A stretch of 52,942 nucleotides of DNA, taken from positions 1 to 52,942 of IMG/VR virus record IMGVR_UViG_3300048080_000352; one strand, given 5' to 3'. This stretch comes from a virus (lineage: Duplodnaviria; Caudoviricetes). The notes below the pieces were generated by a model. The model was given only the letters and a program-made list of their open reading frames with translations, did not search any database and had not been told where the DNA came from. Of this stretch, positions 1-52,942 are shown piece by piece (the first letter of the stretch is position 1; each line of letters opens with the position of its first letter). The position numbers and the translations under genes are program-made.

Positions 1-35
1 GGGACGGCTCGTCGGGCGCCCCGACGAGAACTGAG

Positions 36-374
36 ATGGGGCGTGCCGAACGCCTCAATAGGGAGCGACGCATCATGCTGTTGAGCGAGAGTCCGAAAGA
101 CGCCCGAGGCCGCGCGCTGCAGGAGGGTGACGAGATCATCCTCGCGATTCGCGGGCCGATCTATTTCCGCGTCGCGCAGATCACCCCGATCCTCGATCTG
201 AAGGCACCACCTGGCCTCCAGCACCTACATCTTGGCTGCATGCTGACCTTCACGGTGAAGGCTGGCACGGTGCATCCCGAGTTCGTACGCGTGCAGACCG
301 CGGCGGAGGCAGGGCCGAGCGCCTTTCGGCTGCTCGATGCGCAGCCTGCCGGCGGTGAGGGAGGGGCGCCATGA
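36..374 (+). CDS. Hypothetical protein
   Basis: 112 aa ORF, ATGA-coupled to the next ORF. Confidence 0.6.
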   Translation: MGRAERLNRERRIMLLSESPKDARGRALQEGDEIILAIRGPIYFRVAQITPILDLKAPPGLQHLHLGCMLTFTVKAGTVHPEFVRVQTAAEAGPSAFRLLDAQPAGGEGGAP

Positions 375-457
375 GGCCGGTACGTGGAACTTATCTAGGG
401 CTGTTCATCGCCATTGCGATCGGCTTGCTGCTTGGCTGGCTGGCGAGGGCAGTATGA
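371..457 (+). CDS. Small membrane peptide (28 aa)
   Basis: MRPVRGTYLGLFIAIAIGLLLGWLARAV; ATGA overlaps at both ends; below the ORF-track cutoff. Confidence 0.6.
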   Translation: MRPVRGTYLGLFIAIAIGLLLGWLARAV

Positions 458-1275
458 AGCTCGCGATCGTCACCGCCACGACGAATCCACGCCGCGCCGA
501 CGCCTGCATCAGCACGTGGGGTGACACACCGTTGGTGATCATCCTGAACGGCGTCCACGATGCCGTAGCGGCGGCCGAGTCGACCACGATCGCCGCGCAC
601 TGGATCGTCAACCCTGAGTACCTCGGCACGGTCCCGGCATTCCGCCTCGGTGTCGACTACGCGCTCGAACAGACCGACGCCGACGTCATCGCGTGCCTCC
701 ACGACGATCTGGAGATTCACGAGACGGAGTGGGCAGAGAAGGTGTTGCGGCACTTCGAGCGCTATCCGTCGTGCGGACTGCTCGGATTCGGCGGGGCGGT
801 CGGGCTGGGCGACGCGGATATCTATCAGAAGCCGTACGACCCGATGCAGCTCGCGCGGATCGGCTTCCGCAGCAACCTCGTCGACGCCGAGCAGCATGGG
901 ATGCGGAGCCTACTCGCTGAGCGGGTGGCGTGCCTGGATGGGTTCAGTCAGATCGGGCGGAGAACGTTCTGGCTCGGGGCGAATCCGCCGCTGCCCGATG
1001 ATGGCGCTCGGCGACCGTGGACGGTGCTCGAACAAGGTGGTGTGACCCACCACTTCTATGACGGTCTCTTAGGTTGTTTGGCGCGACGGTATGGATGGGG
1101 AGCATGGTACCTCCCGGTGCGTGGCCGTCATTTGGGAGGGCAGACTGCGGTCGGCGATCCCGGCTATCAGGCTTGGGCGAAGGAGCAGCACGTAGATGGC
1201 GATCACGGCTTTTGGGAGTACGCCCATCGTTGGGGGTATGACAACTTCCTCGACGTGCTTCCTCTCCGAGTCTGA
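454..1275 (+). CDS. Glycosyltransferase family 2-like (GT-A fold)
   Basis: MKLAIVTAT start, ADVIACLHDDLEI DxD-like motif, ACLDG, HHFYD. Confidence 0.8.
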   Translation: MKLAIVTATTNPRRADACISTWGDTPLVIILNGVHDAVAAAESTTIAAHWIVNPEYLGTVPAFRLGVDYALEQTDADVIACLHDDLEIHETEWAEKVLRHFERYPSCGLLGFGGAVGLGDADIYQKPYDPMQLARIGFRSNLVDAEQHGMRSLLAERVACLDGFSQIGRRTFWLGANPPLPDDGARRPWTVLEQGGVTHHFYDGLLGCLARRYGWGAWYLPVRGRHLGGQTAVGDPGYQAWAKEQHVDGDHGFWEYAHRWGYDNFLDVLPLRV

Positions 1276-1277
1276 GC

Positions 1278-2750
1278 TTGATGATGATGAAGTACACCCC
1301 GCTGACGACGAGCGATCTGCGGCTGCCGGCGCTGCCGCCTGCGCCAGTCGAGCAGCGGATCGCCGAGGGCGTACGGACGGCTGTCGCGGCGGCGGGTGCT
1401 GCGCTCCCGACCTCCGACGTCGATCTCTGGCCCGATCCCTGCCCACCGTTCACCTATCTCGCCGGCGCCGCTGGCAGCGGAAAAACCTTCGCGACGAAAG
1501 CCTGGGCCGAGCAGGAGCACGGCCTCGAGCTCTGCGCCACAACCGGGATTGCGGCGATCAACGTCGGCGGCACGACCATCAACGCGCTGCTCGGCTACTT
1601 CGACACCAAGAGTCTGCAGGAGAGCTTCATCAACGGCTTCCTCACCGCGCGCCTCGGGCGGCTGTGGAAGGCGGGCGTGCGACGGATCGTGCTCGACGAA
1701 GTCAGCATGCTCGACGGCGATCAGCTCACCTACCTGGTGAAGGGGATCGAGGAGGTGAACGGCCGCGGGTACGTGCTGGGGAAGCTGGACGAGGACGACG
1801 AGGCGGGCCCGCCGGCGATGGGGCTGACCTTGGTCGGCGACTTCGCCCAGCTCCCCCCGGTGAAGGCGCCCTTCGCATTCGAGTCCTCGGAGTGGGGGCG
1901 ATTCGCCGAGCCCGGGCACACGATCACGCTCACTGAGATCCGCCGGCAGGCCGATCCTGACTTCATCAGGGCCCTACGCGCGGCGCGTGTCGGCGACGGG
2001 CACCAGGCGCTCGCCTATTTCGCCGGTCGCCTCCACCGCGAGACTGACGATCAATTCCCTGGCCCGACGTTCCTCGCGAAGAACGAAGCGGTCGATCGCT
2101 ACAACTGGATCCGCCTCTCGAAGCTCTCGGGGCGCGACGTGATCTTTCCGAGCGATCGGTGGGGGAAGCAGCGCGCCGAGTGGGGCCACCCGGACAAGCC
2201 GCCGCACACCTGGGGGATCCCGGTACGGCTGTCGCTGAAGATCGGCGCGCTCGTCATGGTGCTGGCGAACCGGCGCCCGCTGGTGGGGTTCGGCCGCGGC
2301 TTCCTCTATGTGAATGGGGATCTCGGCGAGCTGGTCGATGCCGACGAGGGGAGCCACACCGCGCAGGTCCGATTGCAGCGCACCGGCGAGGTCGTCGATG
2401 TCGAGTACGTGCGGCGCGAGGTGCTCCTCCCGTGTGATAGTGCCCGGCGGAAGGAGCTGCGCGAGCAGCATAAGGAGGAGTTGATCTCGGAGAATGGGCG
2501 GTTCGAGATCGTCGGGTGGGTCAGCTATATGCCGCTCAGAGTCGCGTACGCGGCGACGGTGCACAAGTCGCAGGGGCTGAGCCTCGACCGGGTGCAGGTG
2601 AACATCGCCGACGCGTTCTTCAAGACGCCCGGGATGATCTACGTCGCACTCTCACGGGCGCGGACGGCGGAGGGACTACGGCTGGTCGGGACGGCGGCGG
2701 CGTTTGTCGAGCGGTGCAATGCGGATCCGAGGTTGAAGGAGTACCTATAG
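1278..2750 (+). CDS. Pif1/RecD-like SF1B DNA helicase
   Basis: GAAGSGKT, LDEVSM, GDFAQLPPV, RRQ, YAATVHKSQGLSLD, YVALSRAR. Confidence 0.93.
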   Translation: MMMMKYTPLTTSDLRLPALPPAPVEQRIAEGVRTAVAAAGAALPTSDVDLWPDPCPPFTYLAGAAGSGKTFATKAWAEQEHGLELCATTGIAAINVGGTTINALLGYFDTKSLQESFINGFLTARLGRLWKAGVRRIVLDEVSMLDGDQLTYLVKGIEEVNGRGYVLGKLDEDDEAGPPAMGLTLVGDFAQLPPVKAPFAFESSEWGRFAEPGHTITLTEIRRQADPDFIRALRAARVGDGHQALAYFAGRLHRETDDQFPGPTFLAKNEAVDRYNWIRLSKLSGRDVIFPSDRWGKQRAEWGHPDKPPHTWGIPVRLSLKIGALVMVLANRRPLVGFGRGFLYVNGDLGELVDADEGSHTAQVRLQRTGEVVDVEYVRREVLLPCDSARRKELREQHKEELISENGRFEIVGWVSYMPLRVAYAATVHKSQGLSLDRVQVNIADAFFKTPGMIYVALSRARTAEGLRLVGTAAAFVERCNADPRLKEYL

Positions 2751-2993
2751 ATGTGGAAGTGCTGCTCCGAGCTGGCCGGATCCGACTGGCGCCTGATCGT
2801 GACCGGCACGCCGGATGGCGGCGTGACGCTGACGACCGATCGCATCCAGGTCGTACTGCTCTGGGAGATCCGCGAGGAGCTGAAGAAGCTGAACGCGCTG
2901 CTGCACTGCCAGAATTTCACCGAGATCCCAGGCACGCTCAAAACGATCAGCCGGAAGATCCCGACGCGCCAGCCGAGGAAGAAGTCAGCATGA
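2751..2993 (+). CDS. Hypothetical phage protein
   Basis: 80 aa ORF abutting the helicase stop, ATGA-coupled to Xis. Confidence 0.65.
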   Translation: MWKCCSELAGSDWRLIVTGTPDGGVTLTTDRIQVVLLWEIREELKKLNALLHCQNFTEIPGTLKTISRKIPTRQPRKKSA

Positions 2994-3448
2994 CCGACGC
3001 CCACGTCTGGCCGCGCTGGATGACCCTGCCCACCTGCGCGCGGTACATCGATCGCACCGAGGCGGGGATCCGCGGCCTAATCCGGCGTGGAGAGATTCCC
3101 TTTGTGAAACAGGGGGCGACAGTATACTTCGACCGCCATCTCATCGACCGATGGGTAGCCGGCAAGGTGAAGAAGGGAAGCGCACATGGCGATCAGGGAC
3201 CGCGGCGGCGTGTGGTACTTCGTCAAGAAGATCAAGGGCAGCAAGCTCCCGTTCCGCCGCTCCACCGGGTTCCCGGTCGCGACGAAGCAGACCAAGGAGG
3301 CGGCGCTCCGGCGAGCGACGGAGATCGAGCTCGAGATTCGCGCCGGCCTGCACGGCTGGACGAAGGACGTCCCGACGGTGAAGGAGTACTGGACGAAAAC
3401 CTACCGGCCGACCTACACCCTCCGGAAGCGGGCCCCGCAGAGAGATGA
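2990..3448 (+). CDS. xis: Excisionase-like HTH DNA-binding protein (frame runs on into int)
   Basis: WMTLPTCARYIDRTEAGIRGLIRRGEIPFVKQGATVYFDRHLIDRW is an HTH_17/Xis pattern directly upstream of the integrase. Confidence 0.8.
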   Translation: MTDAHVWPRWMTLPTCARYIDRTEAGIRGLIRRGEIPFVKQGATVYFDRHLIDRWVAGKVKKGSAHGDQGPRRRVVLRQEDQGQQAPVPPLHRVPGRDEADQGGGAPASDGDRARDSRRPARLDEGRPDGEGVLDENLPADLHPPEAGPAER

Positions 3449-4313
3449 TCAGGTCATGGCGCACGCGCTGCCGGCCTTCGGCGATCGCCGACTCGACGAC
3501 GTGAAGAAGTCGGACTGTGAGGGGTACCTGAACATGCGCCGATCGTCGGTCAGCGCCAACCCACGGCGGAAGACGCCCGGGCAGATCGCCGAAGGCACCG
3601 TGCAACGCGAGCGATCCTTTCTCCACGCGCTGTTCCAGCAGGCGGTCGAAGACGAGGTGATCGATCGCAACCCGTGGCGCAAAGTCGAGCGCGCAGACTA
3701 CGCGGTGCGTGATCGCGTCCTGACCGAGGCGGAGCAGCCGGAGCTCTTGAAGCGGTTGTCGGCGCGGTTCCAGCGGTTCGTGCTGTTCCTGCTCGGCACC
3801 GGCGTGCGGCTGGACGAGTGTCGAGGGATCGACCCCGAGGCGGATCTGCACCTCGCCGAGCGCTGGGCGCGTGTGACGGGCAAGTTCGGGAAGATGCGCG
3901 AGGTGCCGATCCCGGCGGAGCTCGTCCCAGTGATCGCGCAGCAGCTCGCGGCCGACGGTAAGCTCTGGACGCAGAACCCGCAGCGGCTGCGCGAGGTGAT
4001 CGCCGAGGCGTGCGCCGCGCGGACGGATCGGCAGGGGGTGATCATCCGGACCGCGATCCCCCACCTCTCACCGCATGCGCTCCGCCACACCTATGGGCAC
4101 CGCTGGCTCACAGGTGGCGGTGACATTCACAAGCTCTCGAGGATCCTCGGGCACGCCAGCGTGGCGGTCACCGAGAAGCACTACGCGCACCTCCTGCGGG
4201 AGGATCTGCGCGTCGCGGCCGACCAGGTCGACCTGCGGCTCGGGCTGCCGATGGTGGAGAAGGTGGCGGGTGTGATCCTCGGCGGGATCCGATTAGTGGT
4301 CAATCGTGGCTAA
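3186..4313 (+). CDS. int: Tyrosine recombinase / phage integrase
   Basis: TGVRLDE (R), GKFGK (K), HALRH, LGHAS, HYAH catalytic residues. Confidence 0.96.
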   Translation: MAIRDRGGVWYFVKKIKGSKLPFRRSTGFPVATKQTKEAALRRATEIELEIRAGLHGWTKDVPTVKEYWTKTYRPTYTLRKRAPQRDDQVMAHALPAFGDRRLDDVKKSDCEGYLNMRRSSVSANPRRKTPGQIAEGTVQRERSFLHALFQQAVEDEVIDRNPWRKVERADYAVRDRVLTEAEQPELLKRLSARFQRFVLFLLGTGVRLDECRGIDPEADLHLAERWARVTGKFGKMREVPIPAELVPVIAQQLAADGKLWTQNPQRLREVIAEACAARTDRQGVIIRTAIPHLSPHALRHTYGHRWLTGGGDIHKLSRILGHASVAVTEKHYAHLLREDLRVAADQVDLRLGLPMVEKVAGVILGGIRLVVNRG

Positions 4314-4367
4314 CGGTGGTCAGTCGGAGACTAGCAGTCGGATGATTTACTCAGGAAACGTGCGAAA

Positions 4368-4418
4368 TGGTCGGGGCGGCTGGATTCGAACCAGCGACCC
4401 CCTGCGCCCAAGGCAGGT
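4368..4418 (-). other. attP core = 3' half of tRNA-Pro(UGG)
   Basis: Reverse complement ACCTGC-CTTGGGC-GCAGG-GGGTC-GCTGGTTCGAATCCAGC-CGCCCCG-ACCA gives an anticodon arm (UGG), T arm and CCA end; no D arm or 5' half; lies just after int. Confidence 0.9.
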
Positions 4419-4533
4419 CTAGAGGGTGCCCATCGCCACGCGCGTCGTGCTTTCCTGAGCACAAGTTACGGGAGTGAGTGGATCAGCGGGAGGCCCTGCG
4501 ATCCTTCGTGTGATCCCCTTTTCAGGAGGCGGT

Positions 4534-5358
4534 ATGTCATCCCTTGTCACCTTCCCCGGGCGGTTCGGCGATTTGATTTGGGCCCTGCCGACTGTGCGGG
4601 CGATCAGCGAGACCTTTGAAGAGCCGGTTGCGCTGCAGCTCAGCGTGGGCCTCGACTCGATCACGCCGCTGCTACAGCGGCAGCCCTACATCGACTCGAT
4701 CCTCGTCGACACGGGCTGGCTGACACAGGACACCGCGCCAATCACGCCGCGCACGCCACCAGTGACGGCTGAGGGGTACGATCGGGTGTTCCATCTCGGC
4801 TACGACGGCTGGCCGGGCGCGCCCCTCCCGATCGATATCTATCGACGTGCCGCGGCGCAGGAGGCGCTGCAGGCGATCGATCTCGACCGGCCGTGGATCG
4901 GCGCGCCCTATCACCTGCCGCCGATGGACGTAGCGGTCGGCTTCACCGATGAGCACTTCGAGCTGAAGTACGGCCTCTGCTGGCTGCTGCAAAACCGGTT
5001 CGGCCGCAGCCACAAGATCGCGAACCTCTCGACCTCGCCGCGCTGGCTGCAGGAGGGCAAACAGCTCGGCATGGATTGGCTGAGCGCCGCCGCGTGGCTC
5101 TCGACGACGCAGGTATTCCTCGGCTGCTGCTCGGCGCTGCATGTGCTCGCCTGCGCGGTCGGCTGCCCGGTGATCCTCATGGAGCCGGCAGAGGCACGCT
5201 GGGCGGACGTGTTCTACCCCTACGGAAAGGCGGGGCCGCAGGTCACGCTGGTGCTCGGCAACGACGGGCGGCCAACCTGGGACGCGCGGCATCTCGCCGA
5301 GGCGATCGAGCGGGTCCGTCGCGTACCGACGGCTGAGGCCCAGGTCTCCGCGCGATGA
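4534..5358 (+). CDS. Glycosyltransferase family 9-like (heptosyltransferase-like, GT-B)
   Basis: GRFGDLIWALPTVRAI and FLGCCSALHVLACAVGCPVI match GT9 N- and C-terminal motifs; AGGAGG RBS. Confidence 0.78.
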   Translation: MSSLVTFPGRFGDLIWALPTVRAISETFEEPVALQLSVGLDSITPLLQRQPYIDSILVDTGWLTQDTAPITPRTPPVTAEGYDRVFHLGYDGWPGAPLPIDIYRRAAAQEALQAIDLDRPWIGAPYHLPPMDVAVGFTDEHFELKYGLCWLLQNRFGRSHKIANLSTSPRWLQEGKQLGMDWLSAAAWLSTTQVFLGCCSALHVLACAVGCPVILMEPAEARWADVFYPYGKAGPQVTLVLGNDGRPTWDARHLAEAIERVRRVPTAEAQVSAR

Positions 5359-5651
5359 AACTCGTAAACTACGGCGTCGGCGAGATCAGCGACCGCCTCA
5401 CGATCCTGGCGCTGAAGACTGAACTCGCGCAGCTGTTCGAGGATCAGGACCGCGGCGTGCTCACGCTCAGCACGATCCATAAGGCGAAGGGCCGGGAGTG
5501 GCCGACGGTCGCGATCCTGCAGCCCGAGCTGATGCCGAGCGGCTGGGCGACCAAGGACTGGGAGCAGCAGCAGGAGACCAACCTGAAGTATGTCGCGATC
5601 ACGCGGGCGCGCGAGCGGCTGATCTGGCTGGACGGGAAGCTGGAGGAGTAG
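5355..5651 (+). CDS. Chimera: DUF6165-like N-terminus fused to a UvrD/Rep helicase C-terminal fragment
   Basis: First 21 aa mirror the start of 5789..6172; remainder has TLSTIHKAKGREW and YVAITRAR (SF1A motifs V/VI). Confidence 0.8.
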   Translation: MKLVNYGVGEISDRLTILALKTELAQLFEDQDRGVLTLSTIHKAKGREWPTVAILQPELMPSGWATKDWEQQQETNLKYVAITRARERLIWLDGKLEE

Positions 5652-5792
5652 ATGGACAAGGCACCGAAAGCCATCACCGTGTGCAATCTCGAAGTCGTCG
5701 TTATGCCGAACGGCGAAGTGATCTGCTCCGGCAAGACGCTCGGGTGGATCAAGACATTGGGGCCGTACCTGACTCCGAGGGCTGCTGTATGA
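5652..5792 (+). CDS. Small hypothetical protein (46 aa)
   Basis: MDKAPKAITVCNLEVVVMPNGEVICSGK...; GGAGG RBS; ATGA overlap with next gene. Confidence 0.6.
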   Translation: MDKAPKAITVCNLEVVVMPNGEVICSGKTLGWIKTLGPYLTPRAAV

Positions 5793-6172
5793 GGCTGATC
5801 AACTTCGGCGCCGGCGAAGTCTGCGATCGGTTGACGATCCTCGCGCTGAAGATCCTGCATGGGACTGTGCGGGGCCGAGACGTCGCGCACTGGCAGAAAG
5901 AGCAAGTCGTGCTGCTGACCAAGATCGCCGCGCGCAATGGGAGCTGGTTCGGGCACTACACCGAGCTGGCGGCGGTGAACGCGTCGATCTGGCAAGGGGA
6001 GGACGAGCTACGCAGCCATCGCGTTGGCAGCGGCGGCCAGCCCCCAACAGAGGTCTGGCCGACGCTCGTCCAACTGGGATTCCGCATACAGGAGCTGAAC
6101 GATCAACGCGCGGCGCTGATCGAGGCGATCAACAAGGAAGCCGGCGACCACTTGGGATCGGAGAAGTTATGA
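5789..6172 (+). CDS. DUF6165-like helical protein
   Basis: GEVCDRLTILALK, NASIWQGEDELR, LNDQRAALIEAIN, GSEK resemble DUF6165, a family often found beside GT9 genes. Confidence 0.65.
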   Translation: MRLINFGAGEVCDRLTILALKILHGTVRGRDVAHWQKEQVVLLTKIAARNGSWFGHYTELAAVNASIWQGEDELRSHRVGSGGQPPTEVWPTLVQLGFRIQELNDQRAALIEAINKEAGDHLGSEKL

Positions 6173-6366
6173 GGGAGGACATTCTCCTCATCGGATCAGA
6201 AGAGGTCATGCGTGGAGGCCACGCCATGCAGGACGCAGCGCGGCAAATGGCGAACGTGTCCAGCAACATCCAATTGGTACTCGAAGCCCACCAGCGATTC
6301 CTCGATGATTGGCTGCTGCGCTATGAGCAAGTACTGGAGACGGATCGCGCGGAGCGTGCGCGGTGA
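6169..6366 (+). CDS. Hypothetical protein
   Basis: 65 aa, translationally coupled on both sides. Confidence 0.6.
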   Translation: MREDILLIGSEEVMRGGHAMQDAARQMANVSSNIQLVLEAHQRFLDDWLLRYEQVLETDRAERAR

Positions 6367-6854
6367 ACGTCCTCCTCGTCACGACATGGGACACCGCATG
6401 CGGGATCGCGGAGGCGGACCTGCCGCGGATCGAGCGCGACATCGTCGTCGATCCGATCATGGGCTGTTGGCTCTGGGTAGGGCCAGTGCAGCCTCGCACC
6501 GGGTACGGCGTGTACTATTCGCTCGATTGCCGAATCTTCCGCGCGCACCGGCTGATCTACCAGCTCCTGAAGGGGCCGATCACAGCGCCGTCGCTTGACC
6601 ACGGCGACTGCCCGAAGCTCTGTGTCAATCCTGAGCATCTAGATCCTGTGACGGTACGAGAGAACACCCTACGGGGGAATGGACCATCGGCGATCAATGC
6701 CCGCAAGACGCACTGCCACCACGGCCATCCACTCTCAGGCGACAACCTGAAGACGAAGCAAGGTCCACACGGGCTGATGCGTATCTGTCGAATCTGCTGG
6801 CGTACGTACCATCGCGAGCGTGAGCGACGGCTGCGAAGGGAGCGTGCGGCATGA
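6363..6854 (+). CDS. HNH homing endonuclease with a captured glycosyltransferase N-terminus
   Basis: GCWLW, RAHRLIY, LDH..CVNPEHL..VT..EN..RG, KTHCxHGH, CRIC; first 17 aa mirror the downstream GT. Confidence 0.9.
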   Translation: MNVLLVTTWDTACGIAEADLPRIERDIVVDPIMGCWLWVGPVQPRTGYGVYYSLDCRIFRAHRLIYQLLKGPITAPSLDHGDCPKLCVNPEHLDPVTVRENTLRGNGPSAINARKTHCHHGHPLSGDNLKTKQGPHGLMRICRICWRTYHRERERRLRRERAA

Positions 6855-7813
6855 GCCTCAAAGTACTGTTGGTCACCACATGGAATGCTGCCTGCGGTAT
6901 TAGCGAGCATAGCGCGTACCTCAAGGAGGCGGTCGAGGCGGCTGACCCGGAGATCGATCTCATCCCCGATCCGACTGCGCTGGATCCGGCAGTGTTCGGC
7001 CACGCTGGCCTGCCGGCGATCTGTCACCTCAATTACCAGGCGGCGCTCCATAGCCGCTGGCAACCCGAGACGATCCGCCGCGTACAGCAGCTCGGCGTGA
7101 AGGTGATCGTGACCTGGCACGATAGCGGCGCCCCGAACTCTGATCTCTGCAAAGCGATCGTCGACGCCGCCGACGCCGCCGTCGTGCATGAGCCGTTCGA
7201 TGACCTCCCCCTGGAGGAGGTGCGGTACTGGCGGATGGGCGTGCCCGACTGGCCCGGCGGCTGGTATCACGACCACGGCCGCTCCTCGTGGTGTGGCGAT
7301 CGGCCGATCCTCGGCACGGTGGGCTTCCCCTTCCCGTGGAAGAACTACGACGAGCTGGCGCGGGTGACAGCGGCCTGCGGCTGGGCCCTGCTGCTGATCG
7401 CCCCGACGGCCACCGCCGCCGACGTCGCGCGCTGGGCGGCGATCAATCCGCACCTCTATGTCGAGACGAGCTTTCTCCCTCGCGACACAGTCATCAGCCA
7501 GCTCGCCGCCTGCGACGCAACGGCCTTCCTCTACACCTGCGCGAACACCGGGCAGTCTGGCGCAATCTGCCAAGGGATTGCAGCGCGCAAGCCCGTGATC
7601 GCGTTCAGCCCCTCGATCTGTCGGCAGTTCCGCTGCTATGAACATGAGCCGGCGATTCGCTGGTGCAGCAGTGAGGCGCAGGTCAGAGTCGCCTTACGGA
7701 CCCTGCCCATCCAGCGCTGCGATCCTGGCATTGTTGAGCTAGCCCATCGTGACAGCTGGGCGCAGCTCGGGCGGAAGTACGCGGCGCTGTACCACAACGT
7801 GGGAGGCGGCTGA
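6851..7813 (+). CDS. Glycosyltransferase family 4-like (GT-B)
   Basis: KVLLVTTW..CGISEHS, GTVGFPFPWKNYD, SGAICQGIAARKPVI, SWAQLGRKYAALY. Confidence 0.82.
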   Translation: MSLKVLLVTTWNAACGISEHSAYLKEAVEAADPEIDLIPDPTALDPAVFGHAGLPAICHLNYQAALHSRWQPETIRRVQQLGVKVIVTWHDSGAPNSDLCKAIVDAADAAVVHEPFDDLPLEEVRYWRMGVPDWPGGWYHDHGRSSWCGDRPILGTVGFPFPWKNYDELARVTAACGWALLLIAPTATAADVARWAAINPHLYVETSFLPRDTVISQLAACDATAFLYTCANTGQSGAICQGIAARKPVIAFSPSICRQFRCYEHEPAIRWCSSEAQVRVALRTLPIQRCDPGIVELAHRDSWAQLGRKYAALYHNVGGG

Positions 7814-7844
7814 TGGCGGAGTTAGTCCGACAGGTGAGGGGGCG

Positions 7845-8504
7845 ATGACGCTGCCACTGAGCTACCCCTTGTCAAAGACCTTAGATCCAGAATCCGATTA
7901 TGTTGAACTCGCAGAGGAGTTGAAGATCGTCGATCGGCACTTCCACTCAGCGCGCGAGCAACATCCGCATCGCCGATTCGAGTACGCGCTGGCGCTGCGG
8001 GCGCTCCGTACGCTCGGCCGTGAGCCCCGCCGCATCGTCTATGACGTCGGCGGGGCTGGCAGTCCGTTCCATTTCATGCTCAATCCGCTGCCAGCACGGA
8101 TTGAGATCATCGACCCCGACAAGCCGCCGCACTGGACACTGGAGCAGTATTGCCGAGCGGGCGCCGAACTCAGCGACGCCGTCTTCTGCCTCTCCGTCCT
8201 GGAGCACGTCGATGATCTCGATCGCTTCCTCTACCATTTGAGCTGCCTCGTCGCGCCTGGGGGGCTGTTGTTCCTGACGATGGACTGCTGCAACAGCCTG
8301 GGCCAGTACGGTACTCCGGAGGACACGTACCATTTCCATTGGATGCGGAAGCGCATCTTCAACGCGTACAGCTTGGGAGATCTAGTCGCCGCTCCACTGC
8401 TCCAGCGTGACTTCACGCACCTCGGTTCGATCGATCTGACGTGGCACGGGCCGCAGGTGTACGACTACAGCTTTTGTTCGCTCGCGCTGGTGAAGCGATC
8501 GTGA
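7845..8504 (+). CDS. Class I SAM-dependent methyltransferase
   Basis: YDVGGAGS, FCLSVLEHVDD, VAPGGLLFLTMD. Confidence 0.85.
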   Translation: MTLPLSYPLSKTLDPESDYVELAEELKIVDRHFHSAREQHPHRRFEYALALRALRTLGREPRRIVYDVGGAGSPFHFMLNPLPARIEIIDPDKPPHWTLEQYCRAGAELSDAVFCLSVLEHVDDLDRFLYHLSCLVAPGGLLFLTMDCCNSLGQYGTPEDTYHFHWMRKRIFNAYSLGDLVAAPLLQRDFTHLGSIDLTWHGPQVYDYSFCSLALVKRS

Positions 8505-8556
8505 TCGCGCGCGTCGCATGGTGGTCGTCGTCCGCGCGCGCGTATGACAGACTGTT

Positions 8557-9135
8557 ATGGAGTCGGTGCCGATGATGGCGCTCACCCGCACCTGCGATCT
8601 CGCCGACTTCCCAGACGGCCACACGGTCGCCGACTGGCAGCAGGCGCTTGCGCAGGAGGCGTACGGCCGCCTGCCGGATCCGGTGGCCGGCACGATCCTC
8701 TGCATCAACTGGGGAGGCTGCGCCTTCACTGCGCCGGGGGCCGACCCGGTCTATCGCCTGAAGCACACCGGGGGAGGCCCGCGCGCCACCGACACCCTAG
8801 CCGCCGTCTTCGCGCTCTCGGTGCTCGATCGTCTCAACACAGAAGGTGGGCGCGGTGGTCCGCTCGGCTTCCTCCACACCCATGCCCTGCGCGTGCTGCC
8901 GGGCGGCCTGTTTTTCTGCACGTTCGCGTACTGGGATGCCGAAGGGCCCGACTGCGCGACCGGGCACGAGCGGCGCCGGCGGATCTACGACCGGCACTCC
9001 TGGCTGAAGCTCGTGAGCGAAGTCAAGGCGTACGGGCTGCGGCCCCTCGGCGAGGTCGACTGGACCTACCACGGGCACACACTCGGGGATCACACCCTAG
9101 CGTCCCTCGTCCTCACCAAAGGAGACCGCCCATGA
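8557..9135 (+). CDS. Diverged methyltransferase-like paralog
   Basis: FALSVLDRL, LPGGLFFCTF, RRIY, DWTYHG and SLVLTK parallel the 7845 gene; glycine motif degenerate. Confidence 0.65.
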   Translation: MESVPMMALTRTCDLADFPDGHTVADWQQALAQEAYGRLPDPVAGTILCINWGGCAFTAPGADPVYRLKHTGGGPRATDTLAAVFALSVLDRLNTEGGRGGPLGFLHTHALRVLPGGLFFCTFAYWDAEGPDCATGHERRRRIYDRHSWLKLVSEVKAYGLRPLGEVDWTYHGHTLGDHTLASLVLTKGDRP

Positions 9136-10391
9136 TCGACTACTTGGCGCGCGACTGTCGGCTCTGTGGCGGTCGCCTCGACTCGGTGCTGCATCTCGGC
9201 AATCTGAGTCTGTCGGACTTTCCGCCAGCCGACGCTCAGCCCGAGCCGCGGGTGCCGCTCGACCTCTGTGCCTGCCACGTCTGTGGCACCGTGCAACTCC
9301 GGCACACCGTCCCGCCCGACATCCTATTCCGACAGTACTGGTACCGCTCGGGCATCAACGAGATCATGCGGGCCGAACTCGCCGACGTGGTGACGCAGGC
9401 GCTGGCGCAGGTCGGCCGGCTGACGCAGCACGATCGGGTGGTCGACGTCGGGGCGAACGACGGGACGCTCCTCGCTGCCTATCGCACGCAGCCGAGGGCC
9501 CGGGACATCACCCGGATTGCGTTCGAGCCCGCGACAAACCTCCAGGAGATCCTGCACCCACAGACGGAGGTGCTGATCGCGGACTACTTTCCGGCGGGCC
9601 TGCAGCAGGTGGGTGGCGCGGCTGGGCGTGTGAAGATCCTCACCTCGATCGCCTGCTTCTATGCGGTGGACGCCCCCGACGCCTTTGTTGAGGCCGTCGC
9701 CGATCTGCTGCACCCAGAGGGGATCTGGATCGTGCAGTTCCAGGATCTCGACCAGATGATCAAGGCGACGGCATTCGACAACATCACCTTCGAGCATCTC
9801 GTCTACTACTCGCTCGCAAGTTTCGAGCAGTTGCTGGTGCCGCACGGGCTGAAGATCATCGATGCGGTCAGCCGCGCGATCAACGGCGGGAGCTACCGCC
9901 TCACGGTCGCCCGTGGGGCGCACAAGCCCGCGACCGGCCGCGTTGACACCCTCCGCGCGCGCGAAGCCGGCTGTCAGTCCTGGGAGACCCTCGAGCGGTT
10001 CGCCTGGCGCGTCGGGCAGGTCCGCGAGCAGATCACCGCCACCGTCGGCAGCCTGCGCGAGCAGGGCCGAACAATCGATTTGTATGCGGCGAGTACGAAG
10101 GCGAACACCACGCTGCAATATTGTGGGCTCGGCCCGGACGCGATTCGGCAGGCGTGGGAGCGCTCGCCGGAGAAGGTCGGGCGGCAGACGGTCACCGGGA
10201 TCCCGATTGTGAGTGAGGAGACTGGGCGGGCGGATCCCCCGGATGCGCTGCTGCTCGGCGCGTGGCAGTTCAAGGACGCGTTCGTGCAGCGGGAGGCGGA
10301 CTACCTGCGGCGCGGCGGCTCGATGATCGTGCCGCTGCCGGCGGTGGAGATCGTCACGGGGAACGGGAAGGTTGGGAGGGTGCCGGCGTGA
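9132..10391 (+). CDS. NDP-hexose C-methyltransferase (TylCIII/NovU-like)
   Basis: CRLCG...CHVC zinc motif, YWYRSG, DVGANDGTLL, FDNITFEHLVYYS, NGGS, YAASTKANT, LLGAWQF, IVPLP. Confidence 0.9.
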   Translation: MIDYLARDCRLCGGRLDSVLHLGNLSLSDFPPADAQPEPRVPLDLCACHVCGTVQLRHTVPPDILFRQYWYRSGINEIMRAELADVVTQALAQVGRLTQHDRVVDVGANDGTLLAAYRTQPRARDITRIAFEPATNLQEILHPQTEVLIADYFPAGLQQVGGAAGRVKILTSIACFYAVDAPDAFVEAVADLLHPEGIWIVQFQDLDQMIKATAFDNITFEHLVYYSLASFEQLLVPHGLKIIDAVSRAINGGSYRLTVARGAHKPATGRVDTLRAREAGCQSWETLERFAWRVGQVREQITATVGSLREQGRTIDLYAASTKANTTLQYCGLGPDAIRQAWERSPEKVGRQTVTGIPIVSEETGRADPPDALLLGAWQFKDAFVQREADYLRRGGSMIVPLPAVEIVTGNGKVGRVPA

Positions 10392-10540
10392 TGGTGCGGA
10401 ACGCGGTGATCCTCATCTTCCTGATCATGGCGGCGGGGCTCGTCGGGGCAGGGCTCGCGCCGTTCGGCGTGCCGCGGGCGCTGGTGTACGGGCTGGGGCT
10501 GTACCTGGTGGCGTACGTGTACGCGCGGGTGACACGGTAA
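10391..10540 (+). CDS. Small membrane protein (two hydrophobic segments)
   Basis: MVRNAVILIFLIMAAGLVGAG...LVYGLGLYLVAYVY. Confidence 0.65.
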   Translation: MVRNAVILIFLIMAAGLVGAGLAPFGVPRALVYGLGLYLVAYVYARVTR

Positions 10541-11031
10541 TGGGACGGCTTCAGCTCAAAGACAGCCCGCACGTAGACAAGCCGGAGTGGTGGTCGACCG
10601 ACGAATGGGCAACCCCGCAGCCCTTCATCGACCTGCTCGTCTCGCGCTATGGGCGACCCTTCGATCTCGATCCGTGCGCGCGCGCGGAGTCAGCGAAGGC
10701 GCCACGCTACTACACGATCGAGGATGACGGGCTCGCACAGCCGTGGGAGGGCTTCGTCTGGGTGAACCCCCCGTACAGCAATCCGAAGGCGTGGGTCGAG
10801 AAGGCGCTCGCCGAAGTGCGCCGGCCAGAGAACGCTGGGCGCATCTGGATCGTGCTGCTGCTGCCAGTGGCAATCGACACGGCGTGGTTTCACGATCTCA
10901 TCCTGCCGAACGCGGACATCGAGTTCGTGCGTGGGCGGCTGCGGTTCATCGGGTGGAAGGGGACGCCGATCGGATCGCCGACGGCGGGGAATGTGCTGGC
11001 GTTTCTTCCGAAGGGATGGAGTACAGCATGA
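10540..11031 (+). CDS. Phage DNA N6-adenine methyltransferase
   Basis: DEWATPQ, FDLDPCA, WVNPPYS, DTAWF, GRLRF (phage Dam-family pattern). Confidence 0.9.
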   Translation: MGRLQLKDSPHVDKPEWWSTDEWATPQPFIDLLVSRYGRPFDLDPCARAESAKAPRYYTIEDDGLAQPWEGFVWVNPPYSNPKAWVEKALAEVRRPENAGRIWIVLLLPVAIDTAWFHDLILPNADIEFVRGRLRFIGWKGTPIGSPTAGNVLAFLPKGWSTA

Positions 11032-12011
11032 ATCCTACCTGGGTGATTATGCCCGTCGTCGCCAACATGGAGATGACGCGCGCCGCGATCTCGGACGTCC
11101 TCGCGCAGTCGGTGCCCGTGCGGCTGCTGATCGTCAACCAAGGCTGTCCGGATGACATGCGGACAGAACTAGAGAGGATCGCGGAGGAACATTCCGAGCG
11201 TGTATTTTGCTGGCACCACATGCCGCCGCTGCTGAGTCTGGCGGCGACGTGGAACCGGGCGCTCGACTTCGTGTGGGAGACGGGCGGGGCGGAGGCACTG
11301 GTCGTCAACAACGATGTCCGCCTGCACGCTGGTACCGTACAGATACTCAGTACTGTACAGATCAGTACCCAGGCGCTCTTCGTCTCCTGTGTCGGCGTCA
11401 CCGAGGACCAGTTCGATGCACGGATGAATGAGGCGGAACTCTGGACCGCGGTAACCGGGCTGGCGCTCAACAACGTCGGGATCGTCCCGCCTGAGAATCG
11501 AGGCGGCCCCGATTTCTCCTGCTTCCTGATCTCCGCTGCCTGTCACGCCCACTTCCGCTTCGACGAGCACTTCACCCCCGCCTACTGCGAGGATCTCGAC
11601 TTCCACCGCCGCCTGATGCTCGCCGGCGAGGGCGCACGGATCTTCTCTGTCAACCTGCCGTACCTCCACTACGGCGCCGCGACCCTCAAGGCCGTCGACG
11701 AGAAGACGAAGGTGCGGATCGAGCGTGGCATCACCGACGGCAGCCGGGCGTACTACGCGCGGAAGTGGGGTGGGCCGGTGAATGAGGAGCGCTTCTGGGA
11801 GCCGTTCCAGCAGGGCAACCCTGATCTCGTTCGGCCTCCCTTGGAGATCGATCCGGCGATGCGGGCGCTCGACCAGCCGACCACGCCGAAGCTCCAGGCG
11901 TACGTGCAGCAACGCGCGCTCGCGCCGACCTTGACCGACGTCGCTGCGCTGGACGAACTTCTCGCCGATACCGAGGCGCCGGCAAGTCCGTGCGAGGAGA
12001 GCCATGACTGA
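11028..12011 (+). CDS. Glycosyltransferase family 2
   Basis: WVIMPV, LAATWNRAL, VVNNDV, FSCFLI, FDEHF.PAYCEDLDFHRR, H.GAAT. Confidence 0.88.
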   Translation: MNPTWVIMPVVANMEMTRAAISDVLAQSVPVRLLIVNQGCPDDMRTELERIAEEHSERVFCWHHMPPLLSLAATWNRALDFVWETGGAEALVVNNDVRLHAGTVQILSTVQISTQALFVSCVGVTEDQFDARMNEAELWTAVTGLALNNVGIVPPENRGGPDFSCFLISAACHAHFRFDEHFTPAYCEDLDFHRRLMLAGEGARIFSVNLPYLHYGAATLKAVDEKTKVRIERGITDGSRAYYARKWGGPVNEERFWEPFQQGNPDLVRPPLEIDPAMRALDQPTTPKLQAYVQQRALAPTLTDVAALDELLADTEAPASPCEESHD

Positions 12012-12534
12012 GTCGCGCGCCCGGATTGCCGGCCTGCTGGAGCAAATCGTTGTCGACATGCAGGCCGTGAGTGACGCCGTCGATGATGCGAACGGCACAT
12101 CCGACTATCAGGTTCGGTTGGTCGCGTTGGCGTTAATTGCACGGCATTATTTACGCGAACTCGCCCTCCTGCGGGCGCACCCGCGAGAGGACACGTCGAT
12201 CACGGGATTACTGGAGCGCTGGTCGGAGCGTGCCGCGGCGTGTGACGTGTGTCCGAGCGGGGATGACGAGTGGAACCAGGCAGAAGCGCACACACTCAGG
12301 CGGTGCGCGGACGAACTGCGGGCGCAGCCGTCCCCTAACCCGACAGAGCTATCCGATGCGGCGATCGGGCTGAAACAGGCCACGCGATTCGCACGCATTT
12401 TGAGCGACCTGCGGCAACTGTTAGGTCGTGATTCATGCACCTTCGACGAGCTACCCAAGTTACTTGCAGCCACACTCGCCGCGTCTCCCGCCGGGGCCCC
12501 GCCGTCCGTCCCGTCGATCACGGGGATACCGTAA
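12004..12534 (+). CDS. Hypothetical protein
   Basis: 176 aa, GAGGAG RBS, overlaps neighbours. Confidence 0.55.
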   Translation: MTESRARIAGLLEQIVVDMQAVSDAVDDANGTSDYQVRLVALALIARHYLRELALLRAHPREDTSITGLLERWSERAAACDVCPSGDDEWNQAEAHTLRRCADELRAQPSPNPTELSDAAIGLKQATRFARILSDLRQLLGRDSCTFDELPKLLAATLAASPAGAPPSVPSITGIP

Positions 12535-12707
12535 TGCTCAACCTCATCGTCAAGCTCGCGCTCCGAGCAGAGGACGAGTCGAATCTTGCCGCCATCGCCA
12601 GCGAGCTGAAGCGGCGCATCGAGACGCTGCCACCGCTCCGTCAGGAAAACATCAAGGCCGTGGCCGTGACTGCGGTTGCAGAGGAGAAGGAGAGCCATGC
12701 CGGGTAA
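12534..12707 (+). CDS. Hypothetical protein
   Basis: MLNLIVKLALRAED..., TAATG coupling. Confidence 0.55.
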   Translation: MLNLIVKLALRAEDESNLAAIASELKRRIETLPPLRQENIKAVAVTAVAEEKESHAG

Positions 12708-12978
12708 ACGCCTCGAGGATCTGCACCTCTCCGATCAGCCGATCGTCGCGCCGCCGGCCGTCGATCCGCGCGACACCGACTGGTACCGCTTCTGCCGCGA
12801 GATCGATGATCTCTACGCGACCGGGCACTACGAGTGGGCGTGCAAGACACTGTTCGACATCCAGGAGGCGGTCGAGTGGACGCACACGGTGTCGGAGGGG
12901 CAGCGGCGGGCGGTGGCGAATATCGAGGCGGCGCGCGGGCGGAGGGGGAGTCGGCGGTACGAAGGATTTGGTCGATGA
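12697..12978 (+). CDS. Hypothetical protein
   Basis: MPGKRLEDLHL..., AAGGAG RBS. Confidence 0.6.
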   Translation: MPGKRLEDLHLSDQPIVAPPAVDPRDTDWYRFCREIDDLYATGHYEWACKTLFDIQEAVEWTHTVSEGQRRAVANIEAARGRRGSRRYEGFGR

Positions 12979-13343
12979 TCGTCGTCTACATCGCCGGTCC
13001 CTACCGTGCCCCACACGCCTGGGCGATCGAGCAGAACATCCGGCGGGCGGAGGAACTCGCGCTGGCCGTCTGGCGGTCGGGGAGGGCGGCACTCTGCCCG
13101 CACACGAACACGCGCTTCTTCCAGGGCGCGGCAGAGGATCACGTCTGGCTCGACGGCGATCTCGAGCTGCTGAAGCGGTGCGATGCCATGCTGCTCGTGC
13201 CGGGGTGGGAGCGGTCGACGGGCGCGCTGGCTGAACGGGCGCAGGCGATGGCACTGGCGATCCCTGTGTTTGAGGATCTCGACAGGCTCCGAGAGTGGCA
13301 CACCTGCCGAGTCCTGAATCTACAGAAGCAGACGGCGCCGTGA
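12975..13343 (+). CDS. DUF1937/DUF4406-like nucleoside deoxyribosyltransferase-fold protein
   Basis: VYIAGPY, CPH, DLELLKRCDA, PGWERSTGA..E. Confidence 0.75.
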   Translation: MIVVYIAGPYRAPHAWAIEQNIRRAEELALAVWRSGRAALCPHTNTRFFQGAAEDHVWLDGDLELLKRCDAMLLVPGWERSTGALAERAQAMALAIPVFEDLDRLREWHTCRVLNLQKQTAP

Positions 13344-13348
13344 CCTAG

Positions 13349-16300
13349 ATGCCTCTCCTCCCCCATCCTCTCCCCTGTAGAGGCTGTGCCCTCGACGAGC
13401 GCGGCGAAGGCTTCGCCCCAGCCGACGGCCCCTCGAATAGCTGGCTGCTCCTCGTCGGCGAAGCGCTTGGCAAGGTCGAAGCGCTCACCGGGCGGCCGTT
13501 CATGGGAGACGCCGGCGGGATGCTCGCGCGTCTGTTCAATCTCCTCGGGTGGTCGCGCGACGCCGTCCGCATCCATAACGTGATCTCCTGCCGGCCGCCA
13601 GGCGACTGGTTCGACGAGCGCGCTCCCTGGTACTACCCGGCGATGAACCACTGCCCGTACCTCGCGACGACGCTCAACGATCGCCCGCAGGTGGTCGTCA
13701 CGATGGGCGGCACGGCGCTCCGCAAGGTGATGGGCTTCGAGCACATGAAGAAGATCCGTGTGCAGGACTTCCACGGCTCGATCCTCCGCGACCCGACCGA
13801 CCGCTTCTGGATCGTGCCGACCTACCATCCCTCGTTCCTGCAGCGTGGCGCCCACAATCTGATTGGCACGGTGCTTTGGGATCTACAGAAGGCGGTCGAG
13901 GCGAGGGATCACGGCCGGCCGGCCGATTCAGCCTCGCTCGTGATCGATCCGCCGGTCGAGTGGTTCAAGGCCTGGGTCGATCAGGTCGTCGCGGCTCGCC
14001 AGCACGACCCAGCGGCCTACCCCATCAGCTCCGACGTGGAAACGCCAGATAAGGCCGGGGGTAAGGACGAAGGCGAGATCACCGCGGAGGACCGATCGTT
14101 CCAGATCCTCCGCGTCAATGTGGCGTGTCACACCGATGAAGGTATCACGGTACCGTTTGTCGGCCCGTACATCGACGAGCTGCGCCGGCTGCATCAGTCG
14201 CCGGGCGCGATCTGGGAATGGAACTGCCCGACTCCCGATCAGTTAGTACTCACCGCAGACCTCCGGTGGATACCTGCGGGCGATCTGAAGGTCGGTGACG
14301 AGTTGGTAGGCTTTGACGAAACGCCGAGGCGCGCGGGCGTGCTAGCCCGCCGTCGGTACCGCACGACCACCGTCACACACGCAGACCATCGTCGAGCCGT
14401 CGTGTACGGGATCACACTCTCAGATGGCAGCTTTCTCAAGGTGACCGGGGAACACCGCTGGTACACCAGAAGCAGGCATGTTTTCGGTTGGCACGCAACG
14501 AAGGACCTCAAGGTTGGCCAGCGTATCCAGCGCCTATTCCAAACGTGGGAAACCGAGAGGTCATGGGAGCACGGCTATCTCGCAGGATTCTTCGACGGGG
14601 AGGGTTCTGTCTGCGTACAACGTGCGACACGCACGGTTCGCCTCCAAGCCGCGCAGCGTCGCGGACCCACGCTCGATCATGTACGTCAGGTCCTACGCGA
14701 TCTCGGCTTCAATCACCATCCGAAGTTCCCGAGCCGCGCGAAGGACGCGCACGTGGCGACCATACATATTCAGGGAGGCATCGCAGAGATCGCTCGGTTT
14801 CTCGGAGAGGTTAGGCCGCCGCGCCTGCTGCCGAAGTTCCAACCGGAACACCTAGGGGCGCTCCAATCGTGGCGGAAGCACGACGTGCGCGTCGTTCATA
14901 TCGACTGCCTGGGGGAGCAGGATATCGTCGGCCTCAGTACGAGTACGCACACCTACGTGCTAGAAGGCTTCGGCGCGCACAACTGTCAATACGACTTTCA
15001 ACGGCAGGTCCACGCCGGCCTGTTCACCGAAGCCGACTCGCCTCGCGTCGTCGATCTGATGCGGCTCGCCCATGTGCTACAGAGCGATCTCCCGCGTGGC
15101 CTGGGCTTCTGGGCGCCCTTCTACTCGGCCTTCGGTCCGTGGAAGCACCTCGCCGATCTCGACCCCGCCCGCTACGGCGCGATCGATGGCCTGCAGAACC
15201 ACCGCATCGGCTTCGGCGTGATCAGCGATCTGATCCAGCTCGGGATGTACGAGACCGCGCTGCGTCACTCGCATCGCCTCTTCGCGCGCGTGCTGCGGCC
15301 GGCGCAGCTCGTCGGCCTGAAGGTCGATCGGCAACGACTCGTCGTGTTCAAGCAGAATCTCGTGGACAAGGCCCGCGCGTCGCTCGCCGCCGTCCAGGCG
15401 TGCGTGCCCGAGGCGCTCGCGCCGCTCACGCCGAAGCAGGGCCTCACACGGCCGCCGCTCGCCGACGTCCTGCACGTGAAGGCGACCGCGTTCACCCGGA
15501 AGGGCACGCCGCGCGCCGGCAAGCCGGTGCCCGAGATCAAACAGGAGCTCTATGCCACGGCCCGCGTCATCGAAAGGGTCGTCCTCAAGGAAGTCCTCGT
15601 CTGCAAGACGTGCGGCGCTCTCGAAGTCGCTCGACGACATCGTTGCCCGGATCTTCCACGCGCACACGACGCTGCAGACGGGACTGATCGAGCTGGCCGA
15701 CGCGTGCCACAGCCTGTATTGGAGGTCGCTTCCGTCCAGCGCTGGTTCTGGCAAGAGCCGTTCAACCCCGACTCGCCGCCGCAGATCCTCGCCTACATCA
15801 AGTCCCGGAAGCACACGCCCGGCAAGGCCAAGAAAACCCACAAGGACTCCACCGATCGCGACACCCTCCTCCGGCTGACGAAGACCGGCGACCCGTTCTA
15901 CGACCACGTGCTCGACTACCGGGCCGTCCACAAGGTGAAGAGCACGTACGTGGAGGGAACCGAGCGCCGACTCGACGCCGACGATCGCCTGCACCCGCAG
16001 CCGACCGACAAGCCGTCGATGATGCGCCTGAGCTACGTCAACCCGAACATCACGAATGTCGTCGCCGACAAGGGTGCCGCACAAGGCGGACGAGGCGCGC
16101 TGGCGGCCGGTTTCCGGCGGTGCATCGTCGCGTCGCCGGGATGCCGATTATTAGAGGTCGATTTTTCTGCCATCGAGGCGAAGGAGACCGGCTGGTGGGC
16201 GCGTGATCCGTTCCTCATTCGGCTCGCGGCGCTCGGGATCCATTCGTACTTGATCGCCGTCCGCCTGAAGGATGCCCCGGATCTCTCCGCGCCTGACGAG

Positions 16301-17152
16301 GACATCGTCAAGCACCTGAAGGCGATCAAGACGAAGGCGGGGCCGCTCCTCTATGACCAGGTGAAGCACACCGTGTACGGCGTCTTCTATGGGCAGACGC
16401 CGCTGGGGCTCCACTATACGTGGCCGCATCTCTACCCGTCGCTGAAGGTCGCCGAGGAGCAGGTCCAGTTCATGTTCGCGCAGCTCCCGTCGGTGCAGAA
16501 GTTCCAGCACACGGTGTGCGATCTCGCCAGCCGGCAGCACTACCTTGGGGGCCCCGGTGTCCATCCCTTCGGCTACAAGCACTGGTTCTGGTCGATCTAC
16601 ACCTACCGGCGGCTGACCGCGACGCAGTACTACCGGATCGTCGCGAAGTACCAACGGGCGCACCTCGAGCCGCCGGTCACCGTGATCAATGGGCAGTACT
16701 TCCGGATCGCGCACGGCCCGGATGCGAACCGTGCGATCTCGTACTACCCGCAGAGCACCGCGGAGGGCGCGCTGGAGATGGCGCTGCTGCGGCTGCTCGA
16801 GGATCCCGACGCGCCCTCGTACATCGGCGACGCCTACTTCGGCCGCACGCCGCTGCGCGCCCCGATCCACGACTCGGGCCTCTTCGATATCCCGATCCGG
16901 CAGTGGGACCGCGTCGTCGAGCGCGTCTGCCTGGAGATGCAGCGGCCGGTTATCGAGCAGCCGATGCCGGCCGAGTGGGGCATGGGCGCACACCTGACGA
17001 TCGGGATCGCGGCGAAGGCCGGGCAGGATTGGGAGGCGATGGAGGAGTTCGAGGTGCCACGCGCAACGCCGAGTGCGCTCGACGGGGAGTTCGGGGCGCC
17101 GATGGAGATCGAAGATCTCGAAGACTGGCAAGACCTCGGCCGGGCCGTCTAG
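13349..17152 (+). CDS. polA: Family A DNA polymerase with N-terminal uracil-DNA glycosylase domain and an intein
   Basis: UDG family 4 motifs (CxxC, VGEALG, F.G.AG, CRPP, TYHPS); ExoI SDVET; RLS..PN; motif A DFSAIE; motif B KHTVYGVFYG; motif C IHDS. Confidence 0.93.
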   Translation: MPLLPHPLPCRGCALDERGEGFAPADGPSNSWLLLVGEALGKVEALTGRPFMGDAGGMLARLFNLLGWSRDAVRIHNVISCRPPGDWFDERAPWYYPAMNHCPYLATTLNDRPQVVVTMGGTALRKVMGFEHMKKIRVQDFHGSILRDPTDRFWIVPTYHPSFLQRGAHNLIGTVLWDLQKAVEARDHGRPADSASLVIDPPVEWFKAWVDQVVAARQHDPAAYPISSDVETPDKAGGKDEGEITAEDRSFQILRVNVACHTDEGITVPFVGPYIDELRRLHQSPGAIWEWNCPTPDQLVLTADLRWIPAGDLKVGDELVGFDETPRRAGVLARRRYRTTTVTHADHRRAVVYGITLSDGSFLKVTGEHRWYTRSRHVFGWHATKDLKVGQRIQRLFQTWETERSWEHGYLAGFFDGEGSVCVQRATRTVRLQAAQRRGPTLDHVRQVLRDLGFNHHPKFPSRAKDAHVATIHIQGGIAEIARFLGEVRPPRLLPKFQPEHLGALQSWRKHDVRVVHIDCLGEQDIVGLSTSTHTYVLEGFGAHNCQYDFQRQVHAGLFTEADSPRVVDLMRLAHVLQSDLPRGLGFWAPFYSAFGPWKHLADLDPARYGAIDGLQNHRIGFGVISDLIQLGMYETALRHSHRLFARVLRPAQLVGLKVDRQRLVVFKQNLVDKARASLAAVQACVPEALAPLTPKQGLTRPPLADVLHVKATAFTRKGTPRAGKPVPEIKQELYATARVIERVVLKEVLVCKTCGALEVARRHRCPDLPRAHDAADGTDRAGRRVPQPVLEVASVQRWFWQEPFNPDSPPQILAYIKSRKHTPGKAKKTHKDSTDRDTLLRLTKTGDPFYDHVLDYRAVHKVKSTYVEGTERRLDADDRLHPQPTDKPSMMRLSYVNPNITNVVADKGAAQGGRGALAAGFRRCIVASPGCRLLEVDFSAIEAKETGWWARDPFLIRLAALGIHSYLIAVRLKDAPDLSAPDEDIVKHLKAIKTKAGPLLYDQVKHTVYGVFYGQTPLGLHYTWPHLYPSLKVAEEQVQFMFAQLPSVQKFQHTVCDLASRQHYLGGPGVHPFGYKHWFWSIYTYRRLTATQYYRIVAKYQRAHLEPPVTVINGQYFRIAHGPDANRAISYYPQSTAEGALEMALLRLLEDPDAPSYIGDAYFGRTPLRAPIHDSGLFDIPIRQWDRVVERVCLEMQRPVIEQPMPAEWGMGAHLTIGIAAKAGQDWEAMEEFEVPRATPSALDGEFGAPMEIEDLEDWQDLGRAV
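14225..14983 (+). mobile_element. Intein with LAGLIDADG endonuclease in the polymerase exonuclease region
   Basis: Starts CPTPDQLVLTADLRW, block B TGEHRW, YLAGFFDGEGS, ends YVLEGFGAHN followed by Cys; removal restores WEWN-CQYDF. Confidence 0.92.
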
Positions 17153-19452
17153 GGCGGAGGCGGCGGGGTGCCGACCTGTGCCTCGCCCATCACACTCGGC
17201 TGCAGCGCGTCTCCGTCTTCCTCGGCGCCAATCCCGCTCGCGCGCAGCAGATCCGCCGCCGTCATCCCGGGCACCGGTCGCGTGAGCGCTTGGACGAGCA
17301 TCTGCGTGCCACGAGGGGAGTACGCCGCCCACCGCAGCAGGTCGCTCGCGCGTGGACCGTTCAGCAGTCGGATGATCGACAGCGCGCCCCAAATCTGGAA
17401 CGGGCCGAGACCGACCGCGCGCAGCATATCGGCGCCCGACATCTGGGACGCCCGCTGGGCGAACGGTGCCACCGTCGACGCCTTGAACGCTTCCTCCTCG
17501 GGCGTGACGCGCCGCGCCTGCGCCCGAGCCTGCCGCGTCGCCTGGAGCTCGGCGAGCGAGCGACCGACCAGATCCTCCTTGGCGACGCGTGCCTGCTCGA
17601 TCGTCTCGCGGCCGATATCCTGCGCGGTCCGCACCGCAGTCTTGCCGGCCGCCTTCGTCTGGGCGACCAGCTCGGCACCCTGCTCGACCGCTGCGCGGTA
17701 GGCGGACGCGATCTGCCGCAAGCTCCGGAGCACCTGCTGGCCGGTCTGATCGCCATAGAAGATCCCGGTGAACTCCGGATCGAGTATCGCGATGCGATCC
17801 GCGAGCGTGTCGACGCTGCCCTTGATCACGTGGTCGTGCGTCCACGCCGACCGCACCGCATCCCACGCGGCCTGCCCCTCGGCGGCTCGGCCAGCCTCAG
17901 CGGATTGGGTGACGATCAGATCGCGGAGCATCCGCGCCTTGGTCGGCTCGCTCGATTTGATCAGCCGGACGATCGCCTCGGGCGCCTCGGTCGCGAGCTT
18001 CCGCAGCTGCGGGGCGAGCCCCTTCGTATAGAGGGGCGCGATCGCCGCGTAGGCGGCCGTCGCGGTGTTGTACGGTTCGTGCAACCCGAGGGCCTCGCGC
18101 AGACTGCCGCGCAGGGTCTTGGTGACGTTGGTCACCTTCTTCCGGACCGACTGATCCCACGCGGCGCCGATCGCCTCGTCGAGCTCGCGCTTGAACTGAT
18201 GCGCGGCGTGGAAGGGGACCGAGTCCTCGGCGTTCAGGATCCGATTGAGCACCCCCATCGCCGGATGCTTGAGCACGTCGCGCGCCGCCTCGGCCTGCGC
18301 GCCGGCGAGCGCCTCCTGCAGGGCCTGGGCGTTGGGCCCGCCCGCCGCCGTCATCTGCGCGGCCACCTCCGGTGCGATGCCCGCCTCGGCGAGTGCGGCT
18401 CCCGCCGGATCCTCGACAAGCGCACGGGGGAACGCCGTCTGTGGGGGCGCGATCTCCTCGGAGAGGATCCGCTGCGCCTCCGCCTTGAGCGCGGTGATGT
18501 CGACCGGCGGGCCGGACTTCGCCGCCTCCTCGACCTGCTGACCGACCAGGTCGCGAGCCGTGCGCGCCGGGCCTTCGATCACCGCTTGCGCGCTACGGCC
18601 CGCGGCGGTGGCGGAGGGTGGCTGGCCGACGAGGGCCTCGAAGGGGCGCTCGGCCCCGGCGACACGCTGCGCCACCTGTTCCTGAGCGATCTCGAGCTCT
18701 TGTGAGGCACCGATCTCAACCGCACGGGTACGCCCACGGGCCTCTCCACGCGCCCTACGAATCACGTCGGTCGCCCCCCTCCGCGTCGCTCTGACGGCCT
18801 CCTGCGCGGTCGAGAGGGCAGCTTCGAGCTGCGACTCGATCGCCCGCCGGGAGCGCCCGAGGGCTTCTGTGGCGCCCTTCGCTACACGGCTCGCGATCAC
18901 GCGTCGGCCGACGATCTTGATCGGCCAGAGGAGCGCCTGGCCGGCGACTTCGTAGGCGCCCTGCTGCGCGCCGGCCGTGAGCACGCCGGCGGTCGAGGGG
19001 GGCGCCGTGCCGACCAGCTGCTCGCCGGCTTCTGCGGCCATGCCGCCGCCGAGCGCCCCGAGGACACCGCCGGTCGCGAGGGACAGGCCAGCCGCCGGGA
19101 GGCTCACGGGTGCGGTCGCGACGAGCCCCGCCGTCGCCGCCGCCGCGCCCACCCCGCCGGCGATATTCCTCCGACCCTGACGCGTCCGCGGATCGATCGC
19201 GGCGCCCATCTCCTGCAGAAAGGAGGGCTCCGGCGGCGGCACGGCGACGGGGCCGACCGGCTGCTCGATCAGCTCCCACGGTTTGCGGAGGGGGATCGAC
19301 GTGATGGGCGGGGGAGGCGCTCCAACCGCTCTAGGAGCGAGCGCGAGAGGCTCCCCTGTGTCAGGGTCGACATACTGCCTCGCCTGAACGCCCGCCCGCG
19401 CGGCAGGAGGCTGGACAGGCGCACCGGTCAGCGGATCGACGTACTGCGGCAT
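17149..19452 (-). CDS. Internal virion / DNA ejection protein (putative)
   Basis: 767 aa Ala/Gly-rich helical protein with a hydrophobic Gly-rich segment; last gene of the structural operon. Confidence 0.6.
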   Translation of the reverse strand: MPQYVDPLTGAPVQPPAARAGVQARQYVDPDTGEPLALAPRAVGAPPPPITSIPLRKPWELIEQPVGPVAVPPPEPSFLQEMGAAIDPRTRQGRRNIAGGVGAAAATAGLVATAPVSLPAAGLSLATGGVLGALGGGMAAEAGEQLVGTAPPSTAGVLTAGAQQGAYEVAGQALLWPIKIVGRRVIASRVAKGATEALGRSRRAIESQLEAALSTAQEAVRATRRGATDVIRRARGEARGRTRAVEIGASQELEIAQEQVAQRVAGAERPFEALVGQPPSATAAGRSAQAVIEGPARTARDLVGQQVEEAAKSGPPVDITALKAEAQRILSEEIAPPQTAFPRALVEDPAGAALAEAGIAPEVAAQMTAAGGPNAQALQEALAGAQAEAARDVLKHPAMGVLNRILNAEDSVPFHAAHQFKRELDEAIGAAWDQSVRKKVTNVTKTLRGSLREALGLHEPYNTATAAYAAIAPLYTKGLAPQLRKLATEAPEAIVRLIKSSEPTKARMLRDLIVTQSAEAGRAAEGQAAWDAVRSAWTHDHVIKGSVDTLADRIAILDPEFTGIFYGDQTGQQVLRSLRQIASAYRAAVEQGAELVAQTKAAGKTAVRTAQDIGRETIEQARVAKEDLVGRSLAELQATRQARAQARRVTPEEEAFKASTVAPFAQRASQMSGADMLRAVGLGPFQIWGALSIIRLLNGPRASDLLRWAAYSPRGTQMLVQALTRPVPGMTAADLLRASGIGAEEDGDALQPSVMGEAQVGTPPPPP

Positions 19453-21050
19453 TAGGGGAGGACCAGCCAGCCTGTCCCATCGAAGCGAATGCGACGCCCA
19501 TCCGGCAGGCCCCGTTCATCCCCGACCTGCGGCGTGGTCGCGAGCGGCCCGCTCGGGGGTGGGGCCCCGACCTGCGGCGGCGTGCGGGGGGCGGCGCTGC
19601 GATCCTGGATCTGCTGCGCGGGCGTCCGGATGTCCTGCCCGATCCTCTGCAGCACCTGGTCGACGATCGTGAGCTTGGCGAGCGCCGACTCCTTCGTGTC
19701 GGTGTAGCCCTGCAGATCGGCGAGGGCGGTCCGCGCGCGCTGTGCGTCCTGCTCGGTGAGGCGCCCGGCTTCGGCCGCCAGCACCCGCGCGACATTGCCC
19801 AACGCGAGATTGATCGAAGCCTCGAGCGACATGAACTGCGGATCGCGTGCGGCGCGCTTTCGGCCGAGGACGACGGACGCCTCCACGCCACCGAGGCGGC
19901 TCTGGTCCGGGAACACCTGCTCGACGAGGGACTTGATCGTCGCGATCTGTGGGGCGAGCGCCTGCGCGGCATCCAGGCGCGCGCGCTGTTCAGGCGTGAT
20001 CGGCGTGATCCCGCGCAGGGTGTTGAGCGTCATCGTCGGGTCGAGCCCCTGCGCGGCGCCGGCGGTGATGCCGATCGGCGAGCCAAGCTCGGTCTGAATC
20101 TGCGCGCGTCCAGTACCTGTGCCGCGAGAGAAGGAGAGCGCCTCGGCGCGGCGGATTCGCTCCTGATCGACCGTCGCCATTTCGGTCGGCGTGAGTTGGG
20201 TCGCGCGCTTCCCGAACAGCTCGCGCGCCAGCGATTCACGATCGGCGCCGAGCGAGGTCGAGCCGGTCGTCGTGCGGGGGCGGAAGCCGGGGATCGGCTG
20301 ATCGGTGATCGGATCCGTGTAGCCGCCGGTCACGCGGTCGAAGACGCCGAAGGCCGGCGTCCCGTCAGGCAGCTCGCCGGCGATCGACTGGAAGGGCGAG
20401 GCGCCCACCCCGCGTGCGTAGTTCTGCCGCACCAGCTCGCGCGCCTCGTCATCCGAGTAGCCGGCCGCGATGAGGCCGGCGACTTCGCCCTCGACATCGC
20501 CTTGCGCTTGCGCGCGCCGGGTGAGGCGGGTCTGATCCTCGGGTGTGCGAAAGACCTGCCGTGGTCTCGACACCGTGCGCGTGCCGGTGATCGGGGCAGC
20601 AACGTCGCGAGTGATCGAGGCAGAGGGCATCGGCGTGACCGGCGTCGGCGGCGGTGCCCCAACTTCGGTCGGCGAGGTCGGCGCTTGGGCGAGCGAGGAC
20701 TCCTGCGCGGGGATTGTACCGATGTAGCCGGAGGTCTGCCGGCTCGGGAGTCCGTAGGTCGGCTCCTCTGCCTCGACATCTGGAGAGAGCGCCTGGATCT
20801 GCGACAGGTACGGACTCTGCTCCACCTCGCCCAGCCAGCCACGCAGCCCACCTTTGCGTCGACGAGGCTGCGCCGACTCCAGCAGGCCCGCGATGGCGAG
20901 ATCGCGTGTTTCCTTGTCGGGCGAGTTGATCAGCGTCTCATAGATCCGCGCCTCGCGGGCCTGCGCGAGTCGCGACTCTTCGAGGTTCTGCGCCTCAACC
21001 TCTGACTTGCGCGCGCTGAAGCCGCCGAGGAGTCCGGTCAAATAGGCCAT
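19452..21050 (-). CDS. Internal virion / DNA ejection protein (putative)
   Basis: MAYLTGLLGGF start, G.LTEQD..R motif, terminal FDGTGW. Confidence 0.6.
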   Translation of the reverse strand: MAYLTGLLGGFSARKSEVEAQNLEESRLAQAREARIYETLINSPDKETRDLAIAGLLESAQPRRRKGGLRGWLGEVEQSPYLSQIQALSPDVEAEEPTYGLPSRQTSGYIGTIPAQESSLAQAPTSPTEVGAPPPTPVTPMPSASITRDVAAPITGTRTVSRPRQVFRTPEDQTRLTRRAQAQGDVEGEVAGLIAAGYSDDEARELVRQNYARGVGASPFQSIAGELPDGTPAFGVFDRVTGGYTDPITDQPIPGFRPRTTTGSTSLGADRESLARELFGKRATQLTPTEMATVDQERIRRAEALSFSRGTGTGRAQIQTELGSPIGITAGAAQGLDPTMTLNTLRGITPITPEQRARLDAAQALAPQIATIKSLVEQVFPDQSRLGGVEASVVLGRKRAARDPQFMSLEASINLALGNVARVLAAEAGRLTEQDAQRARTALADLQGYTDTKESALAKLTIVDQVLQRIGQDIRTPAQQIQDRSAAPRTPPQVGAPPPSGPLATTPQVGDERGLPDGRRIRFDGTGWLVLP

Positions 21051-21054
21051 TCGA

Positions 21055-21759
21055 CTACCCTCCTGGCATCCAGCTCGTCCAGTTCGGCGTCGTCTGCCGC
21101 GAGGGTAGCACGCCGCCAGCGCCAGGCTTCTTGCCCTTGCCCTTGAAGCCGGAGAGGAGATCGAAGAGGAAGCCGCCGACGCCCTTCCCGGCCTTCTCGC
21201 CTTCGCCGCGCGCGTACTCGGTGCGCTGCGCGCCCTGCCCGAGCAGGCCACTGTAGATCGATCCCGCCTGCCCCGCCGCGCCGATGCCCTGCTGCGTTTG
21301 CGTCTGCCCAATACCGGTCAGCGCTTCGGCCGCCGCGGGCTGCACGCCCGTGACCAGGCCCGCAATCTTGCCGGCGCGCTCGCGCCCGAGCTCCGCACTC
21401 GCCACGTCCCGCGCGGCGCCGCGCACGCCTGATCGTTCGAGGTTTCGTTCGGCGCCACTGTAGACGTCACGCACCGCTGCGGAGGGGGCCGCCACCGCCT
21501 GCGACTGTAGGGCGCGGTTCCCCCCGAGCAACTTCCCGTAGTACCCCGTCGCGGGGGCCTGGGTCGCCTGCCCCGCGGCGGTGAGTCCAGCCCCGGTGGC
21601 CCCGAGTGTGCCAGCCGCGCCCTGTGCGCCGGTCAGCGCCGCCGCCTCTTCCGGTGATCGCTTTTGCGCCTGTTGCTGCTGCTTCTTGCCGAAGAGGGCG
21701 CCGCCGAGTATGCCGGCGCCTTTCGCGATCCACGGGAGTGCGGGGGCCAAGAAACCCAC
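21055..21759 (-). CDS. DNA pilot / ejection protein (putative)
   Basis: GTG start after GGAGG; Gly/Ala/Gln-rich with N-terminal amphipathic segment. Confidence 0.6.
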   Translation of the reverse strand: MGFLAPALPWIAKGAGILGGALFGKKQQQQAQKRSPEEAAALTGAQGAAGTLGATGAGLTAAGQATQAPATGYYGKLLGGNRALQSQAVAAPSAAVRDVYSGAERNLERSGVRGAARDVASAELGRERAGKIAGLVTGVQPAAAEALTGIGQTQTQQGIGAAGQAGSIYSGLLGQGAQRTEYARGEGEKAGKGVGGFLFDLLSGFKGKGKKPGAGGVLPSRQTTPNWTSWMPGG

Positions 21760-21761
21760 GG

Positions 21762-22166
21762 CTAGACCTCCAAGTCTGCGACGTTCAGGACGTAGAGGCG
21801 ACCCGGCGCGGGCGTGAACCCGAGCCGTTCGACGATCGCCTGTTGCTCCGGCAGCGCATCGCTCACAGTGGCGAAGACGGACTCGATCCCGAGATCGTCG
21901 AGGAGCTGCTTGCTCTCTCGCAGCAGCCCGCGTGCGACAGCGGGGTTGCGGCGATGACTCGGGGCCACGTACCACGGCTCAAGATGCGCACCAGCGAAAA
22001 TGCAGCAGAAGCCGACAATCTCCTCGCCGCGCTCCGAGATGATGATGCGCCACTGCTCGGCCGTCGGCAAGCCCCCGGAGGCAAAGGGCTCGAAGGGGAG
22101 GAGCCGCGGCCACTCCTCCGGCGGCAGGAGGCGCGTGGTCAGGGTCGTGGTGAGACTAGGAGTCAG
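21762..22166 (-). CDS. GNAT-fold acetyltransferase-like virion assembly protein (start uncertain)
   Basis: EIVGF, YVAPSHRR, LGF; position before the ejection genes as in podoviruses. Confidence 0.65.
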   Translation of the reverse strand: MTPSLTTTLTTRLLPPEEWPRLLPFEPFASGGLPTAEQWRIIISERGEEIVGFCCIFAGAHLEPWYVAPSHRRNPAVARGLLRESKQLLDDLGIESVFATVSDALPEQQAIVERLGFTPAPGRLYVLNVADLEV

Positions 22167-22866
22167 GGGTGCCCGCCTCAGCCACCAGCACCGGGAGTGG
22201 GACCTCGTTCCCCGCCACTTGGAGCTGGATCGTATTGTCGTCGAAGGAGACGAAGATATCATAGACGCGGAGCACCGCATCCACTTCGATCGCGAGCTTG
22301 TCGCGGCTGAGGAGCCCCGAGGGATTCCGCTGCTTGCCCACCGTGAAGCCCGCCTGGAGCAGATGCCAGATGATCCGCATCAGGAGTTCCTCGGCATTCA
22401 CCAGGCGGGCGTCGACGGTTGCGGTCGGGTTGCGCAGCGCAATGAACTCGTTGCTCACTCCGCCGAGGATCTGGCCCCCACGCACCGCCGTGAGGAGGCC
22501 GCCAGAGTCGTGGCCGGTTGGCAACCCAGCATCGATGCCCTCTTGGAACTTTCCCTTATCGCCCCCACCAGGAAGTCCTCCGGCTCCAGCGCCGCCGGCC
22601 GTGTCAGCCGCTGCCTGACTCGCGGCCGCCTGTGCGAGGGCGGCGGTGGCGTGACGCGTCGCGGTGGTGATGTTCGTCTCGTTGGTATTGTGGCCGCTGA
22701 CCAGTGAGGTGATCGTCGCTTGGGCGGCGGTGAGCTGCTCTTGCAACGCGAAGATCCGTTCCCAGAGAAGTCGCGTGGACTGCTGCGCGTTGAAATCCGC
22801 AATCTGGTCGACGTGCGGATGCTGGCGTGTGAGGGGAACGACGGCCGTCGAGGTGACTGGGCTCAT
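22156..22866 (-). CDS. Virion protein, coiled-coil N-terminus
   Basis: 236 aa, ATGA-coupled to the tail gene. Confidence 0.55.
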   Translation of the reverse strand: MSPVTSTAVVPLTRQHPHVDQIADFNAQQSTRLLWERIFALQEQLTAAQATITSLVSGHNTNETNITTATRHATAALAQAAASQAAADTAGGAGAGGLPGGGDKGKFQEGIDAGLPTGHDSGGLLTAVRGGQILGGVSNEFIALRNPTATVDARLVNAEELLMRIIWHLLQAGFTVGKQRNPSGLLSRDKLAIEVDAVLRVYDIFVSFDDNTIQLQVAGNEVPLPVLVAEAGTPDS

Positions 22867-25800
22867 GCGTGATCCCCGAGCGATCCCCCAGACCGCTGCG
22901 CCGCGAGGACCGTGTGCACCATCCCACGGGTCGGATCTTCCCCAGAGTTCCCGAACGGTTGCACCCCAATCGGCTCCGCTGCGCCCCAGGGCTGAATCTG
23001 GATCACCGTCTCCTCCCGATAGAGGTAGAACGCTGCCGGCGAGGTGAGGGTGTACTTGATCAGGACGCCTTTCCCGCCGCGCTCCGTCTTGAAACTCTGG
23101 AAGTGCCGGACCTTCACCCCGCCCGTCGACGGGATCTCGTAGGTCTCGGTCACCGTCGTGCCTCGCTGGTTGATCTGCAAGGCGAGGGTGAGCGTGACGA
23201 CCGCCGTCGACTTCAGCGTGAGGTGCCCATAGAGGGGAGCGAACCAGCCAGGGAGGCCGTGATTGGTCTCCTGGGTTTCCCAGCGCGTGAGTTGGAATGG
23301 CTCCTCATCGAAGATCGGTTGCGCGGTGTAGAGCCGTCCGGGGTTGCCGTCGGCCGGGAGCATGCGCCAGACGCGCCCAAGTCGTTGGGTCGCGAGCGCG
23401 AGCTGCACCACCCGTCGGCCATTCGCATTGACCGTCAACGTTTCAGCCTGCGTACCATCCACTTCGACCTGCACCTGCTTATTCTGCCCGAAGGTGTCAC
23501 ATTCGAAGATGATCGCCTTGAGCCACTTGTCCGCCCGCGTGCCGTAGATCGAGAAGTTCTGGTTCCAGTTCGCTTGCTCGCTCGGTTCCGCCTCCGTCTG
23601 CCAATGATGACTGTACAGGTACCCAAGGTTGGCATCGATGGCGCGGAACCGATAGACATGCCCCCAGCCTGGGCCGAACGTCAGGTGCACGATGCGTCGC
23701 CCAGTCGCGCTCACGGAGTACGTCCCGATGAGCGCTTGATCAATATAGACCTCCACGGACTTGACCGCCCCACTCGTATCGACTTCGAGATCAAGCCCAG
23801 TGTAGTAACTATCGCCCAGTAGCTGTTCGTTGCTGTCCCACCGCGCGATCTGCTCAGGCTCGGCGTCGAAGAGCCACTCCCGTGAGTAGAGCCGCCCTGG
23901 GTTGGCATCGGTAGGGAGAAATCTCAGCACGCGCGCACGGATGCGTGGCCAACTGAATTGCAGCGATTGCCGCCCCGTCGCGGTGATGCTCAGCGTGGTA
24001 TGGAGCGCGCCATCGACTTCGACACGGACCGACTTTTCCAGCCCGAAGGTGTCGCACTCGATCAAGATGCCCTTGAGCCATTTGTCGCGAAGTTGCTGCT
24101 CGACTGTAAAATTCTGCTGCCAGTTCGTCTGCTCTCCAGGCTCTGGCTCCGCGAGCCACTTGTGCGTGTAGAGATGGCCCGGATTGGCGTCGGTGGATCG
24201 GAACCGGTAAACGTGCCCACGGCCAGGGCCGAAACTCAGGTGGGCCAGCCGTCGCGTTGTCGTCGTGACCGAGAATGTACCGAGTGACGTGCCGTCGACA
24301 AAGACTTCCAACGTCTTGGCAAGTCCAAGGGTATCGCACTCTACATCCAGTCCGGTGTAGTAGCTATCGCCGAGGTTCTCCTCCAGACTCTCCCACTGCG
24401 CGACTGCCTCCGGTTGCTCATCGAGGAGCCACGCGTGTGAGTACAAGCGCCCAGGGTTGCCATCCGCTGGCAGCAAGCGCAGCACCCGCCCACGCACACG
24501 GGGGAAGCTGAAGTGGAGTGAGGACCGTCCGTTCGCCTGCACGCTGAGCGTGGTGACCAGCACCCCATCGAGTTCGACCCGCACGTTCTTCACGATGTTG
24601 AAGGTGTCGCATTCCAGCAGGACGCCGTGCAGCCACTTATCCTTCTGCGTCCCTTCGACGGTGAAATTCTGGTTCCAGTTCGCCTGTTCGGAAGGTTCGT
24701 CCTGTACTTGCCAGCGGTGTTGGTAGAGCAGTCCTTCGTTGGCGTCGATTGCGAAGCAGCGGAAGACGTGCCCCCGCCCAGGCGTGAAGGTCAGGTGGAC
24801 CACCCGCCGACCAGTCGCGGTGACCGGAAAGGTGGTCAGCCCAGTCCCAGGATTCGTCAGCACCTGCTCGTCGACCGTGACGCGGAGATCCTTCTGGAGC
24901 CCCCCCGTATCGCAGTAGAGATCGAGTCCGGTGTAGTACTGATCCCACGCATTCTCAAAGTGGAGATCCCACTTGCTCGTCCGGGGTGGCTCAGGCTGCC
25001 AGATCCAATCCGCCCGGTAGAGCATCCAGAAGCGGCAGTCGTCATTGGGTCGCACGCGTACCATGTGCGCGGGGACCGCGAGCCAGGAGAAGGCCACCTT
25101 GTGCCGCCCATTGGTAGTCACGGTGAGCGTGTCCACAGTAGATCGGACACCCGCGAAGTCCCGCTCGATGAGAATGGTCCGCGCCACGTTGCCAGTGTCG
25201 ACGTCGAAGGTGATCCCCGTCACCCATTTCTCATCGGGGTGGCCGAGATCGTCCCAGTGCGTGACGCGGTTCGCCGTGATCTCGGGCTGGAGGGTGATCG
25301 CGTAGCCCAGTTGGTAGACGACGGGCGAGATACCAAGGGTCGACCACGCGAGATCGGTCGAGATCGAGTGCGCCTTCTGGGGCGACGCGCCAAACCCGTC
25401 GAGGAGATAGCGCTGGCGACCCGTGCCTTCGGTAATCGTTTGCACGGCATTCGCGACGGTCTCTTCGTTCAAGTAGTTGGTCACCGAGAGAGACACGCCT
25501 CGCCGGATCGCATCCACGATCAGATCCCCGAAGAGTTTCTCCTCCCGCCGCCCCCCCGTGAACGCGCCCGTGCGCGCCTGTGCGGCGATCGCCACCCCGT
25601 CATCGCTGGTTCCGGTATGGGTGTAAGTCGCCCCTCCGCTGGCCGCCCCAATCAGGAGATCGTCCTCGTCCTGTCCCTGGAGTCCCGAGGGCGCGCGGCC
25701 AAAGGCGTAGTGCCGCCAGAACTTGTGCAGAGTCGAGTAGACGAAGGTGTGGCGGCTCCCGTTACTCGCTTGATACTGGAAGTACAGCTTGTTCTCCCAG

Positions 25801-27959
25801 ATCGTGAGGCGGATCGAATTGGGGGCGGCCTTATTCACTGGCTGGTAGCCGTTCTTGATCTCGCCGCGAAAGAGCGGATCGATGTCGCGTGAGATCCATT
25901 CCTCCGGCCCTCCCGCGCTGAGGAAGATCCCATCCTCCGAGACGAAGTACACCCCCCCAGGCCCGACCACGAAGCCCCAGCGACTGAACAGCCCTCGTTT
26001 ACAGAGGGTGGGCGCAGCGGAGACCGCCCCCACCGTGCCTGAGAGGTTCGGGTACAGCATGTAGAGGCCCGCGCGGCTGAAGACGAAGGCTTGGTGCCCG
26101 AGCAACCCCCCGTGCATGAGTTCCTCGGAGGGAGGACAGACTTCGACGTTCCCCGAGGAGGACCAGTGATCGGGCGCGCCTGGCAGGCAGAAGTAGACGT
26201 GCCCGGGGCGGTACGGATCGCCGCAGCCCATGAGCATCCCCTCGATTGGTCCCCAGAGCGCGGGGAGGGGCTGCGCCAGCACCGTTGTGCCCGCATCGTT
26301 GACGGTGGGCACCGGCTGGAAGTGATCAATCGGCAGTGAGCCGGCGGCCGAGATCGCGTCGTCTGCGAGATCATCATTGAACGCGCCGCCATCACTACTG
26401 TTTGCGCCGAGGAAGAACCAATTCGTGAACAGGGTCCCGCCGCGCCGGTAGAACCGCTGGCGGACGGCGCCGTCCCCGAAGCCTGCCGCGGGCGTAACTA
26501 CGACGCGCCGTCGGAGGCTGTCGATTCGGCTCGCGGTCACTTGTTCCGGGGAACCATTCCCCTCCGCCCCCGTGCGCGGATCGTAATGCGTACAGCGGTA
26601 GTCGTACTGCTGGTTGCCGGGCTCGCCGGTATCAGGGCCGCGGCCCCCGGTCAGGTAACTGTCATCCATCGTGAACGCGACATCGCGCTCCGTGTCGGTG
26701 ATATCCGTCTTGACGTAGACGATGATCCCCGTCACGGTCGACCAGTCGCGCCCGCCCGTGTGACCGATCCGCTGGAAGTCGCCACGCCGGACCGCAAGAC
26801 CAACCGTGCCCAACTCGAACCACTGATGGGCGCCACTGCCGATCTGGATCGAGGCGGATCGCTCCGGATCGATCGCCGCACGCACGTCGGCCCAGCTCGC
26901 TCGCGTATCCACAATTCTGCGGTCGCGGAGGTCTCGGTCGCGCAACGCATTGACTCGGGCTGTCTCAGCCGCCGCGATCTGGGTTTGCGCAGCTTGAATG
27001 AATTGCGCGAAGTCATGCTGACGGAAGCCCTTGACGTAGGCGTCAGCGTTGGCGCCCCCGGCGGCGACTGCTGTGCCAGGCAACACCGCCGGGTCGAAGA
27101 CTGCCGATACGACGAAGTAGATCCGCACCTCCTGGATCAGTTGCGGATGGCTCGTCTTCATCCAGAGATGGAAGTAATCGTCATCGGAGGCGGCGACGCC
27201 CCCAGGATCGAGGGTGACCAGGGTGCGCGAGGCGGCCAAGCCCCACCAGGAGTCGTACGCCGAGTCAATCGTGGATCCGGTGACGTTGGTGCGGAAGTCG
27301 ACCGCGCTGCCGCCAAGTGGGCCGCCGACATCGGTGGCAGTGCCGAGCCCTGGCGGATGGCCGTTTTTGTCCTTCCCGGCGGTAGGCACCCAGCTCGCCG
27401 CCTGCGACCCGTCGCTGCTGTCGAACGCACAAATCGATCGCTGGAGCTCCGTGCCGAGCGCGGTGGTGACGGCCGCGCCTGGGGCGGGGAGGCCAATCGG
27501 CAAGTCAAGCCCATCCGCCCGAACCTTTCGCAGGCGCGTACGGTCGGCGACAAACATCCAAGGATCCCCGGACAGTGGAGGACGATGCGGCACGAGCGTC
27601 AGGGGATCGCCCGAGTAGCCACTATCGATGAGACTGAGCACGCCACTCGCCCCAATGTACAGATCGGTGTCAATGCCCCAGACGCGCGTCGTACTCCCGG
27701 CTTGCGGATCGCGGAGCTTGCGGACGCTGTGATGGACGCTCCCGCCCGTCGCGAAGGATGTCTGCCCCGCCCGCCCCTGCATCTCGCCGTTATTCTCGTG
27801 ATCGAGGTTGGTGAGGCGGGACCAGCCTTCGAGCGCATCGAGCGAGTCCTTGAGATTGAGCCCGCCTTGCCCGCAGCGGATGAGCTGTGTCTCAAACGGG
27901 GCCGCCTCCACGCCAGCAGACGCGACGGCTCCCCCACGCTGAGATTGCTGTTCGGGCAT
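22863..27959 (-). CDS. Large tail / head-closure (nozzle-like) protein with C-terminal tandem repeats
   Basis: GGLN N-terminal motif, beta-rich propeller-like middle, follows the adaptor genes; repeated DKW/YYTG...CDT.G units. Confidence 0.7.
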   Translation of the reverse strand: MPEQQSQRGGAVASAGVEAAPFETQLIRCGQGGLNLKDSLDALEGWSRLTNLDHENNGEMQGRAGQTSFATGGSVHHSVRKLRDPQAGSTTRVWGIDTDLYIGASGVLSLIDSGYSGDPLTLVPHRPPLSGDPWMFVADRTRLRKVRADGLDLPIGLPAPGAAVTTALGTELQRSICAFDSSDGSQAASWVPTAGKDKNGHPPGLGTATDVGGPLGGSAVDFRTNVTGSTIDSAYDSWWGLAASRTLVTLDPGGVAASDDDYFHLWMKTSHPQLIQEVRIYFVVSAVFDPAVLPGTAVAAGGANADAYVKGFRQHDFAQFIQAAQTQIAAAETARVNALRDRDLRDRRIVDTRASWADVRAAIDPERSASIQIGSGAHQWFELGTVGLAVRRGDFQRIGHTGGRDWSTVTGIIVYVKTDITDTERDVAFTMDDSYLTGGRGPDTGEPGNQQYDYRCTHYDPRTGAEGNGSPEQVTASRIDSLRRRVVVTPAAGFGDGAVRQRFYRRGGTLFTNWFFLGANSSDGGAFNDDLADDAISAAGSLPIDHFQPVPTVNDAGTTVLAQPLPALWGPIEGMLMGCGDPYRPGHVYFCLPGAPDHWSSSGNVEVCPPSEELMHGGLLGHQAFVFSRAGLYMLYPNLSGTVGAVSAAPTLCKRGLFSRWGFVVGPGGVYFVSEDGIFLSAGGPEEWISRDIDPLFRGEIKNGYQPVNKAAPNSIRLTIWENKLYFQYQASNGSRHTFVYSTLHKFWRHYAFGRAPSGLQGQDEDDLLIGAASGGATYTHTGTSDDGVAIAAQARTGAFTGGRREEKLFGDLIVDAIRRGVSLSVTNYLNEETVANAVQTITEGTGRQRYLLDGFGASPQKAHSISTDLAWSTLGISPVVYQLGYAITLQPEITANRVTHWDDLGHPDEKWVTGITFDVDTGNVARTILIERDFAGVRSTVDTLTVTTNGRHKVAFSWLAVPAHMVRVRPNDDCRFWMLYRADWIWQPEPPRTSKWDLHFENAWDQYYTGLDLYCDTGGLQKDLRVTVDEQVLTNPGTGLTTFPVTATGRRVVHLTFTPGRGHVFRCFAIDANEGLLYQHRWQVQDEPSEQANWNQNFTVEGTQKDKWLHGVLLECDTFNIVKNVRVELDGVLVTTLSVQANGRSSLHFSFPRVRGRVLRLLPADGNPGRLYSHAWLLDEQPEAVAQWESLEENLGDSYYTGLDVECDTLGLAKTLEVFVDGTSLGTFSVTTTTRRLAHLSFGPGRGHVYRFRSTDANPGHLYTHKWLAEPEPGEQTNWQQNFTVEQQLRDKWLKGILIECDTFGLEKSVRVEVDGALHTTLSITATGRQSLQFSWPRIRARVLRFLPTDANPGRLYSREWLFDAEPEQIARWDSNEQLLGDSYYTGLDLEVDTSGAVKSVEVYIDQALIGTYSVSATGRRIVHLTFGPGWGHVYRFRAIDANLGYLYSHHWQTEAEPSEQANWNQNFSIYGTRADKWLKAIIFECDTFGQNKQVQVEVDGTQAETLTVNANGRRVVQLALATQRLGRVWRMLPADGNPGRLYTAQPIFDEEPFQLTRWETQETNHGLPGWFAPLYGHLTLKSTAVVTLTLALQINQRGTTVTETYEIPSTGGVKVRHFQSFKTERGGKGVLIKYTLTSPAAFYLYREETVIQIQPWGAAEPIGVQPFGNSGEDPTRGMVHTVLAAQRSGGSLGDHA

Positions 27960-28591
27960 CAGCTCCACCCGTTGAGGATGATCTCCGTCACGAGTCGTGT
28001 CCCTTCATAGCGCTTCGCGCAGTAGGCGGCGCGCTCCGGATCGTGCATCCGCCCCACCTTGCGTAGGAGCCACTCCAGCGCGCCGTACTTGATCCCGGAC
28101 AGGAACTCGTCGGGGAGCGCGATCGTCGCGCCTGCGCCAAATAGCTCGGTCGGGCGTGCGACGTACATATTCTCCAGCGTCCCGTCAGCGTCAGGGCGCG
28201 GGATGAGGCGGAGCCGGAGCGTGTCGCCTTCCAAGTCTGCGTAGGCCAGCGGCGTGCCCGCAGTATCCTCCCAACTCGGGAGTGCAAGGTCGGCCTCGAA
28301 GGTGTCAGCCGGGCCGAGCGGGATCCGCACACCTCCAGCGGTGCGCCAGACGAGATGCACCGTCGCCATCCACGCGGCCGGCAAGGTCACGATGCCAAGT
28401 CCCGCCGCCGTCACCGCTTGCTCTGCGCGGGTCACGACCAGGTGCGTCTCGCGCAGGAGGGTGTTGATGCTGCCGTTGAGCGCGTCGAGGACTTCTTGGC
28501 GCGTCCACACCTCGCTCGGCCACGTCTGGCCCCCGTCGGGTGGTTCGAGCAGGGCATTCTGCAGCTCTGTCAAAAGAGCTTGATCGATCAT
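27959..28591 (-). CDS. Head-tail adaptor-like protein
   Basis: W..QEVLDALN, L.PRPD, LPDEF..IKYGAL. Confidence 0.65.
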   Translation of the reverse strand: MIDQALLTELQNALLEPPDGGQTWPSEVWTRQEVLDALNGSINTLLRETHLVVTRAEQAVTAAGLGIVTLPAAWMATVHLVWRTAGGVRIPLGPADTFEADLALPSWEDTAGTPLAYADLEGDTLRLRLIPRPDADGTLENMYVARPTELFGAGATIALPDEFLSGIKYGALEWLLRKVGRMHDPERAAYCAKRYEGTRLVTEIILNGWS

Positions 28592-29313
28592 GCCTCACCC
28601 CCGAGCGCTGGTAACTGATCGAGTTGCGTGGCCTCGCCCTTGGACTTCTGCATGTCGCGCCGACGATCGAGCCCCGCATAGCGACGGTAGGCTTGGTTCG
28701 CCTTCAGCAGTCCATTCTCCTCAGCCGCCGCTTGAAGAAAGGCGGTGAAGTACTGCTGAGTGGATCGCCAGCGCGGCCCGGCCTCCTTGAACGCCGCGAT
28801 GTGCAGCGCCATATCGAGGAGGTAGTTCTGGATCTCCTCCCCGAGATCGACGAAATCGCCCTCCTCAACCAGCACTGGTGTGTTCGCCACACCATCGATG
28901 AAGAGATTGTTCGTCCCGGCCCCGACCGTCGCGGGCCAGATCGCAATCCGTTGGATCGAGACCGGTGCCCAGATCGTCGGGACGGTTGGCACCTCACCAC
29001 CGGAAGTCGTCGTCTCACTCCGCCAGGTCGGTCGCCCGAGATCGAGTTCCAGGATCGAGGCCGGTGTGAGGGGCGTGGTGCCCACCTTCACCCGCATCCC
29101 GTAGATCATCGTCGCCCCGAGCGCGTACTCCACCGTGCCGGCGCCAGTCGAGAGCGTGAGCCGGCGCCGCCATCGCCCTGTGAGCAGGTTCCAATCGCGC
29201 AACGCCTCATTAATCGCAAGGCGAGCTTCCTCATCCGTCCAGAAGCTGCTGCCATCGTACCGCTGCTTCAGCGCCACTTTGAGATCGGCGAGCGAGATCA
29301 CCTGGTACGGCAT
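28588..29313 (-). CDS. Head-tail adaptor-like protein
   Basis: FWTDEE...AINEALRD, EYAL, IWP. Confidence 0.7.
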   Translation of the reverse strand: MPYQVISLADLKVALKQRYDGSSFWTDEEARLAINEALRDWNLLTGRWRRRLTLSTGAGTVEYALGATMIYGMRVKVGTTPLTPASILELDLGRPTWRSETTTSGGEVPTVPTIWAPVSIQRIAIWPATVGAGTNNLFIDGVANTPVLVEEGDFVDLGEEIQNYLLDMALHIAAFKEAGPRWRSTQQYFTAFLQAAAEENGLLKANQAYRRYAGLDRRRDMQKSKGEATQLDQLPALGGEA

Positions 29314-29322
29314 CGATCCTCG

Positions 29323-31434
29323 CTACGGTAGCACGAGCGCGGCGCAGGCGGAGCCGCCGAGGGACACATCAATGGGAAAGGTGATCCGACACGGAGGCGG
29401 CAACTCCACCACCTCGCCCGTCTCCGCGAAGGCGAGCCAATAGGTATCCACCCCGTTGGTGGCGAGGGAGGATCCTCCCGTAAACCCGTCCGACGTCAGG
29501 GCGGTGATCGCAGTGGCGATCTCGGCCCCACCCTCCCACGGGGTTGAATTGCTGCCCGCCTGCGCGCCACTCGCGCGCCAGAACGCGTCAGTGGCGCTAT
29601 TGCGCTTCGCGAGGACGAAAAACGGTGGGAACGGCACCTCGGTAATCGTCAAGCTGCTGCCGGTCGGAGTGACTTTCCCCGTCGTCACGAACGACGAGAG
29701 CTGACTCACCTGCCGGAGGGCGATCCACGAGTAGACCTCATTGATGCCGTTGACCTCGACCGCGGTCCCCACCTGGAATCCGTTGGCGGTAAACGCCTGC
29801 AGACGATCGGCCACGCCGGCACTGGGGTTGACGAGCAGCGAAAAGTCGCCGGTCATCTCACGTGTGCGCATCACGAAGATGCTCGAGGAGCCGATCAGCG
29901 CGAAATCCGGCTGGAAGTTTTCTGGTATGACGATGGCTCGGTTGTCGTCTGAAGTCCCGACATAGGTCCCGGCGCCGAGGAAGAACCCAGCGGAGTGCGC
30001 GCCGCCGTCTTGCAGACAGAGCGCTTCATAGACCGCGCCGCTGGCGTTCGCCCACGTGGAGGGGCCGAGCGTGAACCCGTCCGCCGTGATCGCCATGATC
30101 GCAATGGCGTCCACCACCTGATCAAGACGGCGGGACCACGTCCCTCCAGAATTGGCCAGCCTCAATACGCCAGACTCATTCGCCGTAGGTGGACTGACGC
30201 GCTTGATCAGGATCACTTGTGAGCCAAAGCCGACCCCGGCAATGGTCTGGTACCCGCCGTTACCGGTGTACTGCACGATCCGCTGTCGGTACAACCCTGT
30301 GCCGGCCGCGAACGGCGCTGGGGTTGTGGCGCCATCATGGAGGACTTCGAGGTAGCACGTCCCCAGTTCCGTCGCCACGCCACGCTTATTGCGCGCGCCG
30401 AACTCCATCGCGTCGAATTGGCCGCTGGTGTACGGCGTGAAATCGACTCCGTTCCGCGCGAGGACTTGGTAGGCAGCGGGTGCGGCGATGGTGTACTCTA
30501 CCCCGTTCAGCATCAGCGCCTCATCACCAGCTCCGCCACCGGCTTTCACCTGCGCGCGCACGACAATCCCCGCGATACTGCCGAGATTGAGGGCGGCGGC
30601 GGTCGCGTGCAGAAAGGTCGTCGTCGCTTCGTCCGTCGAGGTCGTTTGCTCGTCCGCCACACTCGTTTCGAGTGGACAGTCCGTGACCCTCCGGTAGTCG
30701 CCCGTCCACCCAGCGCTCGATCCTTGGCCAGTCGCTGAAACGCGGGCGATCCGGGTCGCGGTCGGAAACGCCACCGCCGCGACATCGGTCTTATCCGCCG
30801 CCCACCAGAACCAGTCATCGAAGTCGTAGTTGTAGGTGGAAAAAATAGCGGAGGACGCCATGCCCACGGCAAACGCGTTCGGCATGGTGGCATTCTGGGC
30901 GAGCGCCAGCGTCGCCGTGACTGTTTCCAGGAATGTCCCCGCCTCGGTATAGACCGAGATCGTCACGTCGATCGTGCAGTTGACCCCCGCATTTTGCGTC
31001 AGTACGTACGTGAGATCGATGCGATACCAGACCCCGAGCGCCAACGCGGTCGCGCTATAACTCCCGATCGTGTTCGCGCCTGCCGCTGCGGCAAAGCGCC
31101 CCGTCGTGTCCAGACAGAGCTGCCCATTTTGCTGGTTCTGCGCCCCCACCCCACCCGCTCGGCAATTCGTGGTGCCGACGTGCGCGTTCAACCGCATAAA
31201 CGATCGCATGACGGCTTTGGCTTGCTCGCCAGTGGCCAACCCTGTCCCCAATGTCAGATTCAGCTTGCGAAACTCTTGGCCCGCATTGACCTGGGTGGTG
31301 ACCGGAGAGAGGTGCGCGGCATAGAATTCGCCCGATCGCGCGCTGCCGCCGAGGATCGCGCCGCGAAACATCCCCAAGGCCGTGGCATCGAGCGATCCGC
31401 CCTCGAACCCAGTCCAGTTGCGTTCGATCGCCAC
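29323..31434 (-). CDS. Tail fibre / receptor-binding protein
   Basis: Lectin-like N-half; repeats YTGNG..I..GF...K, ADGFTLG, YVG, GFQVG, DGFT. Confidence 0.7.
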   Translation of the reverse strand: MAIERNWTGFEGGSLDATALGMFRGAILGGSARSGEFYAAHLSPVTTQVNAGQEFRKLNLTLGTGLATGEQAKAVMRSFMRLNAHVGTTNCRAGGVGAQNQQNGQLCLDTTGRFAAAAGANTIGSYSATALALGVWYRIDLTYVLTQNAGVNCTIDVTISVYTEAGTFLETVTATLALAQNATMPNAFAVGMASSAIFSTYNYDFDDWFWWAADKTDVAAVAFPTATRIARVSATGQGSSAGWTGDYRRVTDCPLETSVADEQTTSTDEATTTFLHATAAALNLGSIAGIVVRAQVKAGGGAGDEALMLNGVEYTIAAPAAYQVLARNGVDFTPYTSGQFDAMEFGARNKRGVATELGTCYLEVLHDGATTPAPFAAGTGLYRQRIVQYTGNGGYQTIAGVGFGSQVILIKRVSPPTANESGVLRLANSGGTWSRRLDQVVDAIAIMAITADGFTLGPSTWANASGAVYEALCLQDGGAHSAGFFLGAGTYVGTSDDNRAIVIPENFQPDFALIGSSSIFVMRTREMTGDFSLLVNPSAGVADRLQAFTANGFQVGTAVEVNGINEVYSWIALRQVSQLSSFVTTGKVTPTGSSLTITEVPFPPFFVLAKRNSATDAFWRASGAQAGSNSTPWEGGAEIATAITALTSDGFTGGSSLATNGVDTYWLAFAETGEVVELPPPCRITFPIDVSLGGSACAALVLP

Positions 31435-31437
31435 GGG

Positions 31438-31818
31438 TCAGACCGCCTGGGTAAGATTCTTGACGACGAGGATCGCTTCGTGCTTCCCTGCGGCGGTGGC
31501 GGTCGTCCAGTCGAAGAGCGCGATGTGTCGCTCGAAGGGCAGAGTGGTCTCGACGAGTGTCGTGTCGAGGATCTGAATCGTCCACGTCACGAGCCCAGAG
31601 GTCGCGTGGACCGTGACGTTGTTTAGGTTCAGGACGTTCTGATGATCACGGCCATTGACAAAGGTCACCGTGCCTGCGGCGACGATCACATACAGCGTCA
31701 ACCGCAGCGTCAGGAGCGACGCGCTGGGGATGGGCGTCACGCCGTCGTTCCCGACGATCGTCGCGGTGTAGAGGCCGGTCTCCAGCTCGTTGATCTCAAA
31801 CTCACGAGGGAGCGGCAT
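31438..31818 (-). CDS. Small beta-rich virion protein (BppU-like)
   Basis: GLVTWTI...DT pattern. Confidence 0.5.
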   Translation of the reverse strand: MPLPREFEINELETGLYTATIVGNDGVTPIPSASLLTLRLTLYVIVAAGTVTFVNGRDHQNVLNLNNVTVHATSGLVTWTIQILDTTLVETTLPFERHIALFDWTTATAAGKHEAILVVKNLTQAV

Positions 31819-32546
31819 CAGCAGAGATCCTCATTGATGAAGCCTGGAGACGTAACCTGCTCGGTGAGGAGCCCAGGCGAGGTGAGCACTTCTCCTGAGA
31901 AGCCAGCGGTTGACATCGCCTCGCTACTGAAGGTGGTACAGGTGAATGCGCGGACCAGGACACTCGGCTCGACCTCATAGTACACACCAGTGCCTCTCCG
32001 TCGCAGCGGCCAGCGGGAGGTCCGCGGCGGCAGTGTCGGCATCCACGTCTGCTGCGTCGCGGTCTCATCCGGTGGCGTGGGCACGAGGGTCTGGAGGAGC
32101 CACCAGGAGGCTCCAGTCTCTCTCCGTCGCAGTGGCCATCGACGCGTCCTAGTCGGCAGGTGCGGCATCCACGTCATGCGCTGCGCGGCGATCACGCCCG
32201 CGTTCGGCGGATCGACACTCGCCTGATTGACCTCCCGCCGCCGCTCGCGCCGACTCCGCCTCGTGCCTGTGGGTAGCGTTGGCTCCCAGACGATCGGCGA
32301 CAAATGCGAGACTGGGTCGAAGATCGTCGAGACCTGCTTAGGGCGGAGCGTCAGATACCGGGTGCGCGGATTCGGTCCGAGGACGGGATCGAACGTCAGA
32401 TTGACGAGCAGATCAGGAACGACGATCTCGAAGCGTTCAGGAATAGGCTGCGCACTCGGGCGTCCACGCGACAGCCGCCAGCGCAGATTCTTCGGCTGCA
32501 CCCACGGGAGGCGGGGCTCCCACGCCAATTCGTCATCGACTGCCAT
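31818..32546 (-). CDS. Hypothetical Pro/Arg-rich repeat protein
   Basis: Repeated W.P.LP..(RR) units. Confidence 0.55.
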   Translation of the reverse strand: MAVDDELAWEPRLPWVQPKNLRWRLSRGRPSAQPIPERFEIVVPDLLVNLTFDPVLGPNPRTRYLTLRPKQVSTIFDPVSHLSPIVWEPTLPTGTRRSRRERRREVNQASVDPPNAGVIAAQRMTWMPHLPTRTRRWPLRRRETGASWWLLQTLVPTPPDETATQQTWMPTLPPRTSRWPLRRRGTGVYYEVEPSVLVRAFTCTTFSSEAMSTAGFSGEVLTSPGLLTEQVTSPGFINEDLC

Positions 32547-32547
32547 C

Positions 32548-32871
32548 TCAGCCCCACTCTGCCTGCGATCGCTGTTGCGCGCCTACCTGCTCTATCGCTT
32601 CCATCTGCTTTTCCCACGGCGTGCAGGTTCCAACTACGTGACACGGCAAGCAGACCGGTGACATGCACGTCCGACAGAACGCCCCCATCTCGACCGACCA
32701 GCGGCGCGTGGAGGGATCGTAGATCAGGTACTGCATCGAGAGGGTACCTGGAACGGTGAAGACGATCCGTTGGCAATGACCGCACGTGACGGAATCATGG
32801 ACCCACGCCGGCCCGTCGGGATCGAGGATCTCCGCGCACCCGGACGCGCGCTTGCCCCGCGCGCCGATCAT
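32548..32871 (-). CDS. Zinc-finger protein
   Basis: CGHC, CRTC, CLPC motifs. Confidence 0.7.
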   Translation of the reverse strand: MIGARGKRASGCAEILDPDGPAWVHDSVTCGHCQRIVFTVPGTLSMQYLIYDPSTRRWSVEMGAFCRTCMSPVCLPCHVVGTCTPWEKQMEAIEQVGAQQRSQAEWG

Positions 32872-32891
32872 CTCTGCCCACCCACTACGAG

Positions 32892-33341
32892 CTACTGTTC
32901 GTCGACATGAATGGTCGCCGTGATCACCACCGCCGAGGACGTCGGCGTCAGGATCCCGAACCCGTTCGACGCCGTCGCGGGCCAGATCAGCTCCCCGTAG
33001 ATCCCTGCCTCCCACCGGAACGTCGAGCGTTGGTTGAGGGGCACTTGGAGCACAAAGGCGTTCGCCGTCAGGGTTCCGTTGACGGTGTGGTTCTGCCCCG
33101 CGTCGAACTCCGTCGCGGCATCGGCGGGGTTGAGGGCTTGGGGGGTGACCGCCGTCGACGTGCCACCGGTGGTGCAGCGCTGCACCTGGTAGAGGAAGGC
33201 ATTGTCGGCCGGGGCGGCTTCCGAGCCGAAGGTGGCGAAGAAGACCTTGCCCCGGCGCGGGCGTGTCGCATCCGCGATCATCGATCCGAGTTCCAGCGTC
33301 GCCGACGCGGTGCGACGCATTTCGACAGAGAAGCGAGCCAT
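32892..33341 (-). CDS. Virion structural protein (beta-rich)
   Basis: 149 aa, GGAGG RBS, within the structural operon. Confidence 0.55.
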   Translation of the reverse strand: MARFSVEMRRTASATLELGSMIADATRPRRGKVFFATFGSEAAPADNAFLYQVQRCTTGGTSTAVTPQALNPADAATEFDAGQNHTVNGTLTANAFVLQVPLNQRSTFRWEAGIYGELIWPATASNGFGILTPTSSAVVITATIHVDEQ

Positions 33342-33506
33342 TTACTTTGCCTCCCCTACTGGCGCAGACGATACCGGCTGGTTCGCCCGCAGGATGAATT
33401 GCTGGATCTGGTGGAAGAGCATGTGATCGACGTAGAGATGGACGAGCATCAGTCCCAGCAGGGCTCCGAACAGCCCGACGAGCAGCGCAGAGAGATAGCG
33501 CCGCAT
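33342..33506 (-). CDS. Small membrane protein (54 aa)
   Basis: MRRYLSALLVGLFGALLGLMLVHLYV...; fills the gap between neighbours exactly. Confidence 0.65.
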   Translation of the reverse strand: MRRYLSALLVGLFGALLGLMLVHLYVDHMLFHQIQQFILRANQPVSSAPVGEAK

Positions 33507-33905
33507 TTACGGCACCGTCCCCGTCACCGTGCCTGCGAGGCCGTTCGAGCACACCGCCGCCCCTTCTCCGAGTACGACCAGTCTGTGAAAAATCCGCTGC
33601 GTGAGCGATCCGGTCGTCGCATTCCCGGCATAGGCGGTGGGCAAGTTCGCTTTGTTCAGCCCGATGATCAGCGTGGCACCGGTCGGCGTCGTGGCCGCGT
33701 GATAGAGGCAGGCCTTCGCTTCGCCGTTCTGCCCCTTCAACTGAATGTGGATCGTGCCGGCGTCCGCATCGATCGTGAGACGCTCCAGCCGATATGCCGC
33801 GTTGCTCGGCTTTGTTTCAGGCGTCGTCAGCGTGATGGTTTCCTGCGCGATGACAGGACCGGCTGCGACGAGTAGCGCCACGAGGAGAAGAAGTCTGTAG
33901 CTCAT
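33507..33905 (-). CDS. Signal-peptide-bearing hypothetical protein
   Basis: MSYRLLLLVALLVAAGPVIA-QE. Confidence 0.7.
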   Translation of the reverse strand: MSYRLLLLVALLVAAGPVIAQETITLTTPETKPSNAAYRLERLTIDADAGTIHIQLKGQNGEAKACLYHAATTPTGATLIIGLNKANLPTAYAGNATTGSLTQRIFHRLVVLGEGAAVCSNGLAGTVTGTVP

Positions 33906-33906
33906 A

Positions 33907-34779
33907 TTAGTTATCGCTTTCAAAAATCTGCAACCAGGACGAGCCGTTGTACATCAGCCCAATCACCTTCTTGACGGCGCCGATGTCGTTCGTCGCAGTG
34001 CCCGTCAGATCCACGGCATCGGCGGCCGTCGGATCGTCATCGTCCGCGATCGTGCACTCCGTGTCGCTATTTTCCAGCCATACAATCAGACCCGTGCGAC
34101 CACCCGTGATGGTATTGATTGTTTCCACACCGGTGCAGGCGAGGATCATGTACGAGTTGGCGACTGCAAAGGTCGTCGCGGCATCGACCGTCACCGTGGG
34201 GCGGCCCGCCAAAGAGATCGTCCCGCTGACCAGATTGAAACTAGCACCCGTCGCGAGGTCAAGACGATCCGCAGCGCCACGGAGCAGCGCCACATCGATA
34301 TTTCCGTCAAGTGGGGCGGTGTTAGTCGACCACCCGATTTGCCCCCCAGAACGGAGGGTAATGTTCGCGCCTAACCCGATATAGTGTCCCCCCGCTACGA
34401 CCACTCCGATCTGGTCGCTCCCGCTCTTAAACAACCCGTCGAGTGGGTCGCTCGCAAACGTTAGGCTCGGCGCACTCGCGGAACCGTCTGGCAGCCCCAA
34501 CCGGTCTCCACTCGCGAGCCCAATGAGATTCGCCGCCGCTCGCGTCACGCAGGCATCCCGATTGGCGTTGTCGAGACAGAGTTGGTTCACGTTCGCGGTG
34601 CCATTGAGATTCAGCACCGTGAAGGTGAAGCCGCCTGAGAGGAGCGCATTGATCGCGCGCTGAATTTGCGCCGTGAACGGCCCCTGTGCGCTCACGGACG
34701 AGGCAAACCAGGAACCGACCAGGATGCCGATCAGCAGAAGCGTAAGAGACAGCCCATGTCGTATGTAGCGGTACTGCAC
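33907..34779 (-). CDS. Fibre-like protein with N-terminal signal peptide
   Basis: LSLTLLLIGILVGSWFASSVSA-Q; DGSASAPSLTF..D..GLF fibre motif; C-terminal YNGSSW. Confidence 0.65.
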   Translation of the reverse strand: MQYRYIRHGLSLTLLLIGILVGSWFASSVSAQGPFTAQIQRAINALLSGGFTFTVLNLNGTANVNQLCLDNANRDACVTRAAANLIGLASGDRLGLPDGSASAPSLTFASDPLDGLFKSGSDQIGVVVAGGHYIGLGANITLRSGGQIGWSTNTAPLDGNIDVALLRGAADRLDLATGASFNLVSGTISLAGRPTVTVDAATTFAVANSYMILACTGVETINTITGGRTGLIVWLENSDTECTIADDDDPTAADAVDLTGTATNDIGAVKKVIGLMYNGSSWLQIFESDN

Positions 34780-34780
34780 C

Positions 34781-35242
34781 TTAGCCTCCGGTCAGCGTCG
34801 GTTCGAGATAGAGCTTCAGGCGAAAGTGCCCGCCGGCGCCGTACGACGGCCGAGGGTTGGCATCCCGGTTGATCAGGTACAGGTTGAGACGCCCGAGCCG
34901 ATCGAGATCCTCGTAGACAATCCCCAAGCCGTCAATGTAGGTGCGGAAGAGCCCCGAGCCCTCATCTTGCTGCCAGTCCGCCGCCAGCCACTCCCAGCGA
35001 CCGAGGAACTCATCGAGGTTCGGATCCGGGCTCTTCCCTTCGCGCTTGCCGTACACCGCAAACTCGGTCTGGAGGGCGGTGCCTGACCAAGCGATCGCGG
35101 CCTTCAGGATCGATCGGCACGTGCGACCCGCCGCAATCGCTTCAGGGAGCTGCAGAAACTCCCGCTCCGAGGCGTTGGTCGCGAGCAGATCGGTGAAGTG
35201 CGTGCCATCGACGCTCGCAATGCTATAGAGTTGCCCCGCCAT
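34781..35242 (-). CDS. Hypothetical virion protein
   Basis: 153 aa in the structural operon. Confidence 0.55.
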   Translation of the reverse strand: MAGQLYSIASVDGTHFTDLLATNASEREFLQLPEAIAAGRTCRSILKAAIAWSGTALQTEFAVYGKREGKSPDPNLDEFLGRWEWLAADWQQDEGSGLFRTYIDGLGIVYEDLDRLGRLNLYLINRDANPRPSYGAGGHFRLKLYLEPTLTGG

Positions 35243-35246
35243 GGCC

Positions 35247-35540
35247 CTACTGCTCGTCAATCGTCCCGGGCATCCGGTCCTTCAGACTCGGCGGCTCGGG
35301 CGGCGTGCCGCTCGGCTCGAAGCGGTTTGGCTGCGGCGGCAGGCCGGAGACCGAGTTCGGACTCTCCGCCTGATCGGTGCGCGTGGTAGCGGACTTGTCG
35401 GTCGGCCACGGCGTCTGCAGCGCCGCCGACCCGTCGCCACCCAAGGCGTTCGGATCGCTGCCGCTCGACACCACCCCCTGTCCCGCCACACCGTGATCCG
35501 GCAGGGCCGGGTCCGTCCAGTTCGTCTTCAAATCGCCCAT
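35247..35540 (-). CDS. Hypothetical low-complexity protein
   Basis: 97 aa, AAGGAGG RBS. Confidence 0.6.
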   Translation of the reverse strand: MGDLKTNWTDPALPDHGVAGQGVVSSGSDPNALGGDGSAALQTPWPTDKSATTRTDQAESPNSVSGLPPQPNRFEPSGTPPEPPSLKDRMPGTIDEQ

Positions 35541-35555
35541 GTCCAGCCTCCTTGT

Positions 35556-36500
35556 CTAGTAGAGATCCGCGATCGAGGCATCGGTCGCCCGCAGCGCCAT
35601 GTCGTTATAGGCGAGATCGGCGAGTGCCCAGCGTTCCCAGTGCACGGTCGCCAGATCGTCGGCGTACTGCTCGTCATCCCGGAGGGAGAGCTGCTGAATG
35701 CCGCCGGCGAACTCGGCTTTCTTCTCGCGCGCGATCTGCAGATTGAAGTACGGATTCGGCTTGTCGCCCGTCCCCGGCCAGCCGGCCGCCTGCGCCAGCG
35801 CGCCCGCAATCAGCACCTCGGCCCCGTCGGCGAGCACGCCGGTAAAGGTCGTGGCGTCGGTCAGCCGCGCCGCCTGCTTGTTGTAGAGCGCCGGGTACGA
35901 GCGCGCCGCCGACGGCCGCGGCCAGTATTCGTACTGCACGCGGCCGAGCGTCGGCGTGTAGGTCGAGGGCGCGCGCGCCGCCAGGAGCCGCGGTCCGGTG
36001 TCGCCCGCCGCCCGCGTCGGATCGAGCAGGTTCAGTTGATCCTCCGTAATCCAGAACGCGAGCCGCCGCTGATTGTACGGATCGGCGATGACCCGGAAGC
36101 TCCCGAAGTCCGCGGGCATCGTCGCAAACCCGTCGAAGATCGTCGCCGCCCCCGTCGCGGTGTCCTCGCCATAGGTCCGGTCGAGCACGATCGTGTTGAC
36201 GTCGGTGACCGTCTGGATCGTGTAGACCGGGAACGTCGCCACCCGAAACTGCCGGCCGGCGTCGGCCGCGAGGAAGAGGCCGGCCGAGGTCACCGTCGCG
36301 TTGCCCCGTGTGACCGTGCAGGCCGTGATCGCCCGCGCGGCGTTGATCGTCAGCGCGAGCTCGCCGCGCTGAAACCCCCAGCGCCGCGCCGCCGCGAGCT
36401 GCTTCCACGCGACATTCACCCACTCACGGACGAGAAAGGTCGGGGCGGACGGCGCATACAGCCGGACCGTGCGCCAGGCATCGGAGAAGGTCTGCGGCAT
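35556..36500 (-). CDS. Head-tail adaptor-like protein with inserted beta domain
   Basis: WVN.AWKQL...W.F, MPADF, WPRP. Confidence 0.65.
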   Translation of the reverse strand: MPQTFSDAWRTVRLYAPSAPTFLVREWVNVAWKQLAAARRWGFQRGELALTINAARAITACTVTRGNATVTSAGLFLAADAGRQFRVATFPVYTIQTVTDVNTIVLDRTYGEDTATGAATIFDGFATMPADFGSFRVIADPYNQRRLAFWITEDQLNLLDPTRAAGDTGPRLLAARAPSTYTPTLGRVQYEYWPRPSAARSYPALYNKQAARLTDATTFTGVLADGAEVLIAGALAQAAGWPGTGDKPNPYFNLQIAREKKAEFAGGIQQLSLRDDEQYADDLATVHWERWALADLAYNDMALRATDASIADLY

Positions 36501-36542
36501 GCCCCCCTCACCGAACAGGCTCCAGCGGAGCCTGCCCAGCCC

Positions 36543-36863
36543 CTAGATCCCGATCGCCTCGAAGTAGGCGGCGAACGCCGAGAGATTGACGGCGTTGGCG
36601 ACCTCGGCGTCGGTGTTGGGCACGAACCACTTCACCGTGTTGGTGGCGCGGTCCCAGACGAGCAGCCGCACCGCGTCGGCGCCGTCCCACGCAGGCGTAA
36701 AGATCAGGACATCGATGCGCGACATCCCCAGATTCGCCGGCGTGAGACTATCCCCACCTGGATTGACGTACGACGCCGGCCCGACGTAGCGCGCGGTCTT
36801 GCGGATCCGCGCGCCACTGCTGTCGTGATACGCCGGGAGGGTGGTGCGATCAATGGTCGGCAT
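36543..36863 (-). CDS. Head decoration-like protein
   Basis: GPASY..GG, EVANAVNLSA, terminal AIG. Confidence 0.55.
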   Translation of the reverse strand: MPTIDRTTLPAYHDSSGARIRKTARYVGPASYVNPGGDSLTPANLGMSRIDVLIFTPAWDGADAVRLLVWDRATNTVKWFVPNTDAEVANAVNLSAFAAYFEAIGI

Positions 36864-36875
36864 CGGTCACCCTCC

Positions 36876-37430
36876 TCATGTGGTTTCGGGCACGTCGAGA
36901 TCGACGACGACTTCCATCGCCGCCGCATCGAGCGCGCCGGCGATGACACCGAGCGGCGGATACGACGCCGCCGTGCCGACGGCTTCGGTCGTCGCCTTGC
37001 CCGCGGTCGCCGACGGGATGACGAACTGCCCGGAGTTCGCCGTGACCGCCGATCCGTCGGTCAGCTTGGTGATCGCTGGCCCTCGGGTCTGGACGCAGCC
37101 GTAGTTCCCCGGCGTGATCGCGTTCTGGAAGACGCCGGCGGTACGGCCTCGGCCGAGCGCGGTTGGCGAGGTCGTGACGAGGTACTGTGTCTTGTCCGCC
37201 CACCACGCGGTCGCGCCGCGGTACGGGTTGACCGACATCGTCGAGTCGGTGCGGATCAACTGGTACGTTTTCGAGCGGCCCGCTTCCGCGCCGACCGCTG
37301 CCCTGGACGGCTGTACGACGGTGAAGCGCGCGCCGAGCAGCCCCGGCGCGTGCAGGGTGGCGACGTTCTCCGCTTCGGGATCGCCGGATTGGAGGTACAC
37401 GGCCGGCTGATCCCATCGATTTGGACTCAT
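36876..37430 (-). CDS. Capsid cement/decoration protein
   Basis: GV...ITPGNYGCVQTRG; directly after the capsid gene. Confidence 0.65.
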   Translation of the reverse strand: MSPNRWDQPAVYLQSGDPEAENVATLHAPGLLGARFTVVQPSRAAVGAEAGRSKTYQLIRTDSTMSVNPYRGATAWWADKTQYLVTTSPTALGRGRTAGVFQNAITPGNYGCVQTRGPAITKLTDGSAVTANSGQFVIPSATAGKATTEAVGTAASYPPLGVIAGALDAAAMEVVVDLDVPETT

Positions 37431-37462
37431 ACGTATGCTCCTTCTGTGTCAGCCACCGTCGA

Positions 37463-38653
37463 TCATGCCGTGATGCCGTGCAACGCGCGCGAGAGCCGCA
37501 GCGCCCGCACCGTCTGGTTGCCGGCGAAGAGGATCTGTCCCGAGACCTGGTTGTCTTCGCGCGCCCCCTTGAAGCCGGTGAAGCCGAAGGCGAACTTCGA
37601 GCTCTGCGCGATGTACAGGCGGATGTACGCGTCGTCGCCCTGCGGGCCGAAGTTCAGCCACCAGAAGGTCTCGGCCGACGCGTTGTAGTTGCCAAGGTCA
37701 GCGTCGTTGACGCCGTCCTGCCCGGGCGCGTACTGCGACATGACGATCGTCGCCTTGTCGAACTTCATCCCCGGCCAGTTGATCTCCGGCGCGGTCGTGT
37801 CCACGATCTGATGCGGCAGGAAGTTCTCGGAGATGAACCCCAGGCAGCGGTTGGTCGTGAGGCCGAGCCCCGGCGCTTCGTTGCCGATGATCGTGGAGAA
37901 GTACGAGTGGCGCAGGACGCGGTACGAGATCGGGCCGTTGACGTTGGCGGCGATCAGGCCGGTCGGTGTGGTGAGCGCCGGCGTGACGTCAGCGCGCGTC
38001 TGCCCGCCGATGCTCGGGTAGACGTTGCCGTCCCACGACGCGTTGACGCCATCGTTGAGGAACTCCCCGAGGCCATTGATCTCGGCCGAGCGATCGTCGC
38101 CGGCGAGATTCTGCCCGTGGTGGAACGCCGCGATCTCGAGGATCGCCGACATCGTGAGCGCCGCCTGCTGCATGTCGGTCCGGATGACCGAGAACGCCGC
38201 CCGGGGGCCCGCCATCTCGACCTCGAGATCCTCGAGGAACTCGGTGACGTTGACCTGGTAGTAGCGCGGCGTGAAGAGCATGCCGGTGCGCGTCTGCCGC
38301 CGAGCCACGTCGAAGGTCGCCCCCTTCTTGTACGCGCCCCCCTTCATCGGCTTGTACATGAAGTTCTCTTGGATTTGCGGGCCGACCCACTTGCGGGTGA
38401 ACCGGGATTTCGCCATCGCGATGTAGGGGCCGGCCTTGAAGTAGCCATCGACGACCCCGGGTTGGATTTCCTTGGTCGTGACGGTGTTGATGTCGTCGAG
38501 TTGAATGACGCCGACGACGAAGATCGCTGCGCCAGCCGCCGCGAGATCGGGGCGGATGTAGCAGGTCAGGAGCCACAGAGCGAGCGTCGTCAGGCGTGGA
38601 TGACGGATCAGCCATGCGCTGGCTGCTCCGAGAGATCGCAATACTCGAATCAC
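37463..38653 (-). CDS. Major capsid protein
   Basis: GTG start after GGAGG; LDDINTVT, INGL, IGGQTR, C-terminal GQILFAGN..R...HGIT; follows the scaffold gene. Confidence 0.85.
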   Translation of the reverse strand: MIRVLRSLGAASAWLIRHPRLTTLALWLLTCYIRPDLAAAGAAIFVVGVIQLDDINTVTTKEIQPGVVDGYFKAGPYIAMAKSRFTRKWVGPQIQENFMYKPMKGGAYKKGATFDVARRQTRTGMLFTPRYYQVNVTEFLEDLEVEMAGPRAAFSVIRTDMQQAALTMSAILEIAAFHHGQNLAGDDRSAEINGLGEFLNDGVNASWDGNVYPSIGGQTRADVTPALTTPTGLIAANVNGPISYRVLRHSYFSTIIGNEAPGLGLTTNRCLGFISENFLPHQIVDTTAPEINWPGMKFDKATIVMSQYAPGQDGVNDADLGNYNASAETFWWLNFGPQGDDAYIRLYIAQSSKFAFGFTGFKGAREDNQVSGQILFAGNQTVRALRLSRALHGITA

Positions 38654-38702
38654 GGCCGTTCCTCCTAGCCTGACGGCGTTACAAGGGCCGCCGGCTCTCT
38701 CT

Positions 38703-39473
38703 CTAGGCCCCGCGCGCCTGCTGCAGCCGCTCGTACTCATTGACGGCGGTGTCGAGCGTGTGCGTCGCAGAACCATCTTTGGTCTGTAGGGCGTCGAGCA
38801 CCGAGGGCGGCTCGCCACGGAGGGGGAACGGCTGGGTGGCCAGCTTCTTCCGCTCTTCGCCGAGCCGCTTCTCGACCTCGTCGTTGATCGCTTTGTCGTG
38901 GAGTTCCTGCTGTTTCGCGGCGACGCGCTCGCCGTACTTCTCGGTGTAGGCGTCGGCGAGACTGAACACTCGCCCAGGCTGACCGACGATCGGTTTCCCG
39001 AGCTTCGGGTTGCGGACGAGCTCCTGGAGACTCACGCGCTCGCCGAACATGTCCTTGTGCTCCTGACTCTTGTCCGCGAGCCACGCACTCACCTGGACGT
39101 ACTCCGCGCCCGCCTCGTTCACGACGTCGAGCGCCGCTTGCCGCGGGTCGATCGGCTTCAGCGGATCCGGAGTGCCACCCTTCAGCCGCTCGTACTCCGG
39201 CTTCATCGTTTTGTATTCCGTCAGCGCCACCTGGTTCGCTTCGTACCAAGTGTTCAGCTCCGTGAACTTCTCGGTCAGCGCGGCCTTCTCGGCCTGGAGA
39301 TCGTTCATCTTCTTCGAGTAGTCCGGGCGGGCGAGCACGCCATCGCCAATCACGACGACCGCGTCCTTCGCCTCCGGATCCTCGAAGATGGCCTTCACCT
39401 GTGCCCGCTTCTCCTCGGGAAGTTTGGCGAGCACGCCGGCGAGGAATGAAGATCCGTCTTCAAATGCACCCAT
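38703..39473 (-). CDS. Scaffolding protein
   Basis: Charged helical protein with DYSKK motif, upstream of the capsid gene. Confidence 0.7.
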   Translation of the reverse strand: MGAFEDGSSFLAGVLAKLPEEKRAQVKAIFEDPEAKDAVVVIGDGVLARPDYSKKMNDLQAEKAALTEKFTELNTWYEANQVALTEYKTMKPEYERLKGGTPDPLKPIDPRQAALDVVNEAGAEYVQVSAWLADKSQEHKDMFGERVSLQELVRNPKLGKPIVGQPGRVFSLADAYTEKYGERVAAKQQELHDKAINDEVEKRLGEERKKLATQPFPLRGEPPSVLDALQTKDGSATHTLDTAVNEYERLQQARGA

Positions 39474-39558
39474 TGATCACCTCCACCGTCCGAGGCCGGA
39501 TCTCGCTCACGCGCCTCCGTCGGTCGACGGGCTGGCGCGCGCGATCTCCTCTCGTCGG

Positions 39559-39933
39559 CTATATGGCTCCTGGTCCGGCGACTCCGCGATCGATGCCACC
39601 CATGGGGGCCGCCGGCCCCGCCGCCGTGGGAGACACAGGCCCAGCGCCCGCCGTCATCAGATCGGCGAGGTACTGCTGGAGCAAGTCCTTGATGAGCGCG
39701 AGCTGCGCCGCCTTGTCCGGCGTGATCTGCGCGAAGCTGTCGAGCGTTTGCGCCACGGTCTCGGCCGCCTGCGTGATCCCGGTGAGCACCTCGGGCGGCA
39801 TCTGGGTCGAGGGCACGGTCGGGGCGAGCCCGCGCATCGAGAACGGGGCGTCGCCCCCTCCCGACATCACGGTCGGCGAGGGCGGTGGGCCGTCGAGCTG
39901 CGAGGCGCCGGCGCCGCGTGGAGGGAAGGCCAT
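39559..39933 (-). CDS. Hypothetical Pro/Gly-rich protein
   Basis: MAFPPRGAGASQ..., TGATG coupling. Confidence 0.6.
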   Translation of the reverse strand: MAFPPRGAGASQLDGPPPSPTVMSGGGDAPFSMRGLAPTVPSTQMPPEVLTGITQAAETVAQTLDSFAQITPDKAAQLALIKDLLQQYLADLMTAGAGPVSPTAAGPAAPMGGIDRGVAGPGAI

Positions 39934-40112
39934 CAGCGACGCCCTCCAGCGATGCGACGCAGACCGGTCAACTGCTTCTTCGCGATCCCGCGCGCGGCGC
40001 TGACCCGGGCCGAATCGCGACGGATCTCCTCGGCCTCGCTGAGCGCGCGCAGATCGGACTCGGCTTTCCACTTGCGGTCCTGAGCCGTCATCTTCGGGGT
40101 TGACGTGTGCAT
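39933..40112 (-). CDS. Small basic phage protein (59 aa)
   Basis: WKAESDLRALSEAEEIRRDSARVSAA; TGATG coupling at both ends. Confidence 0.6.
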   Translation of the reverse strand: MHTSTPKMTAQDRKWKAESDLRALSEAEEIRRDSARVSAARGIAKKQLTGLRRIAGGRR

Positions 40113-40282
40113 CAGCGGCGGCCTTGCATCAGCGCACGCTTCGCGGGCGACACGGCCTTTCCTGCGCGTTGCGCCTCTCTCGGGTGAGAGGGCTGTCGCG
40201 GCGGCACCGTCGCGCGAGGGCGACCGAGATCGGCAGGGACGGTGCCTCGTGGGCGACCGAGATCGGCGGGAACCTTCGCCAT
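40112..40282 (-). CDS. Small basic protein with an internal repeat (56 aa)
   Basis: VPADLGRPRGT-VPADLGRPRAT; TGATG coupling. Confidence 0.55.
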   Translation of the reverse strand: MAKVPADLGRPRGTVPADLGRPRATVPPRQPSHPREAQRAGKAVSPAKRALMQGRR

Positions 40283-40575
40283 CAGTATTTACTCATCGAG
40301 CGTCTGCTCGTGAGCGATCGAGGGCGTGTAACCGGACGCGTGTCGTCCTCCGCTCCTCCGCGTGACAGGCGCGTGAGGCTGCCGCCAGCGGCCGTCTCAG
40401 CAGGAGCAGCCAACGCACGTGAGTCCTCAGTCGGTCGCTCGATGGCCTTCGTCGCGCCTCCACCGCCGCCTGACTTCCCCTTGCCTCGTAGCGCCAGTGC
40501 CGCCCCTCCAACACCGCCCAAACTAAAACCAAGCGCTCCCTTCGCCACTTTCCCGAGCACGCTCTTGATTCCCAT
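40282..40575 (-). CDS. Small basic Gly-rich protein
   Basis: MGIKSVLGKVAKGALGFSLGG...; GAGG RBS. Confidence 0.55.
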   Translation of the reverse strand: MGIKSVLGKVAKGALGFSLGGVGGAALALRGKGKSGGGGGATKAIERPTEDSRALAAPAETAAGGSLTRLSRGGAEDDTRPVTRPRSLTSRRSMSKY

Positions 40576-40600
40576 GAGCCACCTCTGCGGAGGAGCGCGT

Positions 40601-40641
40601 AAAAAGAAAAAGGCCAGCCTCCTCGCGAGAGGAGGCTGGCC
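40601..40641 (-). terminator. Rho-independent terminator
   Basis: GGCCAGCCTCCT-CTCGCG-AGGAGGCTGGCC followed by TTTTTCTTTTT on the - strand. Confidence 0.88.
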
Positions 40642-40707
40642 CGGAGACGGTGGTCCGACCCTTCGCCCCCGCGAGCGGTCGGACACGTCAGTACGGACGA
40701 TCTGAAC

Positions 40708-40920
40708 TTAGGTAGGCTGCACGAAATCGGCGGGCGTGTCAAGTCTGCCCTGAATTAAGGTGACTTGCACGCCAGGAAACTCAACCTTCTTCGCGACACC
40801 ATCGACGAAATGGAGCAGCACGGTGCCGGTATGCTGTCGCTGGTAGAGATCCGCGAGGACCGACGCGAAATCGTCCTCTCGGCGGACGATCCGGTCGAGG
40901 GCGTCGGCGACACAGCTCAT
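40708..40920 (-). CDS. Small hypothetical protein
   Basis: HTGTVLLHFVDG; ATGA-coupled to the portal gene. Confidence 0.6.
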   Translation of the reverse strand: MSCVADALDRIVRREDDFASVLADLYQRQHTGTVLLHFVDGVAKKVEFPGVQVTLIQGRLDTPADFVQPT

Positions 40921-43055
40921 TTGCTCGACTCCGTCACGGTCGTGCGTCCGTCGGACTTCTCTTCCAGCTCAGGCGCCTCCTGTCCCGAGGCTTTCCTGCC
41001 GGCTGGCGAGACCGTCTGTCCAATGCCGAGCTGCTGCTGCGCCTGCAGCCGTTCAGTAACCGTCGTCGGAATGCGGATCTCCAGCAACTGCCCGGATTGT
41101 GGGTCGAGCAGGAACGCCCGGCCCGTCTGCGGATCGGTGTACTGCGGCAGCGACTGGCCGGCGAGGAGCGCCGCGGCACCGTTGGGCTGATTGAGCACCT
41201 GGCCGAGCATCCCTTCCAGCACGCCGGGCGGGGGAGGCTCGAGCGGTGGGAGCGGGATCGCCGGCGGCGCCCCGATGTTCGGGGTCTCGAGTGTCTCGTG
41301 CAGACTCCAGAAGTCGTAGTACCCCATCCGCGCGAGCTGGAAGCGCATCATCTTCCGCTCCTGCGCGTCGATCGCGAGGACCGAGTTGGGGGCGACGACG
41401 AAGATGAACTGCTTGTGGAAGAACTGCGCGCGCTGATCGCGGGTGGTCGTGTTGGCGTCGAGCTCCGGCGTGTAGCCCGGCTGCCCGGCCAGCAGCGCCG
41501 GCACCAGCATACCTGGGTCGAAATCGAAATCGTTCAGCGTCACGCCGCCAGACCCGAGAATCTGGACGCGCTTGGCGGTCGACAGGAATTGGAAGTAGTT
41601 GACCTTGACCATCTCCGAGAAGTCGCGGAGGAAGGCTTCGACCGCGCGCGCCTCCTGCCGGATCTCGGGCGTCAGGGCCTCGTAGTACTTCTGGATCGTG
41701 TCGGCGCTGGGGAGCTGACGCAACTGCAGCAGGGCGGAGAGGTTCGCCGTGCCGGAGAGATCGGCGAACTTCGTCGTGAGCTTGTCCCACAGTTCGGAGG
41801 CCATCGCGAGGACTTGCGGGTTCGGGCCGTCTTCTTTCTTCCACGGCTCGCCGAAGCCCGGCATGACCTTCACCCGCTTGCCCGGGCGGCGCGGATCCAT
41901 CAGCCGCATCGTCGACTCGGAGACGGCGTTGCGGTTGTAGGTGATGTCGGGGTCGACCCATTGCTTGATGCCGAGGCGGACGTCGTGCACGGTGTCGTTG
42001 ATGGCGTCCTGCACCGGGAGGAGATCGTTGAAGAGTGGGATCCCGAGGAACTGCCAGGGGACCGACCAGAGCTTCAGTCGGCAGAGCGGGAACAGGCCAT
42101 GCCAGTAGGTATTCGGCCCGTCGTAGACGATCGCCGTGTCGGTGGCGACGAGGAGCCGGCCGCGCGGATAGAGGGGCTGGCCCGGGGCGACGACGTACGC
42201 CCAGTTGGAGCCGGGCGTGCCCATCGGGATCGGCCGCTGGGTCAGGTTGCGTGTGCGATCCTTGAAGTAGGCGCGATAGAGGACGGTCATGCCCCGGCGC
42301 GAACGACGTGTGCCGCCGGCGGTGCCCGCTGTGATCTGATCGAGTGGATCGGCGGGCGAGAGCAGCCGCGAGAGCCCGGTGCGGAAGCGGCCCATCACGC
42401 GGCCGAGGACTGAGTCGGCGGACGCCTTGAAGAGGGACTCGCGCGTCGGATACATCCCCTTCAGGACGTTGACCGAGTGCTCCTCACGGAAGCAGACGCC
42501 CTCCCAGTACTGCGGCGAGCGGGAGTACGAGGGGCGGAGCGGGAGGGTGTCGCGTGGGTCGCGCGCGGAGAGCTGATGCGCGCCGCCCAAGGGCGCGTGC
42601 GGATCCCAGTCGACGACGAGATCGCCCGTGCCGCCGGCCAGCGAATACTTCACACAGTCGCCGAGGTCGAGGTCCATCATCGTCGTGACCCACTCGGCGA
42701 GCAGGTACTGATTCAGGAGGTTGGCCTGGACCTGAAATTCGGGATTGCTCCGCCAGCCGGCGAGCGGCTTGAGGTCGGTGATGGCGCTCACATGCGCCTG
42801 CATCGCCTTGCGGGTTTCGTTGATGACGACCTGCGGGAGGTACTTCAGGCGGCGATGCTCGGGCGAGAGCTGCTCGCCGACGATGTACTCCTGCGCGCGG
42901 CCGATGATCTCGTAGGAGGGATCCGAGCGGTTGGTGAGATCGCCTTCCTCGGTCCACTCGCGCAGCCAGCTGAGGACGCGAGGGTCGCCGTGCTGGAGGG
43001 ATTCGGCGGAGGTCGCTGGTAGGTCCAGTACGCCGGATGGTCCGAAGTCTGCCAC
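40917..43055 (-). CDS. Portal protein
   Basis: 712 aa between TerL and scaffold; INE, P.....P..F.G.....LLPVQDAIN pattern of P22-like portals. Confidence 0.85.
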   Translation of the reverse strand: MADFGPSGVLDLPATSAESLQHGDPRVLSWLREWTEEGDLTNRSDPSYEIIGRAQEYIVGEQLSPEHRRLKYLPQVVINETRKAMQAHVSAITDLKPLAGWRSNPEFQVQANLLNQYLLAEWVTTMMDLDLGDCVKYSLAGGTGDLVVDWDPHAPLGGAHQLSARDPRDTLPLRPSYSRSPQYWEGVCFREEHSVNVLKGMYPTRESLFKASADSVLGRVMGRFRTGLSRLLSPADPLDQITAGTAGGTRRSRRGMTVLYRAYFKDRTRNLTQRPIPMGTPGSNWAYVVAPGQPLYPRGRLLVATDTAIVYDGPNTYWHGLFPLCRLKLWSVPWQFLGIPLFNDLLPVQDAINDTVHDVRLGIKQWVDPDITYNRNAVSESTMRLMDPRRPGKRVKVMPGFGEPWKKEDGPNPQVLAMASELWDKLTTKFADLSGTANLSALLQLRQLPSADTIQKYYEALTPEIRQEARAVEAFLRDFSEMVKVNYFQFLSTAKRVQILGSGGVTLNDFDFDPGMLVPALLAGQPGYTPELDANTTTRDQRAQFFHKQFIFVVAPNSVLAIDAQERKMMRFQLARMGYYDFWSLHETLETPNIGAPPAIPLPPLEPPPPGVLEGMLGQVLNQPNGAAALLAGQSLPQYTDPQTGRAFLLDPQSGQLLEIRIPTTVTERLQAQQQLGIGQTVSPAGRKASGQEAPELEEKSDGRTTVTESSK

Positions 43056-43061
43056 GAGCGG

Positions 43062-43307
43062 CTATCCTTTGTGCTCGTCGGTGACATCGAGGGCAACCGG
43101 CTGGAGGGGCTGCCCGAAGGGCCAAATCCACAGCCGGATGTTCTCCCCCCGCGCGATCGCGGCGCGCTCCGTGTCGGAGGGCGCCCATTCGGTGAGCACC
43201 TTGCCGTCGGGGAAGACGAGCGCGGGCAGGGGGATGTACTCGGGCTGATCCTTCGCGAAGACGACGGCGCGCGTGCCCTCGTACTCGAATTGCTCGACCG
43301 GCTGCAT
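43062..43307 (-). CDS. Hypothetical phage protein
   Basis: AKDQPEYIPLPA, W.....ER..I..G..I.L. Confidence 0.7.
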   Translation of the reverse strand: MQPVEQFEYEGTRAVVFAKDQPEYIPLPALVFPDGKVLTEWAPSDTERAAIARGENIRLWIWPFGQPLQPVALDVTDEHKG

Positions 43308-43798
43308 CAGTCTCCTCCCGCCATCGGCAGCGCCGACGCATTCGACTCACTCACGCCGGGACCGAAGCCGGCCTCCGGTTCGGTCGCCGATCGGATCACC
43401 TTGCCGAACTTCTTCATGTAGGCCGGATCGGGCCGCTCGCCGCCCCCCGTGCCCAGCGTATTGACCTCTCGATTGGATCGATCCTGACTCCACGCACGAA
43501 AGACGATCGGCTGGCCCTCGCCGTTGCGCGCCTGCTGTTCGCTCTCGCGCTCGACCTGCCGCAGCTTGTGCGTCGAATCGATCGTGACCTTGCGGTTCTG
43601 GCCGTCGTACATCTCGAAGGCTTTGAAGGCCGCCCCCTTCACGCCACCGACGTCCATCCGCCCGATCCCGGGGATGGGTGTCGTCCGCTGCCCGCAGTGC
43701 GCCGGTGCCCCGGCGCGTGCGCCGACCGCGATCGGGACGTTGACGTCGACGATCACTTGCCCGCAGACGGCGCACCAGAAGTCGTGGAGAGCCACCAA
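43307..43798 (-). CDS. FmdB-like zinc-ribbon protein
   Basis: HDFWCAVCG...HCG. Confidence 0.6.
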   Translation of the reverse strand: MVALHDFWCAVCGQVIVDVNVPIAVGARAGAPAHCGQRTTPIPGIGRMDVGGVKGAAFKAFEMYDGQNRKVTIDSTHKLRQVERESEQQARNGEGQPIVFRAWSQDRSNREVNTLGTGGGERPDPAYMKKFGKVIRSATEPEAGFGPGVSESNASALPMAGGD

Positions 43799-44374
43799 CT
43801 AACCCCGCCAGAAGAGTTCGCCCTTGATCCGTTCAACCACCGCCTGCAACTCCGCCGTCACCGTCCGCCCGCGCTTCGTCGCGCGCTGGGCGATCTCCTC
43901 GAGCTGCCCCGGCGTGAACGCGACGTCCACGGTGCCGATGCGGATGCGCGCGAGCCGCTCGATCGCGGCGACCAGGCTCGCGGGCGTCTTGGTCGTGCCG
44001 ATCCCGGCCATGCGCTCGATCTGCAGGCAGATCGCCGGCGGCACGCTCAGCTGCCCGTCGATGACGATGTCGTACCGCTCGTCGATCGTATGGCCGCGCG
44101 CCCAGTCGACGATCGCCTGGCCGCGCGTGATCAGCCAGTCACCGGCCTGGACGCCGACGCTGCGGCCGTCGACGAGATCGACGGTGTGCGCGTGGGTGGA
44201 CCGGATCGCGATGAGGGTCGGCGCGCGGCGGCGGACGGCGAGCTTGGTCGCCTGCGTCCAGGCGGAGGGAGCCGACGCCGCAGGCTGAGCAGGCTGAGGT
44301 TCAGATCCGGTTGCGATCTTCAAAGTGGAGCCCCCCGGCCCCGCCGGAGGCAAGGTCGTCTGCGAACTCATCAT
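43799..44374 (-). CDS. Hypothetical protein
   Basis: GGAGGAGG RBS; overlaps the TerL 3' end. Confidence 0.6.
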   Translation of the reverse strand: MMSSQTTLPPAGPGGSTLKIATGSEPQPAQPAASAPSAWTQATKLAVRRRAPTLIAIRSTHAHTVDLVDGRSVGVQAGDWLITRGQAIVDWARGHTIDERYDIVIDGQLSVPPAICLQIERMAGIGTTKTPASLVAAIERLARIRIGTVDVAFTPGQLEEIAQRATKRGRTVTAELQAVVERIKGELFWRG

Positions 44375-47300
44375 CCTCCTCCATCTGGTGATCGGCCTCC
44401 GCGCTGGTGACGGCGCGGTTGCGCCAGTCGCCCTTGGGGGCCCCGGCGTGCTCGGCGATCGCCTGCTGCGCGGCCCGCCGTCGCCGCCGCTCGGCAATCG
44501 GTTCGGCCTCGCCGCCGGCCAGGCGCCACGCCACGTAGTAGCCGATCGCGCCGGCCATCACCCCGTCGTCGTGCTGCCCGCGGGCGGCCTCGGCCTCCCC
44601 GATGGTGCCTTCGGTCACGAAGTGGCGCAACTCCCCCCGGGTGATCGGCGAGTTCAGCACGAAGTCCGGCAGCCCGGTCACCGGATCGAAGGTCGTGATC
44701 GCCGCGTGGAAGCTCGAGATAAGGAGCGGGCGCGTGCGCGGCGTGGTCACCCAGCCGATTTTCGTGCTGTAGCGGCGGTCGGGCGAGGCCGAGTCGGCGT
44801 ACTCCCAGACATAGAAGTGCGAGTAGCCGAGGTGCAGCTGCAGCGTGTCCTGCGTGGCGAGCCCGTGACTGTTGGTCTCGATCGCCGCCAGCGCTTCGAC
44901 CAGGTCGCCGTCGTCGTAGAAGCGGCCGACCGCATCGCAGACGAAGGCGAGCGCCTGGGTGTCGATCCGGTTGCTGACGTACTGGGCGACCTGCTCGGCC
45001 GGCTCGTCGATCGTCGGGAGGCGAATGAGGTCGACAATCGAGTAGTCCTGCCCGAGGCCGTCGCCGACGTCGACCGCCATCACGTAGCGGAACGAGCCCC
45101 GGACGCGCGGGTACTCCCAGATCGCTAGCACCGAGTGCCGCAGGCTGGGCAGCTCGCTCAGCGTCGCTTGGGTGAGTCGGCGGAAGCCGTAGCCGGGTGG
45201 GACCGGATAGGTTTCGTGCGCGGTCTGCGCGGCGACGGAGATGAGTCGAGGCGACAGCGGCGGCTCCGGACGTCGGGGCGCCGGCAGCGCCAGAGGCGCG
45301 TCGCGTTCGCTAGCCTCCGGAGGCAGTCGGCGAAGCTCCGCGATCTCACGCGCCGGTTCGACAGCCCACACGTCGAGCAGGGGACGGCGGCTGCCGGCCC
45401 GGTCGATCGCGTCGAGCTGCTCGAACGTGAAGATCGCCCGGCCGGCGTACTGAAAGCATTCCTGATCATCGGCCGGGTACTCCTTCAGGAACTTGTGCAG
45501 CTCGCCCTTCTTCGTGTAGTAGGCGCGGGTGCGCTCGTACCAGTAGAGCTGATCGCGGGTGAGGGGGATGGTGCGGCCCCTCCACTTCGAGGAGTCGTGC
45601 TCCGCTTTCTGGGCGTGCTGGGTGGTCGTCGTCGCGGGCGTCCAGTCGACCGGGGCCGGCAGGGAGTACTTGGCCGGCTCGGCGTACCACGGGATGAAGA
45701 CGTTCACGAAGCGCCCGTCGCCCTCGGCCGCCGTGAGCCATTGTGTGTGCCACCAGTCGCCGGCGTGCTCGGCGGTCGACTCGAGGATCGCGAGGGTCTG
45801 CACTGAAATCGGCACCGCGGGGAAGAGCGCCGTATCGAGCTGCTCGGGGTTGTCCCAGGTGGCGAGCTCCGAGATATGTAGGACCGAATACGTTTGCCCG
45901 CGCCCGATCGCGCCCTTCGATCCCTCCATGCCCGTGACCGATTGCAGCGCGCCGCGGGTCGACTTGCCCCAGGCGACCTTCAAATAGCTGGCATTGGCGA
46001 GGGATAGCTCACGATTTTTGTTGAAGTACAACTTGCCCGGCTTCAGGAACCACGGCAGCTGATCGTAGATCCGCGTCACCATCCGAAAGAGGTAGCCGGC
46101 CTGATCCTCGACGTCGGCACCGGAGAGCGCCCGCACGTGCGGCCGGCTGACGATGCGGTGGGCGACGAGCGATTCGGCGAGGGTGGAGATCCCGAGCTGA
46201 CGCGCCTTCAAAATATTCAGCAGCAGGCCGTCGGGATCGCCGGTCGTGTGCCGGCGCCATTCGAGATCGCCGAGGACGTTCAGGGTGAGGGTTTGTGATT
46301 CCCAGAGCGGGTAGAGCGGGCGGAGGCCGTGCCCCTCCTGATCGATCCAGCAATTCTTTGAAGCGTAGCCCCAGGCGACGTAGTTACCCGTCGTCGTCTG
46401 CAGAGACACAACTGTTGCCTCACCCGCAGGCAGGACGGCAACGACGCGATCAGGTGTACCAAAGGCTGCCGAGAAGATATACGGGAGCAACGAGATCTTC
46501 GTCGGGCGGGCGACGGCTTGAAACCGCGCATAGCCTTCCCGCCCACCAACCAGATAGAACCCATCGTCGTCCTGGGTGAATGGAATGTCGAAATGCTTCA
46601 GCGCACGCGCGATCTGATCACAGATTTCTGGATTGGCCGTGCGGGACTGGCCAATCTTGAGATGGCTTCCTTCACCATCGAAGATCCCACCCAACCACCC
46701 CCCAAGCCTAAGATCCTCTTCGGAGGTTAGGGAAGCGAACAGTCGCGGACTGATCACATGGCACAACTGCCGTCCGACCTTCGCCTGGGTCCAAGGATAG
46801 AAGTACTGCTTTCGAGCGCCACCCTTCTTCGTCCACGATCCCCCGCGATTGCCGTAGCCTCGCCGCCACAGATGATCAGGGGTGCAACGCAGCTCGCGTC
46901 CCGATTCCAGCACGACACGGACGACCTGAGTACGACGCTCAGCTTTTGCCAACACCTGACTCTGCGTCAGTGTGTCACGGAGACGATGGGCACCCTTCCG
47001 ATCATGCCGATTCGCGTTTCGGCTGAGCGCCGCACCGCCCAAGCGATCCCACCCCACCACAAGATCGCCCACCGCCACGTCCGCGATCGGCCGCATCGTC
47101 ATGTCGGCCATCCAGATCGGCGCCTCCTCCGTGTTGCAGAAGCGCTCGGCGAAGTACGGATAGTCGAACACCACCCGGAGGCGCGTGGCGGCGATGAAGG
47201 TCTGTTCTTCTTCGGTGAGCCGGCGCGTCAGCGTCCCATGCTCGTCCATCGCCGCCATGCACTGCGCGGTGAGGCCGGCGGAGTCGGCGACGCGGTAGAC

Positions 47301-47387
47301 GGGGACGCCGGTTGGGAAGAGCGATCGCATCGCCGGCGACGTCAGCAGCTGCGCCTCCCGCAGCGCGATCATCTTGTCGCTATACAT
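44301..47387 (-). CDS. terL: Terminase large subunit with an intein
   Basis: Walker A LKARQLGIST, Walker B LHISE, EST, nuclease VDVGDG..DYS, IETN, HDDGVMA. Confidence 0.95.
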   Translation of the reverse strand: MYSDKMIALREAQLLTSPAMRSLFPTGVPVYRVADSAGLTAQCMAAMDEHGTLTRRLTEEEQTFIAATRLRVVFDYPYFAERFCNTEEAPIWMADMTMRPIADVAVGDLVVGWDRLGGAALSRNANRHDRKGAHRLRDTLTQSQVLAKAERRTQVVRVVLESGRELRCTPDHLWRRGYGNRGGSWTKKGGARKQYFYPWTQAKVGRQLCHVISPRLFASLTSEEDLRLGGWLGGIFDGEGSHLKIGQSRTANPEICDQIARALKHFDIPFTQDDDGFYLVGGREGYARFQAVARPTKISLLPYIFSAAFGTPDRVVAVLPAGEATVVSLQTTTGNYVAWGYASKNCWIDQEGHGLRPLYPLWESQTLTLNVLGDLEWRRHTTGDPDGLLLNILKARQLGISTLAESLVAHRIVSRPHVRALSGADVEDQAGYLFRMVTRIYDQLPWFLKPGKLYFNKNRELSLANASYLKVAWGKSTRGALQSVTGMEGSKGAIGRGQTYSVLHISELATWDNPEQLDTALFPAVPISVQTLAILESTAEHAGDWWHTQWLTAAEGDGRFVNVFIPWYAEPAKYSLPAPVDWTPATTTTQHAQKAEHDSSKWRGRTIPLTRDQLYWYERTRAYYTKKGELHKFLKEYPADDQECFQYAGRAIFTFEQLDAIDRAGSRRPLLDVWAVEPAREIAELRRLPPEASERDAPLALPAPRRPEPPLSPRLISVAAQTAHETYPVPPGYGFRRLTQATLSELPSLRHSVLAIWEYPRVRGSFRYVMAVDVGDGLGQDYSIVDLIRLPTIDEPAEQVAQYVSNRIDTQALAFVCDAVGRFYDDGDLVEALAAIETNSHGLATQDTLQLHLGYSHFYVWEYADSASPDRRYSTKIGWVTTPRTRPLLISSFHAAITTFDPVTGLPDFVLNSPITRGELRHFVTEGTIGEAEAARGQHDDGVMAGAIGYYVAWRLAGGEAEPIAERRRRRAAQQAIAEHAGAPKGDWRNRAVTSAEADHQMEEDDEFADDLASGGAGGLHFEDRNRI
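46353..47138 (-). mobile_element. Intein with LAGLIDADG endonuclease in TerL
   Basis: Starts CNTEEAPIWMAD, block B CTPDHLW, WLGGIFDGEGS, ends NYVAWGYASKN followed by Cys; removal restores FAERF-CWID. Confidence 0.92.
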
Positions 47388-47599
47388 AGGATCGCAGCAC
47401 CCAGGACGCGAGGCCCGCACCGAGCGCACTGAAGAAGCCTTTGAGGATCGCCCGCCGGCAGCCGTCGCACCAGCGCCAGTTGGGGGTGTCGCTGCCGCAG
47501 TTCGTGCAATATCGCATGAGGGTCACCGCCGCACGCCACGCACGCACGCGACGTACAGTACGAGTACTGATCCGTACGATCAGGGTGCAGGACGTTCAC
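47369..47599 (-). CDS. Small Cys-rich hypothetical protein
   Basis: CVAC and CARC motifs. Confidence 0.5.
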   Translation of the reverse strand: MNVLHPDRTDQYSYCTSRACVACGGDPHAILHELRQRHPQLALVRRLPAGDPQRLLQCARCGPRVLGAAILCIATR

Positions 47600-47967
47600 G
47601 GGAGCTCAGGGCCGCGAGGCCGTTCCAGCCGATCGATCTTCAGCGCCAGGACTTGGAGGCTGTTGGCCAGTTCATGCGTGCGATCCCGGAGCGTCTTCGT
47701 CCACTCATCCTGCCCCGATTCCAGTTTCACGATGCGGTGCGAGAGGTCGTCGATGTACTTCTCGGAGGTCGTAATGAAGCCCACGAGATCGGACTTCAGC
47801 CCAGTCGCCCCCGCCTGCCGCTCGGTGCGTTCGGTCAGCAGCGACAGCGCGAGGTCCGCGGCGAGTTTGGCATTGTCCGCCTTCAACCCGTGATACACGC
47901 CCGCCAGCGCGAGGAGATTGACGCTCCACGCCGAGAGCAGGCCGATCAGTTGCCAGTCGAGGGGCAT
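47596..47967 (-). CDS. Membrane-anchored coiled-coil protein (lysis-associated?)
   Basis: N-terminal hydrophobic helix followed by a coiled coil. Confidence 0.6.
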   Translation of the reverse strand: MPLDWQLIGLLSAWSVNLLALAGVYHGLKADNAKLAADLALSLLTERTERQAGATGLKSDLVGFITTSEKYIDDLSHRIVKLESGQDEWTKTLRDRTHELANSLQVLALKIDRLERPRGPELP

Positions 47968-47969
47968 GC

Positions 47970-48257
47970 TTAGGCCGGTGGCGCCGCCGCACGTTCGGCC
48001 GCAAGGGACGCCGCGATGTTTTGGACCGCCACGTACGCATCGATCAGTGCCCGCAGGGCCTCCTGCATCCGCGCGTCATCGAGGAGGTCTTTCCCAGTGG
48101 CACCTTCCGCGAACGCGAGCACGTCCGTGGCGAACGCGAGCGCCGCGTCCTGTTTCTCGGTGCCCTTGATCCCTTTGATGAATTTCTCCACGGCGTGAAT
48201 CGCCCCGAGAATCAGCGGCACGAGCTTGAAGCCGATGCCGATCCATTTCAGGTGCAT
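47970..48257 (-). CDS. Holin-like protein
   Basis: Amphipathic N-terminus, AVEK...G.EK..A pattern, strong RBS. Confidence 0.5.
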   Translation of the reverse strand: MHLKWIGIGFKLVPLILGAIHAVEKFIKGIKGTEKQDAALAFATDVLAFAEGATGKDLLDDARMQEALRALIDAYVAVQNIAASLAAERAAAPPA

Positions 48258-48272
48258 GTGTCTCCCTTCCTT

Positions 48273-48493
48273 TCACTCAGGGTTACCGTTGATCGCGCTC
48301 CGTTTCAGCCAGTAGAGCAGCTCCTTCACGATGAGCGTTCCACCGACGCCGTCGCCAGCATCGAGACCGCCCCGTGGCCGTGCGCGAGGTGGTACACGAC
48401 GAACACGAGCGCGCCGACCGTCAGCGCCTGCTGTGCCAGCCGCCACGCTGGATGATGCGAGTCAGGGAGACGACGCCGCAATCTCGGCCCCAT
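48273..48493 (-). pseudogene. Small membrane (holin-like) gene apparently frameshifted near 48370
   Basis: Hydrophobic ALTVGALVFVVYHL in one frame continues as LDAGDGVGGTLIVKELLYWLKRS in the -1 frame, ending at the next RBS. Confidence 0.45.
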
Positions 48494-48664
48494 CGTTACC
48501 CTCCGATCAGCCAGCGCAGGCCCAGGAGCGCGAGCGTCGTGAGGACCTGCGCGGCAAACGTCTTGCGCCCCATCCGCCAGCAGTCTCCGCAGTATCTGAA
48601 CTCGAAGCGAGCCAAGTACCTGAATTCGAAGTGAGCGGCGAGCTCCAGTCACCGCGCGGTCCCC

Positions 48665-48856
48665 TTACTCATCGCACCGGGTCGCCGCTTCTGACGCGGG
48701 AGGATTCCACGCGTAGGTGTCGATCGGATATCCGACGACGCTCACGCGTCGGCACTGAGGCCGCTCCCCATACCAGGACAGCCCTGCGATGAGTGCCACG
48801 GCGACGGCGACGGCGATGAGACACGCGCCGATCTGTTGCGTCATCGCGTGAGCCAT
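48665..48856 (-). CDS. Small membrane protein
   Basis: IGACLIAVAVAVALIAGLSW. Confidence 0.5.
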   Translation of the reverse strand: MAHAMTQQIGACLIAVAVAVALIAGLSWYGERPQCRRVSVVGYPIDTYAWNPPASEAATRCDE

Positions 48857-48941
48857 CTGTTCAGTCGCCACACCCCAAGCGTGTAAATGTCCTTTACGAC
48901 GCACGCTACCGACTGTACGTACAAGCTGACCAAACAGGGTT

Positions 48942-50513
48942 TCATCGGCTCCTCCCAATCACGACGGCCGACAGCGTCGGCGGCATGATCCACGTTTCGC
49001 CGGCGTCGAGGTCGTGCGCCTCACGTAACGTACCGGTCAGCGGATCGTAGACATCGACGTGCATGGAGGACCGCGCTTCAAACGGAATCGGCACATCCGC
49101 GAGGATCGGCATCATCACGAAGCGGCCGTCTCCGTCGATCGCGGCGAAGGCCCGCAGGAGCTGGCCACCCTCGACTAAGGGGACGAGCCTGTCCGTATTG
49201 AACGGATGCCGAATGCCGGCCTGCCGGTTGTTGTTCTGAAAATTCCAATTCGGCAGATCGGCTGGCAACAATTTCCGCACGGCGTTGAGCCCCGCAAGGA
49301 TCTCAGCGATGTGCGGCACTTCCCAGATGTTTGCCGATCGGCCACGCGCGAGGTCCGCAACTCCGCCCCCGCGGATGCCGGCGCCGGTGTGCAACACGTA
49401 GCTCGCGCCATTACAGAGCCACGTGTAGGCCGCCGCCATCGTGAGCCTCAGCGGGTCATTGTCCGCCGCAACAGAGGACTGCGGGCCAATCGGTTCATTG
49501 CTCGCCCACGCGCCGCCCCAGAAGAGGTTCGGGTCGCGCGCCTGGCGCACGTGCCGCCAGCCGCGGTCGCCAAAGGAGCGATCGACGTGAACCATCGCGA
49601 GGTTCGCACGCGAGCCTCGGTACCAATCCCGGAAGTTCAGCTCTGGTCCACTGCCGAGATCGACCACATCGACCGCCGTCGTCGACACGATGTTCGGGGT
49701 CAGATCGCGGAGCAGGTCAGCCAGCCGCTTGATCTCGGCGTAGTTGTCGCCCCAGCCGGTGCCCCAGGCCTCATTCGCGACTTCGAGGACAACCACCTTC
49801 TCCGGCCGCGCCGCGACGATACCGGCGACACGCCGGACCAACGCCTCGCGCGCCGCAGCCGTCGGCGTCTTGTCCAGCCCGCCGAAGATCGTGACCTGCG
49901 TCCGCAGGCCGTAGGTGTCGTACGCGAGGTCGATCTGGCCGGCCAAGCTCTCCGCCCAGGCCGGGTCGGTCGGGTCGCTTGTCCGGTCCTCCCAGGCCCC
50001 GGACGGGCCAACCGCCGCGAGGACACGGATGTAGTCCACCTTACCCGCAAGGTACGCGAGATTCGCCTCCAGCCGCACGAGGTTGTGCTGGTATCCCCAC
50101 GGTGCCCAGAAGAGCGACGTCCCCAGGCCGAGGAACGGCCCGTCGTCGTCTACGAGCGTTCGGCCCTCACGCCGCACCAGGCCACGCCGGGCGACGGGCT
50201 GCGCCACGACGCGCTCCAGCGTGACCGCGTCCAGCTCCGTGTCGCCGGCGGGCAGCACGAGCCGCGACTCCTGAGGGACGTAGTCCTGCGCGCCGCTCAG
50301 ATAGAGCGTGGCCCCGCCCGTGACTGCGCCTGGCACGAAGAAGGACAGATGCCGATCGGTGCGCTCGGCGCCCAGCGGCGCGCTCAGGTCGGGCACGATC
50401 ACCGCCTCGATCTGCTCGGGAGGCGGCCCGTAGACGGTCAGCCCTACCCGGCGGCTCGGCGGCGGCCCCGGCGGCTGCGTGCGTTGGCGAATCAGATCCC
50501 AGACGATGCTCAT
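48942..50513 (-). CDS. Glycoside hydrolase-like protein (clan GH-A TIM barrel)
   Basis: DYIRV, LEVANE (putative acid/base), H.DR, SNEPIG (putative nucleophile), C-terminal beta domain. Confidence 0.65.
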   Translation of the reverse strand: MSIVWDLIRQRTQPPGPPPSRRVGLTVYGPPPEQIEAVIVPDLSAPLGAERTDRHLSFFVPGAVTGGATLYLSGAQDYVPQESRLVLPAGDTELDAVTLERVVAQPVARRGLVRREGRTLVDDDGPFLGLGTSLFWAPWGYQHNLVRLEANLAYLAGKVDYIRVLAAVGPSGAWEDRTSDPTDPAWAESLAGQIDLAYDTYGLRTQVTIFGGLDKTPTAAAREALVRRVAGIVAARPEKVVVLEVANEAWGTGWGDNYAEIKRLADLLRDLTPNIVSTTAVDVVDLGSGPELNFRDWYRGSRANLAMVHVDRSFGDRGWRHVRQARDPNLFWGGAWASNEPIGPQSSVAADNDPLRLTMAAAYTWLCNGASYVLHTGAGIRGGGVADLARGRSANIWEVPHIAEILAGLNAVRKLLPADLPNWNFQNNNRQAGIRHPFNTDRLVPLVEGGQLLRAFAAIDGDGRFVMMPILADVPIPFEARSSMHVDVYDPLTGTLREAHDLDAGETWIMPPTLSAVVIGRSR

Positions 50514-50634
50514 GTTCTCGGCCTCTTCTGACGCGCGTCGATCCGAGATCGTGGCGTCCGGGTCGGCTCCCCAGCCTCATCCTCTGCGCCTTTGACAGCG
50601 TGTGAATGAACCGACCGACCCGGACGCCAGCTCG

Positions 50635-50814
50635 TCATCGCCCCACCCTCGCCTTCAGTGTGCGTGTCCTTCTCTGACGCATCACCAGCCCGTGTGCCCG
50701 CGCCACGAGCTGCGCCGCCGCCGCCGGCGCCCCGGCCCACATCAGCAGCGTCCGCGCATCGCGCAGCAGATACCGGGCGGCCCGGAGCGCGGCGGTGCGG
50801 GTCGGCTGCTTCAC
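50635..50814 (-). CDS. Small basic hypothetical protein
   Basis: MKQPTRTAALRAARYLL...; GTGA and ATGA coupling. Confidence 0.4.
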   Translation of the reverse strand: MKQPTRTAALRAARYLLRDARTLLMWAGAPAAAAQLVARAHGLVMRQRRTRTLKARVGR

Positions 50815-51248
50815 CGCGGATCTCCAACGGAGTCCTCCACGCGCAGTTCAAAATGGCCCATCACCACTCCAACAGGTCGCGTGCGCCCGTGTTCATTGTT
50901 TTCGTAGCGCTTGATCCAGTTGTAGTTGGCACACAGCAGTTGGTACTTGCCCTCGCTGTTTGCGGCGACCTTCCGGTAGTACTGCTTGCTGCTATTCGAC
51001 CTGTAGCGTGTTTCGCTATTGGCATCCCCTCGCACATGATCGAACTGCAAGGCACGAGCATCTGAGAATCCGCAGCGCACGCACCGGCCGCCCAACGCCG
51101 CGATTGCATCGCGCCTGGCGTGCTCTCGACGTTCCCTGCAAGCTCTCGCCGCACGTTCAGGATTGGTTTTCACCCAGGCCCTCGCTCGACTGATGTATTC
51201 CTGTCTGTGCCGCCTGTAGTGTTGCGCTTGACACGGTGTCTGAGACAT
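50811..51248 (-). CDS. HNH-type endonuclease carrying the displaced endolysin C-terminus
   Basis: LGGRCVRCG..D.RALQFDHV.G, YQLLCANYNWIK; ends MGHFELRVEDSVGDPR. Confidence 0.85.
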   Translation of the reverse strand: MSQTPCQAQHYRRHRQEYISRARAWVKTNPERAARACRERREHARRDAIAALGGRCVRCGFSDARALQFDHVRGDANSETRYRSNSSKQYYRKVAANSEGKYQLLCANYNWIKRYENNEHGRTRPVGVVMGHFELRVEDSVGDPR

Positions 51249-51600
51249 ATTCGAAATGCCCTAAATCAGGAATCGTCCAGCGCCCGCCCCAGCGCAGGCC
51301 GAGCGCTTCGCCGATCGCGCCGATCTTCGGCCAGAGCGGATGGGCAGCCGCCCACGCCAGCTTGTCGCCCCCAGGCGCAGCGGTGTACAGCTCGTAGGGG
51401 ACGAGGTCGATCGCGAGGCCGTCGAGATGTGTGCTGCGCGCGACCCAGCTCGTGCCGGCGGCGAGGTTGATCGCATGCTCGGCGGGCGTGCGGAGGGTGT
51501 CGACGATCAGCACCGCGACTCGCGCCTCGACGCAACGCGCGAGCAGGGCGATCGCGAGTGGCTTGAAGCGTGGGTCGAGATCGTCTAACGCGCGTGACAT
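51157..51600 (-). CDS. Endolysin, peptidase M15 family (L-Ala-D-Glu peptidase-like)
   Basis: TLRT...H, S.HL.GLAIDL, GLRWGGRW, DLGHFE. Confidence 0.9.
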   Translation of the reverse strand: MSRALDDLDPRFKPLAIALLARCVEARVAVLIVDTLRTPAEHAINLAAGTSWVARSTHLDGLAIDLVPYELYTAAPGGDKLAWAAAHPLWPKIGAIGEALGLRWGGRWTIPDLGHFEYVSDTVSSATLQAAQTGIHQSSEGLGENQS

Positions 51601-52361
51601 CAGGACTCAGCCTGCGACACCGGCCCGCTGCCTCCGGCGGATCCGCCCTCGACGACCGCCCCCTCCACAACTGCACCGCCGGAGGCCGGGCGATTGAACA
51701 GAATGTCGCCGACGGCCTGTTGGAGCTGTTCGAGCGCGCCGGGCGCCGCCGATCCCGCCCGCTCGGCGATCAGGTTCTGCTGGATGTTGATCCCCCCGCT
51801 CCGTGTGGTGAGCTGCCCGAGCTCGAGGGCGAGCTTCTGCCGATCGAGATCCGGGAAGGCGAGGAGCTTGCCGCCACCGCGACAGGTGCGGCAGGGCCCG
51901 AGTGAGGGGTTCGGCTGATCCTTAGTCGGCTCCGGAGTACTCGTCCCGAGCCCCGCGCACGCCGTGCACGGGACTTCGTAGGGCGCGCCGCGCGTCATCA
52001 CGTCATCGACGACCGCGACGAGCTTGCCGGCGATGATCGGCGCCGCCTTGATATGCGCCTCAGCGATCGCCGCCTTCCGGTAGGCCGCGAAGAGATCCGC
52101 CACCGTCAGCCCCGCCATCTGGCAGATCCGCCGCAGGGTCATCGTCTCGTAGCGCGGATCGAGCAGCAGCAGGACGATCTTCTCGACCTCGGGCGCCTCA
52201 CTGGCGACGCTGAGCGCCTCGACGAGCGCCTCTCGGCCGCCGACCGCCTTGGTGAAGGTCTCGATCGCCGACGCGGAGAGATCCGCTTCCGCCGGGGTGA
52301 GGGTGGTCTCCCGACGAGTCGCGGCGGGGAGGAGCGCGTCGCCGCGGGAGAGCTTCGCCAT
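51600..52361 (-). CDS. Probable terminase small subunit with DnaJ-type zinc finger
   Basis: HTH-like segment, CTACAGLG...CRTCRGGG, GINIQQN tail; upstream of the lysis genes and TerL. Confidence 0.55.
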   Translation of the reverse strand: MAKLSRGDALLPAATRRETTLTPAEADLSASAIETFTKAVGGREALVEALSVASEAPEVEKIVLLLLDPRYETMTLRRICQMAGLTVADLFAAYRKAAIAEAHIKAAPIIAGKLVAVVDDVMTRGAPYEVPCTACAGLGTSTPEPTKDQPNPSLGPCRTCRGGGKLLAFPDLDRQKLALELGQLTTRSGGINIQQNLIAERAGSAAPGALEQLQQAVGDILFNRPASGGAVVEGAVVEGGSAGGSGPVSQAES

Positions 52362-52735
52362 CAGGAATGGTCTCGTCGGCCCATGCGCGCCGTCTCCTGC
52401 GCGCGCTCCGTCAACCGTGCGTGCAAATCAGTCGTCTTCTCGTCCGCGAGGTAGCAGAGGATCTCGTCCTCGGTCGGCTCATGCCCGGTCGTGGCGCGCG
52501 TCCGTGCGATGTAGTCGAGGACGAGGCCCAGCTCGACCTGGTCGACGTGATCGACCCCCGTCAGGGTTCGGATGTCCTCCGAGGATTGTGCCGCAGGCCG
52601 TGGCGCGAAGCGATCGGCGAGGCGTGTCAGCAGGCGATTCTGATCGTCGAGCGCGCTTCGGATCCCGGTGAGCTCCCGCGCGAGCCGCCGGCCGAGCAAG
52701 CCGAGTCCGATGCGCCGCAGGCCAAGGCCGAGCAT
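52361..52735 (-). CDS. Hypothetical protein
   Basis: MLGLGLRRIGLGLLG...; G.EPTEDEI. Confidence 0.55.
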   Translation of the reverse strand: MLGLGLRRIGLGLLGRRLARELTGIRSALDDQNRLLTRLADRFAPRPAAQSSEDIRTLTGVDHVDQVELGLVLDYIARTRATTGHEPTEDEILCYLADEKTTDLHARLTERAQETARMGRRDHS

Positions 52736-52942
52736 ATTCGGCAGGATACGCACCGCGCGCGCAGCCTGGCAAGACTCCCCAGCCTCCGGCGTCGCAGGGC
52801 AGACCGGCGATTGAAAAAAATTGAGGAAAATTGAGGTGAGTCTGGATGCGAGCGGGGCCCCCTCCCCCCGGGGGCACCTCGCGGACAATTCCCGGTCGGC
52901 AAGGACCGTGCCAGACTACGGCCTACGTCCTGGTCGGCGCCA

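What the first reader, a model, noticed from the sequence alone, without database searches (positions are those of the whole stretch)
5355..51290. Recurrent 'capture-and-replace' insertions that swap gene ends (three cases)
Three inserts land inside a gene near its end. Each fuses its own ORF in frame to the orphaned original end and carries a diverged copy of that end, so the host gene stays whole. The cases are an HNH at 6363 (GT start), an HNH at 50811 (endolysin end) and a UvrD fragment at 5355 (DUF6165-like start). The duplicated peptides are seen directly. The inference is a splicing-free mode of homing: a recoded gene end both repairs the target gene and makes it resistant to cleavage. 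Together with the two inteins, the genome would host two parallel strategies for harmless invasion of coding sequence.
Basis: partly seen in the sequence, partly recalled or inferred. Interest (0 to 1): 0.85.

Follow-up and report, generated by a model that had tools for sequence, protein, structure and literature searches.

The report
Gene-end duplications left by phage insertions
In this phage genome three foreign DNA pieces, two of them homing-endonuclease genes, sit just inside the ends of genes, and each brought a spare copy of that gene end, so the gene still works without any splicing; this arrangement is known from fungal mitochondria, and I found no phage report of it.

Summary
All three duplications are real. 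The window is a whole 52.9-kb viral record.

Case B, HNH at 6363, is the strongest. Its first 17 codons are a stub of the neighbouring glycosyltransferase (GT) gene, 16/17 identical to insert-free alleles in relatives. The working GT start at 6851 is 43/44 nt identical to the GT start of a different lineage (L034). Four other metagenomic HNH proteins (50-81% identical) carry the same GT stub at the same or nearly the same junction, so this architecture is heritable or recurrent.

Case A, the UvrD fragment at 5355, holds no endonuclease. It is a scar of illegitimate recombination, probably at a CTGAAG microhomology. The event imported "helicase end, orf46, DUF start" from an L032/L034-like phage.

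Case C, HNH at 50811, rests on a duplicated GHFE zinc-site motif. It is a singleton. Its HNH has lost a conserved cysteine, and which copy is resident cannot be decided.

No intron or intein signal lies in any insert.

It matches the fungal mitochondrial "mobile ORF plus foreign gene end" hybrids and one-sided homing in T4. The "recoding" is simply a diverged natural allele. Cleavage immunity is untested.

The parts
4474..5358 (+). geneA, the upstream neighbour of case A. It is conserved next to the DUF gene in relatives. Its TGA overlaps the orphan ATG (ATGA).
   Evidence: Homologues in L002, L008, L009, L032, L033 and L035.
5355..5417 (+). Orphaned start of the DUF4254-like gene: 21 codons, MKLVNYGVGEISDRLTILALK.
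   Evidence: E 5.6e-8 to the working start. 19/21 identical to the L002 DUF start.
5418..5651 (+). The last 77 codons of a UvrD-type SF1 helicase, fused in frame to the orphan. The junction lies at ...GCG CTG AAG|ACT.
   Evidence: Pfam UvrD_C 1.6e-13. phrog_1967 1.9e-22. 44% identical to the C-terminus of the helicase of Dinoroseobacter phage R5C. 76% identical to the helicase ends of L032 and L034. L034 has GAG CTG AAG in register with the junction.
5652..5792 (+). orf46, a small ORF that came in with the helicase end. Its ATG abuts the helicase stop and its TGA overlaps the DUF ATG.
   Evidence: No family and no relatives found.
5789..6172 (+). Working DUF4254-like gene, 127 aa and full length compared with relatives.
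   Evidence: Alignment with 4 relatives. Codons 31-60 are 0.76-0.87 nt identical to L032/L034 against 0.49-0.67 for L009 and L002.
6169..6366 (+). orf65, the upstream neighbour of case B. Its TGA overlaps the orphan GTG (GTGA).
6363..6413 (+). Orphaned start of the GT gene: 17 codons, (M)NVLLVTTWDTACGIAE.
   Evidence: E 3.6e-6 to the working start. 16/17 aa and 46/51 nt to L009. By eye, 17/17 with P0211.
6414..6854 (+). Body of HNH_3 endonuclease 'HNH1', translated from the orphan's start. Its TGA overlaps the working GT ATG.
   Evidence: Homologues align only from residue 34 onward. The clade with the GT stub is P0003-P0007.
6851..7813 (+). Working GT-B/GT4-like glycosyltransferase, 320 aa. 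About the first 40 codons (6851 to about 6970) are L034-like.
   Evidence: Fold result. nt identity to L034 is 0.97 over columns 1-15 and about 0.8 to codon 40, then falls to background. Identity starts at the ATG. GC3 is 0.50-0.67 in the first 16 codons, then 0.83-0.92.
51157..51600 (-). Peptidase_M15_4 endolysin. The domain ends at GHFEY (GHFE = 51250-51261). A 29-codon tail then runs over the HNH2 start.
   Evidence: Pfam 8.4e-12. Six relatives end 2-14 residues after GHFE.
50862..51248 (-). Body of HNH endonuclease 'HNH2'. Its ATG lies inside the endolysin codons ...GAA TAT GTC.
   Evidence: phrog_2255 2.1e-11. It reads CANYN where 17 of 17 locus homologues have C.NC. Of 10 database homologues, 9 have C and 1 has H.
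50811..50861 (-). Second copy of the endolysin end, MGHFELRVEDSVGDPR*, fused in frame to HNH2. Its TGA overlaps the GTG of orf59.
   Evidence: HNH2 homology stops at residue 131 at the latest. None of the 27 homologues read has this tail.
50635..50814 (-). orf59, the downstream neighbour of case C (GTGA overlap).
   Evidence: No relatives found.

Best explanation
The three sites are junction scars of foreign DNA that entered by recombination with homology on one side only.

In each case a break lay in the most conserved motif of a gene:
- the beta1-loop motif TTW..CGI.EH of a GT4-like glycosyltransferase;
- the motif GE.SDRLTILALK of a DUF4254-like gene;
- the zinc-site motif GHFE of an M15 endolysin.

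The end facing the gene body was repaired from a diverged co-infecting phage. It copied that phage's version of the gene end plus whatever lay beyond it: an HNH gene in two cases, and the 3' end of a helicase gene plus a small ORF in the third.

The result is a resident stub that is still coupled by a 4-nt start/stop overlap to its old neighbour and is fused in frame to the incoming ORF. A complete gene follows, whose end is the donor's allele.

For the GT site the composite (stub, HNH, donor-type start) has become a stable element that probably homes. The HNH has no start of its own and is translated from the GT's original start, and the GT is translationally coupled to the HNH stop (ATGA).

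Shown: the duplications, the insert-free alleles, the foreign origin of the working GT start, the donor-type gene order, and the recurrence of the GT::HNH fusion.

Inferred: that an endonuclease made the breaks, that the fusions are translated, and that the element still homes.
For: - Duplications are significant.
- Every stub keeps a 4-nt overlap with its old neighbour, and every imported piece keeps donor-type overlaps.
- Insert-free relatives: 0 of 9 loci with sequence upstream of GT hold the stub or HNH1 there. 0 of 9 DUF loci hold a second DUF start. 0 of 6 endolysin relatives hold HNH2.
- The orphan GT start is 16/17 identical to L009 and L035. The working start is 43/44 nt identical to L034 beginning at the ATG, stays at about 0.8 to codon 40, then drops to background.
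- Donor-type order exists. L032 reads geneA, full UvrD helicase, DUF. L034 reads helicase, DUF, GT. Their helicase ends are 76% identical to the window's fragment. L034 has GAG CTG AAG in register with the junction GCG CTG AAG.
- GT::HNH fusions P0004 (81%), P0005 (72%), P0006 (63%) and P0007 (50%) come from other metagenomes. Three share the junction CGIAE|AD(L/V)PRIERDI, and P0007 has CGIA|PEQ. Stub similarity is decoupled from body similarity: P0007 stub 12/13 against body 51%; P0006 stub 6/17 against body 62%.
- The same DUF-GT gap holds a different NUMOD4-HNH_3 gene in L008 and L032.
- A second study's run holds two 151-nt contigs, 97-99% identical, that cover only HNH1 and the first 19 nt of GT (depth 2, so weak).
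- One-sided homing with junctions at microhomology is described for the T4 td intron (passage in PMC2988022).
Against: - No cleavage or homing data exist, and no donor genome is in hand.
- Case A has no endonuclease.
- Case C is unique among 27 HNH2 homologues read, and its HNH has Tyr in place of a conserved Cys.
- The AT-rich codons of the working GHFEY end are partly shared by relative L004. Composition therefore does not show that this copy was imported.
- In a survey of 88 HNH_3 ORFs from other viral and genome contigs, only the window showed N-terminal capture: score 69, next best 38, and control maximum 39 from 1304 mismatched pairs. The mode is therefore rare.
- Relatives are only about 50-63% identical, so the length of the tracts imported in cases A and C cannot be set.
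- The contigs that encode P0004-P0007 could not be read.
- Run X1, which reproduces 4389-8600 with no differences, is probably the source sample.
Confidence: 0.65

Rival explanations
1. Ordinary phage mosaicism. All three are chance illegitimate-recombination scars. The HNH genes are passive cargo that made no break and do not home, and the in-frame fusions are luck or weak selection.
For: Case A shows exactly such a scar without any endonuclease, at a likely 6-7-nt microhomology. Case C is a singleton with a possibly dead HNH. Capture is absent in 87 of 88 other HNH_3 ORFs.
Against: The same GT-stub::HNH junction is present in 3 further proteins, and a near-identical site in a fourth. All three junctions fall in the most conserved motif of their gene. 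A second HNH family occupies the same DUF-GT gap in L008 and L032. All three fusions are in frame, which has a chance of 1/27 without selection.
Confidence: 0.2
2. The GT-like N-terminus is a genuine, selected part of this HNH clade, for instance for expression or targeting. It was inherited from a single ancient fusion rather than captured repeatedly.
For: P0003-P0005 share junction and linker. Their stub identity (82% and 65%) tracks their body identity (81% and 72%).
Against: The P0007 stub is 12/13 identical while its body is 51% identical and its junction differs. The P0006 stub has decayed to 6/17 at 62% body identity. A lone 17-residue beta-strand-plus-loop of a GT-B fold has no obvious use.
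Confidence: 0.1
3. Local tandem duplication of each gene end, followed by divergence in place and later insertion of the ORFs.
For: The copies are direct repeats about 430-490 nt apart.
Against: The working GT start is 43/44 nt identical to another lineage (L034), while the stub is 46/51 nt identical to L009. 7 of 11 identical, degenerate codons differ synonymously between the two copies (by eye). The helicase fragment is foreign and is not a copy of the window's own helicase at 1278-2750.
Confidence: 0.03
4. The inserts are self-splicing introns or inteins, or the structure is a metagenome assembly chimera.
For: HNH genes often sit in group I introns. The record is a metagenome-assembled viral contig, CheckV 76% complete.
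Against: No Rfam family was found at gathering score in the whole window, and none at E <= 1 in 5200-7000. The only hit in 50500-51700 was a chance snoRNA match. The working genes are complete with their own start or end. No Hint or intein domain lies in the inserts. Junction homologies of 7-12 nt are far shorter than assembly words. Logan's own contig reproduces 4389-8600 at even depth of about 78, although this may be the same sample. The fusion is seen in independent data sets.
Confidence: 0.02

Closest known systems
Mobile endonuclease ORFs (mORFs) that create 'gene hybrids' in fungal mitochondria: Allomyces macrogynus atp6; Glomus atp6, atp9, cox2 and nad3 (passages of PMC3630166; Paquin et al. 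1994 seen only as cited there)
   Same: An endonuclease ORF sits inside a gene near its end. The insert carries a diverged, horizontally acquired copy of that gene end, in phase, which completes the gene. The native end is displaced downstream and kept. The native copy resembles close relatives more than the inserted copy does.
   Different: Those cases are in organelles, use other endonuclease types, and are all at C-termini. Here the host is a phage and the enzymes are HNH. The best case is the mirror image at an N-terminus, where the endonuclease borrows the gene's start codon.
Intronless homing, co-conversion and marker exclusion by free-standing endonucleases of T4 (SegF, SegG, SegB, MobE; passages of PMC2988022)
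   Same: A free-standing endonuclease gene lies next to a conserved target gene. Donor flanks are co-converted into the recipient. The L034-like tract of about 40 codons fits a co-conversion tract.
   Different: T4 elements sit between genes, with homology on both sides, and leave no duplicated gene end or fused stub.
One-sided homing by illegitimate double-strand-break repair of the T4 td intron (Parker et al. 1999; seen only as described in PMC2988022; the paper itself is not held)
   Same: Homology on one side only. The other junction forms at microhomology after resection. This is the process inferred here, with the likely CTGAAG junction of case A.
   Different: That was a laboratory result with an intron. 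Here the products are natural and intron-free, and one of them has spread.
Endonuclease insertions that split phage genes (mobE in Aeh1 nrdA, mobA in T4 gene 60/39; PMC2988022), and the out-of-frame HNH 'ShiLan' insertion in actinophage methylases (abstract of PMC11855218)
   Same: HNH genes live inside phage coding sequence without intron or intein.
   Different: Those solutions use two polypeptides that reassemble, or an insertion that is read through as a loop. Here the gene is kept whole by a spare end.
Integrating phages that carry a replacement 3' end for the gene they insert into (phage 21 and e14 in icd; recalled from memory, no call)
   Same: The mobile DNA supplies a diverged copy of a gene end, and the original end is left as a stub.
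   Different: That is integrase-mediated site-specific recombination into a bacterial chromosome, not endonuclease- or recombination-driven exchange between phages.

Membership tests
HNH_3 homing endonuclease (HNH1, 6363-6854) | Match to the HNH_3 profile above its curated cut-off, with the catalytic motifs kept | tested here: met
   27.0 bits against a cut-off of 24.8. phrog_826 E 4.6e-34. AHRL, LDH, CVNP.HL and RENT are invariant in the clade alignment.
HNH_3 homing endonuclease (HNH1) | Patchy presence at a fixed site among related genomes | tested here: met
   Absent upstream of GT in 9 of 9 relatives with that region. The same junction occurs in P0004 and P0005 and a near-identical one in P0007.
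HNH_3 homing endonuclease (HNH1) | Cuts the insert-free allele and is copied into it | not testable with these tools
The only indirect hint is two 151-nt contigs of HNH1 alone in another study.
HNH endonuclease (HNH2, 50811-51248) | CxxC...CxxC/H zinc knuckle around the HNH motif | tested here: not met
   The first pair, CVRC, is present. The second pair reads CANYN, whereas 17 of 17 locus homologues have C.NC, and of 10 database homologues 9 have C and 1 has H. There is no Pfam hit; the PHROG HNH hits are E 2e-11 to 6e-6.
mORF-type gene hybrid (Allomyces atp6 type) | The insert carries a copy of the gene end that completes the gene, and the native end is retained beside it | tested here: met
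   Cases A and B are clear. In case C only the GHFE motif is duplicated.
mORF-type gene hybrid (Allomyces atp6 type) | The inserted end is of foreign origin and the retained end is of the local type | tested here: inconclusive
   Case B: the working start is 43/44 nt identical to L034, and the stub is the common type (L009, L035, L011, P0211). All relatives are only 50-63% identical overall, so 'local' cannot be proved. Case C is undecided.
Group I / group II intron | Ribozyme core detectable around the ORF | tested here: not met
   Rfam found 0 hits at gathering score in the window and 0 at E <= 1 in 5200-7000. In 50500-51700 the only hit was a snoRNA match at E 0.69.
Intein | An in-frame Hint splicing domain with no stop, inside the host protein | tested here: not met
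   No Hint or intein family in the three insert ORFs. Each insert ends at a stop and the host gene restarts.
GT-B fold, GT4-like glycosyltransferase (6851-7813) | Two Rossmann-like domains that match solved GT4 enzymes | tested here: met
   Model pLDDT 82, pTM 0.84. Foldseek E 5e-11 to GlgM, HepE, MshA, BshA and PimA, TM 0.65-0.68. Sequence profiles found nothing.
UvrD-type SF1 helicase (5355-5651) | Complete helicase with N-terminal ATPase domains | tested here: not met
   Only the last 77 residues are present. Full-length versions are 543 aa in L032 and 804 aa with an intein-like insert in L034.

The most novel reading that the evidence does not exclude
A small clade of phage HNH_3 endonucleases has given up its own start codon and lives inside the 5' end of a glycosyltransferase gene. 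It is translated from the gene's native start through a 16-17-codon stub, and it carries a replacement start for the gene at its 3' end, coupled by ATGA. This would be an intron-free and intein-free way of homing into coding sequence in phages. Stubs would be renewed at each invasion. The divergence of the spare end would protect against both re-cutting and loss by repeat recombination.
Probability: 0.35. Interest if true: 0.75.

Novelty: new variant of a known kind. Interest (0 to 1): 0.6.

Why it matters
Homing endonucleases are thought to enter coding sequence safely only inside introns or inteins, or by splitting genes. A third route is to bring a spare gene end. That route is documented for fungal mitochondria, and I found no report of it for phages in five searches. 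Supplements were closed and subscription journals are mostly absent from the library.

If the GT::HNH element really homes, three things follow:
- It gives a simple natural design for harmless insertion into ORFs.
- It explains some short 'orphan' ORF starts and ends, and odd N-terminal extensions on phage HNH genes.
- It shows directly how endonucleases move gene segments between phages only about 50-60% identical.

It also matters for annotation. The window's HNH2 was called from an internal start (89 of 145 aa). The stubs would normally be read as part of the nuclease.

Tried and rejected
- Close relatives in GenBank phages: DNA searches of both regions gave only 129-152-nt matches or none. 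GT by tblastn gave none.
- Intron and intein readings were rejected.
- The UvrD fragment as a copy of the window's own helicase at 1278-2750 was rejected; similarity is at motif level only, E 0.13.
- orf46 against the small ORF after the R5C helicase: no similarity.
- Is capture a general habit of HNH genes? Among 88 HNH_3 ORFs from viral and genome contigs, only the window stands out. L124 at score 31 is within chance.
- Among 150 best relatives of the 98-aa UvrD fusion, none but the window's own protein covers residues 1-21. The 11 short ones I read lack a DUF-like start.
- None of the HNH2 homologues read (17, 10) has a GHFE tail.
- orf59 has no relatives, so no insert-free endolysin-orf59 junction could be found.
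- GC3 as a marker of import works for case B. It is ambiguous for case C because L004 shares GAT TTA ... CAT TTC ... TAT. It is uninformative for case A.
- Population polymorphism: no contig joins across any insert in X1 or X2. Contigs cannot show absence.
- No RNA holder was listed for the stretch, so expression is unknown.
Alignment-based scans of viral and genome contigs found nothing closer than 52%.
- A short-protein search for GT starts gave 5 partial GTs without context.
- The script used too strict a motif (4 ORFs) and crashed. One search replaced it.

Full report
WHAT THE WINDOW IS. The window is the whole record: 52,942 bases, 66% G+C, one contig. It is an IMG/VR virus record estimated 76% complete. 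It encodes a tyrosine integrase (3186-4313), a PIF1/RecD-like helicase (1278-2750) and a UDG-PolA fusion. It also carries a cluster of sugar-modifying genes (glycosyltransferases and methyltransferases) at about 340-10,400. No tRNA and no Rfam family was found.

THE OBSERVATION, CASES A AND B. All three duplications exist at the stated places. In case A, ORF 5355-5651 starts with MKLVNYGVGEISDRLTILALK. The DUF4254-like gene at 5789 starts with MRLINFGAGEVCDRLTILALK. These share 15/21 aa and 49/66 nt. In case B, ORF 6363-6854 starts (M)NVLLVTTWDTACGIAE, and the ORF at 6851 reads MSLKVLLVTTWNAACGISE. These share 12/17 aa and 33/51 nt. In a six-frame search of the genome each stub finds the partner gene's start at E 5.6e-8 and 3.6e-6, with the next hits at 0.76 and 1.5. 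A blind scan of 18,660 neighbouring ORF-end pairs put the GT pair second, at score 69 against a 99.9th percentile of 36. The first was a simple tandem paralogue in L018.

THE OBSERVATION, CASE C. GHFE occurs twice in six frames against 0.145 expected. One copy ends the M15 domain of the endolysin. The other sits 11 codons before the stop of the HNH ORF, in its frame. The insert ORFs are a UvrD_C fragment, an HNH_3 nuclease and an HNH nuclease. The 'GT' label has no profile support. A model with pLDDT 82 matches GT4 glycosyltransferases at Foldseek E 5e-11. 'DUF6165-like' was not reproduced; the only hit is a sub-threshold DUF4254 match.

WHICH COPY IS OLD. Each stub keeps a 4-nt overlap with its outer neighbour: geneA TGA with ATG 5355, orf65 TGA with GTG 6363, and the HNH2/stub TGA with the GTG of orf59. 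The same overlaps join the uninterrupted genes in relatives, for example DUF-GT in L009, L034 and L036. The imported pieces carry their own native-looking joints: helicase stop abutting the orf46 ATG, orf46 TGA with the DUF ATG, and HNH1 TGA with the GT ATG.

RELATIVES WITHOUT THE INSERTS. Scans of viral and metagenome contigs gave 10 loci with the GT 5' end, 9 with the DUF gene and 6 with the endolysin. All are only about 50-71% identical in protein. None of the 9 loci with sequence upstream of GT has a GT stub or an HNH1-type gene there. None of the 9 DUF loci has a second DUF start. None of the 6 endolysin relatives has HNH2. L009, L035, L011 and the partial protein P0211 begin with the window's stub (16-17 of 17) and run on ...HSAYLKEAVEAAD like the window's GT body.

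THE WORKING GT START IS FOREIGN. From its ATG on, it is 43/44 nt identical to the GT start of L034, by my count on the alignment. Upstream of the ATG the two are unrelated: HNH1 in the window, the DUF gene in L034. Identity in 15-codon windows is 0.97, then about 0.8 to about codon 40, then background. Seven other relatives score 0.44-0.69 at the start. The same 'TTWNAACGIS' type occurs in L037 and a near variant in P0210. GC3 is low (0.33-0.67) from the 3' half of HNH1 through GT codon 16 and 0.83-0.92 after. The imported tract is therefore HNH1 plus roughly the first 40 GT codons. This is longer than the 17-codon duplication, as expected if the homologous side was resected and co-converted.

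THE GT::HNH FUSION IS NOT A ONE-OFF. Of 120 listed homologues of HNH1, the five most similar all begin with a GT-like stub. These are the window's own protein, P0004 (81%), P0005 (72%), P0006 (63%) and P0007 (50%). Three share the junction CGIAE|AD(L/V)PRIERDI. P0007 has CGIA|PEQ with an unrelated linker. In P0006 the stub is half decayed. Stub and body similarity are decoupled: P0007 is 12/13 against 51%, and P0006 is 6/17 against 62%. That fits repeated entry into different GT alleles plus decay better than one ancient fusion, but I could not read the contigs. More distant family members have their own short N-termini. For example, L009 and L010 have 17-19 residues before the CW.W motif, against 34 in the window. 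HNH1 thus lacks only a few of its own first codons.

SUPPORTING CONTEXT FOR CASE B. The DUF-GT gap holds a different NUMOD4-HNH_3 gene in L008 and L032, so the site is a hot spot. A run from another study holds two 151-nt contigs, 97-99% identical, that cover only HNH1 and the first 19 nt of GT. Their depth is 2, so this is weak.

CASE A IS DIFFERENT. There is no nuclease in the insert. The 77 residues after the stub are the very end of a UvrD-type helicase: 44% identical to residues 460-537 of the 545-aa helicase of Dinoroseobacter phage R5C. They are not a copy of the window's own helicase. In L032 a full 543-aa UvrD helicase lies between geneA and DUF. In L034 an 804-aa version with an intein-like insert overlaps the DUF start. 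Their C-termini are 76% identical to the window's fragment, and the window's DUF is closest to theirs in codons 31-60. At the point corresponding to the window's junction (GCG CTG AAG|ACT GAA CTC), L034's helicase reads GAG CTG AAG GAG GCC CTC in the same register. The joint therefore probably formed at a 6-7-nt microhomology. This is inferred, because the true donor is unknown. The fusion is unique: among the 150 best of 5620 relatives, only the window's own protein covers residues 1-21.

CASE C IS THE WEAKEST. The six relatives end 2-14 residues after GHFE(Y/N/F). The window's endolysin is therefore complete through GHFEY, and the second copy (MGHFELRVEDSVGDPR*) has a normal tail length. Composition drops sharply at TIPDLGHFE: GC3 falls from 0.8-1.0 to 0.33 and stays low through HNH2. 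However, L004 shares several of those AT-rich codons, so I cannot say which copy is resident. HNH2 homology ends by residue 131. Its nearest relative (P0124, 60%) ends HGHTVPAGSGTPV with no GHFE. HNH2 has Tyr where 17 of 17 locus homologues have Cys, and where 9 of 10 database homologues have Cys and 1 has His. It looks like a relic.

MECHANISM. The simplest single account is one-sided repair. A break in a conserved motif is repaired from a diverged co-infecting genome on the homologous side. Repair copies the donor's gene end and what lies beyond it, and the other side is sealed at microhomology. [quoted passage not shown] Once formed, the composite has homology on both sides with any insert-free allele and can home normally. 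All three junctions lie in the most conserved stretch of their gene, which is where homing endonucleases typically aim. That point is established knowledge, not tested here. That nucleases made these breaks, that the stub fusions are translated, and that the diverged copy gives immunity are all inferences. The 'recoding' is just an ordinary allele from another lineage. Between the two GT copies, 7 of the 11 shared degenerate codons differ synonymously (by eye).

WHAT IS KNOWN. The architecture is that of the fungal mitochondrial 'mobile ORF' gene hybrids. In those, a foreign C-terminus plus endonuclease is inserted in phase, the native C-terminus is displaced, and the native copy is closer to relatives (Allomyces atp6; Glomus atp6, atp9, cox2 and nad3; passages of PMC3630166). 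For phages the literature I could search describes several other arrangements. These are co-conversion and marker exclusion, gene-splitting insertions, nucleases at recombination boundaries, and an out-of-frame HNH insertion read through as a loop. Five searches found no phage case of an endonuclease with a spare gene end. Supplements were closed and most subscription journals are absent, so this is not proof of absence.

VERDICT. I rate this a new variant of a known kind: an N-terminal, start-codon-borrowing version in phages. Interest 0.6.

Noticed in passing
window 4365-4418 (minus strand), next to integrase 3186-4313: A tRNA-like 3' fragment (...GGTTCGAATCC... on the minus strand), probably the attP core. 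ARAGORN and Rfam call nothing. Many short contigs of two metagenome runs pile up here (depth 557 against about 78 elsewhere).
   Followed up: partly
L034:85-2499: The UvrD-type helicase of this relative is 804 aa against 543 aa in L032. It has an insert of about 260 residues bounded by ...YQC and HNS..., and a weak Intein_splicing hit (E 6e-4, below cut-off). It is probably a helicase intein.
   Followed up: partly
L008:5390-5908 and L032:3645-4022: A different endonuclease (NUMOD4 + HNH_3) sits in the same DUF-GT gap in two relatives, with its stop overlapping the GT start and no stub. This suggests a hot spot invaded independently by two HNH types.
   Followed up: partly
L009:3950-4429 and 4417: An HNH1 homologue lies between orf173 and geneA. 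It starts MRILCT (ATG AGG ATC CTC TGC ACC), and geneA just after it starts VRILVT (GTG CGT ATT CTA GTA ACC). This may be a 4-6-codon version of the same capture. It is too short to prove.
   Followed up: partly
L018:3968 and 4286: An HNH2-family gene and the gene directly downstream both begin with the identical 11 nt ATGCCATTTCC (MPFP). This is a short direct repeat flanking the nuclease gene, as after a microhomology-mediated insertion.
   Followed up: partly
window 14372-14530 (+) and 46872-46955 (-): These are the only intein-like signals in the window: weak Intein_splicing matches (E 1.7e-4 and 3.6e-3, both below the curated cut-off). They lie inside the 1267-aa UDG-PolA ORF and the 1042-aa ORF 44301-47429.
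   Followed up: partly
window 22863-27968 (-): The 1701-aa ORF holds internal repeats. They appear as similar antisense ORF ends at about 23344, 23902, 24457 and 24739. It also has a weak fucose-binding lectin (PA-IIL) match near its C-terminus. It is probably a tail fibre.
   Followed up: no
window 7749-8504 and 8557-9135; L008 about 8224 and 8987: Two adjacent genes share a C-terminal motif (...HGP.VYDY.F.SLAL.K / ...HG..LGDHTLASLV...) in the window and in L008. These are neighbouring paralogues in the sugar-modification cluster, not a capture.
   Followed up: no
window 50811-51248 (-): The public gene call for HNH2 starts at an internal codon (89 of 145 aa), presumably because the true start lies inside the endolysin ORF.
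   Followed up: no

Follow-up and report, generated by a model that had tools for sequence, protein, structure and literature searches.

A phage M15 endolysin gene with an HNH endonuclease gene lodged in its last codons and a putative displaced 3′ end

Organization of the endolysin–HNH locus

The locus lies on the minus strand of a contig of an uncultured virus, whose 52,942 bases constitute the window, i.e., the whole stretch of DNA analysed. It comprises an endolysin gene, an HNH endonuclease gene and a small downstream gene, with the following features:

51600..51157, minus strand: endolysin ORF, 147 aa, reading ...GGRWTIPDLGHFEYV, then 28 further residues
51277..51600, minus strand: endolysin codons 1-108, taken as the resident (native) part on the basis of GC3, identity to P0003/P0004 and a quick tree
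51244..51273, minus strand: putative replacement end TIPDLGHFEYV (codons 110-119), with GC3 of 0.27 and the match of residues 106-117
51261..51250, minus strand: first GHFE, within the putative replacement end
51157..51243, minus strand: non-native endolysin tail, 28 codons and stop; the HNH N-terminal coding region read out of frame
51248..50811, minus strand: HNH endonuclease ORF, 145 aa, C-terminus ...VVMGHFELRVEDSVGDPR
50922..50924, minus strand: TAC codon, Tyr109 of HNH, at the fourth-cysteine position of the CxxC...CxxC pattern
50811..50858, minus strand: putative displaced endolysin end, i.e., second GHFE (50858..50847), LRVEDSVGDPR and stop, in frame as the HNH C-terminus
50635..50814, minus strand: next gene, 59 aa, beginning at a GTG that overlaps the HNH/remnant stop codon TGA (GTGA)

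The endolysin and HNH ORFs, read in different frames, share 92 nt (51157..51248), which verifies the extent of overlap given in an earlier sequence-only reading of this DNA. The HNH start codon is situated within the Y-V codons of the endolysin, directly after the first GHFE, and the present 30-residue endolysin tail is thus the 5′ end of the HNH gene read out of frame. The two GHFE copies are 403 nt apart, a distance that equals the offset of the two reading frames. The HNH gene has no stop codon of its own and reads through into the second GHFE and an 11-residue tail, LRVEDSVGDPR, whose stop overlaps the start of the next gene; the ribosome-binding site of the latter, GGAG (50825..50822), lies 7 nt upstream of the GTG, inside the putative remnant. 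No Pfam or PHROG match was found for the next gene. It is worth mentioning that the gene caller reports the HNH as an 89-aa fragment devoid of the first cysteine, an example of how automatic gene calls near such sites can err. A mirror case, also pointed out in the sequence-only reading, is found at 6363 in the same window.

The endolysin and its catalytic end

The endolysin belongs to Peptidase_M15_4, the L-alanyl-D-glutamate peptidase type (Pfam PF13539, E 8.4e-12, 45.9 bits, the Pfam gathering score being 25), and matches a PHROG endolysin family (E 4e-17). In total, 674 relatives of the endolysin were detected. The Pfam match extends over residues 55-118, corresponding to positions 6-70 of the 70 in the profile, so the catalytic domain is complete. 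In M15 peptidases zinc is bound by His, Asp, and His, and a further Asp precedes the second of these His by three residues. H58, D65, D112, and H115 of the endolysin line up with the corresponding residues of 2VO9, and 2MXZ was also aligned; H58, D65, and H115, the last located in the first GHFE, are therefore the predicted zinc ligands, with D112 present too. The earlier assignment of the GHFE histidine as the third zinc ligand agrees with this prediction. The His of HFE is residue 145 of the 2VO9 chain, which we take to be His133, the third zinc ligand of Ply500, assuming a 12-residue tag offset.

The 30 residues following GHFE form a longer tail than in any of 119 endolysin relatives (maximum 25), while without the 403 nt the protein would be 128 aa long, the family median being 127. 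The tail of the putative remnant, with its 11 residues, is of the commonest family length (25 of 119 relatives), which is also the median. Y-V after the motif is the family consensus (64/119), and ten of the 119 relatives have Leu directly after GHFE, so GHFEL is a natural ending as well.

The endolysin gene appears to be a mosaic. Over residues 1-105 it shows 85-86% identity to two proteins, P0003 and P0004, and 76% to the next best; the loop before GHFE in these two reads (R/Q)SLRD(M/P), not TIPDL. Residues 106-117 are 100% identical to those of eight proteins which are only 64-69% identical over residues 1-105. In a quick endolysin tree, in which 64 of 118 forks are unresolved, the window endolysin groups with P0003 and P0004 (SH-aLRT 96). 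These comparisons support an ancestry of the last conserved block, TIPDLGHFEYV, unlike that of the rest of the gene, the signal consisting of a five-to-six-residue loop and two close relatives only. Which of the two ends is the resident one is judged by this mosaic (residues 106-117 versus 1-105) together with the coupling of the remnant to the next gene; since the endolysin copies share only four codons, the assignment of the foreign copy rests on short segments.

The sequence-only reading had drawn attention to the AT-rich codons of the endolysin end. The contrast is real—GC3 is 0.27 in TIPDLGHFEYV (11 codons) and 0.86 in codons 1-109, and TTA accounts for 0.8% of Leu codons in the long ORFs of the window—but it is weak as an argument for import. 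Similarly AT-rich motif codons occur in the insert-free loci L031 and L029 and in the remnant of another locus, L036 (see below), so this spelling is no mark of foreign origin.

The HNH nuclease

The HNH ORF matches PHROG HNH families (E 2e-11, 5e-9, and 6e-6) and no Pfam family at E<=0.01. Its family is very large, with 9,298 representatives at E<=1e-3. The homology to these relatives spans residues 6-127 and stops where the second GHFE sits. The closest relative, P0123, has its own stop codon at about the place of the putative displaced endolysin end, five residues past the matching P-x-G. The window HNH has kept C56, C59, D70, H71, C106, N108, and N110, of which D70, H71, N108, and N110 occupy invariant columns.

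The cysteines of the CxxC...CxxC pattern presumably bind zinc. In the window HNH this set is incomplete, the motif being LLCANYNWIKR, as opposed to CANCN in relatives. Among 269 motif instances the fourth-cysteine position is filled by C in 252, H in 15, and V and D in one each, and in another set of relatives the motif is spelled CANCN (73), CSNCN (8), or CANCH (1). Tyr at this position was found only in the window HNH and in one truncated relative. Decay of the nuclease, already suggested in the sequence-only reading from its CANY motif, is plausible because of this Tyr at a conserved cysteine position, and the protein may be weakened or inactive. The only solved-structure match, a weak one to the HNH of Cas9 (E 0.037), leaves the C-terminal motif uncovered, so the zinc role ascribed to Cys109 is deduced from the motif.

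The second GHFE

In all six frames of the 52,942 bases GHFE is found just twice, against 0.12 expected occurrences, and [GS]HFE is absent from all 226 HNH relatives. We do not regard the second GHFE as fortuitous, given this excess and its position at the point where the HNH homology ends. At the DNA level the repeat shared by the two copies amounts to 12 nt (four codons) with 10/12 identical positions, which is no stronger than many chance repeats of the region; the signal is therefore that of reading frame and position, and not of the DNA repeat. The resemblance of the HNH end to an original endolysin tail, claimed earlier, is supported by its frame, its 11-residue length, the stop/start overlap and the embedded ribosome-binding site. 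The remnant peptide, written as a degenerate pattern, had no matches in viral contigs, and its tail aligns with those of P0003/P0004 with a local score of 16, the best unrelated tail scoring 22, so this likeness is not distinctive.

Related loci

The 5′ junction of the window appears to recur among the relatives. The last 14 codons (stop included) of the endolysin P0014 are compatible, shifted by one base, with the first 14 residues of the HNH P0123, the only overlap longer than six codons among 120 x 89 endolysin/HNH pairs; in 120 endolysins x 138 additional HNH representatives only five 7-codon matches appeared, which is the chance level. P0123, the closest HNH relative, appears to overlap P0014 at the same codons as in the window pair, and Y-V precedes its start. 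Each of the two proteins comes from one ENA contig of 1,535 nt, and from the equal length, the same source and the compatible frames we infer that both lie on one contig.

On the metagenomic contig L036 a full endolysin gene and a displaced endolysin end of 23 codons, GRWSIPDLGHFEYLPPADRSTQA, are separated by an HNH_3 gene (E 1.1e-10) of opposite orientation. Its HNH_3 is unrelated to the window HNH; L036 is an independent case of the same architecture with another nuclease family.

Occupancy of the site varies among related endolysin genes. In the flanking DNA retrieved for 17 distinct contigs that carry endolysin relatives no window-type HNH occurs, while P0014 appears to be overlapped by one. 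Of 20 loci carrying the HNH family of the window, one (L016) has an endolysin relative, located 1.3 kb off and not adjacent; endolysin targeting would therefore be a property of an HNH sub-lineage at most. L001 and L005-L009 share only the endolysin with the window, and are uninformative on its native tail because their flanking genes are unrelated. A DNA search for the long-tailed endolysin P0021 returned the known L006 contig alone. Neither viral contigs nor one public run, possibly of the source sample, yielded an insert-free sibling genome. The contigs of that run, one of which is full-length, do not contain the insert-free joint and are mute on the existence of insert-free alleles.

Proposed origin and rival explanations

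The arrangement is quite probably due to a free-standing HNH homing-endonuclease cassette of the 3′-end-replacing kind, lodged in the last codons of the M15 endolysin gene. The cassette appears to supply the working GHFE end and to have pushed the original one onto the C-terminus of the HNH. Displacement together with replacement had been proposed in the sequence-only reading, and is now supported by the mosaic endolysin, the P0014/P0123 junction and the HNH_3 case of L036. The same reading regarded a DLGHFEYV ending in insert-free relatives as speaking against displacement. Such a test turns out to be ill-posed, because many insert-free relatives do end so, with the consensus Y-V, yet the two with the closest core lack TIPDL.

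We propose the following course of events. The ancestor of the window phage would have shared a host cell with a donor phage that carried the HNH gene and an endolysin of the TIPDL type, and the nuclease would have cleaved the ancestral endolysin gene within or close to its GHFE codons. Repair would then have copied the end of the donor's endolysin gene along with the HNH gene, the upstream crossover falling within the nearly invariant codons for LGLRWGGRW. From about the break onwards, the endolysin end native to the recipient would have stayed downstream, and its junction with the HNH gene would stem from a short homology arm, of the sort used by WHO elements, or else from illegitimate joining. 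The final stretch of this remnant may persist because the next gene has its ribosome-binding site and coupled start there. Tyr109, with the loss of the cysteine, would have arisen later, leaving a nuclease that is probably weakened or inactive.

The same layout might have arisen by a plain insertion right after GHFE, in which the native gene read TIPDLGHFEL..., about 12 nt of the target were duplicated, nothing was imported and Y-V derives from the T-ATG-T of the insert. The duplicated stretch is indeed just 12 nt, the AT-rich spelling is common to insert-free relatives and TIPDLGHFEL is natural in five of the 119 relatives. We nevertheless consider this unlikely, as the two GHFE copies differ at two synonymous third positions only, like two alleles under selection, and the closest core relatives have no TIPDL. 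Moreover, Y-V is the consensus and also precedes the start of P0123, so that its chance origin needs T flanking ATG twice over, and the 23-codon duplication of L036 is far beyond any target-site duplication. Still less probable is the reverse direction, with TIPDLGHFEYV resident and the second GHFE and its tail brought along with the HNH as a co-converted downstream flank. It would suit the spelling of the second GHFE in minor codons (CAT 0.28, TTT 0.15, and GAA 0.23 of their families), and the 12-nt overlap gives no direction. On the other hand, the tail after the second GHFE has a G+C content of 0.70, the phage's own value, and the resident next gene has its ribosome-binding site and overlapping start in it, while the loop of the first copy mismatches the closest core relatives. 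In L036, and in the fungi and yeasts discussed below, it is the displaced resident end that lies downstream of the nuclease (PMC3630166; PMC7282813).

We give very little credence to a coincidental second GHFE, or to an assembly artefact, an intron or an intein, even if short motifs do turn up repeatedly by chance and the sequence is of metagenomic origin. The probability of one GHFE within a given 25 positions is ~3e-5. A separately assembled 2,441-nt contig of the public run, which may be that of the source sample, covers 50300..51900 with no differences at a depth of ~86, which speaks against an artefact. No Rfam intron family was matched at E<=1 in 50300..51900, the only match being a snoRNA (E 0.92), and an intein is contradicted by the different frames of the endolysin and HNH ORFs. 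Moreover, the 403-nt interval is nearly all HNH coding sequence.

If the HNH cassette did replace the endolysin end, a homing nuclease could inhabit an essential phage gene devoid of introns and yet leave it intact, by carrying a spare copy of the catalytic end of its target. The conserved GHFE codons are then a candidate recognition site, and the C-terminal tails of endolysins, even the spellings of their catalytic motifs, can be chimeric. We tentatively extend this, as a possibility rather than an expectation, to the conserved GGRW...GHFE end of small M15 endolysins, where unrelated HNH families, at least CVRCGF/CANCN (window) and HNH_3 (L036), may have landed repeatedly, each bringing a substitute end. 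Hints in this direction come from the TIPDL loop, present in at least three separate clades of a weakly resolved core tree, from the tail of P0014, which consists entirely of an out-of-frame HNH start, and from the LQAGVV-type tail common to four relatives of 139-141 aa, which resembles the out-of-frame tail of the window endolysin. If true, the endolysin 3′ block and the hypervariable tail of 2-25 residues would be shuffled among phages by repeated end replacement, as in WHO/FBA1, and some endolysin tails would represent scars, or else nuclease genes read out of frame.

Comparison with known systems

The endolysin itself resembles the Ply500 type (2VO9; T5 enzyme 2MXZ) in that the SxHxxGxAxD and WGGxW...DxxHFE blocks align, but differs in being a single-domain protein of ~128 aa with a variable short tail and no cell-wall-binding domain.

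Intronless homing is represented in phages by the seg and mob genes of T4 (PMC2988022) and the HNH endonucleases of lactococcal Skunavirus (PMC12724721). There, a free-standing nuclease gene likewise lies beside a conserved phage gene and is patchily distributed among relatives, co-conversion extends to the flanks, and many copies are truncated or decaying (PMC2988022; PMC12724721). However, the free-standing phage enzymes described there cut hundreds to thousands of bp from their own gene (PMC2988022), whereas the window HNH lies within the last codons of its putative target. The window also keeps a putative displaced copy of the target end, while the word stem 'duplicat' does not occur in the available text of PMC2988022 and PMC12724721. 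Our literature search returned no published account of this 3′-end-replacing layout for phages.

Closer parallels are found among the mORF gene hybrids of fungal mitochondria, known from atp6 of Allomyces macrogynus and from atp6, atp9, cox2, and nad3 of Glomus sp. (PMC3630166). The order is the same, i.e., a host-gene core, a substitute C-terminus, an endonuclease ORF and the displaced native C-terminus, and the nuclease ORF has no stop of its own and reads into the native end, as the window HNH does; the two fungal C-termini diverge more in DNA than in protein (PMC3630166). The fungal host genes are respiratory and the nucleases are of the LAGLIDADG and GIY-YIG types, in contrast to a phage endolysin and an HNH. 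Furthermore, the window nuclease is in another frame than its host gene, with the 92-nt overlap, and the duplication is very short, with four codons overlapping and 15 displaced.

In the yeasts Torulaspora and Lachancea, FBA1 serves as the homing site of WHO elements, which replace the 3′ end of the gene (PMC7282813; bioRxiv 10.64898/2026.08.13.744650). The unit similarly consists of a nuclease gene and the host-gene 3′ end upstream of it, the ancestries of the host-gene 5′ and 3′ parts are discordant, and old nuclease genes decay. WHO elements differ in encoding LAGLIDADG/zinc-finger nucleases, in acting in diploid meiosis and in leaving clustered fragments of hundreds of bases, whereas the window phage has one HNH at this locus and a fragment of 48 nt (PMC7282813; bioRxiv 10.64898/2026.08.13.744650). 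A full-length host gene with a nuclease gene directly downstream and a displaced 3′ fragment after it is present both in the window and in L036; the layout documented for fungal mitochondria and yeast FBA1 is thus found here in a phage endolysin gene.

Organization of the locus and the endolysin

The window, an IMG/VR virus record of 52,942 bases and 66% G+C, has no end repeats and an estimated completeness of 76%. The locus comprises two ORFs sharing 92 nt in different frames:

51600..51157, minus strand: endolysin ORF, 147 aa, Peptidase_M15_4 and PHROG endolysin families
51248..50811, minus strand: HNH ORF, 145 aa, beginning within the Y-V codons that follow GHFE in the endolysin

Judged from profile and alignment, the catalytic domain of the endolysin is complete. 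The Peptidase_M15_4 profile is fully covered by the 147-aa ORF (45.9 bits, cut-off 25; residues 55–118 against profile positions 6–70 of 70), PHROG endolysin families also match it, and the alignment to 2VO9, the catalytic domain of Listeria phage Ply500, shows that the SxHxxGxAxD block (H58, D65) and the DxxHFE block (D112, H115) are retained. We take these blocks to hold the zinc ligands known from the Ply500 work, the aligned positions agreeing given a 12-residue tag offset. The C-terminal end of the HNH ORF reads ...GRTRPVGVVMGHFELRVEDSVGDPR; its TGA overlaps the GTG start of the next ORF, of 59 aa (GTGA), and a GGAG lies 7 nt ahead of this GTG, within the final HNH-frame codons. The HNH gene has no stop of its own, and the displaced endolysin end is in frame with it and coupled to the next gene. 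Both the 92-nt overlap and the ending in a second GHFE, reported in the sequence-only reading, are read directly from the ORFs.

The two GHFE copies

Six-frame translation of the window yields just two GHFE motifs, at 51261..51250 (the first copy, in the endolysin) and at 50858..50847 (the second, at the HNH end), while the expectation from amino-acid composition is 0.12 per window and ca. 3e-5 per given 25 positions. The second copy lies where homology to the HNH family ends, the PHROG matches stopping at residues 120–125, and [GS]HFE is absent from all 226 HNH relatives; its presence is therefore more than chance. Taken purely as DNA, the 12-nt repeat (10 of 12 identical) is no stronger than many short repeats nearby, and so the evidence consists in frame and place. 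The copies are spaced by 403 nt, the same as the frame offset of one ORF relative to the other, and excision of 403 nt would leave residues 1–117 plus a tail of 11 residues (128 aa in total). The 119 endolysin relatives have a median length of 127 aa, the commonest lengths being 127, 128, and 129 aa (26, 17, and 12 proteins, respectively), and their commonest tail past the motif is of 11 residues (25 of 119); the present tail in the window, of 30 residues, is longer than in every one of them (maximum 25). The motif is followed by Y in 86 relatives, L in 10, F in 9, and W in 7, so GHFEY and GHFEL are both natural endings. The refutation proposed earlier, that insert-free relatives end in the DLGHFEYV version, is ill-posed.

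Origin of the two endolysin ends

The AT-rich codons of the first copy had been noted, and such spelling is atypical of this phage (GC3 of 0.27 over 11 codons vs. 0.86 upstream; TTA makes up 0.8% of Leu codons in the long ORFs of the window). As a mark of import it fails, because insert-free relatives spell the motif much alike: one locus on a 66% G+C contig (L031) uses ATT, GAT, GGA, TTT, GAA, and TAT, and another (L029) GAT TTA and CAT. The remnant of an endolysin end in the contig L036, described below, has ATT CCT. Codon usage therefore does not discriminate between a resident and an imported end.

Ancestry is more telling. Over residues 1–105 the endolysin is 85–86% identical to the endolysins P0003 and P0004 (next best 76%), and the three group together with an SH-aLRT of 96 in a quick tree that includes the disputed residues. 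P0003 and P0004 have (R/Q)SLRD(M/P) ahead of GHFE, one residue longer than the TIPDL loop of the window. Residues 106–117 are 100% identical to those of eight proteins which are only 64–69% identical over residues 1–105, and the endolysin gene therefore appears to be a mosaic, with the breakpoint placed by this comparison just past the near-invariant LGLRWGGRW codons. In composition the tail past the second GHFE matches the phage itself (G+C 0.70), and within it lie the ribosome-binding site of the resident next gene and the start codon that overlaps its stop. In two related endolysin genes devoid of the insert, L007 and L008, the stop likewise overlaps the start of the following gene, as ATGA, and the second GHFE of the window is preceded by Met, as in P0003. 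Because of the mosaic ancestry and of the composition and coupling of the remnant, we infer that the first copy was imported with the nuclease and that the second is the displaced resident end, the segments being short. An insert-free sibling genome was not found among the viral contigs searched with the remnant pattern or the contigs of one public run.

In a quick, poorly resolved core tree the TIPDL loop is spread over three or more separate clades (P0110/69/95/99, P0031/32/41, and P0057), which would fit repeated swapping of the endolysin gene end.

Recurrence of the arrangement

The endolysin P0014 (69% identity to that of the window) and the HNH protein P0123 each come from one ENA contig of 1,535 nt. 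The last 14 P0014 codons, including the stop, are encodable by the same DNA, with a one-base shift, as the first 14 P0123 residues, the only overlap of more than 6 codons among 120 endolysins and 89 HNH proteins (lengths of 6–44 codons and both shifts compared). The frame-compatible ends thus point to a second, well-diverged pair whose nuclease likewise begins within the Y-V codons behind GHFE, and the P0014 tail, like that of the window, would come from reading the nuclease gene out of frame. In L036, a metagenome contig of 2,545 nt, three features follow one another at 773–1841: a full endolysin with a complete Pfam domain and an unusual end ...LRCGYDWKVKDCGHFEYV... is followed by an HNH_3 gene on the opposite strand (1745..1098, E 1.1e-10) and then by a displaced consensus-like endolysin end GRWSIPDLGHFEYLPPADRSTQA, with the stop at 1841. 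Among 17 distinct contigs with related endolysins it is the only one with two [GS]HFE copies, as in the window.

The window HNH family is absent from the fetched flanks of all 17 contigs, and an endolysin relative lies near a window-type HNH in one of 20 loci (L016, 1.3 kb off); taken overall, this family is not tied to endolysins. The observation is confirmed, and the interpretation that a nuclease displaced and replaced the endolysin end is supported in its core by the apparent mosaic ancestry, the coupled remnant, P0014/P0123, and L036, the last two making it much firmer.

Four endolysin relatives of 139–141 aa (P0009, P0021, P0023, and P0086) share the tail motif LQAGVV...Q.G..S, resembling the out-of-frame tail of the window (ATLQAAQTG...); such tails may be out-of-frame shadows of nuclease genes that overlap the end of the endolysin.

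The HNH nuclease

No Pfam family matches the 145-aa ORF. Its residues 6–125 match three PHROG families that carry an HNH endonuclease annotation (best E 2e-11), and a full scan of 1.84 billion representatives gave 9,298 relatives at E<=1e-3. The closest, P0123, is 60% identical over residues 6–127, and its own stop falls five residues past a P-x-G common to both. The automatic gene call at 50811–51248 (minus strand) is an 89-aa product, P0122, starting at V57 and devoid of the first cysteine and of the N-terminal region homologous to relatives; the 145-aa reading is supported because homology runs from residue 6.

Residues C56, C59, D70, H71, C106, N108, and N110, invariant among the nine closest aligned relatives, are kept, and position 109 is Tyr. 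A word-indexed search gave 87 relatives, of which 73 have CANCN as the motif, 8 CSNCN, and 1 CANCH; the pattern missed four, of which three still show a Cys- or His-bearing variant in their tails. Over 226 relatives, motif instances have C (252), H (15), V (1), or D (1) at this position. The proposed decay of the nuclease is plausible: the lost ligand of the CxxC...CxxC site, presumably a zinc site, suggests a weakened or dead enzyme. Such weakening or death is common for homing nucleases once fixed. CANYN occurs in one other of the 87 proteins, P0193, of 149 aa, on a 72-kb contig, where it is immediately followed by a stop; P0193 may represent another copy in decay that has undergone the identical Cys-to-Tyr substitution.

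Apparent duplicated gene starts elsewhere in the window

The mirror-image case mentioned earlier lies at 6363. An HNH_3 gene (6363..6854, plus strand; Pfam E 3.5e-6) opens with MNVLLVTTWDTACGIAE, which nearly copies the first 17 residues of the following gene (6851..7813, 320 aa, MSLKVLLVTTWNAACGISE; BLASTP E 1e-5 for the pair), so that in 6363–7813 a 5' end is duplicated on either side of a nuclease gene's body.

The ORF 5355..5651 (plus strand) opens with MKLVNYGVGEISDRLTILALK and continues into a C-terminal fragment of a UvrD-type helicase (UvrD_C, E 1.6e-13). A start, MRLINFGAGEVCDRLTILALK, inside the ORF 5498..6172 (plus strand; sub-threshold DUF4254 match, 22.9 bits vs. a cut-off of 27) is similar to MKLVNYGVGEISDRLTILALK by eye, and 5355–6172 appears to hold a further gene-start duplication next to foreign DNA.

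Proposed mechanism and comparison with known systems

Other explanations of the layout were considered. No intron-like RNA family was found at the locus, an intein is ruled out by the differing frames of the two ORFs, and against an assembly artefact stands a contig assembled independently from a public run, possibly that of the source sample, which matches 50300..51900 without a difference.

In the replacement proposed here, whose direction, like the nuclease activity, is inferred, a donor phage with a TIPDL-type endolysin end and the HNH gene would have supplied a nuclease whose cut fell in or close to the GHFE codons of the ancestral endolysin gene. Repair would have copied the donor end and the nuclease gene, with the upstream crossover in the LGLRWGGRW codons, and downstream the recipient's own DNA would pick up again about the break point. 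The downstream join might have used a short homologous fragment behind the nuclease, as proposed for the WHO elements of yeast (PMC7282813), or might have been illegitimate, removing the last few nuclease codons and the stop.

No phage account of this layout was found in the full-text literature of open-access papers and preprints, and the word stem "duplicat" does not occur in the text of a review of phage intronless homing (PMC2988022) or of a Skunavirus HNH study (PMC12724721). Intronless homing, as described in that review, shares with the window a free-standing nuclease and co-conversion, but its cuts lie far from the nuclease gene. The layout matches that of the fungal mitochondrial mobile endonuclease ORFs (mORFs) forming "gene hybrids" with Allomyces atp6 and Glomus atp6, atp9, cox2, and nad3 (PMC3630166), and that of the WHO elements replacing the 3' end of yeast FBA1 (PMC7282813; bioRxiv 10.64898/2026.08.13.744650). 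The window differs from both in that the host gene is a phage endolysin and the nuclease is of the HNH type; moreover, the nuclease ORF overlaps its host gene out of frame, and the piece displaced is very short.
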